Of a stretch of DNA of 64,000 nt, positions 1 through 64,000 are shown piece by piece; positions within the stretch are counted from its first letter, which is position 1, and each line of letters opens with the position of its first letter. This stretch comes from Planctomycetota bacterium (GTDB taxonomy: Bacteria > Planctomycetota > SZUA-567 > H5-PLA8). Under the pieces are notes generated by a model. It did not search any database. It was not told the DNA's origin and worked only from the letters and a program-made list of their open reading frames with translations. The stretch lies in assembly GCA_045863855.1 (NCBI GenBank), contig BTVV01000022.1:1-64000 (forward strand), read 5' to 3'. A program made the position numbers and the translations under genes.

Positions 1-27
1 GCATCGCGCAACGTCAAGCATCGCGAA

Positions 28-897
28 GTGGCGGCGCTCAGCTTGGGCCTCTGGAAGCACCCCGCTCAGGAAGCCGCGGTGGTGCAGACCCTGGTGAAGT
101 TGCTCTCCGACGGCGCCAGCACCGTTCAACAGCGCGCGGCCGAAAGCTTGGGCGCATTAGCCAACCGGCGTTTCGCTTCGGCGTTGCAAGCCGAAGAACC
201 GCTTTGGCAAGCGTTTTCGCGCGGCCGGCCGCTGGTGCGCTACGCGGCGGCGCTGGCGCTGGGTGAAATCGCCGCGAAAGGGCGCGTCCTGCCCGACATA
301 CGCCGCGCGCAAGTAATGCGCGAATTGAATCACGGACGCATCGAGGATGCGAGTGGTGCGTGCCGCGAGGCGTTGCTGTGCGTCGTCGACCAAGTCAGCG
401 GCACGATCGCTCCTGCGCGCCCTGCCGTTGAGCCGCCTAAGGATACCGAAGGCGCGAAGAGCGCCGAACCGAAGAAAGAAGAACCACAAAAAGAAGAGCC
501 CAAGGACCAGCCCGCGGATCCGCCTCCGGCTTCCGATCCGCCGCCCAGCACCGAGCCGCCGCCGGCCGGTGAATCGCCACCCAGCTCGGAGCCGCCGACT
601 GAAACGCCCCAGGATCCTCCGCCCGCCAGCGATCCCGGGCTGGCGCCTGCGCCGGAAGCGCCCAAAGAACCACCCCCCACAGGCAGCGATTCCGCTCCAC
701 CTCCGGATCAAGCGTCGTCGGGCAAACCGCAACCTGGCGCCTTGCTGCCTAAGGTAGGCGTTGAGGGCATGGGGGATCGCAGCAAGAGCCCGATTTCGTC
801 GGGGCCGCCGAGTTTTGGGCGCCAGCGGCTCGAAGAGATCGAAAACCCGGCGCGCCCCGGACAAGTCGTCTACTCGAATTACGTCCAAGTCCGATAG
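28..897 (+). CDS. HEAT-repeat protein with Pro-rich C-terminal region (probably 5'-truncated by the window edge)
   Basis: HEAT-like units (VQQRAAESLGAL, VRYAAALALGEI) followed by a P/E-rich low-complexity tail. Confidence 0.6.
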   Translation: MAALSLGLWKHPAQEAAVVQTLVKLLSDGASTVQQRAAESLGALANRRFASALQAEEPLWQAFSRGRPLVRYAAALALGEIAAKGRVLPDIRRAQVMRELNHGRIEDASGACREALLCVVDQVSGTIAPARPAVEPPKDTEGAKSAEPKKEEPQKEEPKDQPADPPPASDPPPSTEPPPAGESPPSSEPPTETPQDPPPASDPGLAPAPEAPKEPPPTGSDSAPPPDQASSGKPQPGALLPKVGVEGMGDRSKSPISSGPPSFGRQRLEEIENPARPGQVVYSNYVQVR

Positions 898-904
898 CCG
901 AAAA

Positions 905-1939
905 TCAATACGCGAGCGCCGGCCAGAATCCGCCACGTGCAAGCAGCACCACACCGGTCACCGTCAGCGGCGAGAGCAGCGTGGTGTAAAGCACCGTCCG
1001 CGCCACGTAGTCCGGATGATTATCGAACTCCAGACACAGCAACATGCAGTTGACGGAGGTCGGCATCGCGGAGCCGATCAAGAGCACCTGCGCGACAAAA
1101 CCGTGCAAGCCAAACGCCCAGATCAGCGCGCATGCGAGCAGCGGACCCGCCATCAGGCGCAGGACCACGCTCAGCGCGATCGGGTCTTTGCTTCCCGTAC
1201 TGCGCACGGAGCCCAATTGGGCTCCGAGCGTACACAGCGCGATCGCGATAAACGCTTGATAGATATATCCAATCACCACCCAAATCGGATTTAACCAAGC
1301 TGCCGTCTGATTCGCAGCCGCTTCGTCAAACCCTGCACGCACGGCCACGGTCAGCAGGGCCAGGGCCAGCGCGTATACGGGCGGAAAGCGCAGCGTCTCG
1401 CGCAACACTCCGCCCAAGGTCATCTTCCGCTTACCGTTAGCGGCCAGCCAAATACCCACCGTAAAGCTGGTAATATTCTGGACGATCATGACGAAGACCT
1501 GGAGCGCCATGGCGTCCGCGCTACGGCCGGCCGAGCGGAAAGCGAGATCCTGCACCGGCAATCCATAGTTGCCGGAGTTGTAAAAGATACTGGTCATCAA
1601 GAGCGCATTACGGCGGTCACTTGGCACGCCGGCCCAAGGGGCAACCAGTACCGTCAGTCCCGCCAGCAGCGCCATCAGGGCCAGCGAGAAGCCCACGATC
1701 AACGCCACTTCGCCCGCGCCGACTTTGGTCGTCACCACCGCACGATAAATCACGCACGGAATGCAGAAGTGAAAATTGAGGCGGGAGAGCGTCGCCATAT
1801 CGAGGCCAAGCCGGCGCTGCAGCAGGTATCCGACCCCGGCCAGGATCAGCACCGGAAGTACGATGCCGTGAAAAATCTCGCCTAACTGGCTCAGGAGAGT
1901 CTCGGCAGCTAACGCCAGGAATAGGGGCGGCAAAGGCAT
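905..1939 (-). CDS. AEC (auxin efflux carrier) family transporter
   Basis: Many TM segments; NSGNYGLP and AMPTSVN motifs. Confidence 0.85.
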   Translation of the reverse strand: MPLPPLFLALAAETLLSQLGEIFHGIVLPVLILAGVGYLLQRRLGLDMATLSRLNFHFCIPCVIYRAVVTTKVGAGEVALIVGFSLALMALLAGLTVLVAPWAGVPSDRRNALLMTSIFYNSGNYGLPVQDLAFRSAGRSADAMALQVFVMIVQNITSFTVGIWLAANGKRKMTLGGVLRETLRFPPVYALALALLTVAVRAGFDEAAANQTAAWLNPIWVVIGYIYQAFIAIALCTLGAQLGSVRSTGSKDPIALSVVLRLMAGPLLACALIWAFGLHGFVAQVLLIGSAMPTSVNCMLLCLEFDNHPDYVARTVLYTTLLSPLTVTGVVLLARGGFWPALAY

Positions 1940-1951
1940 GGGTGTGCGCGT

Positions 1952-2287
1952 CTACTTCTTCGGCTTACGAGCGGCCTTCTCGTCCAGTCCGCCGATACCG
2001 TGGCGCTGCGCGAGTTCGGCTTCGACGTCTTGCAACGTGGCGCCCTGCTGTGCCAGCAACACCAGGCTGTGGAAATACAGATCGGCCAGTTCCCGGACAA
2101 GCTTTTGCTTCCCTTCCTCCCGCGCGGCCTTGATCACCTCGCCCGTCTCTTCGGCCAGCTTGCAGCCGATGGCGTCGGCGCCCCCGCGCAGCAGTTTGGC
2201 CACATACGACTTTTCTGGCATCGTGCGTTGGCGCTCCAGAACCGTCTCGAAGACTGCAGCGAGCACGTGAGAAGACGCAGCACTCAT
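1952..2287 (-). CDS. hisE: Phosphoribosyl-ATP pyrophosphohydrolase
   Basis: SYVAKLL..G...IGCKLAEETGEV...ELADLYFH; ATG at 2287 inside the longer ORF. Confidence 0.9.
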   Translation of the reverse strand: MSAASSHVLAAVFETVLERQRTMPEKSYVAKLLRGGADAIGCKLAEETGEVIKAAREEGKQKLVRELADLYFHSLVLLAQQGATLQDVEAELAQRHGIGGLDEKAARKPKK

Positions 2288-2298
2288 GGTGGATTCCT

Positions 2299-3492
2299 TT
2301 ACAGCGCGCCGCGCAGGAAGCGGCCGAGAAGCTCGTGTCCCGGCGCCACGCTCAAGCTCGCACGCTTGGCGTCGGTTTCGGTAAAGCCCAGCCCACCCGC
2401 ATCGAATCCCGGCCCCCAGGCAAGAAACGGGATCGGTTCGCTCGCATGCGTCTTCAGCGCACAGGGAGTCGAATGGTCCGGACAGACCAGCATCCGCAGT
2501 TCGCCCCGCTTCGCCCATTCGCTTTCCAGAATCGGGCCCACGATCTCCGCGTCGATGCGCTCCAGCGAGCGCGTTTTCTCCGCGTGATCGGCGAGATGGC
2601 CGCACTCGTCGGGAGCCTCGACATGCACGAACAGCAGATCTTTTCGCCTCAAGGCATCCAGCGCGTAGCGCGCTTTGGCGGCGTAGTCGGTGTCTGTGAA
2701 CCCCGTGATGCCGGGCACGTCGAGGAGTTCGAGGCCCAGATACAGCGCCAGACTCTTAAGCAAATCTACCGCGCTGATCATCGCGCCTTCGAGCCCGTAA
2801 ATATCGCGGAAAAGCGGCAAGCTCGGCCGCGGCCCGTGCCCCCAAAGCCAGATCTGCGTCGCGCCGTTCTCGTGCTTGCGCCGCCGCTCGGCATTGACCG
2901 GATGCGGCGCGAGAATCTTCTTGGACTGCTCCATCAGCTCAAGCAGCAGCGGCGCGTCGGCGCCCTGGGGCAGATGGGATGCGATCTCGCGCCCGGTGAT
3001 GTTGTGCGGCGGCGTACACTTAGCTTCGAGCGAGCCGGACTTCTTGATCACCAGCAAATGGCGATACTGTACGCCCGGATAGAAATGGACCCCGTCGCGG
3101 CCCAGCACCTTCTCGATATCTTCGATCAGTGCACGGGATTCCTCGGTGCTGATGTGACCCGCCGAATAATCAACCATCACTCCGTTCTCGACGGTGACGG
3201 TGTTGCAGCGGACGGCAATCTCGTCTTCGGCCAGCTCGACCCCCAGGCTCTTGGCTTCCAGCGGCGCGCGCCCTGTGTGGTACTTGAGCGGATCGAAGCC
3301 CAAGAGCGACATGCAGCAAACGTCGCTCCCGTTGCCCGCGGGCTCGACGGCATGCTGCGTCCGGCCCACCTGGCCTTCGCGTGCAATACGCTGCAGGTGC
3401 GGCATCTTCGCCGCTTCAAGGGGCGTGCGATTATCGAGTGCGGCGAGCGGCCAGTCGGCGGCGCCATCGGGACAAAGGACCAAGTACTTCAT
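2299..3492 (-). CDS. Cofactor-independent phosphoglycerate mutase, ApgM-like family
   Basis: DGAAD, TPLEAA, GSDV, GRAPLEA, HVEAPDECGH, PDHSTP metalloenzyme motifs. Confidence 0.85.
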   Translation of the reverse strand: MKYLVLCPDGAADWPLAALDNRTPLEAAKMPHLQRIAREGQVGRTQHAVEPAGNGSDVCCMSLLGFDPLKYHTGRAPLEAKSLGVELAEDEIAVRCNTVTVENGVMVDYSAGHISTEESRALIEDIEKVLGRDGVHFYPGVQYRHLLVIKKSGSLEAKCTPPHNITGREIASHLPQGADAPLLLELMEQSKKILAPHPVNAERRRKHENGATQIWLWGHGPRPSLPLFRDIYGLEGAMISAVDLLKSLALYLGLELLDVPGITGFTDTDYAAKARYALDALRRKDLLFVHVEAPDECGHLADHAEKTRSLERIDAEIVGPILESEWAKRGELRMLVCPDHSTPCALKTHASEPIPFLAWGPGFDAGGLGFTETDAKRASLSVAPGHELLGRFLRGAL

Positions 3493-3669
3493 GGTGTTCG
3501 GGTACCTCTCGCTTCCGGCAGGTGATTCGACCGTTCAGTCGGCGGAAACTATTGTAGGGAAATCGGGCCTTCTGGCAACGCGTGGAAGTCTCGGCATGCA
3601 ACGACGTTAGATTCCACTCGGGATATCGGAAGCGCGGTAACCCCAGCACCCTTCGGGCATCCTATAAGC

Positions 3670-4734
3670 ATGAGCCCCAATGGAGATCGACTCCCGATGA
3701 GAAAGTACCTGAAAACGGTTGCCCTGAGCGTGATTGCCGTGCTGGCATGGGCGGGCGCCGTGTCGGCCAAACCTTTGGGCATCGTCGCCAACGATGTCAT
3801 GGATCGCGCGCTCTTGATCGCCGAAGTCCAAATTTTGGAAGTGCGCATTCCACCCGCCACCGGCCGCGGCGGCATGCTGGCGGCCGACCAAGGGTTAATT
3901 CGTTTGCGCGTGACGAACGATCCCGAAGGCGTCTTCAGGGGTTTCGCAATGCTGGGCCAGGAACTGGAGTTGCTTCCCGCTCTAGGCGGACCGTCCGGCT
4001 GCGCGGGAGACTTGCAAAAGCTGGCCGACTCCGGAGAACGCCTCCTGGTGGTGGTCACGCAGGATCGGCGCGTGATCCTGGCCGGCAAACCTCGTGACGA
4101 AGATGGCAAGCGAATTTACCGGTTGCGAAGCTGGTGCGATTACAACGCGTGGTGGGTTTGGTCCACCGACAAGGCGTTCGGGACCAGCGTAAAGCTAGAG
4201 AACGATTGGGGCAGCATGCTGGATGTCGGCGCACACGAAGTCCGCACTCGATACGTAAAGGAACACACCGAGTTCCTGGGCCTGGCTTCGGCCTTCTTGC
4301 TGAAGGAGCCCGCATTGATGAGCGCCGCCGAGTTATCCGATCAGGTTATGCGCCTGGGCTCCGAGGAACCACAGGCGCGTGAAGACGCACAAAAGGCACT
4401 GCTCGAAGGCAGCCGCTGGAGCATCCGAGAACTTCGAGAGGCCAAGGCCCGCAGCACCGAGCTTGAAGTTCAATCTCGGCTTAACGCGATCCTCGCGGCG
4501 CTCGCACTCCACGATGCGGCCTTCTCGTCTTGCGAGACCGTGCGCGGAAAAGGTCCGGAGGCCGAAGCACGCATGCTTCTCGCCGCGTGGCCCGCCCTCG
4601 ATGCCCCGCACCGCGAACGGGCCGGAGCGCACTGGGCCAAGCTCGCGGCGCAGCGCGATCCGGCGTTGAACGTGCCGGCCGATGCCACACCCGAAGCGCT
4701 CATGGAAGTGTGGAAAAAAACGCTGACGCCTTGA
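3670..4734 (+). CDS. Hypothetical exported protein
   Basis: Signal-peptide-like N-terminus (start may be 3697); LGSEEPQAREDAQKAL helical motif. Confidence 0.55.
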   Translation: MSPNGDRLPMRKYLKTVALSVIAVLAWAGAVSAKPLGIVANDVMDRALLIAEVQILEVRIPPATGRGGMLAADQGLIRLRVTNDPEGVFRGFAMLGQELELLPALGGPSGCAGDLQKLADSGERLLVVVTQDRRVILAGKPRDEDGKRIYRLRSWCDYNAWWVWSTDKAFGTSVKLENDWGSMLDVGAHEVRTRYVKEHTEFLGLASAFLLKEPALMSAAELSDQVMRLGSEEPQAREDAQKALLEGSRWSIRELREAKARSTELEVQSRLNAILAALALHDAAFSSCETVRGKGPEAEARMLLAAWPALDAPHRERAGAHWAKLAAQRDPALNVPADATPEALMEVWKKTLTP

Positions 4735-4740
4735 ATCGGG

Positions 4741-6117
4741 TCAGTCTTCGACGCGATAAAACGCGCTGGGCTTGCGGACAAAGGGCAGGCTTTCGATTTC
4801 CGCGCGCGCGGCCTGAAAGCGGTCCTCGACGCTGAGATGCGTCAGCATCACGATCGGCACGAAGCCGGTCTCGTGCGGTTCCTTTTGAATCACGCTGGCG
4901 ATCGAAACGCCGTGCCCGCCCAGCACCGAGGCGACTTTGCCCATCACGCCGGGCCGGTCGTCGACGTTGAAACGCACGTAATAGCGGCTGCGAATCTTGT
5001 CCGTCGGAATCACCGGCATGTCTTCGCGCGGGTTCTGGAAGAACTGAAGCTTGGTGAAAGTCTGCCGGGCGCTGCCGCGAGCCGCGTCCATAATGTCGGC
5101 GACGATAGCGCTTCCGGTGGGCATCATGCCCGCGCCACGGCCATACAGCATCACTTCGCCCGTCGCATCGCCGCGGATCAGCACCGCGTTGTTCACGTCG
5201 CGGACATTGGCCAGCGGGTGGCTGAAGGGCACCAGCGCCGGATGCACGCGCAGTTCCAAGCCTCCGGGAAAGTCTTCGGGATCGGCGCCCGGGTTCCGAC
5301 GCTTGGCCACCGCCAGCAATTTGACGGCGTAACCCAGGTCGGACGCATAGCGAACATCGTCGAGCGCCAGACCGTCGATGCCTTCCGCGTGCACTTCGCT
5401 GAAATCGAAGATGCTATGGAAAGCGAGATTACTCAACAGCGTAAGCTTGTGCGCGGCATCAATGCCTTTCACATCGGTCGAAGGATCAGCCTCGGCGTAG
5501 CCTTTGCTTTGCGCTTCGTACAGGCATTGCGCATAGCTGACCTTGTCTTCCACCATGCGCGTCAGAATGTAGTTGGTGGTGCCGTTCAGAATGCCGTGAA
5601 TGGACTCGATGCGGTTGGCGACCAGTCCGTCGCGTAGCGCGCCGATCACGGGGATGCCGCCGCAAACCGAGGCCTCGAAGCCGATCGAGCCGCCGTGGGC
5701 AAGTGCGGTCTCAAAAAGCTCTTTGCCGTGCGTGGCCAGCAAGGCTTTGTTGGCCGTCACCACCGCCTTGCCGCTTTTAAGTGCCCGCAGAATAAGTGTC
5801 CGGGCCGGCTCGATGCCACCGATCACCTCAACGACGATATCGACTTCGGGGTCGTCCACTACCGCCTGGCCGTCGGAAGTAAAGAGCACCGGATCGATGC
5901 TCACGGCGCGATGCTTCTTCATGTCGCGCACGGCGATGCGGCGGATCTGAATGTCGATCCCGGTCTTTTCTTTCAGGGACGGCCGGGAATGAAGCACGAT
6001 CTGCGCCGTGCCGGCGCCGACGGTGCCGAAGCCGAGCATCCCGATCCGAAAGACTTTCTTGGCGTCGCTGCTAGCAGTCATGGCGGGATACTGTAGAGGC
6101 GCGCGAAGGGAATGCAA
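4741..6117 (-). CDS. hom: Homoserine dehydrogenase with C-terminal ACT domain
   Basis: GFGTVG, VVTANK, FEASVCGGIP, GILNGTTNYIL, GYAEADP; DRPGVMGKV ACT domain. Confidence 0.95.
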   Translation of the reverse strand: MHSLRAPLQYPAMTASSDAKKVFRIGMLGFGTVGAGTAQIVLHSRPSLKEKTGIDIQIRRIAVRDMKKHRAVSIDPVLFTSDGQAVVDDPEVDIVVEVIGGIEPARTLILRALKSGKAVVTANKALLATHGKELFETALAHGGSIGFEASVCGGIPVIGALRDGLVANRIESIHGILNGTTNYILTRMVEDKVSYAQCLYEAQSKGYAEADPSTDVKGIDAAHKLTLLSNLAFHSIFDFSEVHAEGIDGLALDDVRYASDLGYAVKLLAVAKRRNPGADPEDFPGGLELRVHPALVPFSHPLANVRDVNNAVLIRGDATGEVMLYGRGAGMMPTGSAIVADIMDAARGSARQTFTKLQFFQNPREDMPVIPTDKIRSRYYVRFNVDDRPGVMGKVASVLGGHGVSIASVIQKEPHETGFVPIVMLTHLSVEDRFQAARAEIESLPFVRKPSAFYRVED

Positions 6118-6144
6118 CCGAACGCGAGCAGCCGTCTATAGCCC

Positions 6145-6978
6145 TTACGCATAGGGAAAGCGCGCGTCCAGCTTGGCCTTGTCGAGCTCCACCAAGAGTT
6201 CCGCAAGTCCGCGCGCTTCGGCTTCAATCACGGATTTCCCTTTGGCCGCGGAACTCTTGCGCGTTTCGCCTCCGGCGCTCTGCGGCATGTACAAATGCCA
6301 CGGGCGCACGAACTGCGCGCGGCGCAGCGCCTTAACCTTCACGGTGCCCAACGGGTTGTTGGCGAACTTGTGTTCGCGAACCAGGTCCGGGCGAATCCAC
6401 ATCATGCGGCTGGTCTCGCTTTCTCCGGCGTGATCGCTGCCATGTTCGATCGGACTCTTGAAATCTTCAGGCTTCAGATCGCTCGCCCAGCATACGAACG
6501 GCATGCCTTCCATCCCGGCCATCTCGCGTTGCGCAGCCATAATCGCGCCGGGGTTTCCTCCGTGTCCGTTGACGATCACCAGCTTGCCGACACCGTCCTC
6601 GCGCGCTTGAGTGGCCAGATCCAACAGGACCGTCATCAGCGTGCGCACACCGATACGCAATGCGAATGGAAACTTCTTCATGTTCACGTTGTTCGTAATC
6701 GGGAGCGTCGGGTACAGCAGCGCCTTCGCGCCGCGCGCGTTGGCCCATTCGACGCCCAATCGGCACAGTCGCGTCACCTGCCACGTATCCGTGCCGTAGG
6801 GTAGATGCGGGCCGTGCGGTTCGGTGCTGCCCAGCGCCACCACGGCCACGCGCGGCTTAAACGCGCGGACTTCCTCGACGGTCATTTCTTCCAACAGTCC
6901 AGGGAAGGCCGCTCCCCTATTGCCGGCGGCAGCTTTGCGCGAATTCGAACTCTTGCGTGCCATGCGTATGTTCCCCAT
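6145..6978 (-). CDS. Creatininase family protein
   Basis: GSTEPHGPHLPYGTD, NGHGGN, HAGESETS. Confidence 0.9.
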   Translation of the reverse strand: MGNIRMARKSSNSRKAAAGNRGAAFPGLLEEMTVEEVRAFKPRVAVVALGSTEPHGPHLPYGTDTWQVTRLCRLGVEWANARGAKALLYPTLPITNNVNMKKFPFALRIGVRTLMTVLLDLATQAREDGVGKLVIVNGHGGNPGAIMAAQREMAGMEGMPFVCWASDLKPEDFKSPIEHGSDHAGESETSRMMWIRPDLVREHKFANNPLGTVKVKALRRAQFVRPWHLYMPQSAGGETRKSSAAKGKSVIEAEARGLAELLVELDKAKLDARFPYA

Positions 6979-7048
6979 GTTCCTTGACCGAAGCCTGTCC
7001 TGCGAAAGAATTCTCCCGACACTTCGCCAAAGCGCGGCTAACCGCCGC

Positions 7049-8209
7049 CTATGCCAAGGCTCGCTCGTAGCTGGCGCGAGTCAGCTCCGCGGTGCGCGTC
7101 CAGGTCATCTCGCGCACCCGCACTAACCCTTTCGCCCGCCAAGGCGCCCGCGATATGGCACCTTCCTTTTCCTCAAGCCATTCTTCGAGCGCTTCTCGCA
7201 ATCCTTGCAGCGGATTGTTGGGCCCGACATCGAAGGTGCGGGCGGCGCCTTGAGCCACTTCGCGCAGCGCCGGATCGGCGCCAATCAGAACCGGCGTTCC
7301 GCTGGCCATGGCCTCCAGCACGGGCATCCCAAAGCCTTCCGCATGGCTTGGCATCACCACACATTCCGCCAAATTGTAAACCAGGGGCAGCGCGGCATCG
7401 GGAACGTAACCGGTCAGATAAATGTAATCGCGTGCATTCAACTCGCGGATCAGCCGGTCGAGGTTATCCATCCCCCACCCCAGCCTCCCGGCCAAGACCA
7501 GCGCATGCGGCAATTTGCGGTGCATTTTTGCGGCAAAAAAAGCACGAATCAATCCCTCTACATTCTTCTTCGGCTCCAGCGTGCCGACGAATAGAACGAA
7601 TCGCTCAGGCAGCCTCCATTGTTTGCGCGCTTCTTCCAGCCGCGTGCGATCTTCGATGGGCGCAAACTCGGGCCCAACGCCCCAAGGCACCACGTCCACG
7701 CGCTCGGGCGGTGTCTTAAACCGCTCCATCACCTGGCCCTTCACGGTCTCCGTCGGCACCAAGACGCGCCGCGCGACCTTGATGCTTCTCGGCAGCTGGT
7801 GCTTCTGCACCTTCGCGCTACCCGGCGTGCAGTATTGCGGATGCGTTAGGGCGATCAGATCGTGAACGGTCACCACGGCAGGAATCGAGAGCATTGCCGG
7901 CAGCGCGTAGGTCGCTCCGTGCAGAAGCCCGCAGCGCTGCCGGTAACAAGCCGGCTGGAGGCGAAAGTTCCGCCAGAGCGTGCGCACGCCGCGCCAGCGT
8001 CCGGGAAACCACGTGCGCCGAATATCCAAGCTCGGCGTTTCATCCGCTTCGAGGCGCGGCGGTCCGTCGAAGTCGCGTGGCACGAACAGGCTCACGCGGT
8101 CATCGGGAAAGCGGTGCAGATACGCATCCAAGGTCCGCGCCAACGCATGCTGAACGCCGCTGTATGCGCCGAATAGATGCAAGCCGTCGATTGCGATATG
8201 CACCGCCAA
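7049..8209 (-). CDS. Glycosyltransferase family 4 (GT-B)
   Basis: VTVHDL, FVGTLEPKKN, EGFGMPVLEAMASG. Confidence 0.9.
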   Translation of the reverse strand: MAVHIAIDGLHLFGAYSGVQHALARTLDAYLHRFPDDRVSLFVPRDFDGPPRLEADETPSLDIRRTWFPGRWRGVRTLWRNFRLQPACYRQRCGLLHGATYALPAMLSIPAVVTVHDLIALTHPQYCTPGSAKVQKHQLPRSIKVARRVLVPTETVKGQVMERFKTPPERVDVVPWGVGPEFAPIEDRTRLEEARKQWRLPERFVLFVGTLEPKKNVEGLIRAFFAAKMHRKLPHALVLAGRLGWGMDNLDRLIRELNARDYIYLTGYVPDAALPLVYNLAECVVMPSHAEGFGMPVLEAMASGTPVLIGADPALREVAQGAARTFDVGPNNPLQGLREALEEWLEEKEGAISRAPWRAKGLVRVREMTWTRTAELTRASYERALA

Positions 8210-8882
8210 GCTCCCTGAGTCGGTACAGATTACAGTCCTTTCGCAAGTTCGTCACGCACCGGGACATGCGCGGGAGCGAAAAGTCCGCAGGGGCGACGTA
8301 ACCCCTTGCAGGAGGGATGCGGAAATGACAGGGTATAAGTCCAAAGCGCGCCAATTACGCGGCGATCGAGACCGCAGCGGAAGCCGGGCACTGTTACTTC
8401 GCCACCGCCTGCATGCCTTCTTGCGCGACCTGCCACGCCAGGGCCTGGAGATCGATCTGCTTGAAACACATATCCCAATCGTAATTGCGTACGTCGACCT
8501 TGTAAATCACGACAGCCAGATGAACTGAAGAAGGTTGTGGGTCTTTTTGTCGCCGTGCCCGAACGTATCCTAAAAAGGAACTTGCCCGTCTTGCCTTGCG
8601 GGTCGGCGTTGCAAATGCCCGCCAACTCCGGCAGTTGATTCTTCTCGAGGAGTCGGTGAACTCGACACCACCAACGTATCCACCTGCCCGGCTTCGATGG
8701 CTTTACGGACTAAGGTTTGCAGTCATTCTGGGAGCAGGCAGGGAAGCTCGCCATGCCTCGCCTTACAGACCTTCGTAGTTCGGTATGCGCGCCGCTTGAC
8801 GTGAGGATGCCGCCGCCGTAAAAGGATGCGCGGACCGATAAGCGGCCCGAGTTCCGCGCAAGCCGTTCTCATAAGTCCTTGC

Positions 8883-8957
8883 GCCCCCATAGCTCAACGG
8901 ATAGAGCGCAGGCCTCCGAAGCCTGAAATCCAGGTTCGAGTCCTGGTGGGGGCGCCA
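8883..8957 (+). tRNA. tRNA-Arg(CCG)
   Basis: Acceptor GCCCCCA/TGGGGGC, anticodon arm CAGGC-CTCCGAA-GCCTG, GGTTCGAGTCC T-arm, encoded CCA. Confidence 0.95.
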
Positions 8958-8979
8958 TCCCTAAACCCACCGACGACCT

Positions 8980-11004
8980 TTAGGGCTTCAATTCTTTAAC
9001 TGTAACGAGGCTGGCCGTGGCGATAAGCAGCGGAGCTTGCGCGCCGGCGGCGCATTCGAAGCGCAGTTCGTTTTCCGCTTTCAGCAAAGCCGAATCGATT
9101 CGAATACGATTGGTATAGGCCTCAAGCTCGCCCAACTTGATTTCGGATCCGTTCAGCGACAGGCGCAGCCTTTCGCGGTCGTTGCCATCCACTACGAACT
9201 TTACATACGCCTCGTCCAACGCTGCCAAGCCATCATCCGGCAGCGCGATCTTGAAACTGCGGGCTTCACCCGGCGCCAATCGCTCGAGCGTTTCGCGAGC
9301 CGGCCATTGCGTTTCGGAACTCACCGCCGGCGGCTTCTCGGGCTTCCCGGTCACGCGCAAAGTCCAGACGCGCGCCGAATGCGCGGCCATTTCGCCGTGC
9401 AATTCGATCTTCTCCGCGCGTCCTTCGGCACGGCCCGATTCCGTGCCCAGCAACACCAACCCCGCAGGTTCGGCCTCCACCCACGCTTCGCGCTGATGAA
9501 CCACCCCCCAGCCGGGCGGCGCCTGAACCACCAGGCTGAAAATCCGATCGTCCGGGGCATCGTTATAAGCCGCGATGCAAAGGACGGTGGAACCACCCTC
9601 CACGGGACCGAACCCGGCGACGACCCAAAGTCGGGGCAAGAAATTACGCACCTCCACCAATTTCCCGCGCAGCGGCTTCAATAGTTCAAAGGCCAGCGCG
9701 TCGCCGCCGTTTCGGTCGGCCTCGTGCGCGAAACGCGAGACCGCTTTATCGGGGCAAACCTCCAGCAGATGCAGCAGATCGCGGACGGTGTACCTGAACG
9801 CGCCATACGCGATCTGCTCAGGAGTTCCCGCGAAATCCGCGCGGGAAGCGCTAGGTCGGCCGGGATCGAGCATGCCAGACGCTGCGGTGTTGTAGAACGC
9901 CAAGGATTTGCCGTAGCGTGTCTTGCCGTAGGCCCAGGCCGTTTCGTAAGTGCCGGCCACCGAACGCGTATCGCCTCCGAAGTGATGCTCGTTAAGTCCG
10001 TCCACATAATCGTGAGCGTGATCGATGAGCGGCCGGTACAGCGTCTCCCAAGCTTTCCACCCCTCGTAATTCATCGGAAAGCCCCAACCCGCCACCAGCG
10101 CCACCTGCGGATGAGCCGCTTTCAGGGCCGGACCGAAGACTTCCAGCATGCGATGGTACAACGCGCGATTATGCGCCCCAGACCATGCGTACCTCTGCGT
10201 GGTATCCTTGGCCCACCACGCAGCGGTCCAGCGATACTCTCGCTCATTCCAGGTAAACGTAGCGCCTGCTTTGAGTGTCTCTTTGTTCGGCGCCCGATGC
10301 GTGGCCTCATAGTCGGTCCATCCGTTGTCCACACGCACCGCTTTGAAGCCGCGCGTCCAGACCAAGTTCGGAACCGGCTGTCCATCTTTACCCACGACCG
10401 GCTGCCCTTCGGCTGCGTTGCTAGAATCGTAAAAGCTCCCGTCGAAATTGACGCCCGGATTGGAAGCCCAATTTTGCGACGGCTCGTTCCACAGTTCGAT
10501 CGTATGCGCCTGTCCGGAAGCCTTGGCATTTGCGCCGTAGTTGCGCGCGAGGCGCTCCAGGTCGGATGACCAATCCTTGGGCTTCAACAGCGGCAGCGCC
10601 GGCTGATACCGATCCCAAAAGCACTCCAGCACCCGCTTGATGCCGGACGGACCGCCGGCCTCGCCATCTCCGGGTACTACCGGCACGCCATCGGGAACCC
10701 AGCGCGTGACACGCACGGCTTCAATACCCCATTGCTTGACCGTTACCGGCGTCAGCTTTGTGGCCTGGACGCCAAATAAGCCGTGCGGGATTTCGCCTAC
10801 GCCGTTGACTTCGCGCAGGCGGCCGGTGACTTCGACGCGCGGCATTTCATCCTCCGCACCGCAGAGCCACGACCCGCACAGGAGGATTGCTCCCGCCAGC
10901 ACGGCACCCGCATGCCTCCTTCGGATATTCAAGTCCGCGCGCATACGATTGGAATTGGCGTTCACTCGGCGCACTCTCCCAAACCGGAACGTACTCCAAC
11001 TCAT
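8980..11004 (-). CDS. Putative secreted glycoside hydrolase (clan A-like)
   Basis: IELWNEP acid/base-like motif, signal-like segment, beta-rich C-terminus; true start uncertain. Confidence 0.5.
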   Translation of the reverse strand: MSWSTFRFGRVRRVNANSNRMRADLNIRRRHAGAVLAGAILLCGSWLCGAEDEMPRVEVTGRLREVNGVGEIPHGLFGVQATKLTPVTVKQWGIEAVRVTRWVPDGVPVVPGDGEAGGPSGIKRVLECFWDRYQPALPLLKPKDWSSDLERLARNYGANAKASGQAHTIELWNEPSQNWASNPGVNFDGSFYDSSNAAEGQPVVGKDGQPVPNLVWTRGFKAVRVDNGWTDYEATHRAPNKETLKAGATFTWNEREYRWTAAWWAKDTTQRYAWSGAHNRALYHRMLEVFGPALKAAHPQVALVAGWGFPMNYEGWKAWETLYRPLIDHAHDYVDGLNEHHFGGDTRSVAGTYETAWAYGKTRYGKSLAFYNTAASGMLDPGRPSASRADFAGTPEQIAYGAFRYTVRDLLHLLEVCPDKAVSRFAHEADRNGGDALAFELLKPLRGKLVEVRNFLPRLWVVAGFGPVEGGSTVLCIAAYNDAPDDRIFSLVVQAPPGWGVVHQREAWVEAEPAGLVLLGTESGRAEGRAEKIELHGEMAAHSARVWTLRVTGKPEKPPAVSSETQWPARETLERLAPGEARSFKIALPDDGLAALDEAYVKFVVDGNDRERLRLSLNGSEIKLGELEAYTNRIRIDSALLKAENELRFECAAGAQAPLLIATASLVTVKELKP

Positions 11005-11154
11005 GGTTTCGCACTTTCTCTCATTCGGCCCCTGCGATCAAGCAAACTCGGCATCGAGTCCGCAGGGCATCTCGTGCTTTTCCGTATCCTGCTCCATCCG
11101 CTCACGCACGCGCGCACTTGCCTCCTGTTCCGTGTTGCAGTAGAGCTTGTTTCT

Positions 11155-11982
11155 ATGAGCGACACTCCTGGCCAGAAGGCATTCACCGCGGTGCTGGCGC
11201 TGCTTTGCGTGCTCTTCGCGGCGCTGTGGTGGATGGGCCGTTCGTCGGCCGCCGTGATCGTCCCCACGCCGCCCCCGCCTCCTCCGCCGCCGGCCGCGGA
11301 CGCCGCCGAGGCCCCCGCCCCGCTTGAGAAGTTATTGTCCGATACGCGCCCCAAGGTTCGCCAGAAAGCGCTGGAATTGCTTACCGAGCTCAACCCGCAA
11401 CTTGCCGGCCGCGAAGTGCCACGTCTGTTGCAAACGGAGCAGGATCCCTCGGTGCTGCTCGCGGCCTTGCACGCCGCCGGACACTTAAAGCTCGCCTCCG
11501 CATACGGGCCGGTATTCGAGCAGCTTGACCGCGACGATCCGGCCGTCCGGCGCAAAGCCGCCGCCACGCTGGGGCAATTGGGAGAAGCCCTGAACGCCAC
11601 GCAGCGCGACGAAGCCGCCGTGCGCATTGGCCGTGGGCTTAAGTCCGAGCAAGATCAACTGGGCGGTGCGCTGACACCCGCCAACGCCGGCGCCTTGCTG
11701 CCGTACTTGGGTGCGCTGAGCCAGTTGGGCGCGCCTGCCGGCGCACCGTTTTTGCTCGAATTCCTGCGTTGCGACGTGCCGCTCGTGCGCCGGCTAAGCG
11801 CCGAAGCTTTGGACCGCTGCGCGCAAGCCGAGCACGAGAAGGCGCTCATGGCCGCATGGCGCGGCGAGAGCGACGCCATGGTGCGCGCAGCGATCGAGAA
11901 GGTTCTCGCACGACCGCCCTTTGGCTACGCGCTGGACCGCGAACGTAAGATGCTCGTGCGCAAGACGGAGACGGCGCCTTGA
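11155..11982 (+). CDS. Membrane-anchored HEAT-repeat protein
   Basis: N-terminal TM, poly-Pro linker, repeated VR..AA..LG units. Confidence 0.7.
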   Translation: MSDTPGQKAFTAVLALLCVLFAALWWMGRSSAAVIVPTPPPPPPPPAADAAEAPAPLEKLLSDTRPKVRQKALELLTELNPQLAGREVPRLLQTEQDPSVLLAALHAAGHLKLASAYGPVFEQLDRDDPAVRRKAAATLGQLGEALNATQRDEAAVRIGRGLKSEQDQLGGALTPANAGALLPYLGALSQLGAPAGAPFLLEFLRCDVPLVRRLSAEALDRCAQAEHEKALMAAWRGESDAMVRAAIEKVLARPPFGYALDRERKMLVRKTETAP

Positions 11983-12377
11983 GCGCCCAGCGTTCGGCAC
12001 GCGCGATGTCAAAATCTCCTCGGCCCAAGCGCCGAGCGCCGGCGCCCTCCCGCTGGTCGGTGTACATGATTCGCTGCCGCGGAGGCGCGTTGTATACGGG
12101 CATTGCTCAGGATGTGCGCCTGCGTCTGGCCGAACACCGCAAGCCTCATGGCAATGGCGCAAAATTTCTACGCGGCAAAGGGCCGCTGCGCCTAGTCTTT
12201 CATCACGAACTAGGCGCCAAGGGTCTGGCCTTAAGCGTGGAGGCGCGGATCAAACGCCTTTCGAAGGTTCAGAAGGAAGCCATGCTCAAGCGGCGTGCTG
12301 CGGTCTCCGAAATAATTGCCGAAGCGCGCGGCGCATTCGAATTGCGCCAAAAGGCCATTCCCAAAGTCCGCTCATGA
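11979..12377 (+). CDS. GIY-YIG nuclease family protein (UPF0213-like)
   Basis: WSVYMIRC..GALYTGI...RL..H...GAKF.RG; EARIKRL. Confidence 0.85.
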   Translation: MSAQRSARAMSKSPRPKRRAPAPSRWSVYMIRCRGGALYTGIAQDVRLRLAEHRKPHGNGAKFLRGKGPLRLVFHHELGAKGLALSVEARIKRLSKVQKEAMLKRRAAVSEIIAEARGAFELRQKAIPKVRS

Positions 12378-12931
12378 ATCCAAATCCTTCCAACCCCGCC
12401 ATAGCCATGCAGCGCACACACCTCGAAGGGTTGCCCGCGCCCAGCATTCCAAGCGGCTTTCGCCTGCGCGCATTCGCATCCGGCGACGAAATGCGTTGGC
12501 TCGCGCTGCAGCAAGCCTCCGATAGGCTGAGCGTGTTCACGCCGGAAACGTTCCAGCTCAAATTCGGAATCGACGCCGCTGCGCACGCCGCGCGCATTCG
12601 TTTTCTGGAAACCGATGCGGGCGAACCGGTGGCCACCGCCGCAGCCTGGTTCGACGACCTCTACCGGCGCCCCGAGTTCGGACGCGTGCACTGGGTAGCC
12701 GTCCACCCGGCCTATCAGGGACGCGGGTTAAGCACTCCGCTTATGCTCGCGATTCTGACCCTGCTGCGCGAACGGGGCCACGGCGCGGCCTACCTCACCA
12801 CCGGCACCGCTCGAATCGCGGCGATCAACCTGTACCTAAAGTTAGGCTTTACGCCTTGGCTGCGGGACGACCAGGAACGACGGCATTGGGAAGTCATTCA
12901 ACCCGCCCTTAAGTACCCACTCGCGCTTTAA
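12374..12931 (+). CDS. GNAT family N-acetyltransferase
   Basis: VAVHPAYQGRGL, AINLYLKLGF; ATGA overlap with the upstream gene. Confidence 0.85.
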   Translation: MNPNPSNPAIAMQRTHLEGLPAPSIPSGFRLRAFASGDEMRWLALQQASDRLSVFTPETFQLKFGIDAAAHAARIRFLETDAGEPVATAAAWFDDLYRRPEFGRVHWVAVHPAYQGRGLSTPLMLAILTLLRERGHGAAYLTTGTARIAAINLYLKLGFTPWLRDDQERRHWEVIQPALKYPLAL

Positions 12932-13015
12932 CCCCACATTGCGCATTGGGACTGGACTCGCGGATGGGGTAGAATGTAGGCGTCCTGGCTATGGGCCCGA
13001 GGCGTCTTTACGCGT

Positions 13016-15361
13016 ATGTCCACCGAACATACCGAACTCGACATGAATCTGGCGCGGCAGGCCCATCGTGAAGGCCGGCGCGAACAGATGTGGTACACGC
13101 TCCAGCAGATCGCCGAAAACGGGCGCATCGACCAGTGCGTGGAAGCGGTTCGATTCATCGGCACGCTGCAACCGTTCGACGAAGAGCACAGTCTGGCGGT
13201 CTTCGACCGATTAAGCGGCATGTCGAGCCCGGACGTGCGCACCGCGCTCATGGACATCATGCCGCACTTGGCGGGCCGCGAATCGAGTTCGCGCACTAGC
13301 CTGCTTGAGCGCCTGCTCAATTACTCCAAGTATTGGGACCGCGTGAGCCAGCAGGTCGCGAAGCAGGGCAGCGCGGGTATGTCCGGTTCGTGGCACAAAA
13401 TGGGCCTTTGGGAGAAGGCGATTCTCCGTGCGCTCGCCGCCGCACAGGGCCGCAAGCCTACCGCGCCCAGCCCGATCAAAGAGATCGCCCAGAACCTGAG
13501 CATCTTCCAGCCTCTGCTGCCCGATATCGAACTGCGCCTCAAACTCGACAGCTTCGTCGAGAGCGGCATGCTCAAACGCGACAGCTACGTCCGCTACGGG
13601 TTCGCCACGGCGCAAGATCAGCGCTACATCGACGAAAGCGGCGACCTGCTGGCGCTGGTGCGCGAGCACCGCGACGATCTGGTCAACATGCTCAGCCTTG
13701 AGAATTTCAACGCATTCCGTAACGCGTTAAAGCAGCACAAGACCGTCCCGATGGAACGCTGGCTGGAATGCTTCGGCCTGGACAGCCTGGAGTTCAAAAC
13801 GCGGGAGACCCTGGTCCAGAACATGCTCGAATGGCGCAAGGCGGTGACCGACGAGGTCCGCACGCGGGAACTCGGACACGCCGCAGAAGCGATGATTGCC
13901 GACCTCGCTCCGCGCATCCGCATCGAGACGCAGCAGACCGGAACCACCGACGACTTTCTGTACTTCTCCGGACGCAAGCTGGGCCTGCGCAATCCGAAGC
14001 TCTCGCGCATTTCCTTGCTGCTCCCGCGCCACTCGGGCGTGGATGAGACCGCCATCAAACGCCTCGAAGAGTGGATCGTGCGCGAGAGTTTCTCGCAGCA
14101 GATTTTCGTGATCCTAAGCAGCCGCCCGGACCGCTCCGTCATGCGCAAGGAAGCCGACGGAAGCGGCTACGATATCGTCGTCTTCGAAGAGCGGCACATG
14201 ATGCGCCTGGCGCTATCGCCGCACCAGGACAAGACCTTCATGCGCATGGTCCTGGAGAGCTGCGACCTCGAAAGCCTTTCGCCGTACGAATCCCAAGCGC
14301 CGGTGCGCGAAATGTTTTACGGCCGCGAGGGCCTCGTCAAAGAGATTCTGCGCAGCCAGAAAGGCTACGCGCTGGTCGGCACCCGCCGCATGGGCAAAAC
14401 GTCCCTGCTGTTTAGGCTCCAGGACGAAATCAAGAAGCGCCCTAAGTCCGAAACGCTCTTCTTGGAATGCGGCGGCGTGAACGATCCGCAGCCCCTGGCC
14501 GAACGCATTGCGCATTCGCTCAAGCTTTCCCTCGGCCGCACCTTCGACGTCGACGATTTCGACCGCGCGATGCGCAAGTATCTCGAATCGTCCGGCAAAC
14601 ACCTGTACTGCTTCTTCGACGAGATCGACGATCTCGTCGCCGCGGGCAAGCAGGGCGAGCCGCTCTGGCAGGTCTTCAAATCGCTCTCCTTCGAAGGGCG
14701 CATGACCGTGTACGTCGCGGGCTTCAGCGAACTTTTCGCGCGTTACCGCGACTACGAATCGCTCTTCTTCAACTTTCTTATTTTCCGGCGCCTGAGCGCC
14801 CTCGACCGGCGCAGCGCTTTCGCGCTCATCGCCGCGCCCGTCCAGGAACTGGGGCTCAAATTCGAAGACGAAGAGCGGCTGGTGAATTCGATCCTCGAGA
14901 AGACCAGCACCCATCCCAACATCATTCAGATTTTCAGCGACCTGTTGGTCAAGCGCATGGCCCGCCGCACACGCCGGGTCATCCTGGCCAGCGACATTGA
15001 AGAAATCGCGCGGCACCCGGACTTCGAGGAAATGATCATCCGGATCATGCATTCGAACCTGATCCGGCCCGTCGAAAAGCTGTTGCTGCTGCTGGTGGCC
15101 TACTACAATTTGAGGCCGATCTCGCTGTCGCAGGTGGCCGAACTCCTGGGCGATTGGGACGTGAACGTCCCCATCGGCGATGTCGCCGCCCTGCTGGACC
15201 GGCTGGTGCTTTACGCGGTGTTCGAGGAGCGCGAAGGGCAGTACGATTTTGCGCATCCGTATTTTGCCACGATCCTGCGCAACCGGGACGTCGAGGCGTT
15301 GATCACCTACTACGTGGATGAGGTTACCAAGGATCTTGGCGCAGCCAGCCCACGCGAGTAA
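13016..15361 (+). CDS. STAND/AAA-like P-loop ATPase with long N-terminal region
   Basis: MFYGRE, Walker A GTRRMGKTS, Walker B CFFDEID, HPNIIQ (GxP-like), probable C-terminal wHTH. Confidence 0.75.
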   Translation: MSTEHTELDMNLARQAHREGRREQMWYTLQQIAENGRIDQCVEAVRFIGTLQPFDEEHSLAVFDRLSGMSSPDVRTALMDIMPHLAGRESSSRTSLLERLLNYSKYWDRVSQQVAKQGSAGMSGSWHKMGLWEKAILRALAAAQGRKPTAPSPIKEIAQNLSIFQPLLPDIELRLKLDSFVESGMLKRDSYVRYGFATAQDQRYIDESGDLLALVREHRDDLVNMLSLENFNAFRNALKQHKTVPMERWLECFGLDSLEFKTRETLVQNMLEWRKAVTDEVRTRELGHAAEAMIADLAPRIRIETQQTGTTDDFLYFSGRKLGLRNPKLSRISLLLPRHSGVDETAIKRLEEWIVRESFSQQIFVILSSRPDRSVMRKEADGSGYDIVVFEERHMMRLALSPHQDKTFMRMVLESCDLESLSPYESQAPVREMFYGREGLVKEILRSQKGYALVGTRRMGKTSLLFRLQDEIKKRPKSETLFLECGGVNDPQPLAERIAHSLKLSLGRTFDVDDFDRAMRKYLESSGKHLYCFFDEIDDLVAAGKQGEPLWQVFKSLSFEGRMTVYVAGFSELFARYRDYESLFFNFLIFRRLSALDRRSAFALIAAPVQELGLKFEDEERLVNSILEKTSTHPNIIQIFSDLLVKRMARRTRRVILASDIEEIARHPDFEEMIIRIMHSNLIRPVEKLLLLLVAYYNLRPISLSQVAELLGDWDVNVPIGDVAALLDRLVLYAVFEEREGQYDFAHPYFATILRNRDVEALITYYVDEVTKDLGAASPRE

Positions 15362-17432
15362 CCCGTTCGAATACCAGGAGCCCCTGCTTCCGGACAGCCC
15401 GGGCGCATTGTGCCTGGACCGCGGCGGCTTCGTGCGCCAAGCGCTGCACCTGCTGCGACGTGGCGGCTTCTTGACCGTCTCCGCCCCGCCCCATTCCGGC
15501 GTCACCAGCTTCCTGTACACCCTGCGCAGGAATTTTCCCCGCGCCGCGCATCTCGACCTGGCCAATCTCTCCTTCGCCGACGATCCCGCCCGAGAAGCCG
15601 CGGCGGTGCTGGCGCGCGATCTCCTCAAGCTCCGCCCGGGATTGGAACTGCCGGCCGAACCGGCCAGCGTCGCCGATGTATTGAGCGCGTTCTGCAAACA
15701 GACCGCCGCCGCGCCGTCGCACGAACGCCTCACCGTTATCGTCGACGGCTTCGACGCCTGGTCCGACGAATCGGCGCGCAAGCTGGCCCTCGCCCTGCGC
15801 GCGGCCTACACCGAAGCCCGCAATCCCGGCGCCGGCGGACCCGCCTTCTCCATCGTCACCGGCAGCGCCGTCGATCTGCGCGACCTCACTGCGAGCGGCC
15901 GGACCTCGCCGCTCAATCTGGCTCAGCACCTCTTCCTGACCGACTTTACCGAAGCAGAAGTCGACAAGATTCTGCGCATGGGGCTGGCCGGAAAAGCCTC
16001 CGACGACGAACTCACGGCCTGGGTGCGCTACACGAACCACTGGACCGCCGGGCATCCGGCGCTGGTCCAGATGATCGGCCATAAGGCATTCGATCTGCGC
16101 GACGCAGGCATCGATGCGGCGCAAGCCTTCGAACGCATCCTGCCCGTCGTTCGGGAAGAAGCCACCGACATGCTCAGTTCCACCCTCGGACTGCTGGCCG
16201 AACGCCCCGAACTGCGCAAACCCGCGGGAGAGATTTACAGCGGCAGCAGCGTCCCCTTCGACCGCATCCATCGCCCCATCCGCGAGTTGTATCACATGGG
16301 CCTGATCCGAAACGACGCGCGCGGCATCTGCAAACCGCGCTGCCCGCTCTTCGCCAGCGTCCTGACCTCCGCGTTGAACCTCGATGCGACCGCCCCGGCC
16401 GCGGGTTTATGGGACGCCGAAGCTACCGGACGCTTCACGCGCATGCCCGGCGAGCCGACCGTCGAGATCCGGACCGGCGCTTCGTCCGCTTCGTTGTTCG
16501 ACAGCCCCTTCGATGCGCATCCGAACGATTCGACGGTCCCCCCGACGCCGCTATCCGAATTGCGCCAGCGCCGCGAACGGCCCCCTTCCGCGCGCTTGCC
16601 CGAACCTGCGGGCACGATGATCTCGGCCGGCACGGTCCTGGGCGGCTGCCGCATCGAAAAGCGCATCGGTCGCGGAGCCATGAGCGAGGTGTATCTCGCC
16701 CGGCACCTCGCGCTCGATACGGATGTGGCCATCAAAGTGCTGCGCCAGACCGGCGACGACCGCCGCATCGCCCAGCGCTTTCTGCGCGAAGCCCGCGCCG
16801 CCGCCCAGCTTCGACACGAACATATCGTCCAGATTCGCAATGTCGGGCGCGAAGCGGAATACCGCTTCATCGAGATGGAGTACATCGGCGGCGGGAGCCT
16901 GGCCGATCTTCTAAAACAGTCGCCCTACGCCGATCTGGCCCGCGCCGCAAACATGCTCCGCCAAGCCGCTCGCGGACTGCAAGCCGCGCATACCAAAGGC
17001 GTGATCCACCGCGACATCAAACCCGACAATCTGATGCTCGGCGAAGACGGGAAGCTCAAGCTTGTGGACTTCGGCCTAGCGGCCGTTCTCTCGCTCGAGG
17101 AATCGCGCCTCACGCAAGAAGGCACCATTCTCGGCACCCCGCACTATATGGCGCCCGAACAGTGGGAAGGCAACATAGCCGACGAACGCTCCGATCTATA
17201 CAGCCTCGGCGCGACCTTCTACCACCTGCTCACCGGACATCCGCCTTTCGTCGGACGCACGATCGTGGAGTTGATCTCGAATTTCACGTCGAAGGAGTTG
17301 GTGCCGCCCGAGAAGCTGAACAAAAGCGTGGGCCGCCGCCTGTCGAAGGTCATCCGCCGGATGCTCGAGAAGAATCCCCAGGACCGCTACGGCTCCGTCG
17401 CCGATCTGCTTCTCGACTGCAAGCGGCTGTAG
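15318..17432 (+). CDS. AAA-like (degenerate P-loop) domain fused to a Ser/Thr protein kinase
   Basis: SAPPHSGVTS, IVDGFD, TAGHPALVQ; kinase GRGAMSEV, VAIK, HRDIKPDN, DFG, APE. Confidence 0.85.
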   Translation: MRLPRILAQPAHASNPFEYQEPLLPDSPGALCLDRGGFVRQALHLLRRGGFLTVSAPPHSGVTSFLYTLRRNFPRAAHLDLANLSFADDPAREAAAVLARDLLKLRPGLELPAEPASVADVLSAFCKQTAAAPSHERLTVIVDGFDAWSDESARKLALALRAAYTEARNPGAGGPAFSIVTGSAVDLRDLTASGRTSPLNLAQHLFLTDFTEAEVDKILRMGLAGKASDDELTAWVRYTNHWTAGHPALVQMIGHKAFDLRDAGIDAAQAFERILPVVREEATDMLSSTLGLLAERPELRKPAGEIYSGSSVPFDRIHRPIRELYHMGLIRNDARGICKPRCPLFASVLTSALNLDATAPAAGLWDAEATGRFTRMPGEPTVEIRTGASSASLFDSPFDAHPNDSTVPPTPLSELRQRRERPPSARLPEPAGTMISAGTVLGGCRIEKRIGRGAMSEVYLARHLALDTDVAIKVLRQTGDDRRIAQRFLREARAAAQLRHEHIVQIRNVGREAEYRFIEMEYIGGGSLADLLKQSPYADLARAANMLRQAARGLQAAHTKGVIHRDIKPDNLMLGEDGKLKLVDFGLAAVLSLEESRLTQEGTILGTPHYMAPEQWEGNIADERSDLYSLGATFYHLLTGHPPFVGRTIVELISNFTSKELVPPEKLNKSVGRRLSKVIRRMLEKNPQDRYGSVADLLLDCKRL

Positions 17433-17434
17433 AA

Positions 17435-18643
17435 TCAGCCTGTCGCGACGAGCTCCGAAACATCCAGGACATACATCTGCCGCGTGCCTTCGTGCGGGCT
17501 GTCGATGCAGACTTGCGTCCCGTCGCGGTTCCAGCGCGGATGGAGATCGCAGCGGATCGGCCCGTCGCAGACCGGTGGCGTATAGTACGAGCCCACGTCG
17601 AAGCGTTGTCCGTCACGCAGGCGAAACAGGATCAGCGGGCGCTCGCGCTTCGCGTCGGGGTACTGGTCGGTCAGCACCCACTTGCGGTCGGGCGAGTACG
17701 TGCAGTGTCCGTCCCGCGTCAATACGTCCGCACCCACCAGATCGGCTCCCGGCGTGCGGTCTTTGAACAAATAGTAATGATCGCCGTGCTCGTGCCGCCG
17801 CGCCCACGCCAGAAGGTGCTCCGCGTCCAGCCAATCGAAATGGCTGAACATGTCGTCGTCGCTGAGCACGAACGGATCGCTGCCGTCGCGGCTGAGCGTA
17901 TACGCGCGCGTGCCCCAGCTCATCGGCTTCCCGCCGATCGCGATCGGTCCGCCTTTGGGATTGCGCCAGCGGTGCAGGAAGAAGAAACGCTCGCTTCCCG
18001 GCGCGATGTACGGGTGATTGAACCAGTGCTCGGCGCCACGAAAATCCTCGCGTGCCTGAAACGACGCTGCGCGCTCCAGCGACCAGAGCAGCTCGGACTC
18101 GCCGCTGTGCAGATCCACCCGCCACATGCCATCCGCGGCGGGCGCCAGTTCGCCGCGCGTCCCGTCGATCGTCCCGTTGTACCCGTAACCCGGACGCGTG
18201 CGGTCGAGCCGCGCGAAATTCAGCGACAAGCCCCAGCGCCCGTCGGGGCTCACCGTGTACACCGGTCGCGGCAGCGTGCGAACTTCGCCGCTTATAATGT
18301 CGCGAATCTTGCAAACGAAGCGCCCGTCTTCGCGCGCGTTATATAGAATCTTCCGGTCCGGCGCATCGGGCAGCCATTGGAGCATGCAGCCTTGCTGCCA
18401 ACTCCAGGCATACGTCCGGTCCAGAGGCGTGAAGACGCCTTCGTTGCGCAGGTCGATCAGCCCGATGGTCAGCGCGTCCTCGGGTTCGGGCATGCGGTCC
18501 ATGAACGGCACTTCCATGGCCAGCATCAGGCGCCCCGTGGCATTCCACGGGCATTTGTCGTAGTAGCCAAAGAAGTGATGCTGCGGGCCGCGCGTCACCG
18601 CGCGGCACGGCGCCGGCCGGATCTCGATCTTTTGCGCGCTCAT
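17435..18643 (-). CDS. Beta-propeller protein (TolB/oligogalacturonate-lyase-like)
   Basis: HFFGYYDK.PW, DGHCTYSPD, RCDLHPRW. Confidence 0.65.
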   Translation of the reverse strand: MSAQKIEIRPAPCRAVTRGPQHHFFGYYDKCPWNATGRLMLAMEVPFMDRMPEPEDALTIGLIDLRNEGVFTPLDRTYAWSWQQGCMLQWLPDAPDRKILYNAREDGRFVCKIRDIISGEVRTLPRPVYTVSPDGRWGLSLNFARLDRTRPGYGYNGTIDGTRGELAPAADGMWRVDLHSGESELLWSLERAASFQAREDFRGAEHWFNHPYIAPGSERFFFLHRWRNPKGGPIAIGGKPMSWGTRAYTLSRDGSDPFVLSDDDMFSHFDWLDAEHLLAWARRHEHGDHYYLFKDRTPGADLVGADVLTRDGHCTYSPDRKWVLTDQYPDAKRERPLILFRLRDGQRFDVGSYYTPPVCDGPIRCDLHPRWNRDGTQVCIDSPHEGTRQMYVLDVSELVATG

Positions 18644-18644
18644 A

Positions 18645-19307
18645 TCAGGAAGACCCTTTGGCGATCTTCTTCAAGTCTTCGTCTTTTCCGATCACCACCA
18701 GCACATCCGAATCTTTGATCACCATATTCGGATCGGGTACGAGGTGCCATTGTTCGGGCACCAGGGAGCGAATGGCGACCACCTGCACGCCGTATTTCTG
18801 CCGGATCTCCGCGTCGCGCAGCGACTTGCCCACGATGTCTTCGGAGGGCGCGATTTCCACCAGCGAAAACCCGGGCGCCAGCGGCAGGAAATCCAGCACC
18901 GCTTGGAAGCCCAGGTGCTTGGCCAGCCGCATCGCGCTTTCGTACTCGGGGTAGATCACCCGCCCGATGCCCAGCTTGCGCAAAATGCGCTCGTGCTGCG
19001 GACTCATCACCTTCGCGATGATCTGCTTCACGCCGAGGTCTTTCAGGTGCAGGCACGTGAGAATGCTCGCTTCGAGCGACCCGCCCAACGCCACGACCAC
19101 GGCATCGAAGCTATCCAGTCCTAAAGACCGCAGCGCCTCGGGGTCCGTCACGTCCGCGATCGCCGCGCGCGTCACCACATCCTTCAACTCGTCGACTTTG
19201 TCCGGATCCCGGTCCACGGCCAGAACCTCGAACTCGTCGGCGCTCATTTGCCGCGCCACTTCGGAGCCGAACTTGCCCAGCCCCAGCACTACGAATTGCT
19301 TGGACAT
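18645..19307 (-). CDS. ktrA: K+ uptake regulatory subunit, KtrA/TrkA family
   Basis: GLGKFG RCK-N domain plus RCK-C domain; adjacent to a KtrB-like gene. Confidence 0.9.
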   Translation of the reverse strand: MSKQFVVLGLGKFGSEVARQMSADEFEVLAVDRDPDKVDELKDVVTRAAIADVTDPEALRSLGLDSFDAVVVALGGSLEASILTCLHLKDLGVKQIIAKVMSPQHERILRKLGIGRVIYPEYESAMRLAKHLGFQAVLDFLPLAPGFSLVEIAPSEDIVGKSLRDAEIRQKYGVQVVAIRSLVPEQWHLVPDPNMVIKDSDVLVVIGKDEDLKKIAKGSS

Positions 19308-19339
19308 GCCTTCCCTTTCGGTACGGATTCACCGGAACG

Positions 19340-20821
19340 CTATCCGACGATCACCGAAGCCTCCGGCGCTCGGACCTTATCCACGCGCGGCGCTTGTGCC
19401 AAGGCTACGAAAATCGTCAGCGGCCCTAACCGGCCCACGAACATCGCCAGAATCACCACCAGCTTTCCCATGGCCGACAAATCGTTGGTTGCGCCGGTCG
19501 AAAGCCCCACCGTACCCAGCGCCGAGATCGTCTCGAAGAGGATATCCATGAACACCCCGCTTCGGTTGTGCGCCTGAGCGTCCGGCGGCGTCAGCACCAT
19601 CAGCACCCCTGTCGCCACCGCGACGACCCCCAGAGCGATCAGAATCAGCGTCGCCGCCCGCGTCACGGTTTCCATACTGATCTCCCGTCCGAACGCCGTC
19701 GGATTGCGCTGCCGCGCCAAGCGCGCTCGCGTTAATTTGTAAATGACGAACGCCGTCGTGGTCTTGATTCCGCCCGCGCACGATGCCGGATTACCGCCCA
19801 CGAACATCAGCACCATGATCAGCATCAGAGTCGGGCCGCTCAAGAGTCCGAAGGGCACCGTATTGAAGCCTGCCGTCCGCGCCGTCACCGACTGGAACAG
19901 ACTTGGCCAAAGCCCTTCGTACCACGGCCGACCGGCGAAAACGCCGCCCCACTCGCAGAAGAAAAACAGCAGCGCACCGCCGAAGGTCAGTGTCGCCGAG
20001 GTGCTTAGTACGATCTTCGTATGCAGGCTCAGCCGCTGGCGCCCGAACTTGCGCACCCACCGAATGATCTCTTCGATCACCACGAAACCCAGCCCGCCCA
20101 TCACGATCAGGCCCATCACCGCCAAGTTCGAAAGCGGATCCTGCGCGTACGCCTCCAGGCTGTTACCCAGATGCCCCGCCTGCGTCGAAAAGACCGAGAA
20201 CCCCGCGTTGCAGAACGCCGAAACCGAATGAAAAACACCGAACCAGCACGCCGTGCTCAGCGGCAGGCCGTCCAACGCCGCGAACCGCCAGGCCAGGACA
20301 ACAGCCCCCACGCATTCGACCAGCAACGTAGTCAGGAAAAGATTTCGCAGCAGGCTTCGGATCTCTTCTCCGCTGCGCCCGCCCCACACCTCGGCCACCG
20401 CCGCCCGAGTCAACATCGAACTGCGAAAACCGAGCGAGAAGGTCACACCCGTGCTCAGCGTGAGGAAACCCAGGCCACCCAGCTGAATCAACGCCAGCAG
20501 CACACCTTGCCCGTAAAGGCTGAAACGGATTCCCACATCGATGGTGGAAAGACCGGTGACGCATACCGCCGAACAGGATGTAAACAGCGCGTCCACAAAG
20601 CCCAGCGGCAACTGGCCTTCCGCCACGCAGATCGGCATCCAAAGAAGAAAAGCGCCCACGAGTACCAGCAACGCGAAACTGAGAATCACGCGTCCGGTGG
20701 GCGAGAGGCGGTCCAGCCGGAGGCCTTTGCGCATCGCGGGTGCGGCCTCGAAGAACGAGCGCGCCACACCCATGCTGAATCGGTCGAGCGACTTGGAATT
20801 CCGCTCGCGTGGCGTACTCAT
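19340..20821 (-). CDS. ktrB: K+ uptake membrane subunit, KtrB/TrkH family
   Basis: SAVCVTGL, SAFCNAGF, TARTAGF, GGIKTTT, SALGTVGLS, MFVGRLGP. Confidence 0.92.
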   Translation of the reverse strand: MSTPRERNSKSLDRFSMGVARSFFEAAPAMRKGLRLDRLSPTGRVILSFALLVLVGAFLLWMPICVAEGQLPLGFVDALFTSCSAVCVTGLSTIDVGIRFSLYGQGVLLALIQLGGLGFLTLSTGVTFSLGFRSSMLTRAAVAEVWGGRSGEEIRSLLRNLFLTTLLVECVGAVVLAWRFAALDGLPLSTACWFGVFHSVSAFCNAGFSVFSTQAGHLGNSLEAYAQDPLSNLAVMGLIVMGGLGFVVIEEIIRWVRKFGRQRLSLHTKIVLSTSATLTFGGALLFFFCEWGGVFAGRPWYEGLWPSLFQSVTARTAGFNTVPFGLLSGPTLMLIMVLMFVGGNPASCAGGIKTTTAFVIYKLTRARLARQRNPTAFGREISMETVTRAATLILIALGVVAVATGVLMVLTPPDAQAHNRSGVFMDILFETISALGTVGLSTGATNDLSAMGKLVVILAMFVGRLGPLTIFVALAQAPRVDKVRAPEASVIVG

Positions 20822-21042
20822 GAACCTCCGCCTTCTACATTCCAGTCCGACCGAAGGTAGCTTGGTTATCAGCTCACAAGTTATAACCTTTTATTGGGAT
20901 AGGTATTAGAAAAACAACCCCACTCGTGCAACCCTTTCTACCAACCCCAGCAGGTGCAAAACAGTCCTAACCTTGGACCGCAACACGCCTTAATATGGGG
21001 TTTCTCGTGTAACTTTCTGGCCTTGGGATCATCCCAGGAGAT

Positions 21043-21696
21043 GTGCAGGGGACCATGGGCGATACGGCCCCACGCGCACAATCGCAGGCAGCTTCGTCCG
21101 GTTCGAAGGCGCCTCAAGCCTCCGGCACGGTTGCGCTGCCCGATGTGGATTTGGTCCGTCGGCTCGCCCGGCAGGACTCCGCTTCGCCACGTGCGTTGGA
21201 AATTTTATTCCTGCGCCACGGCGAAGCCTTGGGGCGCTTTCTTGCGCGCTCCTTGCGCGGCTCCCAGGAGGTCGAGGATCTGGTCCACGACGCTTTCATC
21301 CGAGTCGCCGAGAAGGCCGACAGCTTCCGCGGCGACAGCCCTTTTCGTACTTGGCTCTTCTCCCTCGCGCTGAACCTGATGCGCAGCCGCAAGCGCCGCG
21401 AAGCCCTCGAAGACAAAGCCGACGCCACCATCCTCGTCAAACGCCCCGAACTCACCGAGATCAAGCCCGAAGCCGATCCGAGTTGGGGCGTCGAGCAGCG
21501 CGAACTGTGGAGCAAGGTCGAATCCGCCATCGCGGATCTGCCCGAGCCCGAGCGGGAGACCTTCCTCCTTTATTGGTTCGGCAAGCTGCCCTACGCGGAA
21601 ATCAGCGAGTTAACCGGAGTTTCGGTCTCGGCGGCCAAGGTGCGGGTGCACCGTGCCCTGTCGAGATTAAGCCAATTCCTGGGAGGGAATCGGTAA
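21043..21696 (+). CDS. ECF RNA polymerase sigma factor
   Basis: EDLVHDAF, FRTWLF (region 2); LPEPERETF..YAEISELTGVSVSAAKVRVHRA (region 4). Confidence 0.9.
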   Translation: MQGTMGDTAPRAQSQAASSGSKAPQASGTVALPDVDLVRRLARQDSASPRALEILFLRHGEALGRFLARSLRGSQEVEDLVHDAFIRVAEKADSFRGDSPFRTWLFSLALNLMRSRKRREALEDKADATILVKRPELTEIKPEADPSWGVEQRELWSKVESAIADLPEPERETFLLYWFGKLPYAEISELTGVSVSAAKVRVHRALSRLSQFLGGNR

Positions 21697-21758
21697 CGCG
21701 AAGCCGCTTCGTTCATCCCACAAGGTGAACGACCCCGGCGCGTGCCGAAGAGGTAGCC

Positions 21759-24700
21759 ATGACGGACCCGAAGCGCGAAGAACTCCAGATGCAGATGGCC
21801 GACGCCCTCACCGGCCGGCTCTCGCCTTCCGAGCGGCAGGCCTTCGAGGCCGCGCTCGCCGCCGACGCCGAACTCCGCGCCGAGTTTGCCCGCCTCGAGT
21901 CCGCCGCAGCCTTGCTGGAACAAGCGTACCCCCAAGCCCCGGCCCTGAATCAGACCTGGCTGCGCATCGAAAAATCGCTGGGCTGGCGCGAAGCCGGCCA
22001 GGGCGGCAGCAGCCGCCTCGAAGCCGAAGCCTTTGCCCGCAAGGCCGCCGCTGCCGAAAGCAGGCAGGCCCTGGAGTCCAAGCAAGTCACTCTGGGCCAC
22101 GACGAAACCGTCGACGCGCCCAGCCCGCGCGCGCACGACGAATTGGCCGCCGCCCGCGCTACGACCGAAGCCGCTCCGCACCGCAGCCCCTTCTGGTACC
22201 TCGCACCGGTTGCCGCGCTGCTCGTCCTGGGCCTCCTGGTCGCGCAGCTCTTCGTCCGCCACGAACCCGAAACGGGCCGCGTAGCCGCGACGTCCTCAGA
22301 AGCGCCTGGACGCCGCGCCATTCCCGCGCCGGATGCGGCGAACGTGCGCTACGTTCGCGGTTCACGGACCGACCTGGACGATCAGCGCGGGCTCGCGCTC
22401 GTCCGCCGCATGGGCCCCGTGGCCGTATTCGATGCCGAACGCAAGGCTTGGCGCGGCGTGGCGCAGGGAGAACGCGTTCCCTACGGCGCGCGGCTGCGCA
22501 GCGGTCCCCAGGCCCGCGCCGAACTGGCCTTCGGCTCCAGCCGCATCTTCGTGGATGCCCACACCGAACTGCTCGTCGCCCGCGAAGCCAACGGCCGTGG
22601 ACTCGAACTGTCCAGTGGGCGCGCACTCGTCGAACTCGCGCCCGATGCCGGCGCACTGATCGTGCACGCCGGGACCGGAAGCCTCACGTTCAGCGCCGCC
22701 GCCGTCGAGATCGAAGTTCCGGCGCCGGACCTTGCCTTTGCACGCGTCCTGGGCGGACGCGCGCAGATCGAAAGCCGCATCGGCGCCGAATCCGAAGCTC
22801 TAGCCCTCGACGCGCCGGCCGGCGTCGAGGTCCTCGTCTCCAGTCCCGCCGACGCGGAACTGCTCGACAGCCTGTCTACTCCGGTTAAAGCGCGTGCCCG
22901 CGCCCTGATGGCGCAATCTGCGCGCGCACAGAACCTTGCCGCCGAAGGCCAGGGCGCCTGGATCCAGGCGCTCGAAGCGCCGCCAGCGCCCACCGCGGCC
23001 TCCGTCGGCCAACTGGTGGTCCTCGACGAGGAAGGCAAGCCCGCCGAACCGCTCCGCGTCGAACGCCTGGACATCACAGCCCACCTGCGCGGCCCGTTGG
23101 CGCTCACCCGTATCGACCATGTATTCCGCAACGAAACCGACCGCACCCTCGAAGGCACCTTTTACTTCCCGCTCCCGCCGGGCGCCGCCATCAGCCGTTT
23201 CGCCATGTTCGTGGACGAGAAGACGCTGATCGAGGGCGAAGTCGTCGAACGCCAGAAGGCGCGCGCGGTCTACGAATCCATCTTGCGCGCCAAGCGCGAC
23301 CCGGCCTTGCTGGAGTGGATGGAAGGCAACGTCTTCCGCGCCCGGATTTTCCCCATTCCGCCGAAGTCCACCAAGCGCGTGATCCTGGAGTACACGCAGT
23401 TGCTGCCCGCGCACTACGAGACGCGCCGCTACATTCTGCCGCTGGTCAGCGAACTGACGCGCAAGCATCCCATCGGACGGTTGGACGTGGACGTCATTGC
23501 CGAGACCTCCGACGGACAGCCGCTGCGCGAAGTCTCCTCTCCTTCTTATTACGCGCAGACGAGCGTCGAAGGCTTGGGCACCTCGCGCGTGCATGCGCGC
23601 TTACGCCTGGAAAACGTGAAACCCGATGCCGACTTCGTCCTGAACGTCGCCGCGCCTCGCGAACAGCCCATCGAAGCGGTGATCTACGCCGAAGAAGGCG
23701 AAGCCCCGTACGTGCTGCTGGGTATTCAGCCCCAGCCGGCGCTGGCGCAAGCGGCCGGCCGGGCTTCCGGACGCGACGTCCTGATCGTCGCCGAAACCAG
23801 CGGTGCGCGCAGCACCGAAGATCGCGCCGCGCAGGCCAAGGCCCTCGACGCGCTCCTCAGCGGCCTGAACGCTTCCGACCGAGTGCTTCTGGCCGGCGCG
23901 GACGTGGCCCTTACGCCGCTAACCGCCGGCGGCGTACCCCCCTTCTCCGCCGCGCTGGACCGCGCCCGAGCCGACCTTTCCAAGACCACGCCGCTGGGTG
24001 CGTTGGACTTGGGCAATGCCGTGGTGCAAGGCGCCGCCCTGCTCTCCCGCCACGCACGGCCCGATCGTGCGCGCTTGCTCATTTTCGTCGGAGCCGGCAT
24101 TCCCGCGCTGGGCACGCTCGACGCCGGGCAACTCGCCGCCGACGGCGCCGCGGCGCTGAAGGTGGCCGCCACGCGCTTCGTCGGCATCGCCGTGGGCCGC
24201 CAGGTCGAAACGCTTGCGCTGGCCGAACTCGCCGCGCGCAGCGGCGGATTCTGTGTCCCGCTGCGTCCCGACGAGAACCTCGAGGAAGCGGCCTTCACCC
24301 TGTCGCTCAGCCTGCAGCAGCCGATTCTGGAAGCCGCCGCATGGCGCGACGAGACCGGCCTGCTCTCCGACGCACTGCCCGCGCGTTTGCCGGCCCTGCT
24401 GCCCGGCCACGAATACTTCGTCCATGCTCGGCTTAAGGAAACGCGCCCCTTCGCCGTAGCGCTGGATGCCCGCATCGACGGGATGCCGTATGCCGTCCGC
24501 CGTGCCGTGACGCTCGGCGAGGGGCTCGACCGCAACCCCGCCGTCGGCCGTGCGTGGGCGCGCGCGCGCCTGGACGATCTGCTCGCCCAGACCCCCGATT
24601 CCCAGCGCCGCGAAGAAATCCTGGCGCTGGCACAAACTTGGACCTTGATGAGCCCCTACACCAGCTTCTTGGTCCTCGAAAGCAACGACGACTACGCGCG

Positions 24701-27700
24701 CTACGAGATCGACCGCAGCCTGCGCAGGAAGCTCTGGCGCGACCCCACCGTGCTGGCTCAAGCTCGGAACGAGGAAGCCGACCGCATCGGTTCGCCGGAC
24801 AAAAGCACCGACGGCCAGCCGGAGCAGAAACAGGCCCTGCAAGGCCACCTCGAGACCGAGAACGCCGCGCGCGCCGCGCAGCCGCCCGCGAACGTATGGA
24901 AGCCGCGGGCCTTAGACGGCGAAGCGCTCCGCGAAGCGCGGCGGAATCTGGAATCGATTAAGCAAGCGGCGCAAGCCAAGGCGGCCCTCGCGGCCGATGC
25001 GAAAGAACTGCGCCAAGGACAGTCGCTTCAGCGCGACGGCAAGAATCGTGCCGAGTCCCTGAAGGAAGCCAAGGGCGGCGAACCCGCCAGCGGACCCGGC
25101 CGTGTGCCCAGTGCGCCTGCGGCGCCCGGTGAACGTGAGACCGCCGAACAGGCCGCCGCCGTGCCCGCCACGACCGGCCGGCCCGCGCCAGCACCCGGTG
25201 CTCCCCCGACGCAACCGAACGGAGGCCACCGCGGCCAGGATAAGCCGATGGCAACGGCGGCCGAGCAAGATCCGAAAGCCGCCCCGGCTGCCGCGCAGCC
25301 CTTGGTCGGTCAGGCCGACAAGCCGACGGCCACCCGCGCACCCGAAGAAAAGCTCGAAAAGAACGCCACCGATGAAGCGCCTGCTGGGCATGCCTCCGGC
25401 AACAAACGTGCCCTCGATGCCGCGCCAACTCTGCCGCCCGCACCCCCGCCTGCAGCCGCACCGCCGTCGCCCGACGCCATGGCCGGCCAAGGCGGCGGAG
25501 GCGGAAGGCCAGTGGCCGGAAGCGAAGGCGGAGCCGTTCGGAGGCTGACCGAGCAAGCCGAAGGACCGCCCCATCCGGAAGCGCCGGCCAACCAGCGGCG
25601 CGGCGCGGAACGCAAAGCCGCGCAGATGCAATCGCTGCTGGATCGCGAGGATGCCCAAGACGCGGTAAAAGAACTGCGCGATGACACTGTCGCCGAAGCG
25701 CTGGACGAGCAGGAAAAGTCCGTCATCGAAGGAAAAGAAAACGACGCAACCGAAACGGCCCAGACCCTCCGGGGCTTCATGGGCTTCGCGCTGGATCTGG
25801 TCGGCAAAAAAGAGGTCGACGAAGCCCTCGTCCTTGATGATTCGGAAGTCGAAGATCTGCGTAAATCGGTCGGCACCGAAGCAGCCGAGGAGCGCCAAGA
25901 GGCACTTGCTGGGGAATCGCGGTACCGCGAGACCAACCTAAAGAAGCTGGAGGATTCGGCCGACAAGGCCGTACCCGAAGATCGCCGCTCGGTCGAAGCG
26001 CTCGCGCGCGTCGTACAGTCCTCTCGCCCCGAACCGCAGATAGAGCACTTGCGCGGCATGCAGCAGGCGAAACAGTCCGAAGCGCAGAGGGAATCGTTCG
26101 GCAAGAGTTCCGAAGCGAACATGGAACGTGCCAAGTCCGATGCCGGGGCGGCGCCCGAAGCGCTCTGGAAAGGCCACCTCGGCGTCTTCAAAGAGACCAA
26201 GCCGGTCGCCGAAACGCGCGGGCGCGAAGCCAAGAAAGCAGCGAACGAATCGCCCGTGCAAGTCCAGACCTTCCTCCGCCGCATCCGCGACGAAGCTGCT
26301 GGCCGTGAAGAGCCCTATCCGCTCGCGCAGCTCACCGCCGATTTGGAAACGCTCGGCCGCGCCGTCCAGGCCCGGCCCAACGACCTCGCGCCGCGCCTGC
26401 AACGCGCCGCCGCCACGCTCCTGATCTTCGTTTACGAGCCCGCGCGGGTCGCCGGCGCGCCGCGCGAACTGCTCTGCGACCTTTTAGCCGAAGACCTCCA
26501 GCGCGCCTTTGCCGCGCCGGATGCCGGTGGAACGGACGGCGAAGCGATTCGCGAAGTGCTCCCCCTGCTGCCCGGCTTCTCGCGCGAAGAGCGCCTCGCG
26601 CTCCTCGAACGCCAGCCCGCGCCCAAACGGCGCTGCGGTGACTGGCTGCGCATCGCCGGTCTGCAAGCCGATACGCCCGCCGGGCGCGCCGCAGCCGGAG
26701 CCCTCCTCGACCGCGCCTTGGCCGCCTGGAAAACCCAGTTCCCCAATCAGCCGCTCCCGCTGCCGCAAGCTCGCGCGCTGGCTGCGCTGGCGCTCAAACT
26801 GGGGGATCTGCCCAAAGCTCAGAATGCCTTCGACGAAGCGCTCGTCGGACCGGGCGCCGGAGATTCCAAGCTTCTCGCCGAAGTCGCCGCGCTCGAAGCC
26901 CAATGGGGTTTCACCGAATCCGCGCGCGCACACACGCTGCGCGCGCTGGGCGCGCTCGAAGCGCGCGCCGACCACGCAGCCGCCCGCGCCATCCTCTTCC
27001 AGAACCTCGCGCTCCTGAGCGACGGCATCGACGGCTACAAGGTCCTGGCCGACGGCTTGGCCGAATTCCGCTACGCCGGCCCGGCCGCCGAACGCCTCGC
27101 CCGCGCCGCCGCTCGGCGCATCGCCGATGAACCGGACCCGCAACTGCTCGACGCTGCGTTGCCGCTCTTCGGAGACGAAGCCCTCCGCGCGCGCATCCTC
27201 GCCCGCCGCGCCGAACTCGAACCGAACGCCGAACGCCGCGCCAGCCTTTACGCCGAAGCTATGCGCCTTTCCGGCGACGAGACCTACCTCCAAGCGTTAG
27301 CCGCAAGCCTCCGCGCCGCCGGCCAGCGCGAGGCGCTGATCGAATTGCTCCAGACCAAGCTCCGCGCCGGCAGCGGTGAACCCTGGCAATGGGCGGCGCT
27401 TGCCCAAGCCCACACGGCCTCCGGCGACCGCGCAGCAGCCTACCGGGCGCAGACGCAGGCCGTCGCCCTGCGCCCGCGCGAAGCCGCCCCGCGCCTGGCC
27501 TTGGCCGAACAACTGGAGGCCATGGGGCGCCACCTCGACGCCTTGCGCGAATACCGCGCCGCCTGCGAACTCGAGCCGCAGCACGCCGCCGCGCACCGCC
27601 AACTCGCCGCGGCCGCACGCCGCCATCGCGATCTTGCCGCCGAAGGCTGGGCGCTCGTCCGCATGCTCGGCGGTTCCTGGCTCTCCGAAGACGGCGACGT

Positions 27701-28163
27701 CTGGGGCGAAGCCGAGCGCGGTCTGGACGACCTGCTCAAGCGCATGCGCACCGCCGGCCAAGCAGACGCCGCCGATAAGCTCGAACGCGAACGCGCCGCC
27801 GCCCGGGTCCAGGACCTCGTCGCCGTGTTGACTTGGGACACCGACGGCACCGACGTCGACCTGCACGTCACCGAACCCGGCAAGCACGAAGTCAGCTACC
27901 GCGAGAAAACTTCTTGGCGCGGCGGGATGCTCGACCACGACGACACCGACGGCCGCGGCCCGGAAACCTACGTCCTCAAGCGCGCCGGACCGGGCGCCTA
28001 CCGCATCTGGGTCAAGTATTATCGCGGCGAACCCGTCACGAAGGCGCACGTCGAGATCTTCCGGCAGCGCCACGGCGCGCAAGAGACCCGGCAGACCTTT
28101 ACGCTGGAATTGAAGAAAGCCGAAGAAGAAGCCACGGTCCTGGAATTTACCATCCAGCCGTAG
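21759..28163 (+). CDS. Giant anti-sigma/FecR-like + VIT + vWA-like + TPR + YfaP/DUF2135-like protein (2134 aa)
   Basis: Anti-sigma-like N-terminus and TM; VIT (LEGTFYFPLPPGAAISRF, RDPALLEW); MSPYTSFLVLE; TPR-like helices; WDTDGTDVDLHVTEP..GPETY. Confidence 0.8.
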   Translation: MTDPKREELQMQMADALTGRLSPSERQAFEAALAADAELRAEFARLESAAALLEQAYPQAPALNQTWLRIEKSLGWREAGQGGSSRLEAEAFARKAAAAESRQALESKQVTLGHDETVDAPSPRAHDELAAARATTEAAPHRSPFWYLAPVAALLVLGLLVAQLFVRHEPETGRVAATSSEAPGRRAIPAPDAANVRYVRGSRTDLDDQRGLALVRRMGPVAVFDAERKAWRGVAQGERVPYGARLRSGPQARAELAFGSSRIFVDAHTELLVAREANGRGLELSSGRALVELAPDAGALIVHAGTGSLTFSAAAVEIEVPAPDLAFARVLGGRAQIESRIGAESEALALDAPAGVEVLVSSPADAELLDSLSTPVKARARALMAQSARAQNLAAEGQGAWIQALEAPPAPTAASVGQLVVLDEEGKPAEPLRVERLDITAHLRGPLALTRIDHVFRNETDRTLEGTFYFPLPPGAAISRFAMFVDEKTLIEGEVVERQKARAVYESILRAKRDPALLEWMEGNVFRARIFPIPPKSTKRVILEYTQLLPAHYETRRYILPLVSELTRKHPIGRLDVDVIAETSDGQPLREVSSPSYYAQTSVEGLGTSRVHARLRLENVKPDADFVLNVAAPREQPIEAVIYAEEGEAPYVLLGIQPQPALAQAAGRASGRDVLIVAETSGARSTEDRAAQAKALDALLSGLNASDRVLLAGADVALTPLTAGGVPPFSAALDRARADLSKTTPLGALDLGNAVVQGAALLSRHARPDRARLLIFVGAGIPALGTLDAGQLAADGAAALKVAATRFVGIAVGRQVETLALAELAARSGGFCVPLRPDENLEEAAFTLSLSLQQPILEAAAWRDETGLLSDALPARLPALLPGHEYFVHARLKETRPFAVALDARIDGMPYAVRRAVTLGEGLDRNPAVGRAWARARLDDLLAQTPDSQRREEILALAQTWTLMSPYTSFLVLESNDDYARYEIDRSLRRKLWRDPTVLAQARNEEADRIGSPDKSTDGQPEQKQALQGHLETENAARAAQPPANVWKPRALDGEALREARRNLESIKQAAQAKAALAADAKELRQGQSLQRDGKNRAESLKEAKGGEPASGPGRVPSAPAAPGERETAEQAAAVPATTGRPAPAPGAPPTQPNGGHRGQDKPMATAAEQDPKAAPAAAQPLVGQADKPTATRAPEEKLEKNATDEAPAGHASGNKRALDAAPTLPPAPPPAAAPPSPDAMAGQGGGGGRPVAGSEGGAVRRLTEQAEGPPHPEAPANQRRGAERKAAQMQSLLDREDAQDAVKELRDDTVAEALDEQEKSVIEGKENDATETAQTLRGFMGFALDLVGKKEVDEALVLDDSEVEDLRKSVGTEAAEERQEALAGESRYRETNLKKLEDSADKAVPEDRRSVEALARVVQSSRPEPQIEHLRGMQQAKQSEAQRESFGKSSEANMERAKSDAGAAPEALWKGHLGVFKETKPVAETRGREAKKAANESPVQVQTFLRRIRDEAAGREEPYPLAQLTADLETLGRAVQARPNDLAPRLQRAAATLLIFVYEPARVAGAPRELLCDLLAEDLQRAFAAPDAGGTDGEAIREVLPLLPGFSREERLALLERQPAPKRRCGDWLRIAGLQADTPAGRAAAGALLDRALAAWKTQFPNQPLPLPQARALAALALKLGDLPKAQNAFDEALVGPGAGDSKLLAEVAALEAQWGFTESARAHTLRALGALEARADHAAARAILFQNLALLSDGIDGYKVLADGLAEFRYAGPAAERLARAAARRIADEPDPQLLDAALPLFGDEALRARILARRAELEPNAERRASLYAEAMRLSGDETYLQALAASLRAAGQREALIELLQTKLRAGSGEPWQWAALAQAHTASGDRAAAYRAQTQAVALRPREAAPRLALAEQLEAMGRHLDALREYRAACELEPQHAAAHRQLAAAARRHRDLAAEGWALVRMLGGSWLSEDGDVWGEAERGLDDLLKRMRTAGQADAADKLERERAAARVQDLVAVLTWDTDGTDVDLHVTEPGKHEVSYREKTSWRGGMLDHDDTDGRGPETYVLKRAGPGAYRIWVKYYRGEPVTKAHVEIFRQRHGAQETRQTFTLELKKAEEEATVLEFTIQP

Positions 28164-28166
28164 CCG

Positions 28167-28967
28167 CTATTCCTGCTCGACCGGGTCCACCAGTCCGCCG
28201 AAGGTGCGCCGCCGCGTGGCGTAATCGGCCAGCGCCGCGTCGAGGTGCCCGCGCCCGAACTCCGGCCACGGCACGTCCAGGAAACTCAGCTCCGCGTACG
28301 CCGACTGCCACAATAGAAAATTCGAAAGCCGCCGCTCGCCGCCGCTGCGGATCAGCAGGTCCACCGGCGGCAACGCGCACAAGTACAGCTCCGCTTCGAT
28401 CTGTTCGCTCCCGATTCGCGCCGGCTCCAGCCCGCCCGCGGCCACGCGGCCTGCCAGCCGCCGCATCGCCTGAACCAGTTCCTCGCGCCCGCCGTAATTG
28501 ACGGCCAAGTTGAGCTGCATGCGCCGCGCCTGCGCGGTGGCCGACGACGTCTGTTCGACCGCCCGCAGCACCTCGGCCGGAAGCCGCTCGCGCTCGCCCA
28601 GCAAGCTCATCCGGATGCCCTGCTCGGCCAAGCGCTCGCGCTCCCCTTCGAGATACGCGCGGAAGAGTTCCATCAAGCCGGCTACTTCTTCGCTGGGCCG
28701 CGACCAGTTCTGTGCGCTGAAGGCGTAGAGGCTCAAGACTTCGATCCCGCGCTCGAGCGCCGCTTCGACCACCTCGCGTACCGCCCGCGCGCCGCGCTCG
28801 TGCCCGGCCAGCCGCGGCAAGCCCTGCCGCGTCGCCCAGCGCCCGTTGCCGTCCATCACGATCGCCACGTGGCGCGGCAAGCGCGGATCGCCCGGACGGG
28901 GCACGCGCGCATCCGCAAGCGCCGGAGCGGCGGGGACGCCGCCGTTCAACAGCGAGGTCTCGCTCAT
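28167..28967 (-). CDS. uppS: Undecaprenyl diphosphate synthase (cis-isoprenyltransferase)
   Basis: HVAIVMDGNGRWA, YAFS..NWSR, NYGGR, DLLIRSGGE.RLSNFLLWQ. Confidence 0.93.
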   Translation of the reverse strand: MSETSLLNGGVPAAPALADARVPRPGDPRLPRHVAIVMDGNGRWATRQGLPRLAGHERGARAVREVVEAALERGIEVLSLYAFSAQNWSRPSEEVAGLMELFRAYLEGERERLAEQGIRMSLLGERERLPAEVLRAVEQTSSATAQARRMQLNLAVNYGGREELVQAMRRLAGRVAAGGLEPARIGSEQIEAELYLCALPPVDLLIRSGGERRLSNFLLWQSAYAELSFLDVPWPEFGRGHLDAALADYATRRRTFGGLVDPVEQE

Positions 28968-29371
28968 CGCGCGCCCTCCCCGTGCCCGCGCGCCGCGTGA
29001 ATCAACACCTCCAACCGGTCGAGGTACACGCGAAACGCGCGCTCGCCCTTCGGCGTCCACTGCACCGTCGTGCTGCTTCCCCGCCCCGCCCCCGTCTTGT
29101 TGCGCTGGATCAATCCGCCCTGCTCCAGCGTGCGCAGATGGGTCATCAGGTTTCCGTCGGTGAGGTGCAATCCGTCGCGCAGGTCGAGGAACCCCGCGGC
29201 GTGATCGTCGGCCGTCGCCAGCGCCGTCAGGATCGCCAGCCGCGTGCGCTCGTGGATCAGAGGATCGAGTTCCAGCAGCGCGGCCGGCTCTTCCGTGCGC
29301 GGCGTTTCCGGTTCGGGCGGCGGCGCACTCGCCTTGCGGCGAGGCTGCGCGGCCGCGGCAACGGTCTTCAT
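28964..29371 (-). CDS. Winged-helix transcriptional regulator (ArsR/MarR-like)
   Basis: LDPLIHERTRLAIL...LTDGNLMTHLRTLE. Confidence 0.8.
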   Translation of the reverse strand: MKTVAAAAQPRRKASAPPPEPETPRTEEPAALLELDPLIHERTRLAILTALATADDHAAGFLDLRDGLHLTDGNLMTHLRTLEQGGLIQRNKTGAGRGSSTTVQWTPKGERAFRVYLDRLEVLIHAARGHGEGAR

Positions 29372-29979
29372 CCGCGGTACCTCCACATCACGATCGTCCC
29401 GAAGGCGAAATGCAAGCCGCCGAAGCCCAGCCCCAACCAGACCGCCGACCACTCCACCGGCGTCCACCATGCCGCGGCGCCCAGGGCCAGGAAGATCAAC
29501 CCCAGCGTGCGCATAAACAGCGGAGCGAAGAAGCTCGCCACGTACAGCCCGCAGCCGTACATCGTAAGCCACAAGCCCGGCAGCAGGTCGTAGCGTTCCG
29601 CGCGCGCCAGCGCCAAGGTCGCCACCAGCCCCGCCATGCCCGGTCCTAAAAGCGCGCCAAAAGCCGTCCGCGCGATAGGCGTCCACATCCGCTCGCCGCG
29701 CTGCTGCGCCTTAAGCGCCGTAAGAATGAGCATCGTGACCGCCGCCACCACGAAGACGCCCAGCCAAACCCCCAGAAAACGCGGGCCCAACAGCGGATGG
29801 CAGCCGGGATTCTCGGCGGCCCAGCCGCATCCGCCGCTCCCCGCCAGCGCCGCCGTGCCCGCGATGAACCCCGACCAGGCCGAAAACGTCGAATACCGCG
29901 TCGTCCGGTCGATCGCAGCGCGAATGTATCCCAGCGCGCGCAGCGCTTCGTCCCGGGCCATGGGCGATTCGTGCAGCAT
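29368..29979 (-). CDS. Integral membrane protein
   Basis: About six hydrophobic segments; coupled to the regulator and uppS. Confidence 0.7.
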   Translation of the reverse strand: MLHESPMARDEALRALGYIRAAIDRTTRYSTFSAWSGFIAGTAALAGSGGCGWAAENPGCHPLLGPRFLGVWLGVFVVAAVTMLILTALKAQQRGERMWTPIARTAFGALLGPGMAGLVATLALARAERYDLLPGLWLTMYGCGLYVASFFAPLFMRTLGLIFLALGAAAWWTPVEWSAVWLGLGFGGLHFAFGTIVMWRYRG

Positions 29980-30189
29980 GAGCGGAGGACTCCGGGCTCG
30001 TACTCGATCCTAATTCACTTTGCTCCACAAAGCATACCATCCGGATCGGTATCGTCAACGCGGAACTTGAACCCATTCCGTCAACTGCGCGTAAAATTTC
30101 GCCGCGTTTCCGGGCACTCGTGGAATCCGCAAGCGGTGCTATGATGCCCGTCGGTTGTTAAGCCCCGATTGACGAAGGACCTGTGCGCC

Positions 30190-30981
30190 ATGCGGCAGTA
30201 CCTCGATCTGATGCGGCATATCCTGGAGCACGGTGAGCGGAAGGAAGACCGCACCGGTACCGGCACCCTCAGCGTCTTCGGCTACCAAATGCGCTTCGAC
30301 CTCGCCGCGGGCTTTCCCGTCCTGACGACGAAGAAACTCCACCTGCGTTCGATCATTCACGAATTGCTCTGGTTCCTGCGCGGCGAAACGAACATCCGCT
30401 ACCTCAAGGAAAACGGTGTCAGCATCTGGGACGATTGGGCCGACGCCAACGGCGAACTCGGCCCGGTCTACGGCAGCCAGTGGCGCAAATGGACCTGCGA
30501 CGGCAAGGTTTACGACCAGATACAGAACGCCGTCGATCTGCTCAAAAAGAATCCCGACTCGCGTCGCATCATCGTCAGTGCTTGGAAGGTCGACGAGATC
30601 GACCGCATGGCGCTCCCGCCGTGCCATTGTCTGTTTCAGTTCTATGTCGCGAACGGAAAGCTCTCCTGCCAGCTCTATCAGCGCAGTTGCGACGTCTTCC
30701 TCGGCGTACCGTTCAACATCGCCAGCTACGCGCTGCTGACGCAGATGATGGCGCAGGCCGTCGGTCTTCAGCCCGGGCATTTCATCCACACGCTCGGCGA
30801 CGCGCACCTGTACCTCAACCACATGGACCAGACCCGCCTGCAACTATCCCGCGAACCGCGCAAGCTCCCGGTGATGAAACTCAACCCCGACATGATGGAT
30901 ATCTTCGGCTTCAAGTACGAGGACTTCACGCTGGAAGGCTACGATCCGCATCCGCATATCAAGGCGCCGGTGGCGGTATGA
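30190..30981 (+). CDS. thyA: Thymidylate synthase
   Basis: [34 protein letters not shown]. Confidence 0.97.
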
Positions 30982-31454
30982 CGCTCAGCCTGATCGCGGC
31001 GCTGGCGGAAAACCGAGTCATCGGACGCGACGGGCAATTGCCTTGGCGCTTGCCCGGCGATCTCAAGCGCTTCAAGCGACTCACCCTGGGTCACCCGGTC
31101 GTGATGGGCCGCAAGACCTTCGATTCCATCGGCCGCCTGCTGCCCGGGCGCGAGAACGTGATCCTGACGCGCCAGCTTGCCTACCAAATGCCCGGTGCGA
31201 CGATCCTGCATACGCCGGAAGCCGTGCTCGAGCGCTTCCGCGAAGCCGGTGAGGTCTTCGTGATCGGCGGGGAAGAGATTTACCGCCTCTTCCTGCCGCG
31301 TGCTCAGAAGCTGTACCTCACGCTCGTGCACCAGACCGTGGACGGCGATGCGTATTTCCCGTCGTTCGAGGCAGACGCATTCGAGGAACTCGAGCGCGAA
31401 CGCATCGAAGAGCCGCTCCCCCACTCGTACGTGACGCTGAGGCGCAAAGCGTGA
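30978..31454 (+). CDS. folA: Dihydrofolate reductase
   Basis: VIG..GQLPW.LP.DL..FK, MGRKTF, LPGR.N, IGG; ATGA overlap with thyA. Confidence 0.95.
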
Positions 31455-31479
31455 ACCTCGTCCCGGGCGGGCCGCACTC

Positions 31480-33000
31480 ATGACCGGTCGCCTGCGAACT
31501 CGGCCGGGGCGGCGCATCGAAGTCTGGAGCTTCGGCGGGCCTTACTACGAAGCGCTGGTGGCCGATTTTCGCGAGCACTATCCCGACCTCGCCTGGGACC
31601 ATCGCCCGCTCCGCACGCTCGGCGGCTACTACCTCGATGCACTGGTAAAAGAGCTTCAGAGGCCCTGGACGCCGCTGGCCGTCGTCCCCGTGCGCTTTCG
31701 CGACATGGGCGCGCTGATCCGGCGCGGCTGGCTCCGCGCGCTGGACGACTTCTTGCCCCCGCAAACGCGGCAAGCTTACGCCGCCCCAGCGCTCGACCTC
31801 GGACGGAGGCACGGAGTGCTGTACGCCGCGCCCGAAGACTTCGTCCCGTACTCGCTGCTGGCGCACACCGGCGCAAGCCGGTCCGTGCCCGGCACCTGGG
31901 CCGAACTCGAACACCTGCTCGACGCTTCGGCCGGACAGGCGCGAACGCCGATCCTGCGTGTCCAACACGGCGGGCCCACGCACCGCTACGGTTTCCTGCT
32001 CGCCCTTCTGGGCTCCAATGGTTCACGCTTCGATCTGGGTCTGGAAAGCATGCTGCAGGCCCCCGAAGGGCCCATCGCCTGCTACGAATGGACGCGGCGC
32101 ATGATCGCCAAAGGCCATTGGGCCTACCCCGCCGACTTGCATCCCGAGAAGATTCCGACGATGGGGCAGTTCCGCGAGCGCCGCCTGACCTACGTATTGG
32201 GCTGGGCAACCGAACTGACGCGCTGGACCCCCGAAGAATTGAGCGGCGTTCGCGTGCTCCCCTTCCCCCGTGGCCCTGCACGGAAGCCCCCCTGCATACC
32301 TTTCAACGGAACGGGCTGGTGCGTCCCCCACAACACCGCCCACCTGGATCTCGCCCAGGTGCTTTTAGCCGTGCTTACCGATCCCGATCGCGTCCGCGAA
32401 CAGGAACGCTTGGGCGGTACCGCTTTCCCAGCGCTGCGGCGGCTCTGGAACGACCCGCAGATACTCGCGCGCAAACCGTTTTACCGCGATGCCGCGAAGG
32501 CCACGGACACGCAAGCCGCGTACGCGCCCGAATTTCTGGACCGCAACCTGCAATTGCTCGACGAAACCTTTTTCGAAGCGCTGAACCGGGGCGAGTCCGG
32601 AGCCGAATGGCTCGCGCGCTTGGGCCGCGCCAGCCATAAGCTCGCCAGGCAGACCGTAACCCACGGCCTCGTCCGCCGAGCGCTGGACGTGATCGAGGAA
32701 CGGCTCGAACGCATCGCCAGCGTCCGCGAAATCGCCGCGAGCGTCGGCAGGCACCCCGACTACTTGAACCGGGTCTTTCGCAAAGAGCTCGGCATCGGCG
32801 TCAAAACCTACTTCGACCGCCGCCGCATGGAACGCGCCCGCGCCATGCTCGCCGACATTACCCTCAGCATCCGCGAGATCGCGGAGCGCACCGGCTTCGC
32901 CAGCCCGGCCGCCTTCTCCCGCGCCTGCCGCGCCCATTGGGGCGCCAGCCCGCTCCAATTGCGCCGCCAAGACCTCGTCCGCATCCGCCGCGGCGCCTAA
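31480..33000 (+). CDS. Solute-binding-protein-like domain fused to AraC-type HTH regulator
   Basis: SBP_bac_1-like body; C-terminal YLNRVFRKELG...SIREIAERTGF..AFSR. Confidence 0.75.
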   Translation: MTGRLRTRPGRRIEVWSFGGPYYEALVADFREHYPDLAWDHRPLRTLGGYYLDALVKELQRPWTPLAVVPVRFRDMGALIRRGWLRALDDFLPPQTRQAYAAPALDLGRRHGVLYAAPEDFVPYSLLAHTGASRSVPGTWAELEHLLDASAGQARTPILRVQHGGPTHRYGFLLALLGSNGSRFDLGLESMLQAPEGPIACYEWTRRMIAKGHWAYPADLHPEKIPTMGQFRERRLTYVLGWATELTRWTPEELSGVRVLPFPRGPARKPPCIPFNGTGWCVPHNTAHLDLAQVLLAVLTDPDRVREQERLGGTAFPALRRLWNDPQILARKPFYRDAAKATDTQAAYAPEFLDRNLQLLDETFFEALNRGESGAEWLARLGRASHKLARQTVTHGLVRRALDVIEERLERIASVREIAASVGRHPDYLNRVFRKELGIGVKTYFDRRRMERARAMLADITLSIREIAERTGFASPAAFSRACRAHWGASPLQLRRQDLVRIRRGA

Positions 33001-33125
33001 TTTCGACTAAATACGTCGTGATTTGAGGCCATAGGTCGGATAATGCAAACTTATAGCCGACCGTTGAACCGGGCTCGCGGCGTATCCAAGTGCAGAGACC
33101 GGACACGTAACCAGGAGAACCCGCG

Positions 33126-33914
33126 GTGCTCAGCCCAACCCAGATTCAGCGCTTTCACGAAGACGGCTATGCGGTGGTCGACGGAATGCTCACGCCCTCC
33201 GAATGGCACGATCTGCGCGACGCCACCCAACGCATCGTCGCCAACCCCCACGGCCGCGCCAGCGCCGCCGAATACCTCCAGGATCAATACGCCACGCAGT
33301 GGGGCGTTTTCTCCGAACACCTTTGGATCGACGAGGCCACCGCCGAGTCCGCCGTGCTGCGGGTCCGCGACAATCCGCGCGCGCGAGCCGTCGCCTCCGC
33401 GCTGCTGAACGTTGAAGCGAAAGCCTCGCGCATAAGCATGCAGATCATGTACCCGCGCTGCGGCTGCAAGCAGCCCTGGCATCAGGACCACACGCCGGGC
33501 GACCGGAATCTCTGGTGGATCAACTGCATGTACTACCTGGAAGAGATGACGTCCGAAAACGGGAGCCTCCTGGTCGTGCCCGGAAGCCATCGCACGCCGC
33601 TGAATCGGCGCCTGCCCGATTACGGTCCGATCCCCGGCAGCGTGCGCGTCCTGCCTAAGCCCGGCGCGGCGGTCTTTTTCTACATGAGCATCCTGCACGC
33701 CGCCGACGAGCACCTGGGCCCCGAACCCCGCCGCGGCGTCAAGACGCACTACAGCCTCCCGCATATCGACCCGCTCGATCATCGTCACGAACAGCGCTAC
33801 GCGCGCGGCGTGCGCCGGCGCGGGCACGAGATCCTGCGCGCCGACGACGGCGTACACAGCTTCTGGTTTGCCGAAGAAGAGCCCGTTGCGGCCGAAAGGA
33901 ACTCCTATGCGTAA
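33126..33914 (+). CDS. Phytanoyl-CoA dioxygenase family (2OG-Fe(II)) protein
   Basis: FHEDGY, WHQD, ENGSLLVVPGSH, LHAA. Confidence 0.85.
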   Translation: MLSPTQIQRFHEDGYAVVDGMLTPSEWHDLRDATQRIVANPHGRASAAEYLQDQYATQWGVFSEHLWIDEATAESAVLRVRDNPRARAVASALLNVEAKASRISMQIMYPRCGCKQPWHQDHTPGDRNLWWINCMYYLEEMTSENGSLLVVPGSHRTPLNRRLPDYGPIPGSVRVLPKPGAAVFFYMSILHAADEHLGPEPRRGVKTHYSLPHIDPLDHRHEQRYARGVRRRGHEILRADDGVHSFWFAEEEPVAAERNSYA

Positions 33915-35049
33915 CTTTTTACTCCTCATCGCCGGCACGATCGGTCTGTGCGGCGCACTCCAGGCCGCCACCGCCTTAACGCCGCTTCAGGAAATCAAGC
34001 AGTCCGAAACCGTCAACCTCGACTGGGTGCACCGCATCCAGCTCGTCGAAGGATACGCCTTTGTCGTCTCGCATCGCGGTGGAGCCATCCACCTGTATAA
34101 GCGCGATGCGGCGACCGGCGCGCTGGAATACCGCAGTTCCATTCCCATGGCCGAAGAACTGGGACACAAAGGCAGGCATCTGGATGCCTTTCCCGTGCTG
34201 ACCAAGCGCCAAATCATTTATGCCACCGGTTGCTGGACCCACGCGAACAGCAACGCGCACGGTCTGGGGCTCTCCTGGTACCGCTTCGATCCCGAAAAAG
34301 GCACCGCCGCCAAGCTCGGCCGCATCGAATCAGACGCCGGCGTACTTAACGCGCACCCCAGTCGCGACGCGCTGCTGCTCTCCAGCCCCTTCGGAGGTTC
34401 GGTCCAGACCATTGAACTGGATCCGTCCACCGGTGAACCGAAGCTGGGCGAAAAGCTGACCGGGGCCGGCCTCGGCCGGGAACTCATCCCAACGCCGGAC
34501 GGCAAGCACCTGTACAGTTTGCATGGCAAGCATGTGGGCTGCCTGGCCGTCGGCTCGGAAGGCGCGTTGTCCTACGCCGGCACGTCCGCGCTGGACGGCA
34601 TGGAACCCAAGGGAAGCATGCGCGCTACCGCATTGACCTTCTCGCCCGACGGCAAGCACGTCTACATCAACCTCTACGGCTACGGAGTGAAAAACGAGCA
34701 AGGCAAATACTCCGGCTATACCGCCATGGGGCTCTTCGCCCGCGACGCGGCCACCGGCGCGCTCACCTTCGTCCGCAAGCTGACCGTCGACCGCAAGATG
34801 ACCGCCATCAACGCCATCGCGTTCGATCCCGCGGGTACGCGCGGATATTACAGTTCGGGCCCCGAAAACGCCGGCTGCTGCCTCGGCTGGTTCGATCGCG
34901 ACCCTGCCACCGGAGCAGTCACCTTCGGCAGCGTCGCGCCTGGCACAAACCGTGGCGTGGAACACGTCGCGTTCGATCCGAAAAGCGGGGCGGTCTACGC
35001 CGCTGGATCGCATTCCACCAAGTCGATCTTTGTCTTCAGCACGCGCTGA
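33907..35049 (+). CDS. Secreted lactonase-type beta-propeller protein
   Basis: Signal peptide; repeated SPDGKH(L/V)Y and RDAATGAL. Confidence 0.7.
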   Translation: MRNFLLLIAGTIGLCGALQAATALTPLQEIKQSETVNLDWVHRIQLVEGYAFVVSHRGGAIHLYKRDAATGALEYRSSIPMAEELGHKGRHLDAFPVLTKRQIIYATGCWTHANSNAHGLGLSWYRFDPEKGTAAKLGRIESDAGVLNAHPSRDALLLSSPFGGSVQTIELDPSTGEPKLGEKLTGAGLGRELIPTPDGKHLYSLHGKHVGCLAVGSEGALSYAGTSALDGMEPKGSMRATALTFSPDGKHVYINLYGYGVKNEQGKYSGYTAMGLFARDAATGALTFVRKLTVDRKMTAINAIAFDPAGTRGYYSSGPENAGCCLGWFDRDPATGAVTFGSVAPGTNRGVEHVAFDPKSGAVYAAGSHSTKSIFVFSTR

Positions 35050-35066
35050 TTCGAACGGAGCCTCCC

Positions 35067-36335
35067 ATGACCGTTGGACGCTGGACGGCTTTCTGGCTGC
35101 TGCTCGGGTTGGGCGTTGCGCACGCATCGTCCGATGCGCCGCTGCCCGATTGGAACCAGTACCGCGGACCCAAACGCGACGGAGTCAGCCGAGAATCCGC
35201 AGTCTCGACCGATTGGCCCCAGGAAGGACCGCCGGTGTTGTGGAAGGCGCAGGCCGGCAAGGGACCTTGCGGCCTGATCGTGGTCCGCGGGCGCCTCTAC
35301 ACCGCCGGGAATGCCAACGGCCGCGAAGCGCTGGTCTGCTACGAAGCCGCGAACGGTAAAGAGCTTTGGAAGTTCGAGTACGACTCCGGCGATCCTTCGC
35401 CCCAGAATCCGGGGCCCGCGTCCACCCCTGCCGCCGACGAAGCCCGCGTCTTCATGCTTAGCCGCACCGGCCAGCTTCACGCGGTCGAACGCGACACCGG
35501 AAAGCTGATCTGGAAGAAAGATTTCGTGCAGGATTTCGGTGCCAAAAAACCGCCCAACGGCTTCTGCGGCTCACCGCTTCTTTACGGCGCCACGCTTGTC
35601 GTCCCGGTTTGCGGAACGCAGGCCACCGTAGCCGCCTTCGATCGCGCCACCGGCAATATCGTCTGGACCTGGAAAGGCGCCATGTCCAACTACGCCTCGC
35701 CGCTCAGCTTTGCTCTGCCGCAGGGCGGCGAACAGTTGCTCATCGCGAGCGACTTCGGTTATCACGGCCTCGATCCCGCTTCGGGCAAGCAGGTCTGGGC
35801 CTATCGCTGGCCGACCGCCTTTAACATCAACGCCACGCTTCCCGTTGTCGCGGGCGACTCGTTCATCGTTTCGTCCGGATACGGTAAAGGCAGCGCTCGC
35901 TTGAAGCCCGCCAGCGACACCGTGGAGGAAGTCTGGGGCGGGAACAAGAAGGAGATCAAGAACCTGCGCAGCCAGTGCAGCCCCGCCGTGCTCTTCGAAG
36001 GACATCTGTACGGCTACGACGGCGACGGACAAAGCGGAGCCAAGCAGCCGCTCGTCTGCGTCGATGCCGCCAACGGCGAACTGAAATGGAGCAGCGATAA
36101 GATTAAAGGCGCCGGCGCGTTGATGTGTGCCGGGGGCCGGCTGTTGGTGCTCAACCACACCGGCACGCTCGCGTTGATCGAAGCCTCGCCCGAGAGCTAC
36201 CGCGAACTAGCCCGCGCCCAGTTGATCGCGCCCAAATGCTGGCAACCGCCCGTCCTCGTCGGCGGCCGAGTCTACGTACGCAACGAGAACGGCGATCTTG
36301 TCTGCTGCGATCTCGCCCCGTCGGGCAACAAGTAA
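35067..36335 (+). CDS. PQQ-binding-like beta-propeller protein
   Basis: DWNQYRGP.RDG, WP..GP..LW, repeated TGK..W. Confidence 0.85.
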   Translation: MTVGRWTAFWLLLGLGVAHASSDAPLPDWNQYRGPKRDGVSRESAVSTDWPQEGPPVLWKAQAGKGPCGLIVVRGRLYTAGNANGREALVCYEAANGKELWKFEYDSGDPSPQNPGPASTPAADEARVFMLSRTGQLHAVERDTGKLIWKKDFVQDFGAKKPPNGFCGSPLLYGATLVVPVCGTQATVAAFDRATGNIVWTWKGAMSNYASPLSFALPQGGEQLLIASDFGYHGLDPASGKQVWAYRWPTAFNINATLPVVAGDSFIVSSGYGKGSARLKPASDTVEEVWGGNKKEIKNLRSQCSPAVLFEGHLYGYDGDGQSGAKQPLVCVDAANGELKWSSDKIKGAGALMCAGGRLLVLNHTGTLALIEASPESYRELARAQLIAPKCWQPPVLVGGRVYVRNENGDLVCCDLAPSGNK

Positions 36336-36382
36336 GCGCGCTACTGCCGCATAACCGTTTTCAGATTCGCTCGATAGCCCGG

Positions 36383-36415
36383 AAAAAGCAAAACCGCCCC
36401 ACGAAGGAGGCGGTT
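36383..36415 (-). terminator. Intrinsic terminator, probably the original host tRNA terminator
   Basis: Minus strand AACCGCCTCC-TTCG-TGGGGCGGTT then TTGCTTTTT, just downstream of the duplicated tRNA 3' end. Confidence 0.65.
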
Positions 36416-36437
36416 GATCGGCGTCCGGCCCGTCCAC

Positions 36438-36487
36438 GTAAATGGTATACCCGGGAGGATTCGAACCTCCGACCTCAACCTCCGCAG
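36438..36487. repeat. att site, left copy: 50-bp direct repeat equal to the 3' half of tRNA-Arg(GCG)
   Basis: gtaaatggtatacccgggaggattcgaacctccgacctcaacctccgcag, identical to 51777-51826. Confidence 0.95.
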
Positions 36488-36755
36488 ACAAGGCCAAGCA
36501 TCTAACCCCAATCACTCCCTTCACGCATATCCTTACCTCGAAAGGCTTTTGCATAGAATCAAAAACCCGTGGCCGTCATCAGAACAACCCCTAATTAACC
36601 TCAAAAGTGGGACCGTATTTGGCCACTTTCCCGATTTGGCCGAGCTGGCCGAGTTGTGGCCGAGCCTCACGCGCGCCGATCGCGCCGAGATCCTGCGCCG
36701 CGCACACGACCTTGCGGGAGAGAAGAGAGAAGCTCCCCCTCCCCCCTTAAATTGA
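36488..36755 (+). other. Detached 3' end of the integrase gene (in frame with int after circularisation)
   Basis: The att repeat reads VNGIPGRIRTSDLNLRR in both places; this frame stays open for 88 more codons. Confidence 0.7.
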
Positions 36756-36796
36756 TAGATACCAACCCCTTGCGCGCTTTTCGGCCTGCTTTTCCT

Positions 36797-36959
36797 GCAC
36801 ACGAAACACACGAACACCCCCTCCACTAACTATACCTATAATTCATGCTCCTACCCTCACTTACACGATTTCACCTGGATGTTTGGGAGCCTAAGGAAGG
36901 GAATAAATTTGGGTATAGTAAGTGAGGGGGGTATTCGTGTGTTTCGTGTGTTCGTGTGC
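36797..36959. repeat. Imperfect inverted repeat with CACACGAA iterons (candidate replication origin)
   Basis: CACACGAA at 36798 and 36807; TTCGTGTG at 36934, 36943 and 36951; arms also share CCCCC..CACT.ACTATACC; AT-rich. Confidence 0.6.
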
Positions 36960-37098
36960 TGAACTGGAGCCTCACCGAAGGGGAACGGGCCTACGGGGTG
37001 AAGGTGAAGCGCGGCCGGATCCTTGCGTTTCAAGCCAGGGGCCGGATTAGCTAGAATCGTTAGCTGGAACTTTCGGGGAGGGCACAATTTCGCAGACC

Positions 37099-37141
37099 GA
37101 AGCGCGCTCACTTCCATCGGTTTTTTGGCCAGGAAGGACCC
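37099..37141 (-). repeat. 43-bp direct repeat copy 1 (begins GGGTCCTTCC on minus strand; cos-like)
   Basis: 39/43 identical to 37366-37408. Confidence 0.7.
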
Positions 37142-37365
37142 ACGGCGCCGGCCTGGACGGCGGGGGGGCCTGGCGGCGCCCCACGTTCCGAACCGCGTTC
37201 CGTTCAGCCGCGGAACCGCGCGCGCGGGCTTCGATCCGCAAACCCGTCCGCGATCGCCCTTTGTCTGTTAGCTATGAAACGCCGAGCGCCTTCAATGCCA
37301 AGCAGGGGGCGCGTTCCGGAACCAGGAGAACTTTTGAGGGCCTGGGGTCTGGGATGCGAGAAGCT

Positions 37366-37408
37366 GAAGCTCGCTCCCTTCCATCGGTCTTTCGGCCAGG
37401 AAGGACCC
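37366..37408 (-). repeat. 43-bp direct repeat copy 2
   Basis: 39/43 identical to 37099-37141. Confidence 0.7.
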
Positions 37409-37518
37409 GCGCTCATTCCGTCGCACAACGGGACACATCTCGGCGGTCCGTTCGGCAACTCGCATAGAGGGGCGCGGGGCACAGCGCGAGCGCAGACGAC
37501 TGCGCGGGCAAGACGCGC

Positions 37519-38040
37519 TTACTCACCCGCTTCGCCTTCGTTCAACATCCCATGCGGAACGTACGGAACCGACAGCGCGCGCACCAGATCCCAAAGCACC
37601 CCCACCGCGCCATGCAGCGCCAGGACGGACACCAAGCACAGCGCCAGGCCCAACGACGCCCCGGCCTTCGCCAAGACGCACGCCGTTGCGCTCCAGGCCT
37701 CGGGGAGCCACGGCGCCGACCAGACGCACCAGCCCAGCCACAGGACCGCGTACAGCGCCGCGGAATTAAGCAGCCACGACGCGCACCAGAGCCACGCCAG
37801 AGCCCAGCGGCCGGCGATCCGGCGCACACGAATATCGAGCGGCTGCATGGCCACGGCCTCCACCTTGGCCATCGATTGCGCCGCCAGGATCGCCTCTTCG
37901 TTCAGGCGGTCGCGTTCGGCTCGATACGCCTTTTCCTGCAGCGCGCGCAACGCATCGCGCTTGGCCTGCTTCGCCTGGCGCACCGGATCGAGCGGCGCCG
38001 CCTTTTCGTCCAGCTCACCTGCCGCCGTCGCTTCGTTCAT
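37519..38040 (-). CDS. Hypothetical membrane protein (element)
   Basis: Charged helical N-terminus plus hydrophobic C-terminal segments; ATG overlaps the upstream stop. Confidence 0.55.
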   Translation of the reverse strand: MNEATAAGELDEKAAPLDPVRQAKQAKRDALRALQEKAYRAERDRLNEEAILAAQSMAKVEAVAMQPLDIRVRRIAGRWALAWLWCASWLLNSAALYAVLWLGWCVWSAPWLPEAWSATACVLAKAGASLGLALCLVSVLALHGAVGVLWDLVRALSVPYVPHGMLNEGEAGE

Positions 38041-38432
38041 GGCCTTGTGCCTCCATCGAAACGGCCCGCGCGATCGTGCAGCCCCAGCCACGCCCGCGCA
38101 CGCTCGGCCGCCGCGGCGAACCAAGCGCGCCGTATGACCAGCACGCCCCGCGCATCGACGCCGGCCGCCTCGTCCTGAAAGCGCCAGCCCGCGAGCGCGC
38201 CGTACAGGCACACCAGCCACACCGCCGGCGAGAGCGCCACCCATACCAGCCAGGCCGCCAGAGCCGCCGGAACGCGCCACAGACGCCGCCAAGGGGGAAA
38301 GGCGAACCAGGCCCAGCCCGCGACGGCCGCCGAACCTAGGAACAGCACCGCCCCGTACAGGCACAGCACCAACACCAGATAGACGGCCGCCACGAAGGGA
38401 GCCGCCAGCGCGCAAAGCGCCCACGTCTTCAA
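38037..38432 (-). CDS. Hypothetical membrane protein (element)
   Basis: About three hydrophobic segments; TTG start overlaps the upstream stop. Confidence 0.55.
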   Translation of the reverse strand: MKTWALCALAAPFVAAVYLVLVLCLYGAVLFLGSAAVAGWAWFAFPPWRRLWRVPAALAAWLVWVALSPAVWLVCLYGALAGWRFQDEAAGVDARGVLVIRRAWFAAAAERARAWLGLHDRAGRFDGGTRP

Positions 38433-39688
38433 TGGTTAGCCCAAGCCTGCCGGCGCGAGCGGTAGCCCGTCCACGCCGCCGCACTCTGAGCCTGCAGCAC
38501 GTCATGCTTCAATTGCTCCGCCTCCGAACGCGCCGCACGCATATCCGCGGCAGCCTTCTTTCGAACTTCATCGCGCTTTTCAGCCGTGGCCACCTTCTTC
38601 TCAACGGCTTGCTCGGCGTACCCGCGCCGGCGCTGCTGTTCGGCCGCTTCGCCGCCCCACCAATCCGTCATTTTTTCGAACGGATTTCGAAGCGCCATTT
38701 TCGTATTCACATAGTCGCTGTTCATCTGCCGTTCGGGATCGATCGCCTTACTCAGCTCATCATCCAATAGCTGATTGCCTGTCTTCTGGTCGAGCTGCGA
38801 AGTCCACATGCCGCGGCGCTGCCGCTCTTGCTGCAACAACGCTCCCGGGTCCCGGCCAGTCAACGCCTTGAAGTGCTCGCGAGACCGCGAACGCAGCTCG
38901 CCGCGCTTCTTCACTCGATCCGCTACATCTTCGTCCGTACCCGAAATATCCACGTCCATGTATTTCTTCAGCGCGAAGCTGACCGACCCGCGCGCCTCAT
39001 CGGCCGTCGCCTGCATCCGGAGCGCTTCCTTCGTCACCAGGTCCTGGCGTATCCCGTGCTTGCGCGCGGTATCGAAGCGGACGGATTCATTCTGCGCGCG
39101 CTTGACGCCGGCGTCGTGAATCGCAAGCCCGATCTCGCCGCCCGCCATGGCGGCCTCTAGGTAAATCGATCCCATTCGAAGCGCGCCGCGAGTTTTTTGC
39201 AGCGCACGCGCCCCCATGCCGGCATCCAGACCCAGCCGCTGGCCCAGCACCGAACGCGACAACGAGGCCGCAGCCTTATCGGCAAAGTTTTTCAGCACCT
39301 TCGACTGCAACGCCCGCGCCGCTTCGTCCACCACGCTCTTGACGACCCCCAACGATGCCGCGCTCACCGTCCCGCCGCGCGCGGCGGTGTTGGCCATCAT
39401 TTCGATGCCCATGCCGATATTCTGGATCGGATCGATGGAGCTCCTAAATTGCCGCCGCGCGTTGCGCGCCTCCCCGGCGCCAGTCCGCGAGATCCCTAAG
39501 AAGCCGCGCAACGCCTCTGCGTCGCCAGATCGCGCGCCGCCTTGAATCGCGCGCCGCGCCGCGGCGCGAACGTGCGAAGGCACCGAGCCCCCGCCTTTCT
39601 GCATCCGCAGAATCCGCGTACCCAGCCCGCGAAGGATGCCTTCTTCCCGACTGCCCTTGGCCACGTTGCACCGATCCTTTCGAAGCAT
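38429..39688 (-). CDS. Hypothetical helical protein (tape-measure/ejection-protein-like composition)
   Basis: 419-aa Ala/Gly/Arg-rich helical ORF in the leftward operon; function inferred only. Confidence 0.55.
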   Translation of the reverse strand: MLRKDRCNVAKGSREEGILRGLGTRILRMQKGGGSVPSHVRAAARRAIQGGARSGDAEALRGFLGISRTGAGEARNARRQFRSSIDPIQNIGMGIEMMANTAARGGTVSAASLGVVKSVVDEAARALQSKVLKNFADKAAASLSRSVLGQRLGLDAGMGARALQKTRGALRMGSIYLEAAMAGGEIGLAIHDAGVKRAQNESVRFDTARKHGIRQDLVTKEALRMQATADEARGSVSFALKKYMDVDISGTDEDVADRVKKRGELRSRSREHFKALTGRDPGALLQQERQRRGMWTSQLDQKTGNQLLDDELSKAIDPERQMNSDYVNTKMALRNPFEKMTDWWGGEAAEQQRRRGYAEQAVEKKVATAEKRDEVRKKAAADMRAARSEAEQLKHDVLQAQSAAAWTGYRSRRQAWANH

Positions 39689-39736
39689 GCGCCCTTCGAA
39701 GCACGGCGCGTTTTACCCATGCGGGAACCGGCCCGA

Positions 39737-39919
39737 CTACGCGCCCGCGCGCCGCAGGCCTTTGAGGCTCTTGAGCGCCTTCGGTTTCTTGAGCGGCTTC
39801 GGGCGGGCCAGCCCCGCCACCTTGGACCGGAACAAGGCCGCCTGCCCCAGCGGCGACGGCGCGCGCGAACGCGCGCGAACTTCCGCAAATATCCGGGCGC
39901 CACTCAACAGCTTGCGCAT
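39737..39919 (-). CDS. Small basic hypothetical protein
   Basis: 60-aa Lys/Arg-rich ORF co-oriented with the operon. Confidence 0.3.
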   Translation of the reverse strand: MRKLLSGARIFAEVRARSRAPSPLGQAALFRSKVAGLARPKPLKKPKALKSLKGLRRAGA

Positions 39920-40028
39920 CGCCAGGCCCTTTCATTTCAAAGCGGCGGGGCGCGCCGTACGCGGACCCACCCACGCCGCCGCCGGCACACGCCGGCTTAC
40001 TCTTCGCCGCGCACCCTTTCAGACCGGC

Positions 40029-40066
40029 CGGCGGCCCTGCCGGCCTTTTAACCGGCAGGGCCGCCG
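40029..40066. terminator. Strong hairpin (15-bp perfect stem) within the leftward operon
   Basis: cggcggccctgccgg-ccttttaa-ccggcagggccgccg; no clear U-tract. Confidence 0.45.
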
Positions 40067-40238
40067 CAACTTGCCGCTTCTCCCAGCGGTCGGGGCTCAC
40101 GCCTACGCCATCGAAAACGCATCGTGAGCGGCGCGTGTTTTGGGCTAGGAGCTGACGGCCCACAGGGCACGCCAGGGGGGACGCCTCGGGCCGCCACTAC
40201 GCGCTAGGCGGAGCCTCATATCCCCTCGACTAAAATTG

Positions 40239-40967
40239 CTACTTCCGATCGCGCTCCCAATCCCGGTGAACCTGGCGAAGGGCTTCCGTGAGTTTCATGC
40301 CCGTACGACGGGCGCGAGCGCGAGCGAGGGCGAGCAGATCCGCTTGCCGCGCGTGCTTGGCTTCGTGGCGCTTCTGGAGTTCCGACTTCACGCCAGGTCG
40401 CACCTTGGGCCGCGAGGCGCGCAAGAACGAGGCATGCAGCTCGGGCTTTTCGCGCGATAGGTACGACATCGCGGCCGCCAACGTGCACCCGCGCTTTTCC
40501 GCACGCTCCCGCGCCTCCGTCATAAACGGATGCGCGCTAAGCAACCGAAGAGGCGCCATTTGAATGCGCGGGCCAGACGCCAGGGCTTTCGGATCTTCGT
40601 CTTCGTCGTCTTCGTTGTCGTCGTCGTCTTCTTCGTCGTCGTCGTCTTCGTCGTCTTCGTCGTCTTCTTCGTCGTCGTCGTCTTCGTCGTCGTCGTCTTC
40701 GTCGTCGTCTTCGTCGTCTTCGTCGTCCTCGTCGTCTTCGTCTTCGTCGGCTTCGTCATCTTCGTCGGCTTCGTCGTCGCTGATCGGCAGGGGCGGGCGC
40801 CCCACGCTCTTCAGGTACGCCTCGTGCAGCGCCGGCTTCTCACGCGCCAACGCGCGGATCGCTTGCGCGAGCGAGCATTTCTTTCGTTCGGCGAGGGCTT
40901 CCGCCTGGCGCATGAATTCATGCTTGGTGCCCAGCAGGCCCTGGGGCGTGCGGCTTGTTCTTGGCAT
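40239..40967 (-). CDS. Protein with repeated ~40-aa helical modules separated by a poly-Asp/Glu tract
   Basis: HEFMRQAEAL..KCSLAQAIRALAREKPALHEAYL and HPFMTEARER..GCTLAAAMSYLSREKPELHASFL; RBS AGGAG. Confidence 0.75.
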   Translation of the reverse strand: MPRTSRTPQGLLGTKHEFMRQAEALAERKKCSLAQAIRALAREKPALHEAYLKSVGRPPLPISDDEADEDDEADEDEDDEDDEDDEDDDEDDDDEDDDDEEDDEDDEDDDDEEDDDDNEDDEDEDPKALASGPRIQMAPLRLLSAHPFMTEARERAEKRGCTLAAAMSYLSREKPELHASFLRASRPKVRPGVKSELQKRHEAKHARQADLLALARARARRTGMKLTEALRQVHRDWERDRK

Positions 40968-40997
40968 GGCTGGCTCCTAAAAATGTTCGCGGACTGT

Positions 40998-41192
40998 TCA
41001 GCTTCCGCGCGTACGCCGATGCAACGGGATGGACGTCACAAACGCCTGATGCAGATCCGGCCTGGCACGTGCCAATTCACGAATGGCCTGCGCGAGCGAG
41101 CACCGCTTCCGCTCCGCTTGCGCGCGGGCCTCGAGCATGAACGCATGCGTTCCGCCCGTGGGGTCTTGGGGCTCGGTGCTGACGCGTGGCAT
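40998..41192 (-). CDS. Single-module paralogue of the 40239-40967 protein
   Basis: HAFMLEARAQAERKRCSLAQAIRELARARPDLHQAFV; same ATTTTTAGGAG leader and MPR start. Confidence 0.75.
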   Translation of the reverse strand: MPRVSTEPQDPTGGTHAFMLEARAQAERKRCSLAQAIRELARARPDLHQAFVTSIPLHRRTRGS

Positions 41193-41233
41193 GAGTCACT
41201 CCTAAAAATCGGGAACCGCGTACGCGCCGACGG

Positions 41234-41947
41234 CTACTCAGCCGCCGGCGCTACGGCTTCGACTTCAGCTTCGGGTTGCGGTTCGGTCTGGACTTCCGGC
41301 GCCGGGTTCAGCGCGGCTCGCGCGGCGCCCAGGGCCTCGGCGATTAAGTCCCTTTTGCGAAGCGCCGACCGTTCCGGGTTGCGCGCGCGCGTACGCTCGA
41401 GGAAATCGACTTGCACCGGTAGCGGTTCGCTGCCCAACGCCGCCGCAAGCGCCGGATGCGCCACCAGGTCTTGGGCGAGCCGCGGAAGCCCCATAGCAGG
41501 GCCGCACAACCGTTGAATCACATCATGCGGCGAGTGACCTTCGCGCGGATCCAACATGCCGCCGCGCAGCGCCGCAAAAGCCCGGATCGCGCCGGCCACG
41601 TGCGCGGCCAACTCGCCAAGCAAGGCTTGCCGTTCTGCTTCGTCGGCCTGGTCTGCCGCGTCCAGCGGCGCGGACAGCGCCGCACGCGCGATCTTTTCGG
41701 CATCGCGCATCTGCTCATCGATTTCGAGCAGCACAAGACGAAGCGCCTCCGCATCGCGCCGGGCCTCGAAACATTCTTTTTCCGCCGCGGCCTCTTCCTT
41801 CGGCGCGCCCTTGCCGGTCCGTACGCGCTGCTTGCGCAGATCCTCCGCTTTCGCATCCGACGCGGCCGCGGCCTCTTCGTACTCGGCGAGCTGCGCTTCC
41901 AGCTTCACGCGCTCGAAGGCCAGCTCTTGCAGTCGTTCGGCACTCAT
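41234..41947 (-). CDS. Coiled-coil hypothetical protein (element)
   Basis: E/A/R-rich heptad-like N-terminal half; AGGAG RBS. Confidence 0.65.
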   Translation of the reverse strand: MSAERLQELAFERVKLEAQLAEYEEAAAASDAKAEDLRKQRVRTGKGAPKEEAAAEKECFEARRDAEALRLVLLEIDEQMRDAEKIARAALSAPLDAADQADEAERQALLGELAAHVAGAIRAFAALRGGMLDPREGHSPHDVIQRLCGPAMGLPRLAQDLVAHPALAAALGSEPLPVQVDFLERTRARNPERSALRKRDLIAEALGAARAALNPAPEVQTEPQPEAEVEAVAPAAE

Positions 41948-41974
41948 GGTTCTAGCTCCTATCGTTCGGGTTCA

Positions 41975-42451
41975 TTAAACGGCACGCGCGAGCGGAGCGC
42001 ATCGGTGCGCTTGGTCCGTTTTGCGCGCGTTCTGTTCCACGGGGAAGACTTCGAACTGGTCCAGCGAGATCACAACGACGGCCCGCGCGTCGGCCGGCAG
42101 CTCGCCATCCGGCGCCGGCAGATCCCAGCCACGCGCCGAGAACAGCACCGCGAAACACCGGGAGCCCAAGGCCGCGCTGCACCCACGGTAGAAGGTGCTC
42201 TTAGCTACCGGCAACCCCAACTTACGCAAAGCAGCGAGCGCTTCGGATGCGTTCAGCACCGGAGCCGCGCCCGCGGCTTCGGTCGCGGCTTCGCGCGCTA
42301 CTTCCGGCCCCAGCATCGGAGCGAGCACGCGCACCAGCGCACACGCAAGGCGTCGCCGGCCACGATCGCGCAGACGACTGCGCACCGGCGCAAGCGCCGC
42401 GGTCAGTTCGGCGAGACCCGGCTTTAGAACTTCAGTCCGCAATCGAAGCAT
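41975..42451 (-). CDS. Hypothetical protein with possible HTH
   Basis: VLNASEALAALRKLGLPVAKSTFYR resembles an AlpA/MerR-like HTH. Confidence 0.45.
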   Translation of the reverse strand: MLRLRTEVLKPGLAELTAALAPVRSRLRDRGRRRLACALVRVLAPMLGPEVAREAATEAAGAAPVLNASEALAALRKLGLPVAKSTFYRGCSAALGSRCFAVLFSARGWDLPAPDGELPADARAVVVISLDQFEVFPVEQNARKTDQAHRCAPLARAV

Positions 42452-42747
42452 TGATGCTTCGGCATCCGGCGGCCGATGACCTGGGGGTAAGACGCGGTCT
42501 GCAGCGGGTGGCTGGGCTGCGCGCACTTCGGACACGGCGGGCCGCTCGGCGCCGCCTGCGCCGCGACGGGCACGACCGGCGCCGGCTGCACCAGCGCCGC
42601 GGCCGGGACACCAATGCGTCGCTTCGCCTTGCGCTGCGCTTCGATGGACGGATGCAGGGGCGGAACCGCCAGCGAGGGGGGCCGGCTGCCGGCGTACGTG
42701 CGTCGAATCGGGCCGACTGGTTCGGCGCCGTGTGCGGTGTAGCTCAT
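42424..42747 (-). CDS. Zinc-ribbon protein (Ogr/Delta-like)
   Basis: C-terminal CPKC...HQCFDCGLKF; AGGAG RBS; first gene of the leftward operon. Confidence 0.55.
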   Translation of the reverse strand: MSYTAHGAEPVGPIRRTYAGSRPPSLAVPPLHPSIEAQRKAKRRIGVPAAALVQPAPVVPVAAQAAPSGPPCPKCAQPSHPLQTASYPQVIGRRMPKHQCFDCGLKF

Positions 42748-42839
42748 GACTTTTCTCCTGGGGGCAACCTCTTTCCGTGCCGCGGGACTGCGCAGACGTC
42801 TGCGCCAGATTCGATCGAGCACGGGCGAGGTTCATGCGC

Positions 42840-42897
42840 GCATAGGACCACAGGCGGCGGCTGAAATCGACGCGGCCAAACCGCAGTCATTCCGCAA
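42840..42897 (-). promoter_or_regulatory. Duplicated promoter/operator, leftward copy
   Basis: 33/34 identity to 46134-46167 in inverted orientation, plus an equally spaced GTGGTyyyATGC box. Confidence 0.7.
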
Positions 42898-43125
42898 CCC
42901 GTCTAACCCAAGCCAGAAAAATGACTTACGTGATCATGAAACAAAGCCGGAAGCAGGCTCTATTTTTCTGCGGGCGGTTGCGGTATAAGGCGCGGTTGCG
43001 CTGGACACCTGAAGCCACGCGCGGAACGCACGCGACAATCGAAGATCGCCCCACGGGGAGGCCGTAAGCGCAAGCTCGGCACCGACGCCGCCCGGCGAAG
43101 GTTCAGGCTCCCCAGGGGCGGCCCT

Positions 43126-43701
43126 ATGCCGAGATGCTGCATGTTCTTCGCACCCGAACTCTCTCCCAGGGAACGGAGCGTTCTCCGCTTCGGGTCACTC
43201 GCGCTCCCGACGCATAACGGTCTTCGGTACTTCCCAGTATCCTTGGTTGGGCACAAGCGATTCGAGCACCTATTTTCTCAAACCTGGAAACGGATTAATC
43301 AGCCTGACCGCTCCGTGATATTGCGCCACTGGAAGACGCAGCCCGGAACACCCAAGGATCCGTACGCGCCTGAAATCATTTACAGCTCTACTGGGTGGCG
43401 CAATAGGCCAATGGCGGGGTCCTGCTCCAGCAACGGCAATGAATTACAATTTAATGCGACCCTTATCCAGCGGATTCCCAATGAAGCGGCCAGGGCCTTG
43501 GTTGCCCACGAACTTGCCCACGCCTTTTTAGAGGGCATGCGCCACCAAAAAAACTTTGTTCTCGCTAAGCACGAAGAAGAAGAATTCGTTGTTGATCAAG
43601 TCATGAAAGCTCGGTGGGGTTTCGACGATACGCTGATCACCCAATGGGTGGAGACACATCCCGAGATTCACGACCTGCTGCATGAAGCGAACAGCGCATA
43701 A
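43126..43701 (+). CDS. HEXXH zinc metallopeptidase-like protein
   Basis: LVAHELAHAF plus downstream EEEE; visibly lower GC than its flanks. Confidence 0.65.
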   Translation: MPRCCMFFAPELSPRERSVLRFGSLALPTHNGLRYFPVSLVGHKRFEHLFSQTWKRINQPDRSVILRHWKTQPGTPKDPYAPEIIYSSTGWRNRPMAGSCSSNGNELQFNATLIQRIPNEAARALVAHELAHAFLEGMRHQKNFVLAKHEEEEFVVDQVMKARWGFDDTLITQWVETHPEIHDLLHEANSA

Positions 43702-43891
43702 GCGAAAGGAGGCCGCCTATCGACTGAACCGCCCTACGCGCGTTAGAGCGCGCGGGAGTAAAGAAGCGGGGCCGACCAGCGATGACACGCCGGCCGACCC
43801 CTAAGCAAGCCACCAGTCAGAGCCTGGCAGCTTACCTAGCCGTGAGTATCGGCCAAGGTGCTGCCCTTTCATCAGAGGAAAGGGGCACACG

Positions 43892-44917
43892 ATGCACCGC
43901 CCAAACCAAGCACCGCAGGACCCCCCCGACGATTCCGAAGATACGCAAAGCATAGAAGTGCTTTTGAACCATCCCGAACATCCCGACCGGACCACGCCCG
44001 GCTGGCGCAACCTGCTGCGCGCACCGAACGGGCACCTGCTGACCCGCGCGGACCTGAAGAAAGAAAAGCGGAACCTTGCGCAGGCGCTGTTGGGCTTCAA
44101 GGCCTTCCCGGATCTAAAGGACGACCTTCACCCCGGATTCCAGCGCGCCATGGAGCCGCGTATCTGGATCCTGTCGCTCCTGCTGCGCGGTCGACGGCCC
44201 GTTCCGGCGGCTTGGTACGACGGCTATGTAGAGCACGTTCACCACGTCTGCAAGCGTCAGGAGGAGCCCGAACCACCCGACCGGTTGAAAGCCGACCGGA
44301 AGGAGCTGGCCTTCGCGCTGCACTACGCCGAACAGCACCCCGAGGCCGACGGGTGCGACCGCTGGACGCGGCTGAACCTGGAAGCGCGCATCCGGATGAT
44401 CCGGCACTTCCTGCGGCGCGGCGTGACGCGCCTGGCGTACACCCGGATCGCAAACCGGATCATCCGGCACACCGCGAAGCGGGGCCGCCACGGCCTTCCG
44501 GCGAGCAAGCCCGCACACACGCCGGACGGAGCGCCGCGCGACTGGAAGGAGGCGCACCGCGAAGTGCTCCGCTGGGAGCACCTGTTTCGCGAAGTCCCGC
44601 ACCTGGCCGAAGAGCATCCGGCCTTTCTGGACAGGCTGAAGCGCAACAACGCGCCGCCGGCCGAACCCGAGCGCACGCCGGCGAAGCCGCCGCTGCCCCC
44701 GGACGCCAAGCCGGGAGGCATTCAAGGCCCCGAATGCTACGAGCTGGACCCGCGGCACGATCCGCTGGTCTGCAAAGCCACGGGCGACGAACACGAATGG
44801 GTGCCGCACGCCGAGCGCGGGCACGCCTGCTGCTTGTGCGGGGTTCATTACAAGCCCCTAGATGGCGGGCCGGCGACGCCCGAGGACCTCTTCGACCTGG
44901 AAGGGGGTGCCGTTTGA
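43892..44917 (+). CDS. Hypothetical protein with Cys/His-rich C-terminus
   Basis: 341-aa ORF with element-like codon usage; C..C...HEW...CCLCG. Confidence 0.6.
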   Translation: MHRPNQAPQDPPDDSEDTQSIEVLLNHPEHPDRTTPGWRNLLRAPNGHLLTRADLKKEKRNLAQALLGFKAFPDLKDDLHPGFQRAMEPRIWILSLLLRGRRPVPAAWYDGYVEHVHHVCKRQEEPEPPDRLKADRKELAFALHYAEQHPEADGCDRWTRLNLEARIRMIRHFLRRGVTRLAYTRIANRIIRHTAKRGRHGLPASKPAHTPDGAPRDWKEAHREVLRWEHLFREVPHLAEEHPAFLDRLKRNNAPPAEPERTPAKPPLPPDAKPGGIQGPECYELDPRHDPLVCKATGDEHEWVPHAERGHACCLCGVHYKPLDGGPATPEDLFDLEGGAV

Positions 44918-45183
44918 GCCCTTCCCTGGATTTGTTGGAGCGGTACGACGTGGCGCGGCGGAAGTATCCGGGCTGGGCGTTTCTCATGCAGGACGATCGC
45001 GACCCCGCGCGGGGCTGGCTGATTCGTGAAGTGGGGCGCGTGGGCTTTGTGCATCTTCCGTTCCCGTGGTCGGACCACGAGCGCCACCTTGCGCGGCTGC
45101 TTTGGCAAGGCGTCAGCGTAGCGGTTACGACGCCGCTGGCGGATGAATTGCCGGCGCCCGCGCGGCTGGCGCTGGAAGGGTAG
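44914..45183 (+). CDS. Small MutS domain-I-like protein
   Basis: TTG overlapping the upstream TGA; LERYDVARRKYP...PFPWSDHERHLARLLWQGVSVAV. Confidence 0.5.
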   Translation: MSPSLDLLERYDVARRKYPGWAFLMQDDRDPARGWLIREVGRVGFVHLPFPWSDHERHLARLLWQGVSVAVTTPLADELPAPARLALEG

Positions 45184-45195
45184 CGCGTTAAAGTC

Positions 45196-46125
45196 GTGCC
45201 GTCGCCGGATAGCCCGGCCAGGCGAAGAGGGCCACTCCAAGCCCCTGCCGGCGACGGTCTTTTCTTGGAGCGCGCAAGGAGGCGCGAACGTATGAACGAC
45301 GATGAACTTCGGAAGGTGTTCCTCCCCCTGGTCCACCGAGCACGGCAAGCCGATCGCCACTTTGACGTGCTATTCCTTTGGATCAAGCGCCTCGATACAA
45401 CATGGCTGGCGATACGCTTTGCAGAACTGTCCGCAGAGGCGCAAGGCGCGCTGGTGGAAGGCGCGCGCTACGGGCTCCTTGACTTGCTTATTTCGTTCGA
45501 TCTCACCGAAAAGGGGCTTTCACGGGCGGGACTGGCCCAGGTCCGCGGGGATGTATTTTCGCCGCCCGGAGGCCTGCCTCAACTGCTGGCCAGCCACCTT
45601 GCTTCAAGCGGTCTGGTACCAGAGGGCTCCACCCTACACAGCGCCCTTCCGATCAGAGTCAGGCTTTCGAGTAGAGGCCGCGACGCCGAGCAGACTTGCC
45701 CCGACGTGGTTTCCATGCGCACGGACTACTGCGCGGAACCCGAACGCGCACGGATTGCCGTTGTGGAGCTGAACAAATCGGCACCCGAACCAGCCCTGCA
45801 CGCGCAGACCGTCAACATTCAACACGTGGGGCAGGTCCGCGCCGAGACGGTGAATCTCCCGGCACCGCCCGCCCAAGCGCAGACGTCTGCGGAGCCGCTT
45901 GCGGACCTTGAAGCGTGGATTTTCGATCAACTGAAAGGCGCCTATCGAACGGCAAAAGAACTTTATGGGGCCGCCAAGGGTGATGCAGGGCTGATTAAAA
46001 AATCAGTAGGGAGAGAAAAACGAACCATCGAAGGGGCTTTATCTAACCTCAAGAAATCAAAGCGGATAGCTCTTAAAAGAGGCTCAGGCTACTACCGCCC
46101 CGACGCACCGCCCAACGCCCGCTAA
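45196..46125 (+). CDS. Hypothetical protein with C-terminal winged HTH (candidate element regulator)
   Basis: IFDQLKG.YRTAKEL...TIEGALSNLKKSKRIALKRGSGYYR; start may be ATG 45292. Confidence 0.6.
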   Translation: MPSPDSPARRRGPLQAPAGDGLFLERARRRERMNDDELRKVFLPLVHRARQADRHFDVLFLWIKRLDTTWLAIRFAELSAEAQGALVEGARYGLLDLLISFDLTEKGLSRAGLAQVRGDVFSPPGGLPQLLASHLASSGLVPEGSTLHSALPIRVRLSSRGRDAEQTCPDVVSMRTDYCAEPERARIAVVELNKSAPEPALHAQTVNIQHVGQVRAETVNLPAPPAQAQTSAEPLADLEAWIFDQLKGAYRTAKELYGAAKGDAGLIKKSVGREKRTIEGALSNLKKSKRIALKRGSGYYRPDAPPNAR

Positions 46126-46133
46126 ACACGCTA

Positions 46134-46191
46134 TTGCGGAATGGCTGCGGTTTGGCCGCGTCGATTTTTAGCGCGCCCCGTGGTTCCATGC
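46134..46191 (+). promoter_or_regulatory. Duplicated promoter/operator, rightward copy
   Basis: ttgcggaatggctgcggtttggccgcgtcgattt..gtggttccatgc just before the replication operon. Confidence 0.7.
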
Positions 46192-46214
46192 CCTCAGTTC
46201 ACGAGGGCATACCG

Positions 46215-46442
46215 ATGACTTCGCTTCAAGTAGCGCAACGCGTCACGACTCGCGAAGCGGCAGACCTCTTCAAGTGCGAACAGGCCCAAGCGCTGGTCCT
46301 GCTCAAGGCTGCACACATTCCGCACGACCGCGTAGGGCACGGCCAATACCTCTGGCACGCCGAAGCCGTGCTCCGCTTCGCCGAAACGCTCGCCGCGTCC
46401 GAACGCGCCGCGGCGCCGGCCGCCGTCCAGGCCCAAGGATAA
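46215..46442 (+). CDS. Small AlpA/Xis-like DNA-binding protein
   Basis: VTTREAADLF...RVGHGQYLW..EAV. Confidence 0.55.
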   Translation: MTSLQVAQRVTTREAADLFKCEQAQALVLLKAAHIPHDRVGHGQYLWHAEAVLRFAETLAASERAAAPAAVQAQG

Positions 46443-46500
46443 GGGAAAAAAGAAACGCGCGGTCGCCGCCAAGCAGACCCGCGCGCTTCGAAGAACGAAC

Positions 46501-47001
46501 ATGGGAACTATACTCCGCTACCCGTTCCGCCCGCAAGAGGGCAGCCCCGCCGAATCCGAGCGGAAGCTGGCCGAACTCCAAGCCCGCGGCTGGAAGCTGA
46601 CCCGCATGGGCTTCCAGCTCCCCGAACGCGACCAGGCCCGCGGCCTCGAACCCGAGCCCGACGCCGAAGAAGTTCGCCTCTGCACGCTCTTCCTGTACGT
46701 CCACGCGCTGCCGCGCGAATCCTTCAACGAACGCGCAGACAGCTACCGGTTGAAGCATGACGTGGAGCGCTGGCTCGAGGCCGCCGGCTGCAAGCGCCAC
46801 ATTTCCAACGGCGCCTTGATCGTCGCCGCCGTCCGCATGGGCTTCCCGTTCCGCCTCTTCGACCCGCCGCACCAGAAGGACGCCTTCTTCCGCATGGGCC
46901 TGTTCTGGCGCTGGAACGGTTCAAGCGAAGTGCCGCTCCCCGTAGACCTCTGGCCGGCGCATATCCGCAACGGCCGCACCGCTCAAAGGGCGCGCCGATG
47001 A
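46501..47001 (+). CDS. Mobile-element hypothetical protein
   Basis: SYRLKHDVE...ISNGALIVAA motif, which I recall from phage/satellite replication regions. Confidence 0.6.
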   Translation: MGTILRYPFRPQEGSPAESERKLAELQARGWKLTRMGFQLPERDQARGLEPEPDAEEVRLCTLFLYVHALPRESFNERADSYRLKHDVERWLEAAGCKRHISNGALIVAAVRMGFPFRLFDPPHQKDAFFRMGLFWRWNGSSEVPLPVDLWPAHIRNGRTAQRARR

Positions 47002-47225
47002 AGCCCTCCCTCCCAAAAGATATGCCGGTGCTGTACTGGCGCTTTCCCAACGGCAAGGTCCTGCCGTTCTTCTCGCCCTTCGCCAGCTACGCCGAGAACC
47101 GCCGCTTGCGCGCCGGCCTGCGGCTGCACCGCGAAGCCTGGGGCTTCAAAAAGGGCGAGGGCGAGATCGTCTCGCACCTGCACGGCCAGTTCGTTCCGTG
47201 GCCGCCGAAGGACGGGCAGCCATGA
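46998..47225 (+). CDS. Small hypothetical protein
   Basis: ATGA-coupled to neighbours on both sides. Confidence 0.5.
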   Translation: MKPSLPKDMPVLYWRFPNGKVLPFFSPFASYAENRRLRAGLRLHREAWGFKKGEGEIVSHLHGQFVPWPPKDGQP

Positions 47226-47785
47226 GCGCGCGCGTCACCTTCGAAGAGGCCGTCGCCAAGCTCTGCGCGCATCCCAAGTGGAGCTGGTCGGCGCGCTGGT
47301 GGCGCTTGGGCGAATTGATCGTGGCCACGCGGGACAAGGCCTGGTCGGTCAAGGATCCCGCGAAGCTGGTGCCCGTCGGCGTGACGGCGCTGGGCTGCAC
47401 CGGCATCGACCAGGCCGGGCGCTTGGCCTGGATTTTTTGGGATCTCGACGTTTCCCACGGCGCCCCGATCACGCTTTCCGACGGAGAGAAGGTCCAGCCG
47501 TACGCGACGGTAGAGGAAGCGATCGCCGACGCGCGCCGGCTGCGCAAAGCGCTGGACGGTCACGCCGAGATCCGCTTCAGCAAGAGCGGGAACGGCGTGC
47601 ACGTGCGGTACTTCGTGGGCGCCGAGCGCAACCTGCCCGGCCATACCGGCCCCGAGATCGCGAAGACCTTCGCGCGCAAACTGAAACTGAAGGCCGACCG
47701 CTCGCCCTTGGGCCGCCAGGCCGCTTGGCTCTGGGCGCGCACACTCCCGCCGCGGGCCTTCGAATTGATTGAGGACTGCGCATGA
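47222..47785 (+). CDS. AEP-superfamily primase catalytic domain
   Basis: WIFWDLD (DxD) and FSKSGNGVHV (SxxGxH) motifs. Confidence 0.7.
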   Translation: MSARVTFEEAVAKLCAHPKWSWSARWWRLGELIVATRDKAWSVKDPAKLVPVGVTALGCTGIDQAGRLAWIFWDLDVSHGAPITLSDGEKVQPYATVEEAIADARRLRKALDGHAEIRFSKSGNGVHVRYFVGAERNLPGHTGPEIAKTFARKLKLKADRSPLGRQAAWLWARTLPPRAFELIEDCA

Positions 47786-50019
47786 CGCCCGAAGAAATGG
47801 CCAAGCTCCCGCCTGAAGTCATGCGCCTCTTCGAAGACGCTGAACGGGACAACCTAAGCGAGCCCACCCCAGACGCGGGCGCGCGCGAGATAATGCCTGC
47901 CGGCCGCCCCGCCGGCAGCTCGCGCGCGTCCGTCCCGCCTGGCGAGGCCATGCCCGACGCCGAACGCGCCGCGCGCTACGCCGCGAAGGTGAACGGCGCC
48001 GGCGAAGGCGGGCGCAACGACGCGCTGAACGCGCTGGCCTATCGGCTGCTCGAACTTTTCAACCTGACCGAAGAAGAGCACCGCGGGCTATGCCTCGACT
48101 TCGCCGCGCGCTGCGCGCCGCCGATCCCCGAACGCGAAGCGCTGGCCACGACGGGGAGCGCCTGGAAGGGCGCGCACCGCAAAGGGCGCGCCGGCGCGGC
48201 GCGGACCGAACCGAAGCGCAAGCGCTCGAGCGCCACGCCGCCGGCGAAGCGCGCGCGCGGCGTCCCGCAAGGCGAGGCCGCGGCCTTCCTGGACGCGGCG
48301 TTGCAAGAGAAGCTCGAAACCGTGGCGGCCATGAAAGGCACCTCACGCGACAAGGCGGCGCTGGCGCTGCTGGAAGAGATTGCCGCGGCGCTGGCCGGCG
48401 CGCCGGCCGTTACGCAAGAGCGCGTCAAGAAAGAAGCATGCAAAGCGCTGGACCTGAACGCGCGGGCCTTTGATCGCGCGCTGCGCGAAGCGAAGCGCAA
48501 AGACGACGGCGCCGACGACGACGGCGAAGGCGCCGGACGCCCGAACTACCAGGACCTGGCGCGCGAGCTGCTGCGCGCCGAAGGCTACGGCGAACCCGGC
48601 GCGCTCTGCCGCTTGCGTCACCTGAAAGACGATTTCTTCACCTGGCAGGGCACGCACTACCGGCGCGAGACCGATTCGACCTTCAAGGCGCGCGTCTGCC
48701 GTTTCCTGCAAAGTTTCCCCGGCGCTTCGCATCGCGTCTCGCACCAGATGGTTTCCAACGTGGCCTTGAACCTGGTCGGCTTGATCTTCCTGCCCGACGA
48801 AACCGAACCCCCTTGTTACCTGGAGGAAAGCGAGATGCGTTCCAATCCCTACCTGGTCGCCATGCGCAACGGCGTGCTGGACCTTCAGGCCTTAATGGAA
48901 GGGCAACCCGACGTGCTGAAGCCGCACGGCCCGACGTTCTTTAACCTGAACGCGCTGCAATATGACTACAAGCCCGGCGCGACGTGCCCGAAGTTCTTGA
49001 AGTACCTGGAGGAAGTGCAGCCCGACGCGACCGTGCGCGAGCTGCTCCAGGAATGGGCCGGCTACCTGCTGGTGCCGCTGACCAAAATGCACGCCTTCAT
49101 GCTGATCGACGGCGAAGGGAGCAACGGTAAAAGCGTTTACCTGGCGGCGCTGCGCGCGCTGCTGGGCGAGGAAAACTATTCGAGCGTGCCGTTGCAGGCC
49201 TTCGCCGCCGAGCGCCCCTTCGCGCTGGTGGATACGCTGGGCAAGCTGGCCAATTTCGACTACGACGTGACCTTCATTGAAATGCGCGAAGAAGGCCGCT
49301 TGAAGTCCTGGGTGTCCGGCGAACCCGTGTTGGTCGAGCGGAAAGGCCGGGACGCCATGAGCATCCGCCCCACGGCGCGGTTGACCTTCGCCTGTAATGA
49401 CCGCCCGTTTTTCCGCGACAAATCGAAGGGCATCTGGCGGCGCATGCTCTACGTCCGCTTCAATCAGACGATCGGCGAAGAGCAAAAGATCGCGGGCATG
49501 GACGAACCCGGCTGGTGGCTTGAAGCCGGCGAGCTGGAAGGGATGTTTCTTTGGGCCGTGGAAGGCCTGAAGCGCCTGCTGGCGCGCGGGCGCTTCCTTG
49601 AACCCGAGGCCTGCAAAAACGACAAGGCCGAATACAAGGACGACCTGAACCCCGCGGCCACGTTCTTGCGCGAGCACGCCGAAGAGCAGACCGGCGCCGA
49701 GACGGCCACGCGCGAGCTGTACGAAGCCTATGAACTTTGGTTTAGAGAGAACGGGCACCAACCCAAGTACAAACTGACGAAGGCGCATTTCGGGCGCGAA
49801 GTGCGGCGCATCTTCCCCGCCGTCGAGCTGACCAAGCACGCGCGGACCAAGCTGGTCATGGTTCAGCCGTCGCTCTGGGAAGCCGCCAAGGGGGCGCAGC
49901 CGCGGGAAGAGACCGTCCGCGATCGAGTCTGGATCGGCCTGCAATTCCACGCCGAGGGCGTACCTTGCCCGAATGAAGCGCACGCCGAAGCGGAGGGCGC
50001 CGGCCATGCTGCCGATTGA
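47782..50019 (+). CDS. PriCT + D5-type SF3 helicase (P4-family primase C-terminal type)
   Basis: GEGGRNDAL (PriCT), MRNGVLDL, Walker A GEGSNGKS, FACND.P, GIWRR. Confidence 0.9.
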   Translation: MTPEEMAKLPPEVMRLFEDAERDNLSEPTPDAGAREIMPAGRPAGSSRASVPPGEAMPDAERAARYAAKVNGAGEGGRNDALNALAYRLLELFNLTEEEHRGLCLDFAARCAPPIPEREALATTGSAWKGAHRKGRAGAARTEPKRKRSSATPPAKRARGVPQGEAAAFLDAALQEKLETVAAMKGTSRDKAALALLEEIAAALAGAPAVTQERVKKEACKALDLNARAFDRALREAKRKDDGADDDGEGAGRPNYQDLARELLRAEGYGEPGALCRLRHLKDDFFTWQGTHYRRETDSTFKARVCRFLQSFPGASHRVSHQMVSNVALNLVGLIFLPDETEPPCYLEESEMRSNPYLVAMRNGVLDLQALMEGQPDVLKPHGPTFFNLNALQYDYKPGATCPKFLKYLEEVQPDATVRELLQEWAGYLLVPLTKMHAFMLIDGEGSNGKSVYLAALRALLGEENYSSVPLQAFAAERPFALVDTLGKLANFDYDVTFIEMREEGRLKSWVSGEPVLVERKGRDAMSIRPTARLTFACNDRPFFRDKSKGIWRRMLYVRFNQTIGEEQKIAGMDEPGWWLEAGELEGMFLWAVEGLKRLLARGRFLEPEACKNDKAEYKDDLNPAATFLREHAEEQTGAETATRELYEAYELWFRENGHQPKYKLTKAHFGREVRRIFPAVELTKHARTKLVMVQPSLWEAAKGAQPREETVRDRVWIGLQFHAEGVPCPNEAHAEAEGAGHAAD

Positions 50020-50278
50020 ACGGCCGGCGCCGCTTGCGCCGATCGCGCTGCACCCGCCGCACGCCTTGGCCGTTGACATTTACGAGGCCGCGCGCATGTT
50101 GGGCGTCCACGCGAACACGATCCGGCGCGAGATCGACCGCGGGCACCTGCGCGCCGTGAAGATCGGGCGCGTCTGGCGCGTGCGCGTCGCCGAGCTGCAC
50201 AGTTACCTGAAGCGCAACGAGCAGATCCGCGAGCCGGACCCCGAGGCCTTGGACGCCGATGCAGACGACGCGCGTTAA
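50006..50278 (+). CDS. xis: Excisionase-family HTH protein
   Basis: EAARMLGVHANTIRREIDRGHLRAVKIGRVWRV. Confidence 0.85.
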   Translation: MLPIERPAPLAPIALHPPHALAVDIYEAARMLGVHANTIRREIDRGHLRAVKIGRVWRVRVAELHSYLKRNEQIREPDPEALDADADDAR

Positions 50279-51848
50279 AAACCGGAAGACCGGCCAGCGC
50301 GGCTGGCGCTTCCGGTTCATGGATCCGGCGACGGGACAGCGCCGCCGTAAGACGTTCTGGTATGCCGAGCGATCGGACGCCGAGCGCGCCTACGTGAAAT
50401 TCCTGGACAGGCGCCAGGCGATCGCTGACGGCCTGCCCGAAACGCGCGGCTGGCGCACGCCCTATACCGAACTGGTCGCACGCTTCCTGAAGGAAGCGCC
50501 GATCACGACCGAGCGCCGGCGCGCGCACCTGAAGCGGATCCTGGAACGCAACGAGCTGCGCTTGCAGACCGGCGCGGATCTCGCGCACCGCGGGCGCCTG
50601 TCCGCACGCTGCCAGAAGCTGCGCGAAGCGCGCAGCTCGCACTACGTCGTCTTTTCGATTCAAGCGCCGTTGAAGCAGCTCGCGCGCTGGGCCGCGGAAG
50701 TGACGCTCTTCCCGTTCGATCCGCTGGCCGGCTGGAAGCGCCTGCCCTGGGGCGGAACCCAGCGCACGCGGCACGCCTTCACGCCCGAAGAGATCGCCGG
50801 CATCTTGCGCGCGTCCGAAGAGTACGACACGCTGCTCTTGAGGCCGCACCCGTCCACGATCGTTTACCTTACGCTGCTCTTGACCGGCAACCGGCCCAGC
50901 GCGGTACTCGGCGCGACGGTCGGCGACTTCGATGCCGAGCGCGCGCGGCTGCACCTGCCCGCCGGCCAAGGCAACAAGCGCAACGGCGCGGCGCTGCTGC
51001 CGCCCGCCTTCGTGCCGATCCTGCGCGAGTACCTCAAGATTCGCGGGCGCCTGCCGGCCGACGCGCCGCTGCTGGTGAGCCCCGAGGGCGCCGCACCCGA
51101 CCGCCTGAACATCGGCGACGATTTCCGGCGCGCCCTGGTGCTGCATAAGGTCCGCGAGCTATGGCCGGCGGAGCTGGACGCCACGCAAGACGCCGAGCCC
51201 GCGGAAGTGGCGTATCGGATTTACTACAACAAGCCGCGCGGCTTCGACGGCCGCAAGCCCACCGACCCGGCCAAGGTCGCCGCGCGCAAGCGCAAGCTGG
51301 CGGCCGTGGATCTGCTGGCCGAACGGCTGGGCCCGGACGTGAAGCGCTGGCTGATCGGGCGCGACATGTACGCGCTGCGCAAGACGCACATTTCGTGGGC
51401 GCGGCGGCTGGCCAATCCCGACGCCGTGCGCGAGCAAGTCGGGCACGCGCCGCGCGACATTGAAGAGAAGCACTACCTGGACCTGGTGGACCCGCGCGAG
51501 AGCGCCCTTGCGGTCTGGGACGTTTTAACGGGGGCGCGGTCGCTTTACCCGAACCGGGCCGAGAAAACGCGCCAGGCGCCACCGGAAGCGCTGGCGAAGG
51601 CCGCCGGCGCGGAAGGCCAAACGTTTCAGGACGGGGAAGCCATCGGAACGGACGCCGCGGGCGCGCCGCATGACGGTGGCGCCGCCCGTTCGGGTGATAT
51701 TCTGGGATCGGATTTGGCCACATTAAACAAAAACGCCCCTGCGGAAGGGGCGTTTATTGCTGCTAAGTCTTGTGCTGTAAATGGTATACCCGGGAGGATT
51801 CGAACCTCCGACCTCAACCTCCGCAGGGTTGCGCTCTATCCAGGCTGA
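50259..51848 (+). CDS. int: Tyrosine recombinase/integrase (runs through att; ends antisense within the tRNA)
   Basis: Arm-binding-like N-terminus; TGNRP (R), YALRKTH (HxxR variant), VGHA, KHYL (Tyr). Confidence 0.88.
   Translation: MQTTRVKNRKTGQRGWRFRFMDPATGQRRRKTFWYAERSDAERAYVKFLDRRQAIADGLPETRGWRTPYTELVARFLKEAPITTERRRAHLKRILERNELRLQTGADLAHRGRLSARCQKLREARSSHYVVFSIQAPLKQLARWAAEVTLFPFDPLAGWKRLPWGGTQRTRHAFTPEEIAGILRASEEYDTLLLRPHPSTIVYLTLLLTGNRPSAVLGATVGDFDAERARLHLPAGQGNKRNGAALLPPAFVPILREYLKIRGRLPADAPLLVSPEGAAPDRLNIGDDFRRALVLHKVRELWPAELDATQDAEPAEVAYRIYYNKPRGFDGRKPTDPAKVAARKRKLAAVDLLAERLGPDVKRWLIGRDMYALRKTHISWARRLANPDAVREQVGHAPRDIEEKHYLDLVDPRESALAVWDVLTGARSLYPNRAEKTRQAPPEALAKAAGAEGQTFQDGEAIGTDAAGAPHDGGAARSGDILGSDLATLNKNAPAEGAFIAAKSCAVNGIPGRIRTSDLNLRRVALYPG
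51725..51755 (-). terminator. Intrinsic terminator for the tRNA, supplied by the element
   Basis: Minus strand AAACGCCCCT-TCCGC-AGGGGCGTTT then TTGTTT. Confidence 0.7.
51777..51826. repeat. att site, right copy (50 bp)
   Basis: Identical to 36438-36487. Confidence 0.95.
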
Positions 51849-51859
51849 GCTACGGGTAC
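51782..51859 (-). tRNA. tRNA-Arg(GCG)
   Basis: GTACCCGTAGCTCAGCCTGGATAGAGCG-CAACC-CTGCGGA-GGTTG-AGGTCGGAGGTTCGAATCCTCCCGGGTATACCA. Confidence 0.93.
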
Positions 51860-51957
51860 ACGTCGCGGCAGAGCCGCGCAAGGCGAGTTAGTATGCGCAC
51901 TTCCCCAAGCATTGCAAGCGCGTTTGAACGCAACTTCGGCTACCGTTTCAGCGCTCA

Positions 51958-53052
51958 TCACGGCAGCAGTTTAACCGCCGGCGCACGTAGCGCGATACCC
52001 GTCGCGGTCGTGACAACCACGTGCTCACCGGTCCCCGCGACATCGAGCAAGTCCGTCGGATCGCCCAACTCCACCGGCTTCCAAGTCTTGCCCAGGTCCG
52101 CACTCGCCAGCATCGTACCTTTCGCGCCCACCGCCAACGCAACCGGCCGTTCCGTGCCCGCGTAGGCCACGCCCAAAAGATTCTGCTGCGTACCGCTATC
52201 GACCAGCGTCCAGGTCTGCCCCGCGTCGGTGCTGATCGCCACAGCGCCCCGGTCCCCCACCGCCAGCACGGGCTGTCCGGCGCGCACCGCCAGGGCGCGC
52301 AGACTGCCGCGGCCCTTCAGTCCTTCGGTACCCTTCGACGGCTGCCACGAATTACCCCCATCCGAACTGAACAGCGCACGGCAGCCCTTGTTCGTGTACA
52401 GCGCGCTCGTCGGCGTCGGCATGAAACCCACCGCCACCGGCGATCCCACCAGCGCCCAGCGCTCGCCTTCCACGCGGCGCACGTCGAAGACCGCGCGGAA
52501 GACACGTTCGCTCTTCCATTGCTTGCCGCCGTTGGCGCTGCGCAAGTTGTCGCCGTCGAGATGCCGCGCGCCGCCGCTGTTCCCGATCTGAATCTGGGGA
52601 GCGGCGGCCGTCTCTACGCAGCACAGTTCGAAGTTCGTCGGCACCCAGTGATTCGTCCACGTCTTCCCGCCGTCCTCGGTGGCCAGGCACGTACCGCTTT
52701 TCATCGCCATGCCGGGCATCATGACCACATGCCCCCGCGGCGCCGGACCGGCCGGGTCGCCCTCGCCCACCGCCCAACCTTGCAGCGGATTGTTGAAGCG
52801 CACGTCCCGCAGGCGCGCCGTGCTGCCCGTCGTCTGAGCCGCCCACGTCACGCCGCCGTCGGTGGTGGCTACGCACAGCCCGCCTTCGCCGACGATCCAG
52901 CCCGCCTTTCCGTCATCGGTGAAGCAGACCGCGTGCAGCGCCTTGCCTGCCGCCGCATCCGGCAGCTTCAGCGCCTCCCAAATCGGCGGCGCATCCGCCG
53001 CGAAACTCGAGCCCCACGCCAGACAAACCAACCCGATCAGGAAGACACGCAT
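51958..53052 (-). CDS. Secreted YCF48/BNR-repeat beta-propeller protein
   Basis: Repeated T.DGG.TW; GW.VGE.G. Confidence 0.8.
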   Translation of the reverse strand: MRVFLIGLVCLAWGSSFAADAPPIWEALKLPDAAAGKALHAVCFTDDGKAGWIVGEGGLCVATTDGGVTWAAQTTGSTARLRDVRFNNPLQGWAVGEGDPAGPAPRGHVVMMPGMAMKSGTCLATEDGGKTWTNHWVPTNFELCCVETAAAPQIQIGNSGGARHLDGDNLRSANGGKQWKSERVFRAVFDVRRVEGERWALVGSPVAVGFMPTPTSALYTNKGCRALFSSDGGNSWQPSKGTEGLKGRGSLRALAVRAGQPVLAVGDRGAVAISTDAGQTWTLVDSGTQQNLLGVAYAGTERPVALAVGAKGTMLASADLGKTWKPVELGDPTDLLDVAGTGEHVVVTTATGIALRAPAVKLLP

Positions 53053-53174
53053 ATCCCAGATCCTCCGCAGAATAGAGGGGTGCATTCGTAGGCATGAGCC
53101 CGCAGGAACGCAAGATGCTGCCGAAGTTCGTACGGATGGATAGAAACGATTTCAGCAGGCAGGGGCTTGAGCGT

Positions 53175-53966
53175 TCAACTCCACTCGGCCGGATTCTCGC
53201 CCCAATGCACCCGCAGGCCGATGTCGCGCGCCCGGCGGAAGCATAGCGCCGCTTCCTGGTGCCGGCCCTGTTGGCGCAAGGTTCGGCCCAGGGACTCCAG
53301 CGCATCCAACAGCAGTTCGCTCTCCGCGCCGTAATCGGTTTCCTCGCAAGCCAGAACCCGCCGGAACGCGGACTCCGCTTCGGGCCAACGCTGCAAGCCG
53401 TAGAGCAAGCCGCCCAGATTCTTCAGCGCCATAGCCAAGAACCAGGACCGCCCGCGCCGAATCTTCTCGGCCAACTGCACCGCCTGCCGCAAGCGCGCCT
53501 CCGCCCGCTCGTAGCGTTTCCGAAGCGCCTCGTTCTGGCCCAGGAAAATGTAAGTCATCACCACGCGCCCGTCGTAAAGTCCGAAACGGTCGAGATAAAT
53601 CCGCTGAGCGCGGCGCAGCAGCACCGAAGCTTCCTCCGGCCGCCGGTCGTAAAACGCCACCGCCAGCGTGATCAGCCGCTCGGCCACGTCCGGATGATCC
53701 GGCCCCCGCGCCGACTCCACCGCTTCCAGCGTGCTGCGGTACAGCCGTTCGGCTAACTGAAAGCGCGCGTTGGGGCGATGCTCCAGCGCCTGGCTCCGGT
53801 ACAGCATCGCCAGGTCTTCGACGCAGAGCATCCGGTCGCGGTGGTGATCGGGAAATTTCTGGACCTGCCGGAGCGCGTCCAGCAGCAATTGTTCGGCGCG
53901 AGGAAAGTCCTCGCCTTCGTACGCGTCCTTCGCGGCGGCGCGAAGTTTCTGCCAGGGCCGGCGCAT
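53175..53966 (-). CDS. Tetratricopeptide repeat protein
   Basis: GPDHPDVA, AE.LY..L, kinesin-light-chain-like TPRs. Confidence 0.8.
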   Translation of the reverse strand: MRRPWQKLRAAAKDAYEGEDFPRAEQLLLDALRQVQKFPDHHRDRMLCVEDLAMLYRSQALEHRPNARFQLAERLYRSTLEAVESARGPDHPDVAERLITLAVAFYDRRPEEASVLLRRAQRIYLDRFGLYDGRVVMTYIFLGQNEALRKRYERAEARLRQAVQLAEKIRRGRSWFLAMALKNLGGLLYGLQRWPEAESAFRRVLACEETDYGAESELLLDALESLGRTLRQQGRHQEAALCFRRARDIGLRVHWGENPAEWS

Positions 53967-54259
53967 GGGTGCGCTCCCACCCCCCTACGTCATCATACCT
54001 CACAAAAACGGTTCCTGCGCAAGGCAGGCTCTACAACCTATAGACGATCCGTGAACAAGGGGGATTCAATCGCTTATTTATGCTCGGTTGGAAACAGGCT
54101 CATATAGAGGTCTTTCCAGCCCTGAACGCCTTTATCGGTTAACGGCCAGCGCGATCAAGAACCAAGCACTAATGTGGCCGCAATAAAACGGTACGCGAAA
54201 CCCATAGCCGACGACCTCGTAGCCGTTCAATCCGCAAACCCCCAATCCAAAATCCAACC

Positions 54260-55699
54260 TCACCTCCCATGGCACTTCTTGAACTTCTTCCCGCTCCCGC
54301 ACGGGCAAGGATCGTTCGGGCGCGCGTCGCGCTTCAACGCACCGGCCGCCGGCATCGCCGGCGCCGCCGCCGGCTCCGGAACCTTCTGGCCGCTCGCCGC
54401 GGCGATCCGCTCGCTGGCTTGGATCGCGTGCATCACCGTCTCGGCCGGACGGCCCTGCGCGATCTCGCGCGCCATCAGGCCCATCACGGGGGTTACGTGA
54501 GCGAAGTAAATTTTCAGCCCGGCGCAAAGGTAATTCAGGCCCGCCTCGCCATCCGGCGTCTCGATGAACCGGTTCTTCGGACACTCGCCGTAACACATCT
54601 CCAGGAAATCGCAGCGCCGGCAGAAGCGCGGCAGGCTGTCGAACTTGTCCGTCCCGAACTTCTTCTGCTCCGGGGTGTTGACCAGCTCCCGCATCGAGCG
54701 GTCCTTGATGTTCCCCAGCTTGTACTCGTCGTAGACGAAATGGTCGCACGAATACAACGAGCCGTCGTGCTCGATCGCCAGCGCGCGCCCGCAGTTCTTG
54801 CTGTACACGCACAAGCTCGCCGGCAGGCCCATCACGCACGCCAACGTCTGCTCGAACTGCTGGATGAAGACCTTGCCCACGTCGCGGCGCACCCATTCGT
54901 CGAAGACCGCCGAAAGGAAGCGTCCCCACTGCTCCGGCTTGCACGTCCAAGGCGTCACCTTCAGCAGATCCTCGCGCGGGTCGCCCTCGTCCGGATTCTT
55001 CATCCCCGGCGCCACCGTCTCGAAATCGCGCTTCTCCACGATCGGGATGAACTGCATATGCTCGAAGCCGCACTCGTCGCGCAGGAAGTGGTACACCTCG
55101 CGCCCGTGGTCCCCGGTCAGCCGGTTCACGCACGTCAGCGAATTGGTCCGCACGCCGTGCTGCTGCAGAACTCGCAGCGCCGCCACCACCTTCTCGTGGC
55201 TCCCGCTGCCGTCCTTGTAAAATCGATACTTGTCGTGCAGTTCCTTCGGTCCGTCGATCGAAAGCCCGATCAGGAAATCGTGTTCTTTGAAAAACGAGCA
55301 CCACGCCTCGTCCAGCAGCACTCCATTGGTCTGAAACGCGTTGGTGATTGCCTTGCCGGCGGGCGCGTACTTCTTCTGCAGTTCCACCGCACGCTTGAAA
55401 AAATCCAGCCCCAGCAGCGTGGGCTCCCCGCCCTGCCACGCGAAATTCACCTCCGGCACGTCCTGCCCTTCGATGTACTGCTTGATGAACGCCTCCTGCA
55501 CTTCCGGCGACATCCGGAACTGCTCCCCTTTCGGGAAGAAGTTTTCCTTATGCAGATAGAAGCAGTAGGTGCAATCGAGGTTGCAAATCGGACCGATCGG
55601 CTTGGCCAGCGTGTGAAACGCCGTGAACGGATGGTGCGCTTGAGGATCGGGCAAAAAGGTGGGCTTGGGCGCCGTGGGCGCATGCGGGTCTGGGCTCAT
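54260..55699 (-). CDS. Anaerobic sulfatase maturase (radical SAM/SPASM) with SEC-C motif
   Basis: CNLDCTYC, WQGGEPTL, YSCDH, C-terminal CPCGSGKKFKKCH. Confidence 0.92.
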   Translation of the reverse strand: MSPDPHAPTAPKPTFLPDPQAHHPFTAFHTLAKPIGPICNLDCTYCFYLHKENFFPKGEQFRMSPEVQEAFIKQYIEGQDVPEVNFAWQGGEPTLLGLDFFKRAVELQKKYAPAGKAITNAFQTNGVLLDEAWCSFFKEHDFLIGLSIDGPKELHDKYRFYKDGSGSHEKVVAALRVLQQHGVRTNSLTCVNRLTGDHGREVYHFLRDECGFEHMQFIPIVEKRDFETVAPGMKNPDEGDPREDLLKVTPWTCKPEQWGRFLSAVFDEWVRRDVGKVFIQQFEQTLACVMGLPASLCVYSKNCGRALAIEHDGSLYSCDHFVYDEYKLGNIKDRSMRELVNTPEQKKFGTDKFDSLPRFCRRCDFLEMCYGECPKNRFIETPDGEAGLNYLCAGLKIYFAHVTPVMGLMAREIAQGRPAETVMHAIQASERIAAASGQKVPEPAAAPAMPAAGALKRDARPNDPCPCGSGKKFKKCHGR

Positions 55700-55737
55700 G
55701 CCCGAATGTTACCCTGCCCAGTCCAGATTGGAAAGAG

Positions 55738-56724
55738 CTACGGCGCTTCCGCCGCCTTCGCGTGCTTCATGAAGAAATCAACGATCATCTCCGTCGCCGA
55801 AAAATCCTTCGATACCCGCCCGATGATCTTCTCCGGCAGATACTGCACGCCGCCCGGCCACGTGTGTCCGCCGCCTTCCACTTTGACGTGCACGACCTCC
55901 GCGCCGCTCTTCCCTTGAGCGTACTTCTTGACCTTCACCCGCGTCTCGTCGCTGGGATCGGCATCCGGAAGCTCCTGCCACTTCCCTTCTTCGGCGCAGC
56001 CGTTGTACTTCGCGAAGCGCTCCACCGAATCGTTCACCGAAAGAATCTTGCCGCGGCTTCGCCCGAATTTGAACAGCCGTACGTCGCCGCCGTCGTACGG
56101 CACCAGCGGGTCTTCCGTGCCGCAAATAAAGAGCATCGATACGGGCTGCTTCGGGGTATGGTCCTTCACGGCTTCCGCGAGTTGCGCGGTCACCGCCGCC
56201 GCCGCGGCGATCTTCTCCGACAGGTCCAGCGCCAGCCGCGCCGACATGAAACCGCCGTTGGAAATCCCCGTCACATACACGCGCCGCGGATCGGTCCCGA
56301 ACTCGGCGTGAATCGTATCGATCAGTTTCGAGAGAAAACCCAGGTCATCCTGAACGCGCTTGCCTTCGGCCTGATCCTGAAGATGCACTTCACGCCCGTC
56401 GTTCCATTGTTTCTGGATGCCTTCGGGATAGACGACCACGAAGCCATGCTTATCGGCCGCGGCGCTGAAGGTGCTTCCGGTATGCCGGTCGAAAAGTTTG
56501 CCCTGCCCTCCGCCGCCGTGCAGCGCCAGCACCAGCGGCATGGGCTTTGTCTTATCGAAGCCCGGCGGCAGGTGTAGATGGTACGTCCGTTCCTCGCCGT
56601 CGTACGTCAGCGTCTCGGTTCGGTCTGTCCCCGCCGCCGTATCCGCCTCGGCTCCGGTCAGTCCGGCGCTCGCCAGAACCGACCACAGACCGATTCCCAG
56701 CATCCATGACCGAGGGCTGCGCAT
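55738..56724 (-). CDS. PHB-depolymerase/LpqC family esterase
   Basis: LHGGG, GISNGG nucleophile motif, GTEDP, GGGHTWPG. Confidence 0.85.
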   Translation of the reverse strand: MRSPRSWMLGIGLWSVLASAGLTGAEADTAAGTDRTETLTYDGEERTYHLHLPPGFDKTKPMPLVLALHGGGGQGKLFDRHTGSTFSAAADKHGFVVVYPEGIQKQWNDGREVHLQDQAEGKRVQDDLGFLSKLIDTIHAEFGTDPRRVYVTGISNGGFMSARLALDLSEKIAAAAAVTAQLAEAVKDHTPKQPVSMLFICGTEDPLVPYDGGDVRLFKFGRSRGKILSVNDSVERFAKYNGCAEEGKWQELPDADPSDETRVKVKKYAQGKSGAEVVHVKVEGGGHTWPGGVQYLPEKIIGRVSKDFSATEMIVDFFMKHAKAAEAP

Positions 56725-56784
56725 CGCCGCTTCTCTCCCGTCCCGCTTACGCCGTGCCCCGGCTTCACGTCCCGGCCGTTGGCC

Positions 56785-59049
56785 TTAAAACTCCGGCGGC
56801 GGCGCGGGCGGCTTCACCGCCTCGCCTTTCGCCGGTCCGTTTTCCCGCACTCCGTTCTGCAGCACGTCTGGCAGTTCGCGCGAACGAATTAGCTTCACGC
56901 TTCCATTCTGCAAGAGCACCGGAACCGGGCGATTCCCTTGCGCCGGACCCAGATAGGCAAGCACCAGATGATCCTGCGCCTGCTTGCCCAGGTACGTCAC
57001 GCGGCCCAGCTTCTCCGCGTCCGCGGGCTGAAAGTATTGCGGCACCATCGCCGTCAGCACCGCCGGAAACTGCCCCTGATTATCCCGAGCGTAATCGTTC
57101 AAGTGCTTGTGAATATCCCGCAGCAATTGGCGCTCTTCGACCATCCGGTCTTCGACCGCGGGCTCTGCGCCGCCCTCTTCGCCGCCTCCGCCGCGGCCCC
57201 CGCGCTTCAGCGCCTCCCCGGTTACCGCCACCAGCGGCAGCAGCCCCACGCCCAGCGTCGTCGAACTGTACCCTTGCAGCAGCAGCCCTTCCGCGTCCGA
57301 CGTGAAACCCATCACCTGCGGCGTCAGCAGCGCCGCCAACTGCTTCGCCGTGGGCAACTGCAACAGATCCACCTGCGGCGTGCGCCGCGATTGAATCTGG
57401 CCCACCGGCACCAGGATCTCGTACGCCGCCGTCGCGATCGCCGCCGAATCGATGTACAGCAGCGCCTGCTGCGAGGCCTCCATCCGTTCCCGCGCCGCAC
57501 GGAACGCCGCATCGTCGGCCAGCGTGCCCTGCGGAACGGCGTCGCCCAAGCGGTCCAGCTCATCCTTCAGCGCTAGCGGGTACAGGCTCACCAGCACGCG
57601 GTCTTCCTTCACCGCCCAGCAGATCTGGCCCGCCGCGTCGCCTTGCACGATCTTTCTTCGCGCCACCGTGATCGTCGTTCCGAAGTGCGGCGCTTCGATG
57701 TAATCCATCTCCGCCGCCCCGGCTTTCTTTAAGGCGTCCAGCACCGCGACCGCCTTCGCTTTATCCAGCACCCCCAGCGATAGCACCGGGCTCGGCATGC
57801 CCACCGTGAGTTTGGGATTCTTCGCCGGCGCCGATAGCGTAAGCAGCGCTTGGCCGCTCAGCGCGCCCAGCAGATCCTGCCGCACGTCGATGCCCAGTTT
57901 CTGGTTCAGTTCCGCCAAGCGCGCGTTCGCCGTCTCCCGCGCCGCGGGATCCACGATGCCGCCCACCTCGATCAGCCGGTCCAGCAGATCCACCGGCGAC
58001 GCCTGGATCGCGAATGCCGCCAGCGTCTGCTTCGGCGCATTCAGGAGCGTCTCCGCCGGCAGCGCGGCGCCGGACAGCAGCGTCAGCAGGCCCGTCCGCT
58101 CCGCCTTCGGTGCGTCCAGGTACAGCACCTCGCGCATGCCCGGACCTTCCAGCCGCAGGCTCCACGCCAGCGCCTTCATCGCCGCCAGGCCCGCCAGCTT
58201 CTGCTGCGCCGCTTGCTCCGCGTTCGCCGGATCCATGTTGAAGTCCGGAATCTTGCGCAGTTCCTCCAGGTTCACGTAGACCAGCGCATCCGACGCGTTG
58301 CCCGTCTTGGCCTGCACGCGCTGAAACGCCGGGAGCTGGCTCAACGTCTTGACCTGGTCCGCTTCAGGCGGCGGGCCGGCAGCCTTCGAAATGCGCTTCG
58401 CCGCCAGCAGATTCTCCAGCCGGTTCGAGCGCAGCGAAAACATGAACGTCCCTTCGCTCACGCCGTAGTAGATCTCGAAAGGCGCCTGCGGATGGCTGAT
58501 CGTCGTGATCGATACCCCGTCGAAGTTCGATTCGCCCATCGCCAGCGTGCCTTGCGTGGCCGTATTGAGCTTGTCGATCAGACCGTTCCAATACGTCATC
58601 CACTTTTGCATCTGCCCGCGCGGCTGCACGGCCACGATCACATCCGGAATCGGCTTGCCGTCTTCGCCGCGCTGCGGCAAGTACCCCAGGAACCCGATCG
58701 TCACTTCGCCTTGCAGCGTCTCGAGCAAGTCCTTGACCGTGAACCCCATCTGCTGCGCGGCCATCCCCAGACCCGCGCGCACCTGCAGGAGCGGCAGCTT
58801 GAACGCCTTGAGCACGTTCTCGTCGCTCCCGATCTTCCACAGCGCTGTCTCTTCCAGCTTCACGCGCGCCTGGGCCAGATCGCGGAACGAAACCGCGAAG
58901 AGCGTCTCCTGCGGCAACAGCGGCAGCGCCGCCCAAGCCTGCTCCGCCGGAGCCGGCGCGGGCGCCGGTTCTTGCGCTGACAGAACGCACGGCCAGCACA
59001 CCGCCGCGCACAGCACCAGCACCCATTTCAGATCACGCATCGTTCGCAT
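56785..59049 (-). CDS. Large exported hypothetical protein
   Basis: Signal peptide; two similar halves (LPQETLFA / APKQTLAA). Confidence 0.6.
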   Translation of the reverse strand: MRTMRDLKWVLVLCAAVCWPCVLSAQEPAPAPAPAEQAWAALPLLPQETLFAVSFRDLAQARVKLEETALWKIGSDENVLKAFKLPLLQVRAGLGMAAQQMGFTVKDLLETLQGEVTIGFLGYLPQRGEDGKPIPDVIVAVQPRGQMQKWMTYWNGLIDKLNTATQGTLAMGESNFDGVSITTISHPQAPFEIYYGVSEGTFMFSLRSNRLENLLAAKRISKAAGPPPEADQVKTLSQLPAFQRVQAKTGNASDALVYVNLEELRKIPDFNMDPANAEQAAQQKLAGLAAMKALAWSLRLEGPGMREVLYLDAPKAERTGLLTLLSGAALPAETLLNAPKQTLAAFAIQASPVDLLDRLIEVGGIVDPAARETANARLAELNQKLGIDVRQDLLGALSGQALLTLSAPAKNPKLTVGMPSPVLSLGVLDKAKAVAVLDALKKAGAAEMDYIEAPHFGTTITVARRKIVQGDAAGQICWAVKEDRVLVSLYPLALKDELDRLGDAVPQGTLADDAAFRAARERMEASQQALLYIDSAAIATAAYEILVPVGQIQSRRTPQVDLLQLPTAKQLAALLTPQVMGFTSDAEGLLLQGYSSTTLGVGLLPLVAVTGEALKRGGRGGGGEEGGAEPAVEDRMVEERQLLRDIHKHLNDYARDNQGQFPAVLTAMVPQYFQPADAEKLGRVTYLGKQAQDHLVLAYLGPAQGNRPVPVLLQNGSVKLIRSRELPDVLQNGVRENGPAKGEAVKPPAPPPEF

Positions 59050-59431
59050 CGCAGACCCCTCTCGCAATCCCCACAAAATTCACCGGTCAACATCTGCCCG
59101 TTATGGGGCATTTCAGCAGATCCTTTCAAGTCTTTTGAGCGCTTCGAAAATTTCGCGGATCGGATGAGCGTGCGGCGTTCGACGAGTCTGAGCAGACCGT
59201 GCGTGCGGAGATCCTCCACACTCGTCGAAAAGTTCCTCATCCTGCGCCCCGCAGGCGGCTCCTTTTGAAGGGCTCTCCTACAGCCCGCCGCTGCGGCCCG
59301 GAACTATTTCAAACGCCGGGCCGTTCCGAGAATCCGCCGCTCTTTCCCGCTGCACATGGCGCAGATACTGAATTTCATCCGCTCACGCAAAATCCGTTGC
59401 GCAAGCGCGCGCGCGGTGTATTGTTTTTTGC

Positions 59432-60394
59432 ATGCAAAATACAAAGGCCCCGGCGCTGCCGCTCTCCGTCGCGCGAACCATCCTCGCCGATGTCGCCGAC
59501 GGCCGACTCAAGCCCGGCGCGCGCGTCATCGAGCAAGCCTACTCCGCGCGTTGCGGCGTCTCGCGCACGCCCGTCCGCGAAGCCCTCAGCCTGCTCAGCC
59601 GTCACGGCGTCCTCGAACAGGCCGCGCGCCACGGCGCCTGCGTCCGCTCCAGTCCCGTCGCCGCCCGCAAGCTCCTCGCCCGCAAACCCTTCGCCGGAAA
59701 AGCCGCCGAACGCACACCCACCGAACCGGCCTTTGTCGAACTCACCGGCCGCATCCGTGCGCTCTTGCACGATCCTCAAGCCTTGCCGGACGCCATCCTT
59801 AAGGATACCGCCTTCGCCCGCACCCTCGGCGTCAGCCGCACCACCGCCAACCGCGCGCTCTCCGGGCTCGCCCGCGAAGGCCTCCTCGAACCCCTGCCCC
59901 GCCGCGGCTGGCGCCGCGTGCGTCTCGGGCCGCAGGCTTACCTCGATTGGTACGAGTACCGCATGGCGCTGGAACCTGCCGCGTTGCGCGCCGCCTGGAT
60001 GCAACTCGACCGCCCCGCGCTCGCCGCGTTGCGCGAACGAACCGCCCACGCCGCCACCCCGCGCGGACTGGCCGCCCTCACTGCCCCCGCGCGCATCGAT
60101 CTGGATCTGGCGCTCCACCGCGCCATCCTCGAAGCATGCGCCAATCCGTTTCTCAAGCGCGCCATGCAGCAAGCCGAAGCCCAACTCCCGGTCTACATGG
60201 CCCTGATGCCTTCCTGGCACGTCCCGTCCCGCGCCGAAGCCACCTTTCGCGAACACATGGAAATTCTGGACGCTATCTTTCGCGATCAGCCCGCCGCGGC
60301 CGAAGCCGCGCTGCGCAAGCATCTGCTAAACGCACGCAAGCATCTTGCACGAGGCATGCGCGCGCCCGTATCCAACCCCGGCTCCGAAGCCTGA
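59432..60394 (+). CDS. GntR family regulator with two wHTH domains and an FCD domain
   Basis: GVSRTPVREAL and GVSRTTANRAL; FCD-like C-terminus. Confidence 0.8.
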   Translation: MQNTKAPALPLSVARTILADVADGRLKPGARVIEQAYSARCGVSRTPVREALSLLSRHGVLEQAARHGACVRSSPVAARKLLARKPFAGKAAERTPTEPAFVELTGRIRALLHDPQALPDAILKDTAFARTLGVSRTTANRALSGLAREGLLEPLPRRGWRRVRLGPQAYLDWYEYRMALEPAALRAAWMQLDRPALAALRERTAHAATPRGLAALTAPARIDLDLALHRAILEACANPFLKRAMQQAEAQLPVYMALMPSWHVPSRAEATFREHMEILDAIFRDQPAAAEAALRKHLLNARKHLARGMRAPVSNPGSEA

Positions 60395-60407
60395 AAGGAA
60401 GCTCCGC

Positions 60408-61820
60408 ATGGCTCGAACCCTTCGCGTCGCTTTCGTCGGCGGACCCATGTACGACGGCCTTTACGCCCGCCTCCCCGGCTTCGAACGCGCGCACGGCCTT
60501 AAGGTCGAGATCGGCTTCAAGGGCGATCATCCGGCGCTCAACGAGCACCTCGCCGCTCACGGCGCTTCGTACGACCTCGTCAGCACGCACAGCAAATACG
60601 CGCCCAGCCAAGCCGGCTTCTTGCGACCGCTCGACGAAATCGTCCATCCACGCGAACTCGCCGCCTTCGCGCCTTCCACCGTCGAACTGATGCGTTACCA
60701 AGGCGCGCTTCTACAGCTGCCGCGCGTCATCGACAGCAAGATCCTCTTCTACCGCACCGACCTTGCCGCCGATCCCGAGTTGCGCGACGGCTACAAGATG
60801 ATCACCGGCCGCGACCTCCGGCCGCCCGAAACCTGGGACCAGCTCGCCGAGATGGCCGCGCTCATCAAGCAGCACCGCGGCATCGACGGTTTCGTCTTCC
60901 CCGGCAAGGAGTCCGGGCTCTTCGGGCACTTCTACGAGATCCTCGAATGCGCCGGCGGCGAACTTTTCACGCCGGACCTCGAACCGGCCTTCGTCAGCGA
61001 CGCCGGCCGCTACGCGGTCAGCCTCCTCGTGCGCCTGTACCACGAATCCGCGCCCAAGGACCTCCCCAACTGGCATTACGACCAGGTGGCCGCGCACTTC
61101 CTGCGCGGCGACGCGGCCATGACCACCGATTGGCCCGGCAGCTACCACGCCTACCGAAACAGCCCGGCCGTCGGCGAACGCTTCGACGTGGCCATCTATC
61201 CCGTCGGCCCCAGCGGCAAGCGCCGCGTCTACAGCGGCGGGCACTCGTTCGCCCTCACCAGCGGCACCCGCGACGTCCCCGCCGCCCTCGAACTCCTCCG
61301 CTTCCTCACCAGCGACGAGAGCCAGACCCACGAAGCGCGCCTGGGCAGCGTCGTACCGTCCACCGCCGCGATGCAGACCGTCAAGAACGAAGCGCCCGCC
61401 GGTGGCCGCGAAGCCCGCCGCCTCGCGATCCTCGACGAGACCATGCGCGACTGCATGGCCATCCCGCCCAAATTCCCGCGCTACCCGCTCTGCGAAGACG
61501 CGCTCTGGGAATCCATCCGCGCCGCGCTCCTGGGCGAACTGACCGTCGATCAGGCGCTCCTCGAAGCCGCCGCGGCCGTCCGCGCCATCACGCGCGAGAA
61601 GCGTCCGGCGCACGGCGTGGCGCATAAGCCCGCGCCCAAGAAGAAAGCTGCGCCGCCGCGCAAACCCAAGTTCGACGCCGCCCCGGCGAAGCCGGCCGCG
61701 AAACCGGCGCCGAGCAAGTCGGCCCGCCAGAAAGCGCCCAAGAAACCCAAGGCCGTCAAGCGCGCCGCCAAACCCAAACCCAAGGCCCGGCCGAAGCCGA
61801 AAAAGAAAGCGAGGCGCTGA
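60408..61820 (+). CDS. Sugar-binding-protein-like protein with Lys/Ala/Pro-rich tail
   Basis: LFYRTDL, PETWDQL SBP motifs; no signal peptide; KPAPKKKAA... tail. Confidence 0.75.
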   Translation: MARTLRVAFVGGPMYDGLYARLPGFERAHGLKVEIGFKGDHPALNEHLAAHGASYDLVSTHSKYAPSQAGFLRPLDEIVHPRELAAFAPSTVELMRYQGALLQLPRVIDSKILFYRTDLAADPELRDGYKMITGRDLRPPETWDQLAEMAALIKQHRGIDGFVFPGKESGLFGHFYEILECAGGELFTPDLEPAFVSDAGRYAVSLLVRLYHESAPKDLPNWHYDQVAAHFLRGDAAMTTDWPGSYHAYRNSPAVGERFDVAIYPVGPSGKRRVYSGGHSFALTSGTRDVPAALELLRFLTSDESQTHEARLGSVVPSTAAMQTVKNEAPAGGREARRLAILDETMRDCMAIPPKFPRYPLCEDALWESIRAALLGELTVDQALLEAAAAVRAITREKRPAHGVAHKPAPKKKAAPPRKPKFDAAPAKPAAKPAPSKSARQKAPKKPKAVKRAAKPKPKARPKPKKKARR

Positions 61821-61822
61821 AG

Positions 61823-62587
61823 ATGGGCGACCGACTGAAGGACCGCGTGGCGATCGTCACCGGCGGCGCGCGCGGCATCGGCGAAGGCTGCGCCAAGGCC
61901 ATGGCCGACGAAGGCGCCCGTGTCGTCGTGGCCGACGTGAAGGACGCCGACGCCGCGCGGACCGTCCGCGAGATCGAAGCCCGCGGCGGCACGGCCGTCT
62001 ACGTCCGCACCGACGTCCTCGATGCCGCCAGCATCCGCGCCTGCGTCGCCGCGGCTCTCGAACGCTTCGGCGCGCTCCACGCGCTCGTCAACAACGCCGG
62101 CACCCATTTCCCCCACGCCATCGACGATCTCAGCTCCGAGAAATGGGACTTCATGCTCAACCTGAACCTCAAATCCATGTTCCTCTTTTGCCAGGCCGCG
62201 CTCCCCGAACTGCGCAAAACCAAGGGCGCGATCGTGAACATGTCTTCCGTCCGCGGCTTGATCGGACAGACCGACGCGGTCGCTTACTGCTCGAGCAAAG
62301 CTGGCATCCTGGGCTTTACGCGCGGCCTGGCCCGCGACGAAGCGAAGAACGGCGTGCGCGTCAACGCCATCTGCCCCAGCAACGTCCGCACTCCGCTGAT
62401 GGAAGAATGGCTCGCCAAACAGAAAGACCCGGCCGCGATGCGTAAACTCTGCGAAGACGCGCAGCCCATCGGGCGTATGGCCGAGATCGAAGAAATCGGC
62501 CGCGTCGCCGTCTTCCTCGCCTGTTCGGACAGCTCCTTCATGACCGGTACGCATCTCGTCGTGGACGGCGGAGCGCTACTGGATTGA
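61823..62587 (+). CDS. Short-chain dehydrogenase/reductase
   Basis: TGGARGIG, NNAG, YCSSK. Confidence 0.92.
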   Translation: MGDRLKDRVAIVTGGARGIGEGCAKAMADEGARVVVADVKDADAARTVREIEARGGTAVYVRTDVLDAASIRACVAAALERFGALHALVNNAGTHFPHAIDDLSSEKWDFMLNLNLKSMFLFCQAALPELRKTKGAIVNMSSVRGLIGQTDAVAYCSSKAGILGFTRGLARDEAKNGVRVNAICPSNVRTPLMEEWLAKQKDPAAMRKLCEDAQPIGRMAEIEEIGRVAVFLACSDSSFMTGTHLVVDGGALLD

Positions 62588-62601
62588 CGGACTTTTTAAA
62601 A

Positions 62602-62690
62602 CCGTGGAGACGCGGAGTACGCAGAGAACGACGAGACGGGATTGACCTTGAACACGCAATCGTCCTTGGCCTTCCTCTGCGCCTCCGCGG
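62602..62690. repeat. Intergenic REP-like imperfect inverted repeat
   Basis: ccgtggagacgcggag ... ctctgcgcctccgcgg. Confidence 0.35.
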
Positions 62691-62714
62691 CGAATACAGC
62701 TTAAAGGACCTCGC

Positions 62715-63680
62715 ATGGCTCACGTCTTGATTACCGGCGGCTGCGGCTTCTTCGGCGCTTGGATTCTGCGCAAGCTTCTCGACGCCGGACACCGCGCCAC
62801 CGTCTGGGACATGGAACTCAACCCGCGCCGTTGGCTGATGATCCTCGCGCCGGCCGAAGTCGAGCGCATCGGCTTCGCCTCCGTCCGCGTCGACGACCCC
62901 GATGCCGTCAAAGCTGCGATGCTCGAGACCCAGCCCGAGGCCATCATTCACCTCGCCGGCCTCCAAGTCCCCACCTGCAAAGCGACGCCGCTCGCCGGCG
63001 CGCGCGTCAACGTGCTCGGTACGCTCGGCGTCTTCGAAGCCGCCCTCGCGCTCCCGAACAAGCCGGGCCTGGCCTACGCCAGCAGCGCCGCCGTCTTCGG
63101 CAGCGATGCCGACTACGATCACCAGGCCGTCGGCGACGCGAGCTGGCCGCGCCCCAGCACCCATTACGGCGCCTTCAAGCTCTGCAACGAAACCAACGCC
63201 CGCGTCTACGCGCAGGATCACGGTCTGGGCAGCGTCGGCTTCCGCCCGCTCACGGTCTACGGCCCCGGCCGCGACGTGGGGCTCACCAGCTTCCCTACGC
63301 GCGCCATCGCCGCCGCGCTCCTGGGCCAGAAATTCGATATCCCCTTCTCCGGCCCCACCTGCTACACCCACGTAGCCGAAGTCGCCGACTACTTCGTCGC
63401 CGCCGCGCTGAGCACCAACAAAGAGAACGCCTCCGTTTACACCGTCGGCGGCGAAGTCGCCGACTCCAAGACTTACATCGCCAAGCTTGCCAAACACGTG
63501 CCCGAAGCGGCGGCGCTCATCACGTGCAGCGGCGGAAACCTGCCCATCGCATCGCACCTCGACGACCAGCCCCTGCGCGCCGCGTTTCCGCAAGTGAAGC
63601 GCATCGGATTGGACGAAGGCATTGGCCAGACGGCGGATCTGTTCCGCCGGCTAAAGGCCGAAGGGAAGTTGGCGGTCTGA
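62715..63680 (+). CDS. NAD-dependent epimerase/dehydratase
   Basis: TGGCGFFG, ASSAAVFG, YGAFK, VYGPGR. Confidence 0.88.
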   Translation: MAHVLITGGCGFFGAWILRKLLDAGHRATVWDMELNPRRWLMILAPAEVERIGFASVRVDDPDAVKAAMLETQPEAIIHLAGLQVPTCKATPLAGARVNVLGTLGVFEAALALPNKPGLAYASSAAVFGSDADYDHQAVGDASWPRPSTHYGAFKLCNETNARVYAQDHGLGSVGFRPLTVYGPGRDVGLTSFPTRAIAAALLGQKFDIPFSGPTCYTHVAEVADYFVAAALSTNKENASVYTVGGEVADSKTYIAKLAKHVPEAAALITCSGGNLPIASHLDDQPLRAAFPQVKRIGLDEGIGQTADLFRRLKAEGKLAV

Positions 63681-63872
63681 CGGAGATGAGAAGATGGCGT
63701 GCGGTCCGGAAGAAGAACCGAATCCCACGGATGTAAAACCCGAAGACGCCAAGCCGCCTTCGGATGGCTTCTTAACGATGCTTGGAGAAGCCTGTCTTGT
63801 GGAGCTCCTGATTTCTGCCGGATTCCTGATTGCATTGGTATTGCTACTCAAAGCGTGTTGAAAGGAAACCTC

Positions 63873-64000
63873 ATGCCCATCACCGTCACCCAACTCACCG
63901 TCCGCGACATCCGGTTTCCGACGAGCAAACACCTCGACGGCTCGGACGCGATGAACCTCGCGCCCGACTACAGCGCCGCGTACGTCGTCTTGCGCACCAG
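63873..64000 (+). CDS. L-fuconate dehydratase-like enolase-superfamily protein (truncated by the window edge)
   Basis: [49 protein letters not shown]. Confidence 0.75.

Follow-up and report, generated by a model that had tools for sequence, protein, structure and literature searches.

Organization and borders of the element

The window analysed is a stretch of 64,000 nucleotides from a Planctomycetota genome assembly (GCA_045863855.1, contig BTVV01000022.1, positions 1 to 64,000), and it contains an intact, tRNA-integrated element of 15.3 kb, which encodes its own replication and integration functions and in which no core virion genes are recognisable. The element is delimited by the following features.

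36438..36487: left att core, a displaced copy of the 3' half of tRNA-Arg(GCG)
51777..51826: right att core (repeat search)
51782..51859, minus strand: intact host tRNA-Arg(GCG) (tRNA call)

The two cores form an exact direct repeat of 50 bp (36438-36487 and 51777-51826), and the circle computed from them is 15,339 bp. A first-pass annotation, made from the letters alone, had placed exact 50-bp flanking repeats in tRNA-Arg(GCG), and comparison with G002, a genome of the same genus, bears this out. As G002 shares both flanks (89-92% identity) and the same core and has a different interior of 13.65 kb, both borders of the element are fixed. The empty attB that the annotation proposed to seek in relatives was not found with the same flanks; in G001 and G009 the tRNA is present but carries no island and lies in other gene surroundings. 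Assembled contigs of four runs end at the 50-bp repeat with neither a circle joint nor an empty-site joint, and contigs broken at this repeat speak neither for nor against either form. The read depth of long pieces in the four runs is similar inside and outside the element, which is not a measure of copy number.

No element ORF matched capsid, portal, terminase, lysis or relaxase families in Pfam, PHROGs and NCBIfam, and no coupling protein or T4SS family match was obtained, in agreement with the first-pass statement that capsid, portal, terminase and conjugation genes are not recognisable. The host assembly yielded neither a GpA-type terminase nor a lambda-type portal. Atlas look-ups gave leads below 0.9 only.

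Integrase with an att-split reading frame

The integration module consists of an excisionase gene, an integrase gene and a short piece at the opposite end of the element.

50006..50278, plus strand: excisionase with HTH_17 domain (PF12728, E 3e-13)
50259..51848, plus strand: tyrosine integrase, 529 aa in the integrated form (phrog_1, E 2e-20), running through the right att core into the tRNA antisense
36489..36755, plus strand: integrase C-terminal piece of 88 codons that continues the int frame over the att core and has a conserved helical domain at its end

The integrase frame thus crosses the att core, a feature absent from the first-pass annotation, and its product has 529 aa in the integrated state and 611 aa in the computed join of the circle. 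Judged from the reading frames, excision would add 88 residues ending in the conserved helical domain. In 14 of 19 loci having a called tRNA, the integrase ORF extends into it. Joined ends are in frame in all seven elements tested, and the final helical domain is present in six; in the G002 element, an extension of 71 codons is open and does not contain the domain. Three of the six domain-bearing joins were located via the domain search and two link different contigs, and the G006 tRNA-Sec island was joined at its 19-nt core, a 26-nt repeat there not being the tRNA core. The chance baseline for such extensions is that random frames here remain open over 70-90 codons 33-39% of the time. Among 18 copies of the integrase-end domain, which were chosen by protein profile, identity at the three codon positions is 0.53/0.62/0.34. 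The domain (~30 residues) has no Pfam match. With the att core inside the int frame and a C-terminus that would be swapped by integration, the gene has, by its sequence, the arrangement of an Mx8-type split integrase.

The xis-int pair is the terminal cassette in 15 of 16 family genomes, and the same cassette is used by many unrelated islands of the family at many tRNA species. The proposal that terminal xis-int is unique to this element was rejected because the cassette is lineage-wide. Regarding the gene order that the first-pass annotation called atypical, xis-int does end the replication operon, but this is not special to the element.

Replication genes and the right operon

The rightward genes and the repeats at the left end of the element are as follows.

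36798..36950: 46-bp inverted repeat with CACGAA iterons, two left and three right (repeat search)
37099..37411: two 46-bp direct repeats (89%) in a 763-bp non-coding stretch (repeat search)
43126..43701, plus strand: SprT-like HEXXH metallopeptidase in a lower-GC stretch (PF10263, E 5e-6, over the cut-off), perhaps cargo or an anti-repressor
43892..44917, plus strand: 341-aa protein, the C-terminal 137 aa being 55% identical to a gene of the same genome's tRNA-Tyr island
44914..45183, plus strand: 89-aa ORF, no family
45202..45268, plus strand: int-alpA-like structured RNA (RF02996, 31.3 bits against a cut-off of 35.8, E 0.004)
45292..46125, plus strand: 277-aa protein with a winged-helix-like C-terminal end, a possible regulator
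46215..46442, plus strand: 75-aa excisionase-type HTH, likely an activator (weak match, below cut-off)
46501..47225, plus strand: two small ORFs of 166 and 75 aa, no clear family
47222..47785, plus strand: 187-aa protein, likely an AEP-type primase catalytic subunit, no family match
47782..50019, plus strand: 745-aa D5/SF3 helicase with P4-family primase C-terminal domain (TIGR01613, E 4e-51)

The SF3 helicase, xis and int of the first-pass annotation are confirmed by the family matches given above, and its two other calls in this operon are weaker. The primase call falls on the 187-aa gene, for which no family match was obtained and whose DxD and His motifs are presumably those of an AEP primase. 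The gene called AlpA-like encodes an HTH of generic excisionase type, with matches to HTH_17 and TIGR01764 only (E 0.003-0.004, below cut-off), and the AlpA label is at most putative. A viral-contig scan with the helicase returned no locus. The predicted fold of the region upstream of the 341-aa gene is no more stable than that of shuffled sequence (z -0.96 in both of two runs). The iteron inverted repeat, located after the replication operon once the element is circular, is likely the replication origin, with a spacer of just 51% AT, and the direct repeats are a possible packaging or origin site.

The left operon and its scaffold-tip domain

The left operon is divergent from the right one and is read from the zinc-ribbon gene toward the left border.

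37519..38040, minus strand: 173-aa protein with a hydrophobic C-terminal half, no family
38037..38432, minus strand: 131-aa membrane protein with three hydrophobic segments, no family
38429..39664, minus strand: 411-aa helical protein, likely tape-measure or tail-core, related over its full length to genes of two prophages and one island
39737..39919, minus strand: 60-aa basic protein, no family
40239..40967, minus strand: 242-aa protein with three scaffold-tip copies and an acidic linker of ~60 residues
40998..41192, minus strand: 64-aa protein with one scaffold-tip copy (three helices in the model)
41234..41947, minus strand: 237-aa protein, a long helical hairpin in the model
41975..42451, minus strand: HTH-like protein of 119-158 aa (start uncertain), candidate DNA-packaging redirector
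42424..42747, minus strand: 107-aa Pro-rich protein with a C-terminal CxxC...CxxC zinc ribbon, the operon's first gene

These genes, described in the first-pass annotation as a module of unknown proteins, are largely readable (scaffold tips, a tail-module relative), although several have no family. That annotation would have given up its satellite reading had they proved to be conjugation or complete virion genes; none was recognised as either, but virion-related genes are present.

The tip domain is a helical unit of ~40 residues, which occurs in four copies over two element genes, with no protease and with ribosome-binding sites of their own. A profile of the domain matched 218 proteins at E<=0.001. 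Among the 50 long matches listed (290-534 aa), 29 carry Peptidase_S49, three Mu-like_Pro and one ClpP; of 13 others among the 50 that were compared with PHROGs, seven are head maturation proteases, and 40 of the 50 listed have prohead protease-scaffold identity by Pfam and PHROGs together. The final tip copy lies <=25 aa from the C-terminus in 53 of 55 long proteins, the S49 gene ends in the tip domain in 9/11 viral loci, and one of these tip-bearing S49 genes (L089) is placed between the portal and major head genes. Copies in the element are 34-57% identical to phage tips over 34-41 aa. Protease-free tip genes also stand behind a coiled-coil gene in two further islands, L060 and L099, both at tRNA-Gly, the second of which has a tape-measure-like gene (phrog_4070, E 5e-4).

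The phylum-wide search for the domain, scoring just 12 candidates per genome, was positive in 2 of 401 genomes and carries little weight. The protein search with the 64-aa gene, which covered longer proteins only, found just the query or nothing, viral-contig scans with the repeat alignment and the two-tip family returned no locus, and the tip model had no match at E<=0.001 among viral models. No relative was obtained among solved-structure sequences, and none in Pfam. The coat-binding role of the tip is predicted from its position and by analogy, and the 64-aa and 242-aa proteins are likely a scaffold mimic of the CpmB/Rcm type.

The neighbouring 237-aa coiled-coil protein is a candidate for a CpmA- or Sid-like role. 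This single-sequence model (pLDDT 68) has generic hairpin matches only, the best at Z 10.7, with no Sid or Psu among the matches listed, which does not speak against either, and a protein search with the gene found only the query or nothing.

A probable tail-module relative

The 411-aa protein is 27% identical over 370 aa to a gene of the G003 prophage, scoring 207 where 500 shuffles reached 92 at most. A second relative, in the G007 prophage, immediately precedes a conserved 718-aa prophage gene, and a third lies in a 16.5-kb island of G001. The relatives measure 418-451 aa, and a shortened tape measure was therefore rejected as a description of the element's protein. The tail position in G003 is deduced from gene order, the adjoining genes having no family match; the family had no PHROG match and no match to the tape-measure-like proteins tested. 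Protein searches with the 411-aa gene found only the query or nothing, and a viral-contig scan with the 451-aa protein of G003 returned no locus. From these relatives, the 411-aa protein is likely a tape-measure or tail-core substitute.

A shared palindrome and putative regulatory elements

Short repeated sequences are found in and around both operons.

37491..37504: 14-bp palindrome, one mismatch
42369..42382: 14-bp palindrome, one mismatch
42791..42804: 14-bp palindrome, exact, CGCAGACGTCTGCG, just upstream of the zinc-ribbon gene
45878..45891: 14-bp palindrome, exact, within the 277-aa gene
42864..42897, minus strand: 34-bp element heading the left operon, 97% identical to 46134-46167
46134..46167, plus strand: its 34-bp twin, heading the right operon

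The palindrome occupies the same position upstream of the zinc-ribbon gene in a second island, and in 6.93 Mb all six exact copies and 9/10 copies with one mismatch fall in these two islands. Among 20 genomes, one other has it, with all three copies on a single prophage contig that encodes a ParB-like protein. A scan of viral contigs gave 125 stretches, mostly with single copies, and no tip domain was found in the DNA of the palindrome-bearing viral stretches fetched. The sharing of the palindrome by two islands and a ParB-encoding prophage points to a helper family. As this prophage, which also has a relative of the 411-aa protein, carries a protease-capsid fusion with no detectable tip, the head clue and the tail and palindrome clues point to different known phages. 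The loop CTCCAA of the int-alpA-like RNA is complementary to TTGGAG at 44935 and 45265. A literature search found no paper on a satellite carrying its helper's dispersed palindrome.

Interpretation and alternative explanations

The element is probably a phage satellite, in which free tip proteins would redirect helper heads from the inside and the 411-aa protein would replace the helper's tail-core protein. The first-pass annotation likewise proposed a helper-phage parasite in a probable Planctomycetota host, and the scaffold-derived domain, the tail-module relative and the helper-shared palindrome agree with it, as does the integrase, whose sole relative among the genome contigs searched is from Planctomycetota. 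The element would likely spread by hijacking and remodelling helper particles. A helper would induce the two divergent operons, which have the 34-bp element in common; until then the int-alpA-like RNA may keep the right operon attenuated, and the palindrome may be a site read by the helper. Xis and the short integrase would excise the element, and the circle would be replicated by primase and D5 helicase, starting at the iteron inverted repeat. The 64-aa and 242-aa tip proteins, with one and three copies, would compete with the helper protease-scaffold for coat, perhaps assisted by the coiled-coil partner as CpmA assists CpmB, leading to small or satellite-favouring heads and fewer helper virions. 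In the circle, the longer integrase may, through its added domain, be biased toward integration in the next host, as in an Mx8-type switch.

A more ambitious version, which we regard as rather unlikely, makes the element one of a Planctomycetota family that hijacks both virion ends, with multivalent tips re-templating heads, a tail-core swap, the ParB-palindrome and an excision-gained integrase domain. In this version, a tip shared by several unrelated head-protease families could re-template the heads of many helpers, and copies of the helper's ParB-binding palindrome could let the island sense or ride the helper. Alternatively, the tips and the 411-aa protein may be dominant-negative decoys of a defence island, jamming the heads and tails of incoming phages, with replication and movement like a satellite or by generalised transduction. 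Such an island would accommodate multivalent tips on an acidic linker, with which coat subunits could be cross-linked, possible abortive-infection cargo in the form of a metallopeptidase and two membrane proteins, the lack of a recognised small terminase or packaging gene in the element, and the finding of no tip-bearing phage in the host assembly (94% complete), the last two of which also count against the satellite reading. It is nevertheless unlikely, as the 411-aa gene has kept its full length and the C-terminal end conserved in its family, genes for small terminase, chaperone and tape-measure-like proteins are found in sister islands and amount to a packaging-oriented kit, and PADLOC matched 0/13 ORFs.

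The zinc ribbon, scaffold tip and tail-module gene are phage late-region parts in head-then-tail order, and a zinc-ribbon gene follows TerL in L089, L100 and G003, as would be expected if the left operon were the late-operon remnant of an immobile decayed prophage that had lost its terminase, portal, protease, capsid and tail genes. Against this improbable history, no fragments of core virion genes are present, the ORFs and both att cores are intact, and duplication of the tip has produced new genes, each preceded by a ribosome-binding site. Moreover, the protease-free arrangement recurs in L060 and L099, whose integrases differ from that of this element, and two runs keep the left half near-unchanged beside a divergent primase-integrase half. 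It is very improbable that the phage-like genes are passengers on an integrative element that is either mobilised through conjugation or merely selfish: the same xis-int cassette does head many non-phage islands with restriction-modification and helicase cargo, but no conjugation family was matched and half of the element is a coherent morphogenesis-type operon.

The satellite reading would provide a concrete and testable hijack kit for Planctomycetota, in which literature searches found no described satellite. The tip domain is unannotated and portable, and it would mark helper phages and their parasites alike, so it could be used to find satellites missed by current gene-set tools. A helper palindrome carried by a satellite would be cis-acting helper mimicry. 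The split integrase is a family-wide cassette with a conserved putative switch domain rather than an oddity, and the role of the swapped C-terminus is therefore directly testable on many natural pairs.

Comparison with known systems

The element has an alpha-type primase-helicase of the P4 kind (TIGR01613), with the catalytic primase seemingly encoded by a separate gene. The P4 layout has divergent operons, of which the morphogenesis side includes zinc-ribbon and long coiled-coil genes, and the element resembles it in these respects and in a CI-like RNA candidate. In contrast to P4-like satellites, its integrase stands at the operon end and is split by att, and no Sid, Psu or Ogr/Delta family was matched (for Sid, Psu and Delta, none at E<=0.1 in Pfam or PHROGs).

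According to PMC6092414, Gram-negative PICIs likewise are ~15 kb in size, have a tRNA att site, an HTH regulator before primase-helicase and an iteron origin that comes behind the replication genes in the circular form, and have no core virion genes. For the PICI regulator, which is AlpA or Stl/Rpr, the 75-aa HTH with its matches below cut-off is a candidate. The size and the 50-bp core, at a site also used by the G002 island, agree with a PICI, as does the lack of core structural and lysis genes beside scaffold-tip and tail-module relatives. In the PICI order given there, int lies to the left of the regulator and is oriented away from xis-pri-rep, with interference genes after ori in the rep direction, whereas here int is downstream of pri-rep and co-oriented, the interference-type morphogenesis genes form a divergent operon, and no AlpA or TerS family was matched. 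The capsid, portal, protease and terminases of cf-PICIs were not found in the element.

Type 1 SaPI CpmAB and SaPIpT1028 Rcm, as presented in PMC6893505 and PMC12409344, are small helical satellite proteins that copy the coat-binding C-terminus of the helper scaffold. The element similarly has small helical proteins that echo a scaffold C-terminal end, carry this phage-scaffold motif and adjoin a partner gene. It differs in that the tip, whose binding is predicted, comes from protease-scaffolds of S49, Mu-I, ClpP and other types, is present four times in two genes, and has no sequence match to CpmAB/Rcm. In Vibrio PLE, a satellite gene substitutes the tape measure (PMC12987554); as there, the element has a gene akin to a tail-module protein with a length near the phage version. 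In contrast to PLE, no chaperone or hub gene was recognised beside it, its putative tape-measure identity is deduced from position, and head redirection would be internal instead of by an external scaffold. The Myxococcus phages Mx8/Mx9 and SSV-type integrases also have attP within the integrase gene and exchange the C-terminus on integration (PMC6070905, PMC4383910), whereas the sequences here suggest a cassette that is shared across the lineage, is found at many tRNA species and has a helical domain of 30 conserved residues.

The first-pass likeness to PICIs and P4-like satellites holds for size, int with pri/rep and the lack of core virion genes, but not for gene order. As neither the PICI nor the P4 order is present, the undescribed satellite family suggested by that annotation is plausible, though its parts are of known kinds; the element is likely a new satellite variant assembled from them.

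Element borders and gene content

As the first-pass annotation had described, the element is bounded by an exact 50-bp repeat in tRNA-Arg(GCG). The repeat is direct (36438-36487 and 51777-51826 of the window); its right copy lies in an intact minus-strand tRNA-Arg(GCG) and spans the tRNA 3′ end to the anticodon. Excision would yield a circle of 15,339 bp. In G002, a genome of the same genus, flanking genes 89-92% identical to those of the window and the same att core (the 50-bp repeat) enclose a different interior (13.65 kb), indicating that the borders are real and the tRNA-Arg site is reused. That G002 island (L020:3611-17314) encodes a small-terminase-like protein (149 aa), a 483-aa helical protein, a primase-polymerase and xis-int of the same family. 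Family searches of the element ORFs gave no match to capsid, portal, terminase, lysis, relaxase or defence families, and no small terminase was recognised in the element, in agreement with the earlier statement that recognisable capsid, portal, terminase and conjugation genes are absent. The same searches identified the last genes of the right operon as D5/SF3 helicase, excisionase and tyrosine integrase, confirming this part of the rightward module; its AlpA label (a generic HTH under the cut-off) and its primase label (a 187-aa gene without a family match) are weaker. Among contigs of four runs, two of which may be the window's own source, two runs combine a nearly unchanged left half with a divergent primase-integrase half, which fits modular exchange. 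No circle junction was seen in these contigs, which break at the 50-bp repeat, nor was expression observed.

A 34-bp element heads both operons (97% identical), and an iteron inverted repeat (36798-36950) is placed after the replication operon in the circle. An int-alpA-like RNA, under the Rfam cut-off, lies at 45202-45268; its loop has six-base complementarity to one site 300 bases upstream and to another directly downstream. The CI RNA of P4 pairs with its targets in a similar way, and a CI counterpart here may be taken as a lead only.

An integrase split by att

The integrase ORF (50259-51848, 529 aa) continues across the right core into the tRNA antisense. Joining the ends of the element over the att core keeps the frame into 36489-36755, giving 611 aa with a short helical domain at the end. 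Of 19 loci of this integrase family where a tRNA was called, 14 have an ORF that enters the tRNA and five have one that ends before it. The join is in frame in all seven elements with both ends recovered, those of G013 and G014 each linking different contigs, and six carry the terminal domain; three of these were located via the domain, so only the frame is an independent test in them. The G002 join adds 71 residues without the domain.

Elements whose joined integrase carries the terminal domain
Window element
G010
G006, at tRNA-Arg
G013
G014
G006, at tRNA-Sec, with a distant integrase

Across 20 genomes, a terminal-domain profile found 18 copies, distributed over eight of them. The antisense tRNA T-loop motif occurs in the upstream open frame of seven (background 6.6%), three of which were used to build the profile, and two further copies stand after a whole tRNA-Glu. 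An open frame by itself counts for little in this sequence, 33-39% arising by chance. Identity by codon position among the copies was 0.53, 0.62 and 0.34, a pattern that appears protein-like, though in a set chosen by protein profile. Mx8 and SSV integrases are reported to extend across attP (PMC4383910), and in Mx8 the C-terminal swap is reported to alter site specificity (PMC6070905).

The position of xis-int at the end of the replication operon had been called atypical. The position stands, but it is not special to this element: among 16 other host-family genomes, 15 contain the integrase family (weak matches counted), which is found at a wide range of tRNA species and heads islands of highly diverse cargo, so the terminal xis-int is a lineage cassette. 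A LAAGAE-like motif is conserved in many integrase tails, approximately 40 residues past the catalytic tyrosine and before the att core (window 51500-51776 and relatives). Elsewhere in the host assembly, a contig end (L003:3863-5614, G000:C100) carries, next to tRNA-Gly, an xis-int pair of this family (51% identity); this integrase terminates 145 bp short of the tRNA.

Scaffold-tip genes

The leftward module, earlier read as small unknown proteins, proves largely readable: the operon contains copies of phage assembly parts. Its 64-aa and 242-aa genes together carry four copies of a repeat of approximately 40 residues, modelled as three helices (pLDDT 80), which gave 218 matches at E<=0.001 in a HMMER search of 1.84 billion representatives. 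A family scan of all 50 listed long matches (290-534 aa; one 5143-aa match was left out) assigned 29 to Peptidase_S49, three to Mu-like_Pro, one to ClpP and 17 to no family; PHROGs, run on 13 of these 17, labelled seven as head maturation proteases. Of 55 long proteins, 53 have their final copy at most 25 aa from the C-terminus. Among 11 viral loci fetched with one tip-protease protein (two cut by contig ends, two apparently one phage), nine have the tip at the S49 gene end, and in locus L089 the gene lies between portal and major head genes. The family scan, C-terminal placement and S49 gene ends identify the repeat as the tip of prohead protease-scaffold proteins, freed from the protease and multiplied in the window element.

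Free tip genes also occur in two further tRNA-Gly islands (L060, L099), whose integrases differ and whose contigs are both incomplete; in each, the tip gene comes after a coiled-coil gene. Many short proteins consist of two to four tip copies without protease (e.g., P0007, P0021, P0027, P0043); such proteins likely mark further satellites, gene context having been seen for P0005 (L099) only. Fold comparison of the modelled 237-aa coiled-coil protein gave no tie to Sid. SaPI CpmB carries the same C-terminal motif as the helper scaffold and attaches to coat protein at the site used by that scaffold (PMC6893505), and Rcm is a second case of scaffold mimicry (PMC12409344). By this analogy and from its position, the tip would bind coat protein.

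The 411-aa gene and candidate helpers

Protein search gave no close relative of the 411-aa protein. It aligns with a gene on a 38-kb prophage contig of G003 (27% identity over 370 aa, score 207; 500 shuffles, mean 51, maximum 92). A search with the prophage gene gave relatives in four of the 401 phylum genomes covered (two weak), and four family members align end to end. The G003 relative, downstream of the terminase, portal, head and decoration genes that could be identified, is the sole long helical tape-measure candidate there; the G007 relative is directly upstream of a 718-aa gene common to the G003 prophage. The G001 relative (418 aa) follows a small-terminase-like gene (label by eye) in a 16.5-kb island in tRNA-Arg(CCG) (L247:159-16750, G001:C3), which also has an embedded tRNA-Asp call and an intC-like peptide directly after the sense-strand tRNA. 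Neither the G003 relative nor its neighbours matched a PHROG family, and none of the tape-measure-like proteins tested was matched by the 411-aa family profile. The family could be a tape measure or an ejection protein. Replacement of the helper's tape measure by that of a satellite has been demonstrated for PLE (PMC12987554).

The palindrome CGCAGACGTCTGCG has six exact copies in the 6.93-Mb genome, two in the window element and four in a second, 17.3-kb island in tRNA-Tyr (L002:1271-18618, G000:C44; 55-bp repeats), and nine of its ten one-mismatch copies lie within these two; it is the only one of 210 palindromes of that composition with more than three copies. In each island a copy stands just ahead of the zinc-ribbon gene. 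Elsewhere among 20 genomes of the order it occurs in G003 only, as three copies, all on the 38-kb prophage (L234-L235, G003:C233), which has six at one mismatch and nine dispersed copies at up to two. This prophage has a gene for a ParB-like protein (E 5e-23), with one site within its first codons; the prophage gene before TerL is 28% identical to a C44-island gene. N15 has dispersed parS-like sites. On the simplest reading, the palindrome would be a parS-like site of a helper protein, dispersed as in N15 and copied by satellites. The G003 prophage is a candidate helper type. Its protease-capsid fusion has no detectable tip; hence, head and tail clues do not converge on one known helper. The host assembly holds HK97-like and second prophage modules (labels by eye) and no tip-bearing phage; neither virion module (G000:C67, 32.5 kb; G000:C1:40340-62600) has the tip domain or palindrome.

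The C44 island encodes zinc-ribbon, HTH-like, coiled-coil, capsid-like (426 aa), chaperone-like (241 aa) and tape-measure-like (448 aa) proteins; it has the palindrome and one gene in common with the window element, and its capsid-like gene occupies the slot filled by scaffold tips in the latter. A third island, at tRNA-Arg(TCT) (G000:C46:17329-33700), has genes labelled by eye as DnaB-like helicase, small-terminase-like, coiled-coil and tape-measure-like (519 aa). The host also has an array of 26 tRNA genes on one strand (L004:8668-13179, G000:C1:23667-28178), interrupted by an acetyltransferase-like ORF; a second tRNA-Arg(GCG) is among them. The genome has no called tRNA-Arg(ACG).

Comparison with known satellites

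The element is probably a satellite whose tip proteins would redirect helper heads and whose 411-aa protein would replace a helper tail-core protein. Each mechanism has precedent; the literature searched, mostly open-access, yielded no published instance of the combination, of this tip domain or of the host phylum, though supplementary files of satellite surveys could contain islands of this kind. The phage-satellite reading of the first-pass annotation survives as to mode of working: the element would work like PICI or P4 satellites, but differs from them in gene order and markers, and it is not a cf-PICI. CpmB and Rcm are the precedent for the scaffold mimicry proposed for the tip genes, the PLE tape measure for the tail substitution proposed for the 411-aa gene, and the Mx8 integrase for the att-split integrase.

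Follow-up and report, generated by a model that had tools for sequence, protein, structure and literature searches.

A planctomycete island integrase gene spans its own attachment site and is predicted to exchange a helical tail on integration

Introduction

In the text available on Islander, Mx8 and SSV are the only integrases named as crossing attP (PMC4383910). For the myxobacterial phage Mx8, the accessible part of a review describes how integration replaces the 3′ end of int and leaves the enzyme active, with altered efficiencies (PMC6070905), and a title cited in PMC11610982 holds that the C-terminal segment of the Mx8 integrase is not needed for excision. The portions of the Mx8 reviews at hand do not state a structural role for the tail. 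In the archaeal suicidal integrases (SSV1, pTN3, pT26-2), att likewise lies in int and the target is a tRNA gene; integration splits the gene, and the halves are described as inactive in the available part of PMC8371274, where gene-splitting recombinases are called exclusively archaeal.

An opposite-convergent integrase/tRNA layout was counted in 438 of 1273 pairs, according to the available text of PMC2951348. This text and those available of PMC12884075, PMC13626063 and PMC5861418 contain nothing on the integrase family described here. Our search found no literature on this planctomycete family; primary Mx8 work lay outside that search, and a printed description is possible. The primary studies of Mx8 IntP are reportedly those of Tojo 1996, Magrini 1999, and Tojo and Komano 2003. 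To our knowledge, bacterial work on integrases that edit their own C-terminus is confined to essentially one phage.

Here we describe an island in a window, by which we mean the whole 64,000-nucleotide stretch of planctomycete DNA that was analysed. The layout with attP inside int is already known from Mx8; here it is common to many unrelated planctomycete elements.

Results

An island bounded by a tRNA-derived repeat

The island is delimited by a 50-bp direct repeat, whose two copies are 100% identical, 15,339 bp apart and not extendable (Table 1). The repeat spans tRNA positions 34–78 and five bases beyond, and ends exactly at the 7-base anticodon loop. From the point where identity ends, we place the crossover, as the likely position, within this loop, where anticodon-centred crossovers usually fall; subsites of this kind are described in the available text of PMC4383910. 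A genome of the same genus (G006) has the same host flanks (left 90–99%, right 92%) around a different, 13,653-bp element. The island boundaries are thus confirmed, because the G006 flanks meet another element at the same repeat.

Table 1. Features of the island and its target, in window coordinates
Feature	Position	Strand	Remarks
Whole island	36488..51826		15,339 bp, at tRNA-Arg(GCG)
Terminator-like hairpin	36392..36415	-	likely the host tRNA's original terminator, displaced with left att
Left att	36438..36487		displaced 3′ part of tRNA-Arg(GCG); exact limit of the host flank in common with G006
Displaced int 3′ end	36489..36755	+	88 codons and stop, in the int frame across att
Arm-like repeat, tail side	36608..36630	+	120–143 bases past core; likely an integrase arm site
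Conserved helical-hairpin module	36627..36722	+	L-x2-L-x3-W-x2-L-x4-R-x2-I-L; predicted homodimer
P4-family primase/helicase	47782..50019	+	TIGR01613 173.8 bits (cut-off 108.7); PHROG 864
Excisionase-like HTH_17 protein	49973..50278	+	PF12728 E 3e-13; TIGR01764
Tyrosine integrase, integrated form	50259..51848	+	529 aa; PHROG 1 E 1.7e-20
Arm-like repeat, int side	51703..51725	+	within coding sequence; matches 36608-36630
Terminator-like hairpin	51731..51755	-	inside int coding sequence; element-supplied, for the restored tRNA
Right att	51777..51826		50-bp repeat; candidate crossover at anticodon loop 51820-51826
Restored tRNA-Arg(GCG)	51782..51859	-	antisense strand is last codons and stop of integrated integrase

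For the terminator-like hairpin beside the left att, the argument is its position and not its count, with 2 found against 1.4 ± 1.3 in shuffles. No sigma-70-type promoter was found near either att. In the likely source run, island depth equals flank depth, and the 50-bp repeat is a separate contig, to which a joint search is blind. No attP or empty-site joint occurs among the joints listed for four runs, searched as contigs that break at the 50-bp repeat. Much of the island (window 37518-49612) recurs in an independent run (X3) in diverged form, with many substitutions and indels. Elsewhere in this genome, 26 tRNA genes lie on one strand at G000 C1:23667-28178, and these include a second tRNA-Arg(GCG).

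The excisionase-like gene overlaps the start of int by 20 bases. Apart from the genes listed in Table 1, the island open reading frames (ORFs) scanned gave few matches (a SprT-like domain and a low-complexity acidic protein), and none to capsid, terminase or other virion families, to relaxases or to defence genes. The island resembles phage satellites of the PICI or P4-like type in its size of ~15 kb and in having integrase, excisionase and primase/helicase without a virion set of its own; as to genes that hijack a helper phage, such as those for a small terminase, a capsid or size-redirecting proteins, the other ORFs scanned gave no family match. One island ORF of 242 aa (window 40239-40967, minus strand) encodes a long Asp/Glu repeat flanked by two similar basic helical segments. 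Just past the stop of the tail, 46-bp inverted repeats (36798-36843 / 36905-36950, 85% complementary) are followed by 46-bp direct repeats (37099-37144 / 37366-37411); origin or packaging signals are a possible role for these.

The integrase frame continues across both att copies

The window protein is a tyrosine recombinase of the lambda type, by its catalytic motif set and by fold and profile matches. Its best fold match is lambda Int (Foldseek E 6e-5, probability 1.0), and Pfam gave no match. AlphaFold2 folded residues 1 to ~435 confidently, including an N-terminal domain predicted as three strands and a helix, and placed residues 448–529 in a disordered stretch with pLDDT under 50. The predicted catalytic set, assigned by motif position and not by residue-wise superposition, is R212, K240, Y371, R374, H396 and Y406, all upstream of att. 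Across 44 sequences, R212, K240 and Y406 are invariant, R374 and H396 are kept in at least 90%, and Tyr371 is invariant in place of His. The usual tyrosine-recombinase motif is H-x-x-R, here replaced by Y-x-x-R.

The first-pass annotation of this DNA had claimed that int reads through the right att to stop six codons on, antisense in the tRNA, as a 529-residue protein; that the left att is in the same frame and open to 36755; that the joined gene would encode 611 residues; and that the catalytic residues lie upstream, leaving the core in both forms. All of this was borne out. Within int, the right repeat begins at residue 507 and is left at residue 523, six codons before the stop. At the left copy the frame stays open as far as 36753-36755, where it stops, whereas the two remaining plus frames close 34 and 4 codons past the repeat. 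Joining int to the left end in silico, within the analysis script, gave 611 aa, the predicted circle-encoded form. Integration would therefore swap 88 residues for 6, and the core, with R212 to Y406 and the fold up to ~435, is retained in both forms.

The disordered stretch is dual-use DNA, which holds an arm-like repeat, a terminator-like hairpin and the att core within coding sequence. Arm-like repeats were recognised by sequence on both arms in 6 of 7 elements (the window and five of six related ones), the tail-side copy lying at +109 to +144. The first helix of the tail (window 36636-36662) comes from a tandem repeat of 9 bases in continuation of the arm-like motif, such that DNA site and helix overlap.

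Related integrases commonly read into the tRNA

Our searches found 50 homologues of the window integrase, and gave 90 regions, 83 of them with a core end in view, which reduce to 62 distinct loci. Many homologues stop in antisense tRNA-like sequence, and several long ones run on from half of a tRNA through a linker into a helical end that resembles the window tail. Where full tRNAs lie just downstream of related cores, all are antisense, 113–240 bases past the core. Among the 41 loci with both a full tRNA and the stop in view, int reads into the tRNA in 34, against a shuffle expectation of 5.5; of the two other plus frames, one is open at 14 of these loci and the other at 5. The remaining 7 of 41, one of them in the window's own genome, stop ahead of the tRNA, which indicates that the family can do without read-through and counts against the explanation that we favour below. 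The far ends of these early-stopping integrases were not found. The early-stopping paralogue in this genome (G000 C100:22081-23397, minus strand) is 51% identical and 438 aa long and ends 145 bases before a tRNA-Gly(GCC), a tRNA that is the site of 4 of the 7 early-stopping members.

Searches detected the integrase family in 12 of 16 further genomes from the family to which the window belongs, and in none of the 45 other genomes of the class that were searched. Among close relatives of int, 22 of 23 named loci are titled Planctomycetota, and GenBank phages gave no match to the window integrase. An unsplit gene was present in a viral record (G072; 42,034 bp), which has direct terminal repeats, a terminase, a portal and a head protein and lacks a tRNA gene. 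Its 590-aa integrase contains a 53-bp, 90.6% match to the window tRNA and continues into a helical, Trp-less tail. Judged from its sequence, this complete circular phage carries the unsplit form of the integrase gene.

The tail is kept in frame at the far end of related elements

Both att copies were found for nine related elements, seven among the 62 loci and two after extension of eight regions (in one of these two, the int-side copy does not lie in a full tRNA); 53 of the 62 loci gave no att partner, mostly since the DNA ended. A tail of 77–100 codons continues in the int frame in 9 of 9 elements, and other frames reach at most 37 codons. In shuffles, the chance of 70 open codons was 0.012–0.115 per element (seven tested). 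The related genomes are not independent, and these frame counts are not formal tests. Six of the nine tails have the Trp motif, two have a Trp-less helical variant that was not scored by the profile, and one, that of G006, has nothing to which the profile gives a score. This last element, of the same genus and at the same tRNA, has an in-frame 77-codon tail without a motif match and counts against our preferred explanation, as do the Trp-less tails of two further elements and of G072.

A tail profile built without the window gave the window tail 41.6 bits in frame and less than 0 in the other five frames, its rows having been gathered with profiles that did contain the window. Across 14 tail motifs, identity by codon position was 0.46/0.58/0.31, and 587 of 822 pairs of identical residues used different codons; these patterns point to selection at the protein level, with a signal inflated by the choice of 8 of the 14 motifs by protein motif. 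The linker between att and the hairpin varies from 35 to 70 codons and shows no sequence conservation; DNA sites lie within it. The supposition that the tail is conserved in frame beside the att sites of related integrases was thus upheld, in 9 of 9 elements, with unsplit forms present both in databases and in circular phage G072.

The tail was modelled as a two-helix hairpin, with pLDDT of 95–97 over the helices. Folding two copies of the hairpin gave a score of 0.46, against 0.02 for the best of three controls; the homodimer runs agreed in 100% of contacts at pLDDT of at least 80, and the predicted interface is formed by the conserved Leu, Trp and Ile positions. Of 30 solved pairs, 20 reach the mark for a homodimer, as does 1 of 23 single chains; these figures are only rough where an own alignment is used, and resemblance to helical dimers of known structure may account for a pass. 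The modelling supports, but does not show, self-pairing of the hairpin. Searches of Pfam, PHROG and the PDB by sequence and by fold yielded no assignment of the tail and no sequence match of weight. The two-helix hairpins of phage and XRE repressor dimerisation domains resemble it (TP901-1 CI, 6fxa, Z 3.7; CapH, 7t5w, Z 3.1; 3ivp, Z 4.0), a likeness and not a family assignment, as no row reached Z 5, the tool's mark for a common arrangement. A match to the PvuII N-terminus was set aside, since it arises from a tandem construct.

The tail module leads back to other integrases

A 32-position tail profile gave 64 matches in 38 of 301 genomes of the phylum, the window's included. Of 29 non-self tail loci retrieved, 20 have an antisense tRNA T-arm pattern 85–234 bases upstream (two with weak tRNA evidence), and the frame is open through the pattern in 20 of 20; four of the others follow a sense tRNA or tmRNA, and five have no tRNA nearby. 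When 30 tail regions were traced, the partner att was reached in eight, the other 22 giving no complete element. At the partner att the tail frame was the longest in 8 of 8, at 427–524 codons in seven and 195 in one, with other frames at most 68, and in 8 of 8 its score exceeded the cut-off of Pfam Phage_integrase. Among the other traced regions, G090 has a repeat of 72 bp but no open frame upstream of it, which counts against the explanation we favour; the rest were incomplete or unclear. Seven of the integrases reached in this way are 25–38% identical to one another where aligned and barely align with the window integrase. The module occurs at many tRNAs and at tmRNA, in both polarities, on islands and on a tailed phage.

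A search of 1.84 billion representatives with the tail gave 63 matches, mostly small unnamed ORFs, with one fragment that fuses an integrase end to the tail; long multi-repeat matches in the same search were treated as chance. Atlas tail matches score at most 0.88 and are leads only. This genome holds a second split integrase, of opposite polarity, in which a full tRNA-Gln(TTG) is followed by a sense, in-frame tail (G000 C59:26025-26395; 21.9 bits); its partner lies on another contig (G000 C12:10548-11740), where a 27-bp 3′ fragment is reached by a 396-codon integrase frame, which is the tail's frame. At G105:C5 (L135-L136), tandem islands occupy a tRNA-Leu gene, and the inner att junction joins one integrase to its neighbour's left end. 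Such a tandem arrangement is a way to make hybrid integrase ends.

Discussion

Presence or loss of the tail is likely the signal by which the enzyme distinguishes a free element from one in the chromosome. The reading we prefer, and hold to be somewhat probable, is that the hairpin on the circle-encoded 611-aa enzyme favours integration, and that its loss biases the resident 529-aa enzyme towards excision with the excisionase. A recombination-driven switch of integrase activity, stability or directionality, as proposed in the first-pass annotation, would be the putative function of the swap. The free circle would encode a 611-aa integrase ending in a hairpin predicted to homodimerise, and the integrated copy a 529-aa integrase with the same core and no hairpin. 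By analogy with Mx8, the tethered dimer may help Int protomers to assemble the attP × attB synapse, in which attB lacks arm sites; on the same analogy, the hairpin could be dispensable for attL × attR, leaving the short form and the excisionase to excise. We infer a role in direction because the Mx8 integrase stays active after its swap, with changed efficiencies. Neither the core nor the tail of the window integrase is significantly similar to Mx8 IntP (BLASTP E 2.3 at best; 0.5 bits with the tail profile), and since its tail lacks sequence similarity, the behaviour of Mx8 need not carry over.

The swap might instead set the amount or the overall activity of the integrase and not its direction, with a dimer tail that boosts the enzyme after entry and a tRNA-antisense end that leaves it weak or short-lived and the element quiet. 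We consider this rather unlikely. In its favour, the long disordered stretch of integrated forms closes with a short end that is tRNA-derived and in many cases hydrophobic, a separate excisionase gene could set direction alone, and the available part of the Mx8 review describes changed efficiencies and not an on/off switch (PMC6070905). However, the integrated ends vary with the tRNA and the frame, and no common degradation signal is evident among them. An action of the tail mainly in trans, in which a small left-end protein pairs with the tail of the full-length integrase and damps re-integration or superinfection, seems improbable to us. The hairpin module is predicted to self-pair, gene callers record the tail as stand-alone ORFs of 42–176 aa, and there is a TTG in frame at 36414, beyond the end of a host gene that points the same way; but called ORFs are no evidence of expression, the TTG start and the purine run upstream of it sit within the terminator hairpin of the host tRNA, and continuity of the frame through a variable linker of 35–70 codons is what fusion predicts and independent expression does not.

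It is quite improbable that integration is suicidal, as in SSV1, with a dead truncated enzyme and an element locked in until a full-length gene arrives. The position of att within int is that of the suicidal integrases, as far as the available text of PMC8371274 describes them, and excision of the element is not seen in the contig data, which cannot span the 50-bp repeat. Against this, att comes only after the entire folded core and all the catalytic residues predicted, the excisionase gene overlaps the start of int, and there are family members that naturally end 10–37 residues past the core. The non-conserved linker, which carries DNA sites, and the one tail without the motif (that of G006) would fit an open frame that is chance, or a by-product of DNA sites in GC-rich DNA, and a tail without a role as protein. 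Agreement of frame in 9/9, 20/20 and 8/8 cases and the codon-level signs of protein selection refute this as far as sequence can, and we regard it as very improbable indeed.

Beyond the direction-setting role that we prefer, we tentatively propose, with doubts that outweigh our confidence, that planctomycete elements share a portable directionality switch. One dimerisation hairpin behind attP would be kept on, or moved between, integrases 25–38% identical, at many tRNAs and tmRNA and in both polarities. Integration would strip it from the enzyme and leave it at the opposite end of the element, possibly to be expressed as a free decoy, and orphan ORFs near tRNA fragments would be cut-off integrase ends.

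The family offers a conserved module of 30 residues, a predicted interface whose residues can be named, and natural variants by the dozen, tail-less ones included, and thereby makes the question of how the swap sets direction directly testable. Mining integrated genomes of this phylum will yield integrases in their truncated form; unless read from attP, these may perform poorly as tools for integration. The tail profile also marks the ends of islands and explains a set of orphan ORFs.

Among known systems, the lambda-type heterobivalent integrases at tRNA genes share with the window integrase the lambda Int fold, the N-terminal domain, arm-like repeats on both sides and an excisionase. Unlike them, the window int crosses the whole of attP, has Y-x-x-R and carries a tethered C-terminal hairpin at least 120 residues past the core. 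Of the two comparisons in the first-pass annotation, that with SSV1 holds only for the position of att within int: in SSV1-type integrases the catalytic domain is in the cut-off part, whereas the window integrase keeps its core whole. The comparison with Mx8 stands. Mx8 IntP is likewise a tyrosine integrase with attP in its own gene and an excisionase gene overlapping its start; it has 533 aa in all, with a tRNA-antisense segment followed by ~110 residues. As read from sequence, the layout matches that of Mx8, with attP in int 3′ of the catalytic domain and at the 3′ part of a tRNA, a match that does not show Mx8 lineage. Compared with Mx8, the window tail closes with a single conserved module of small size, which also occurs on integrases that are only 25–38% identical.
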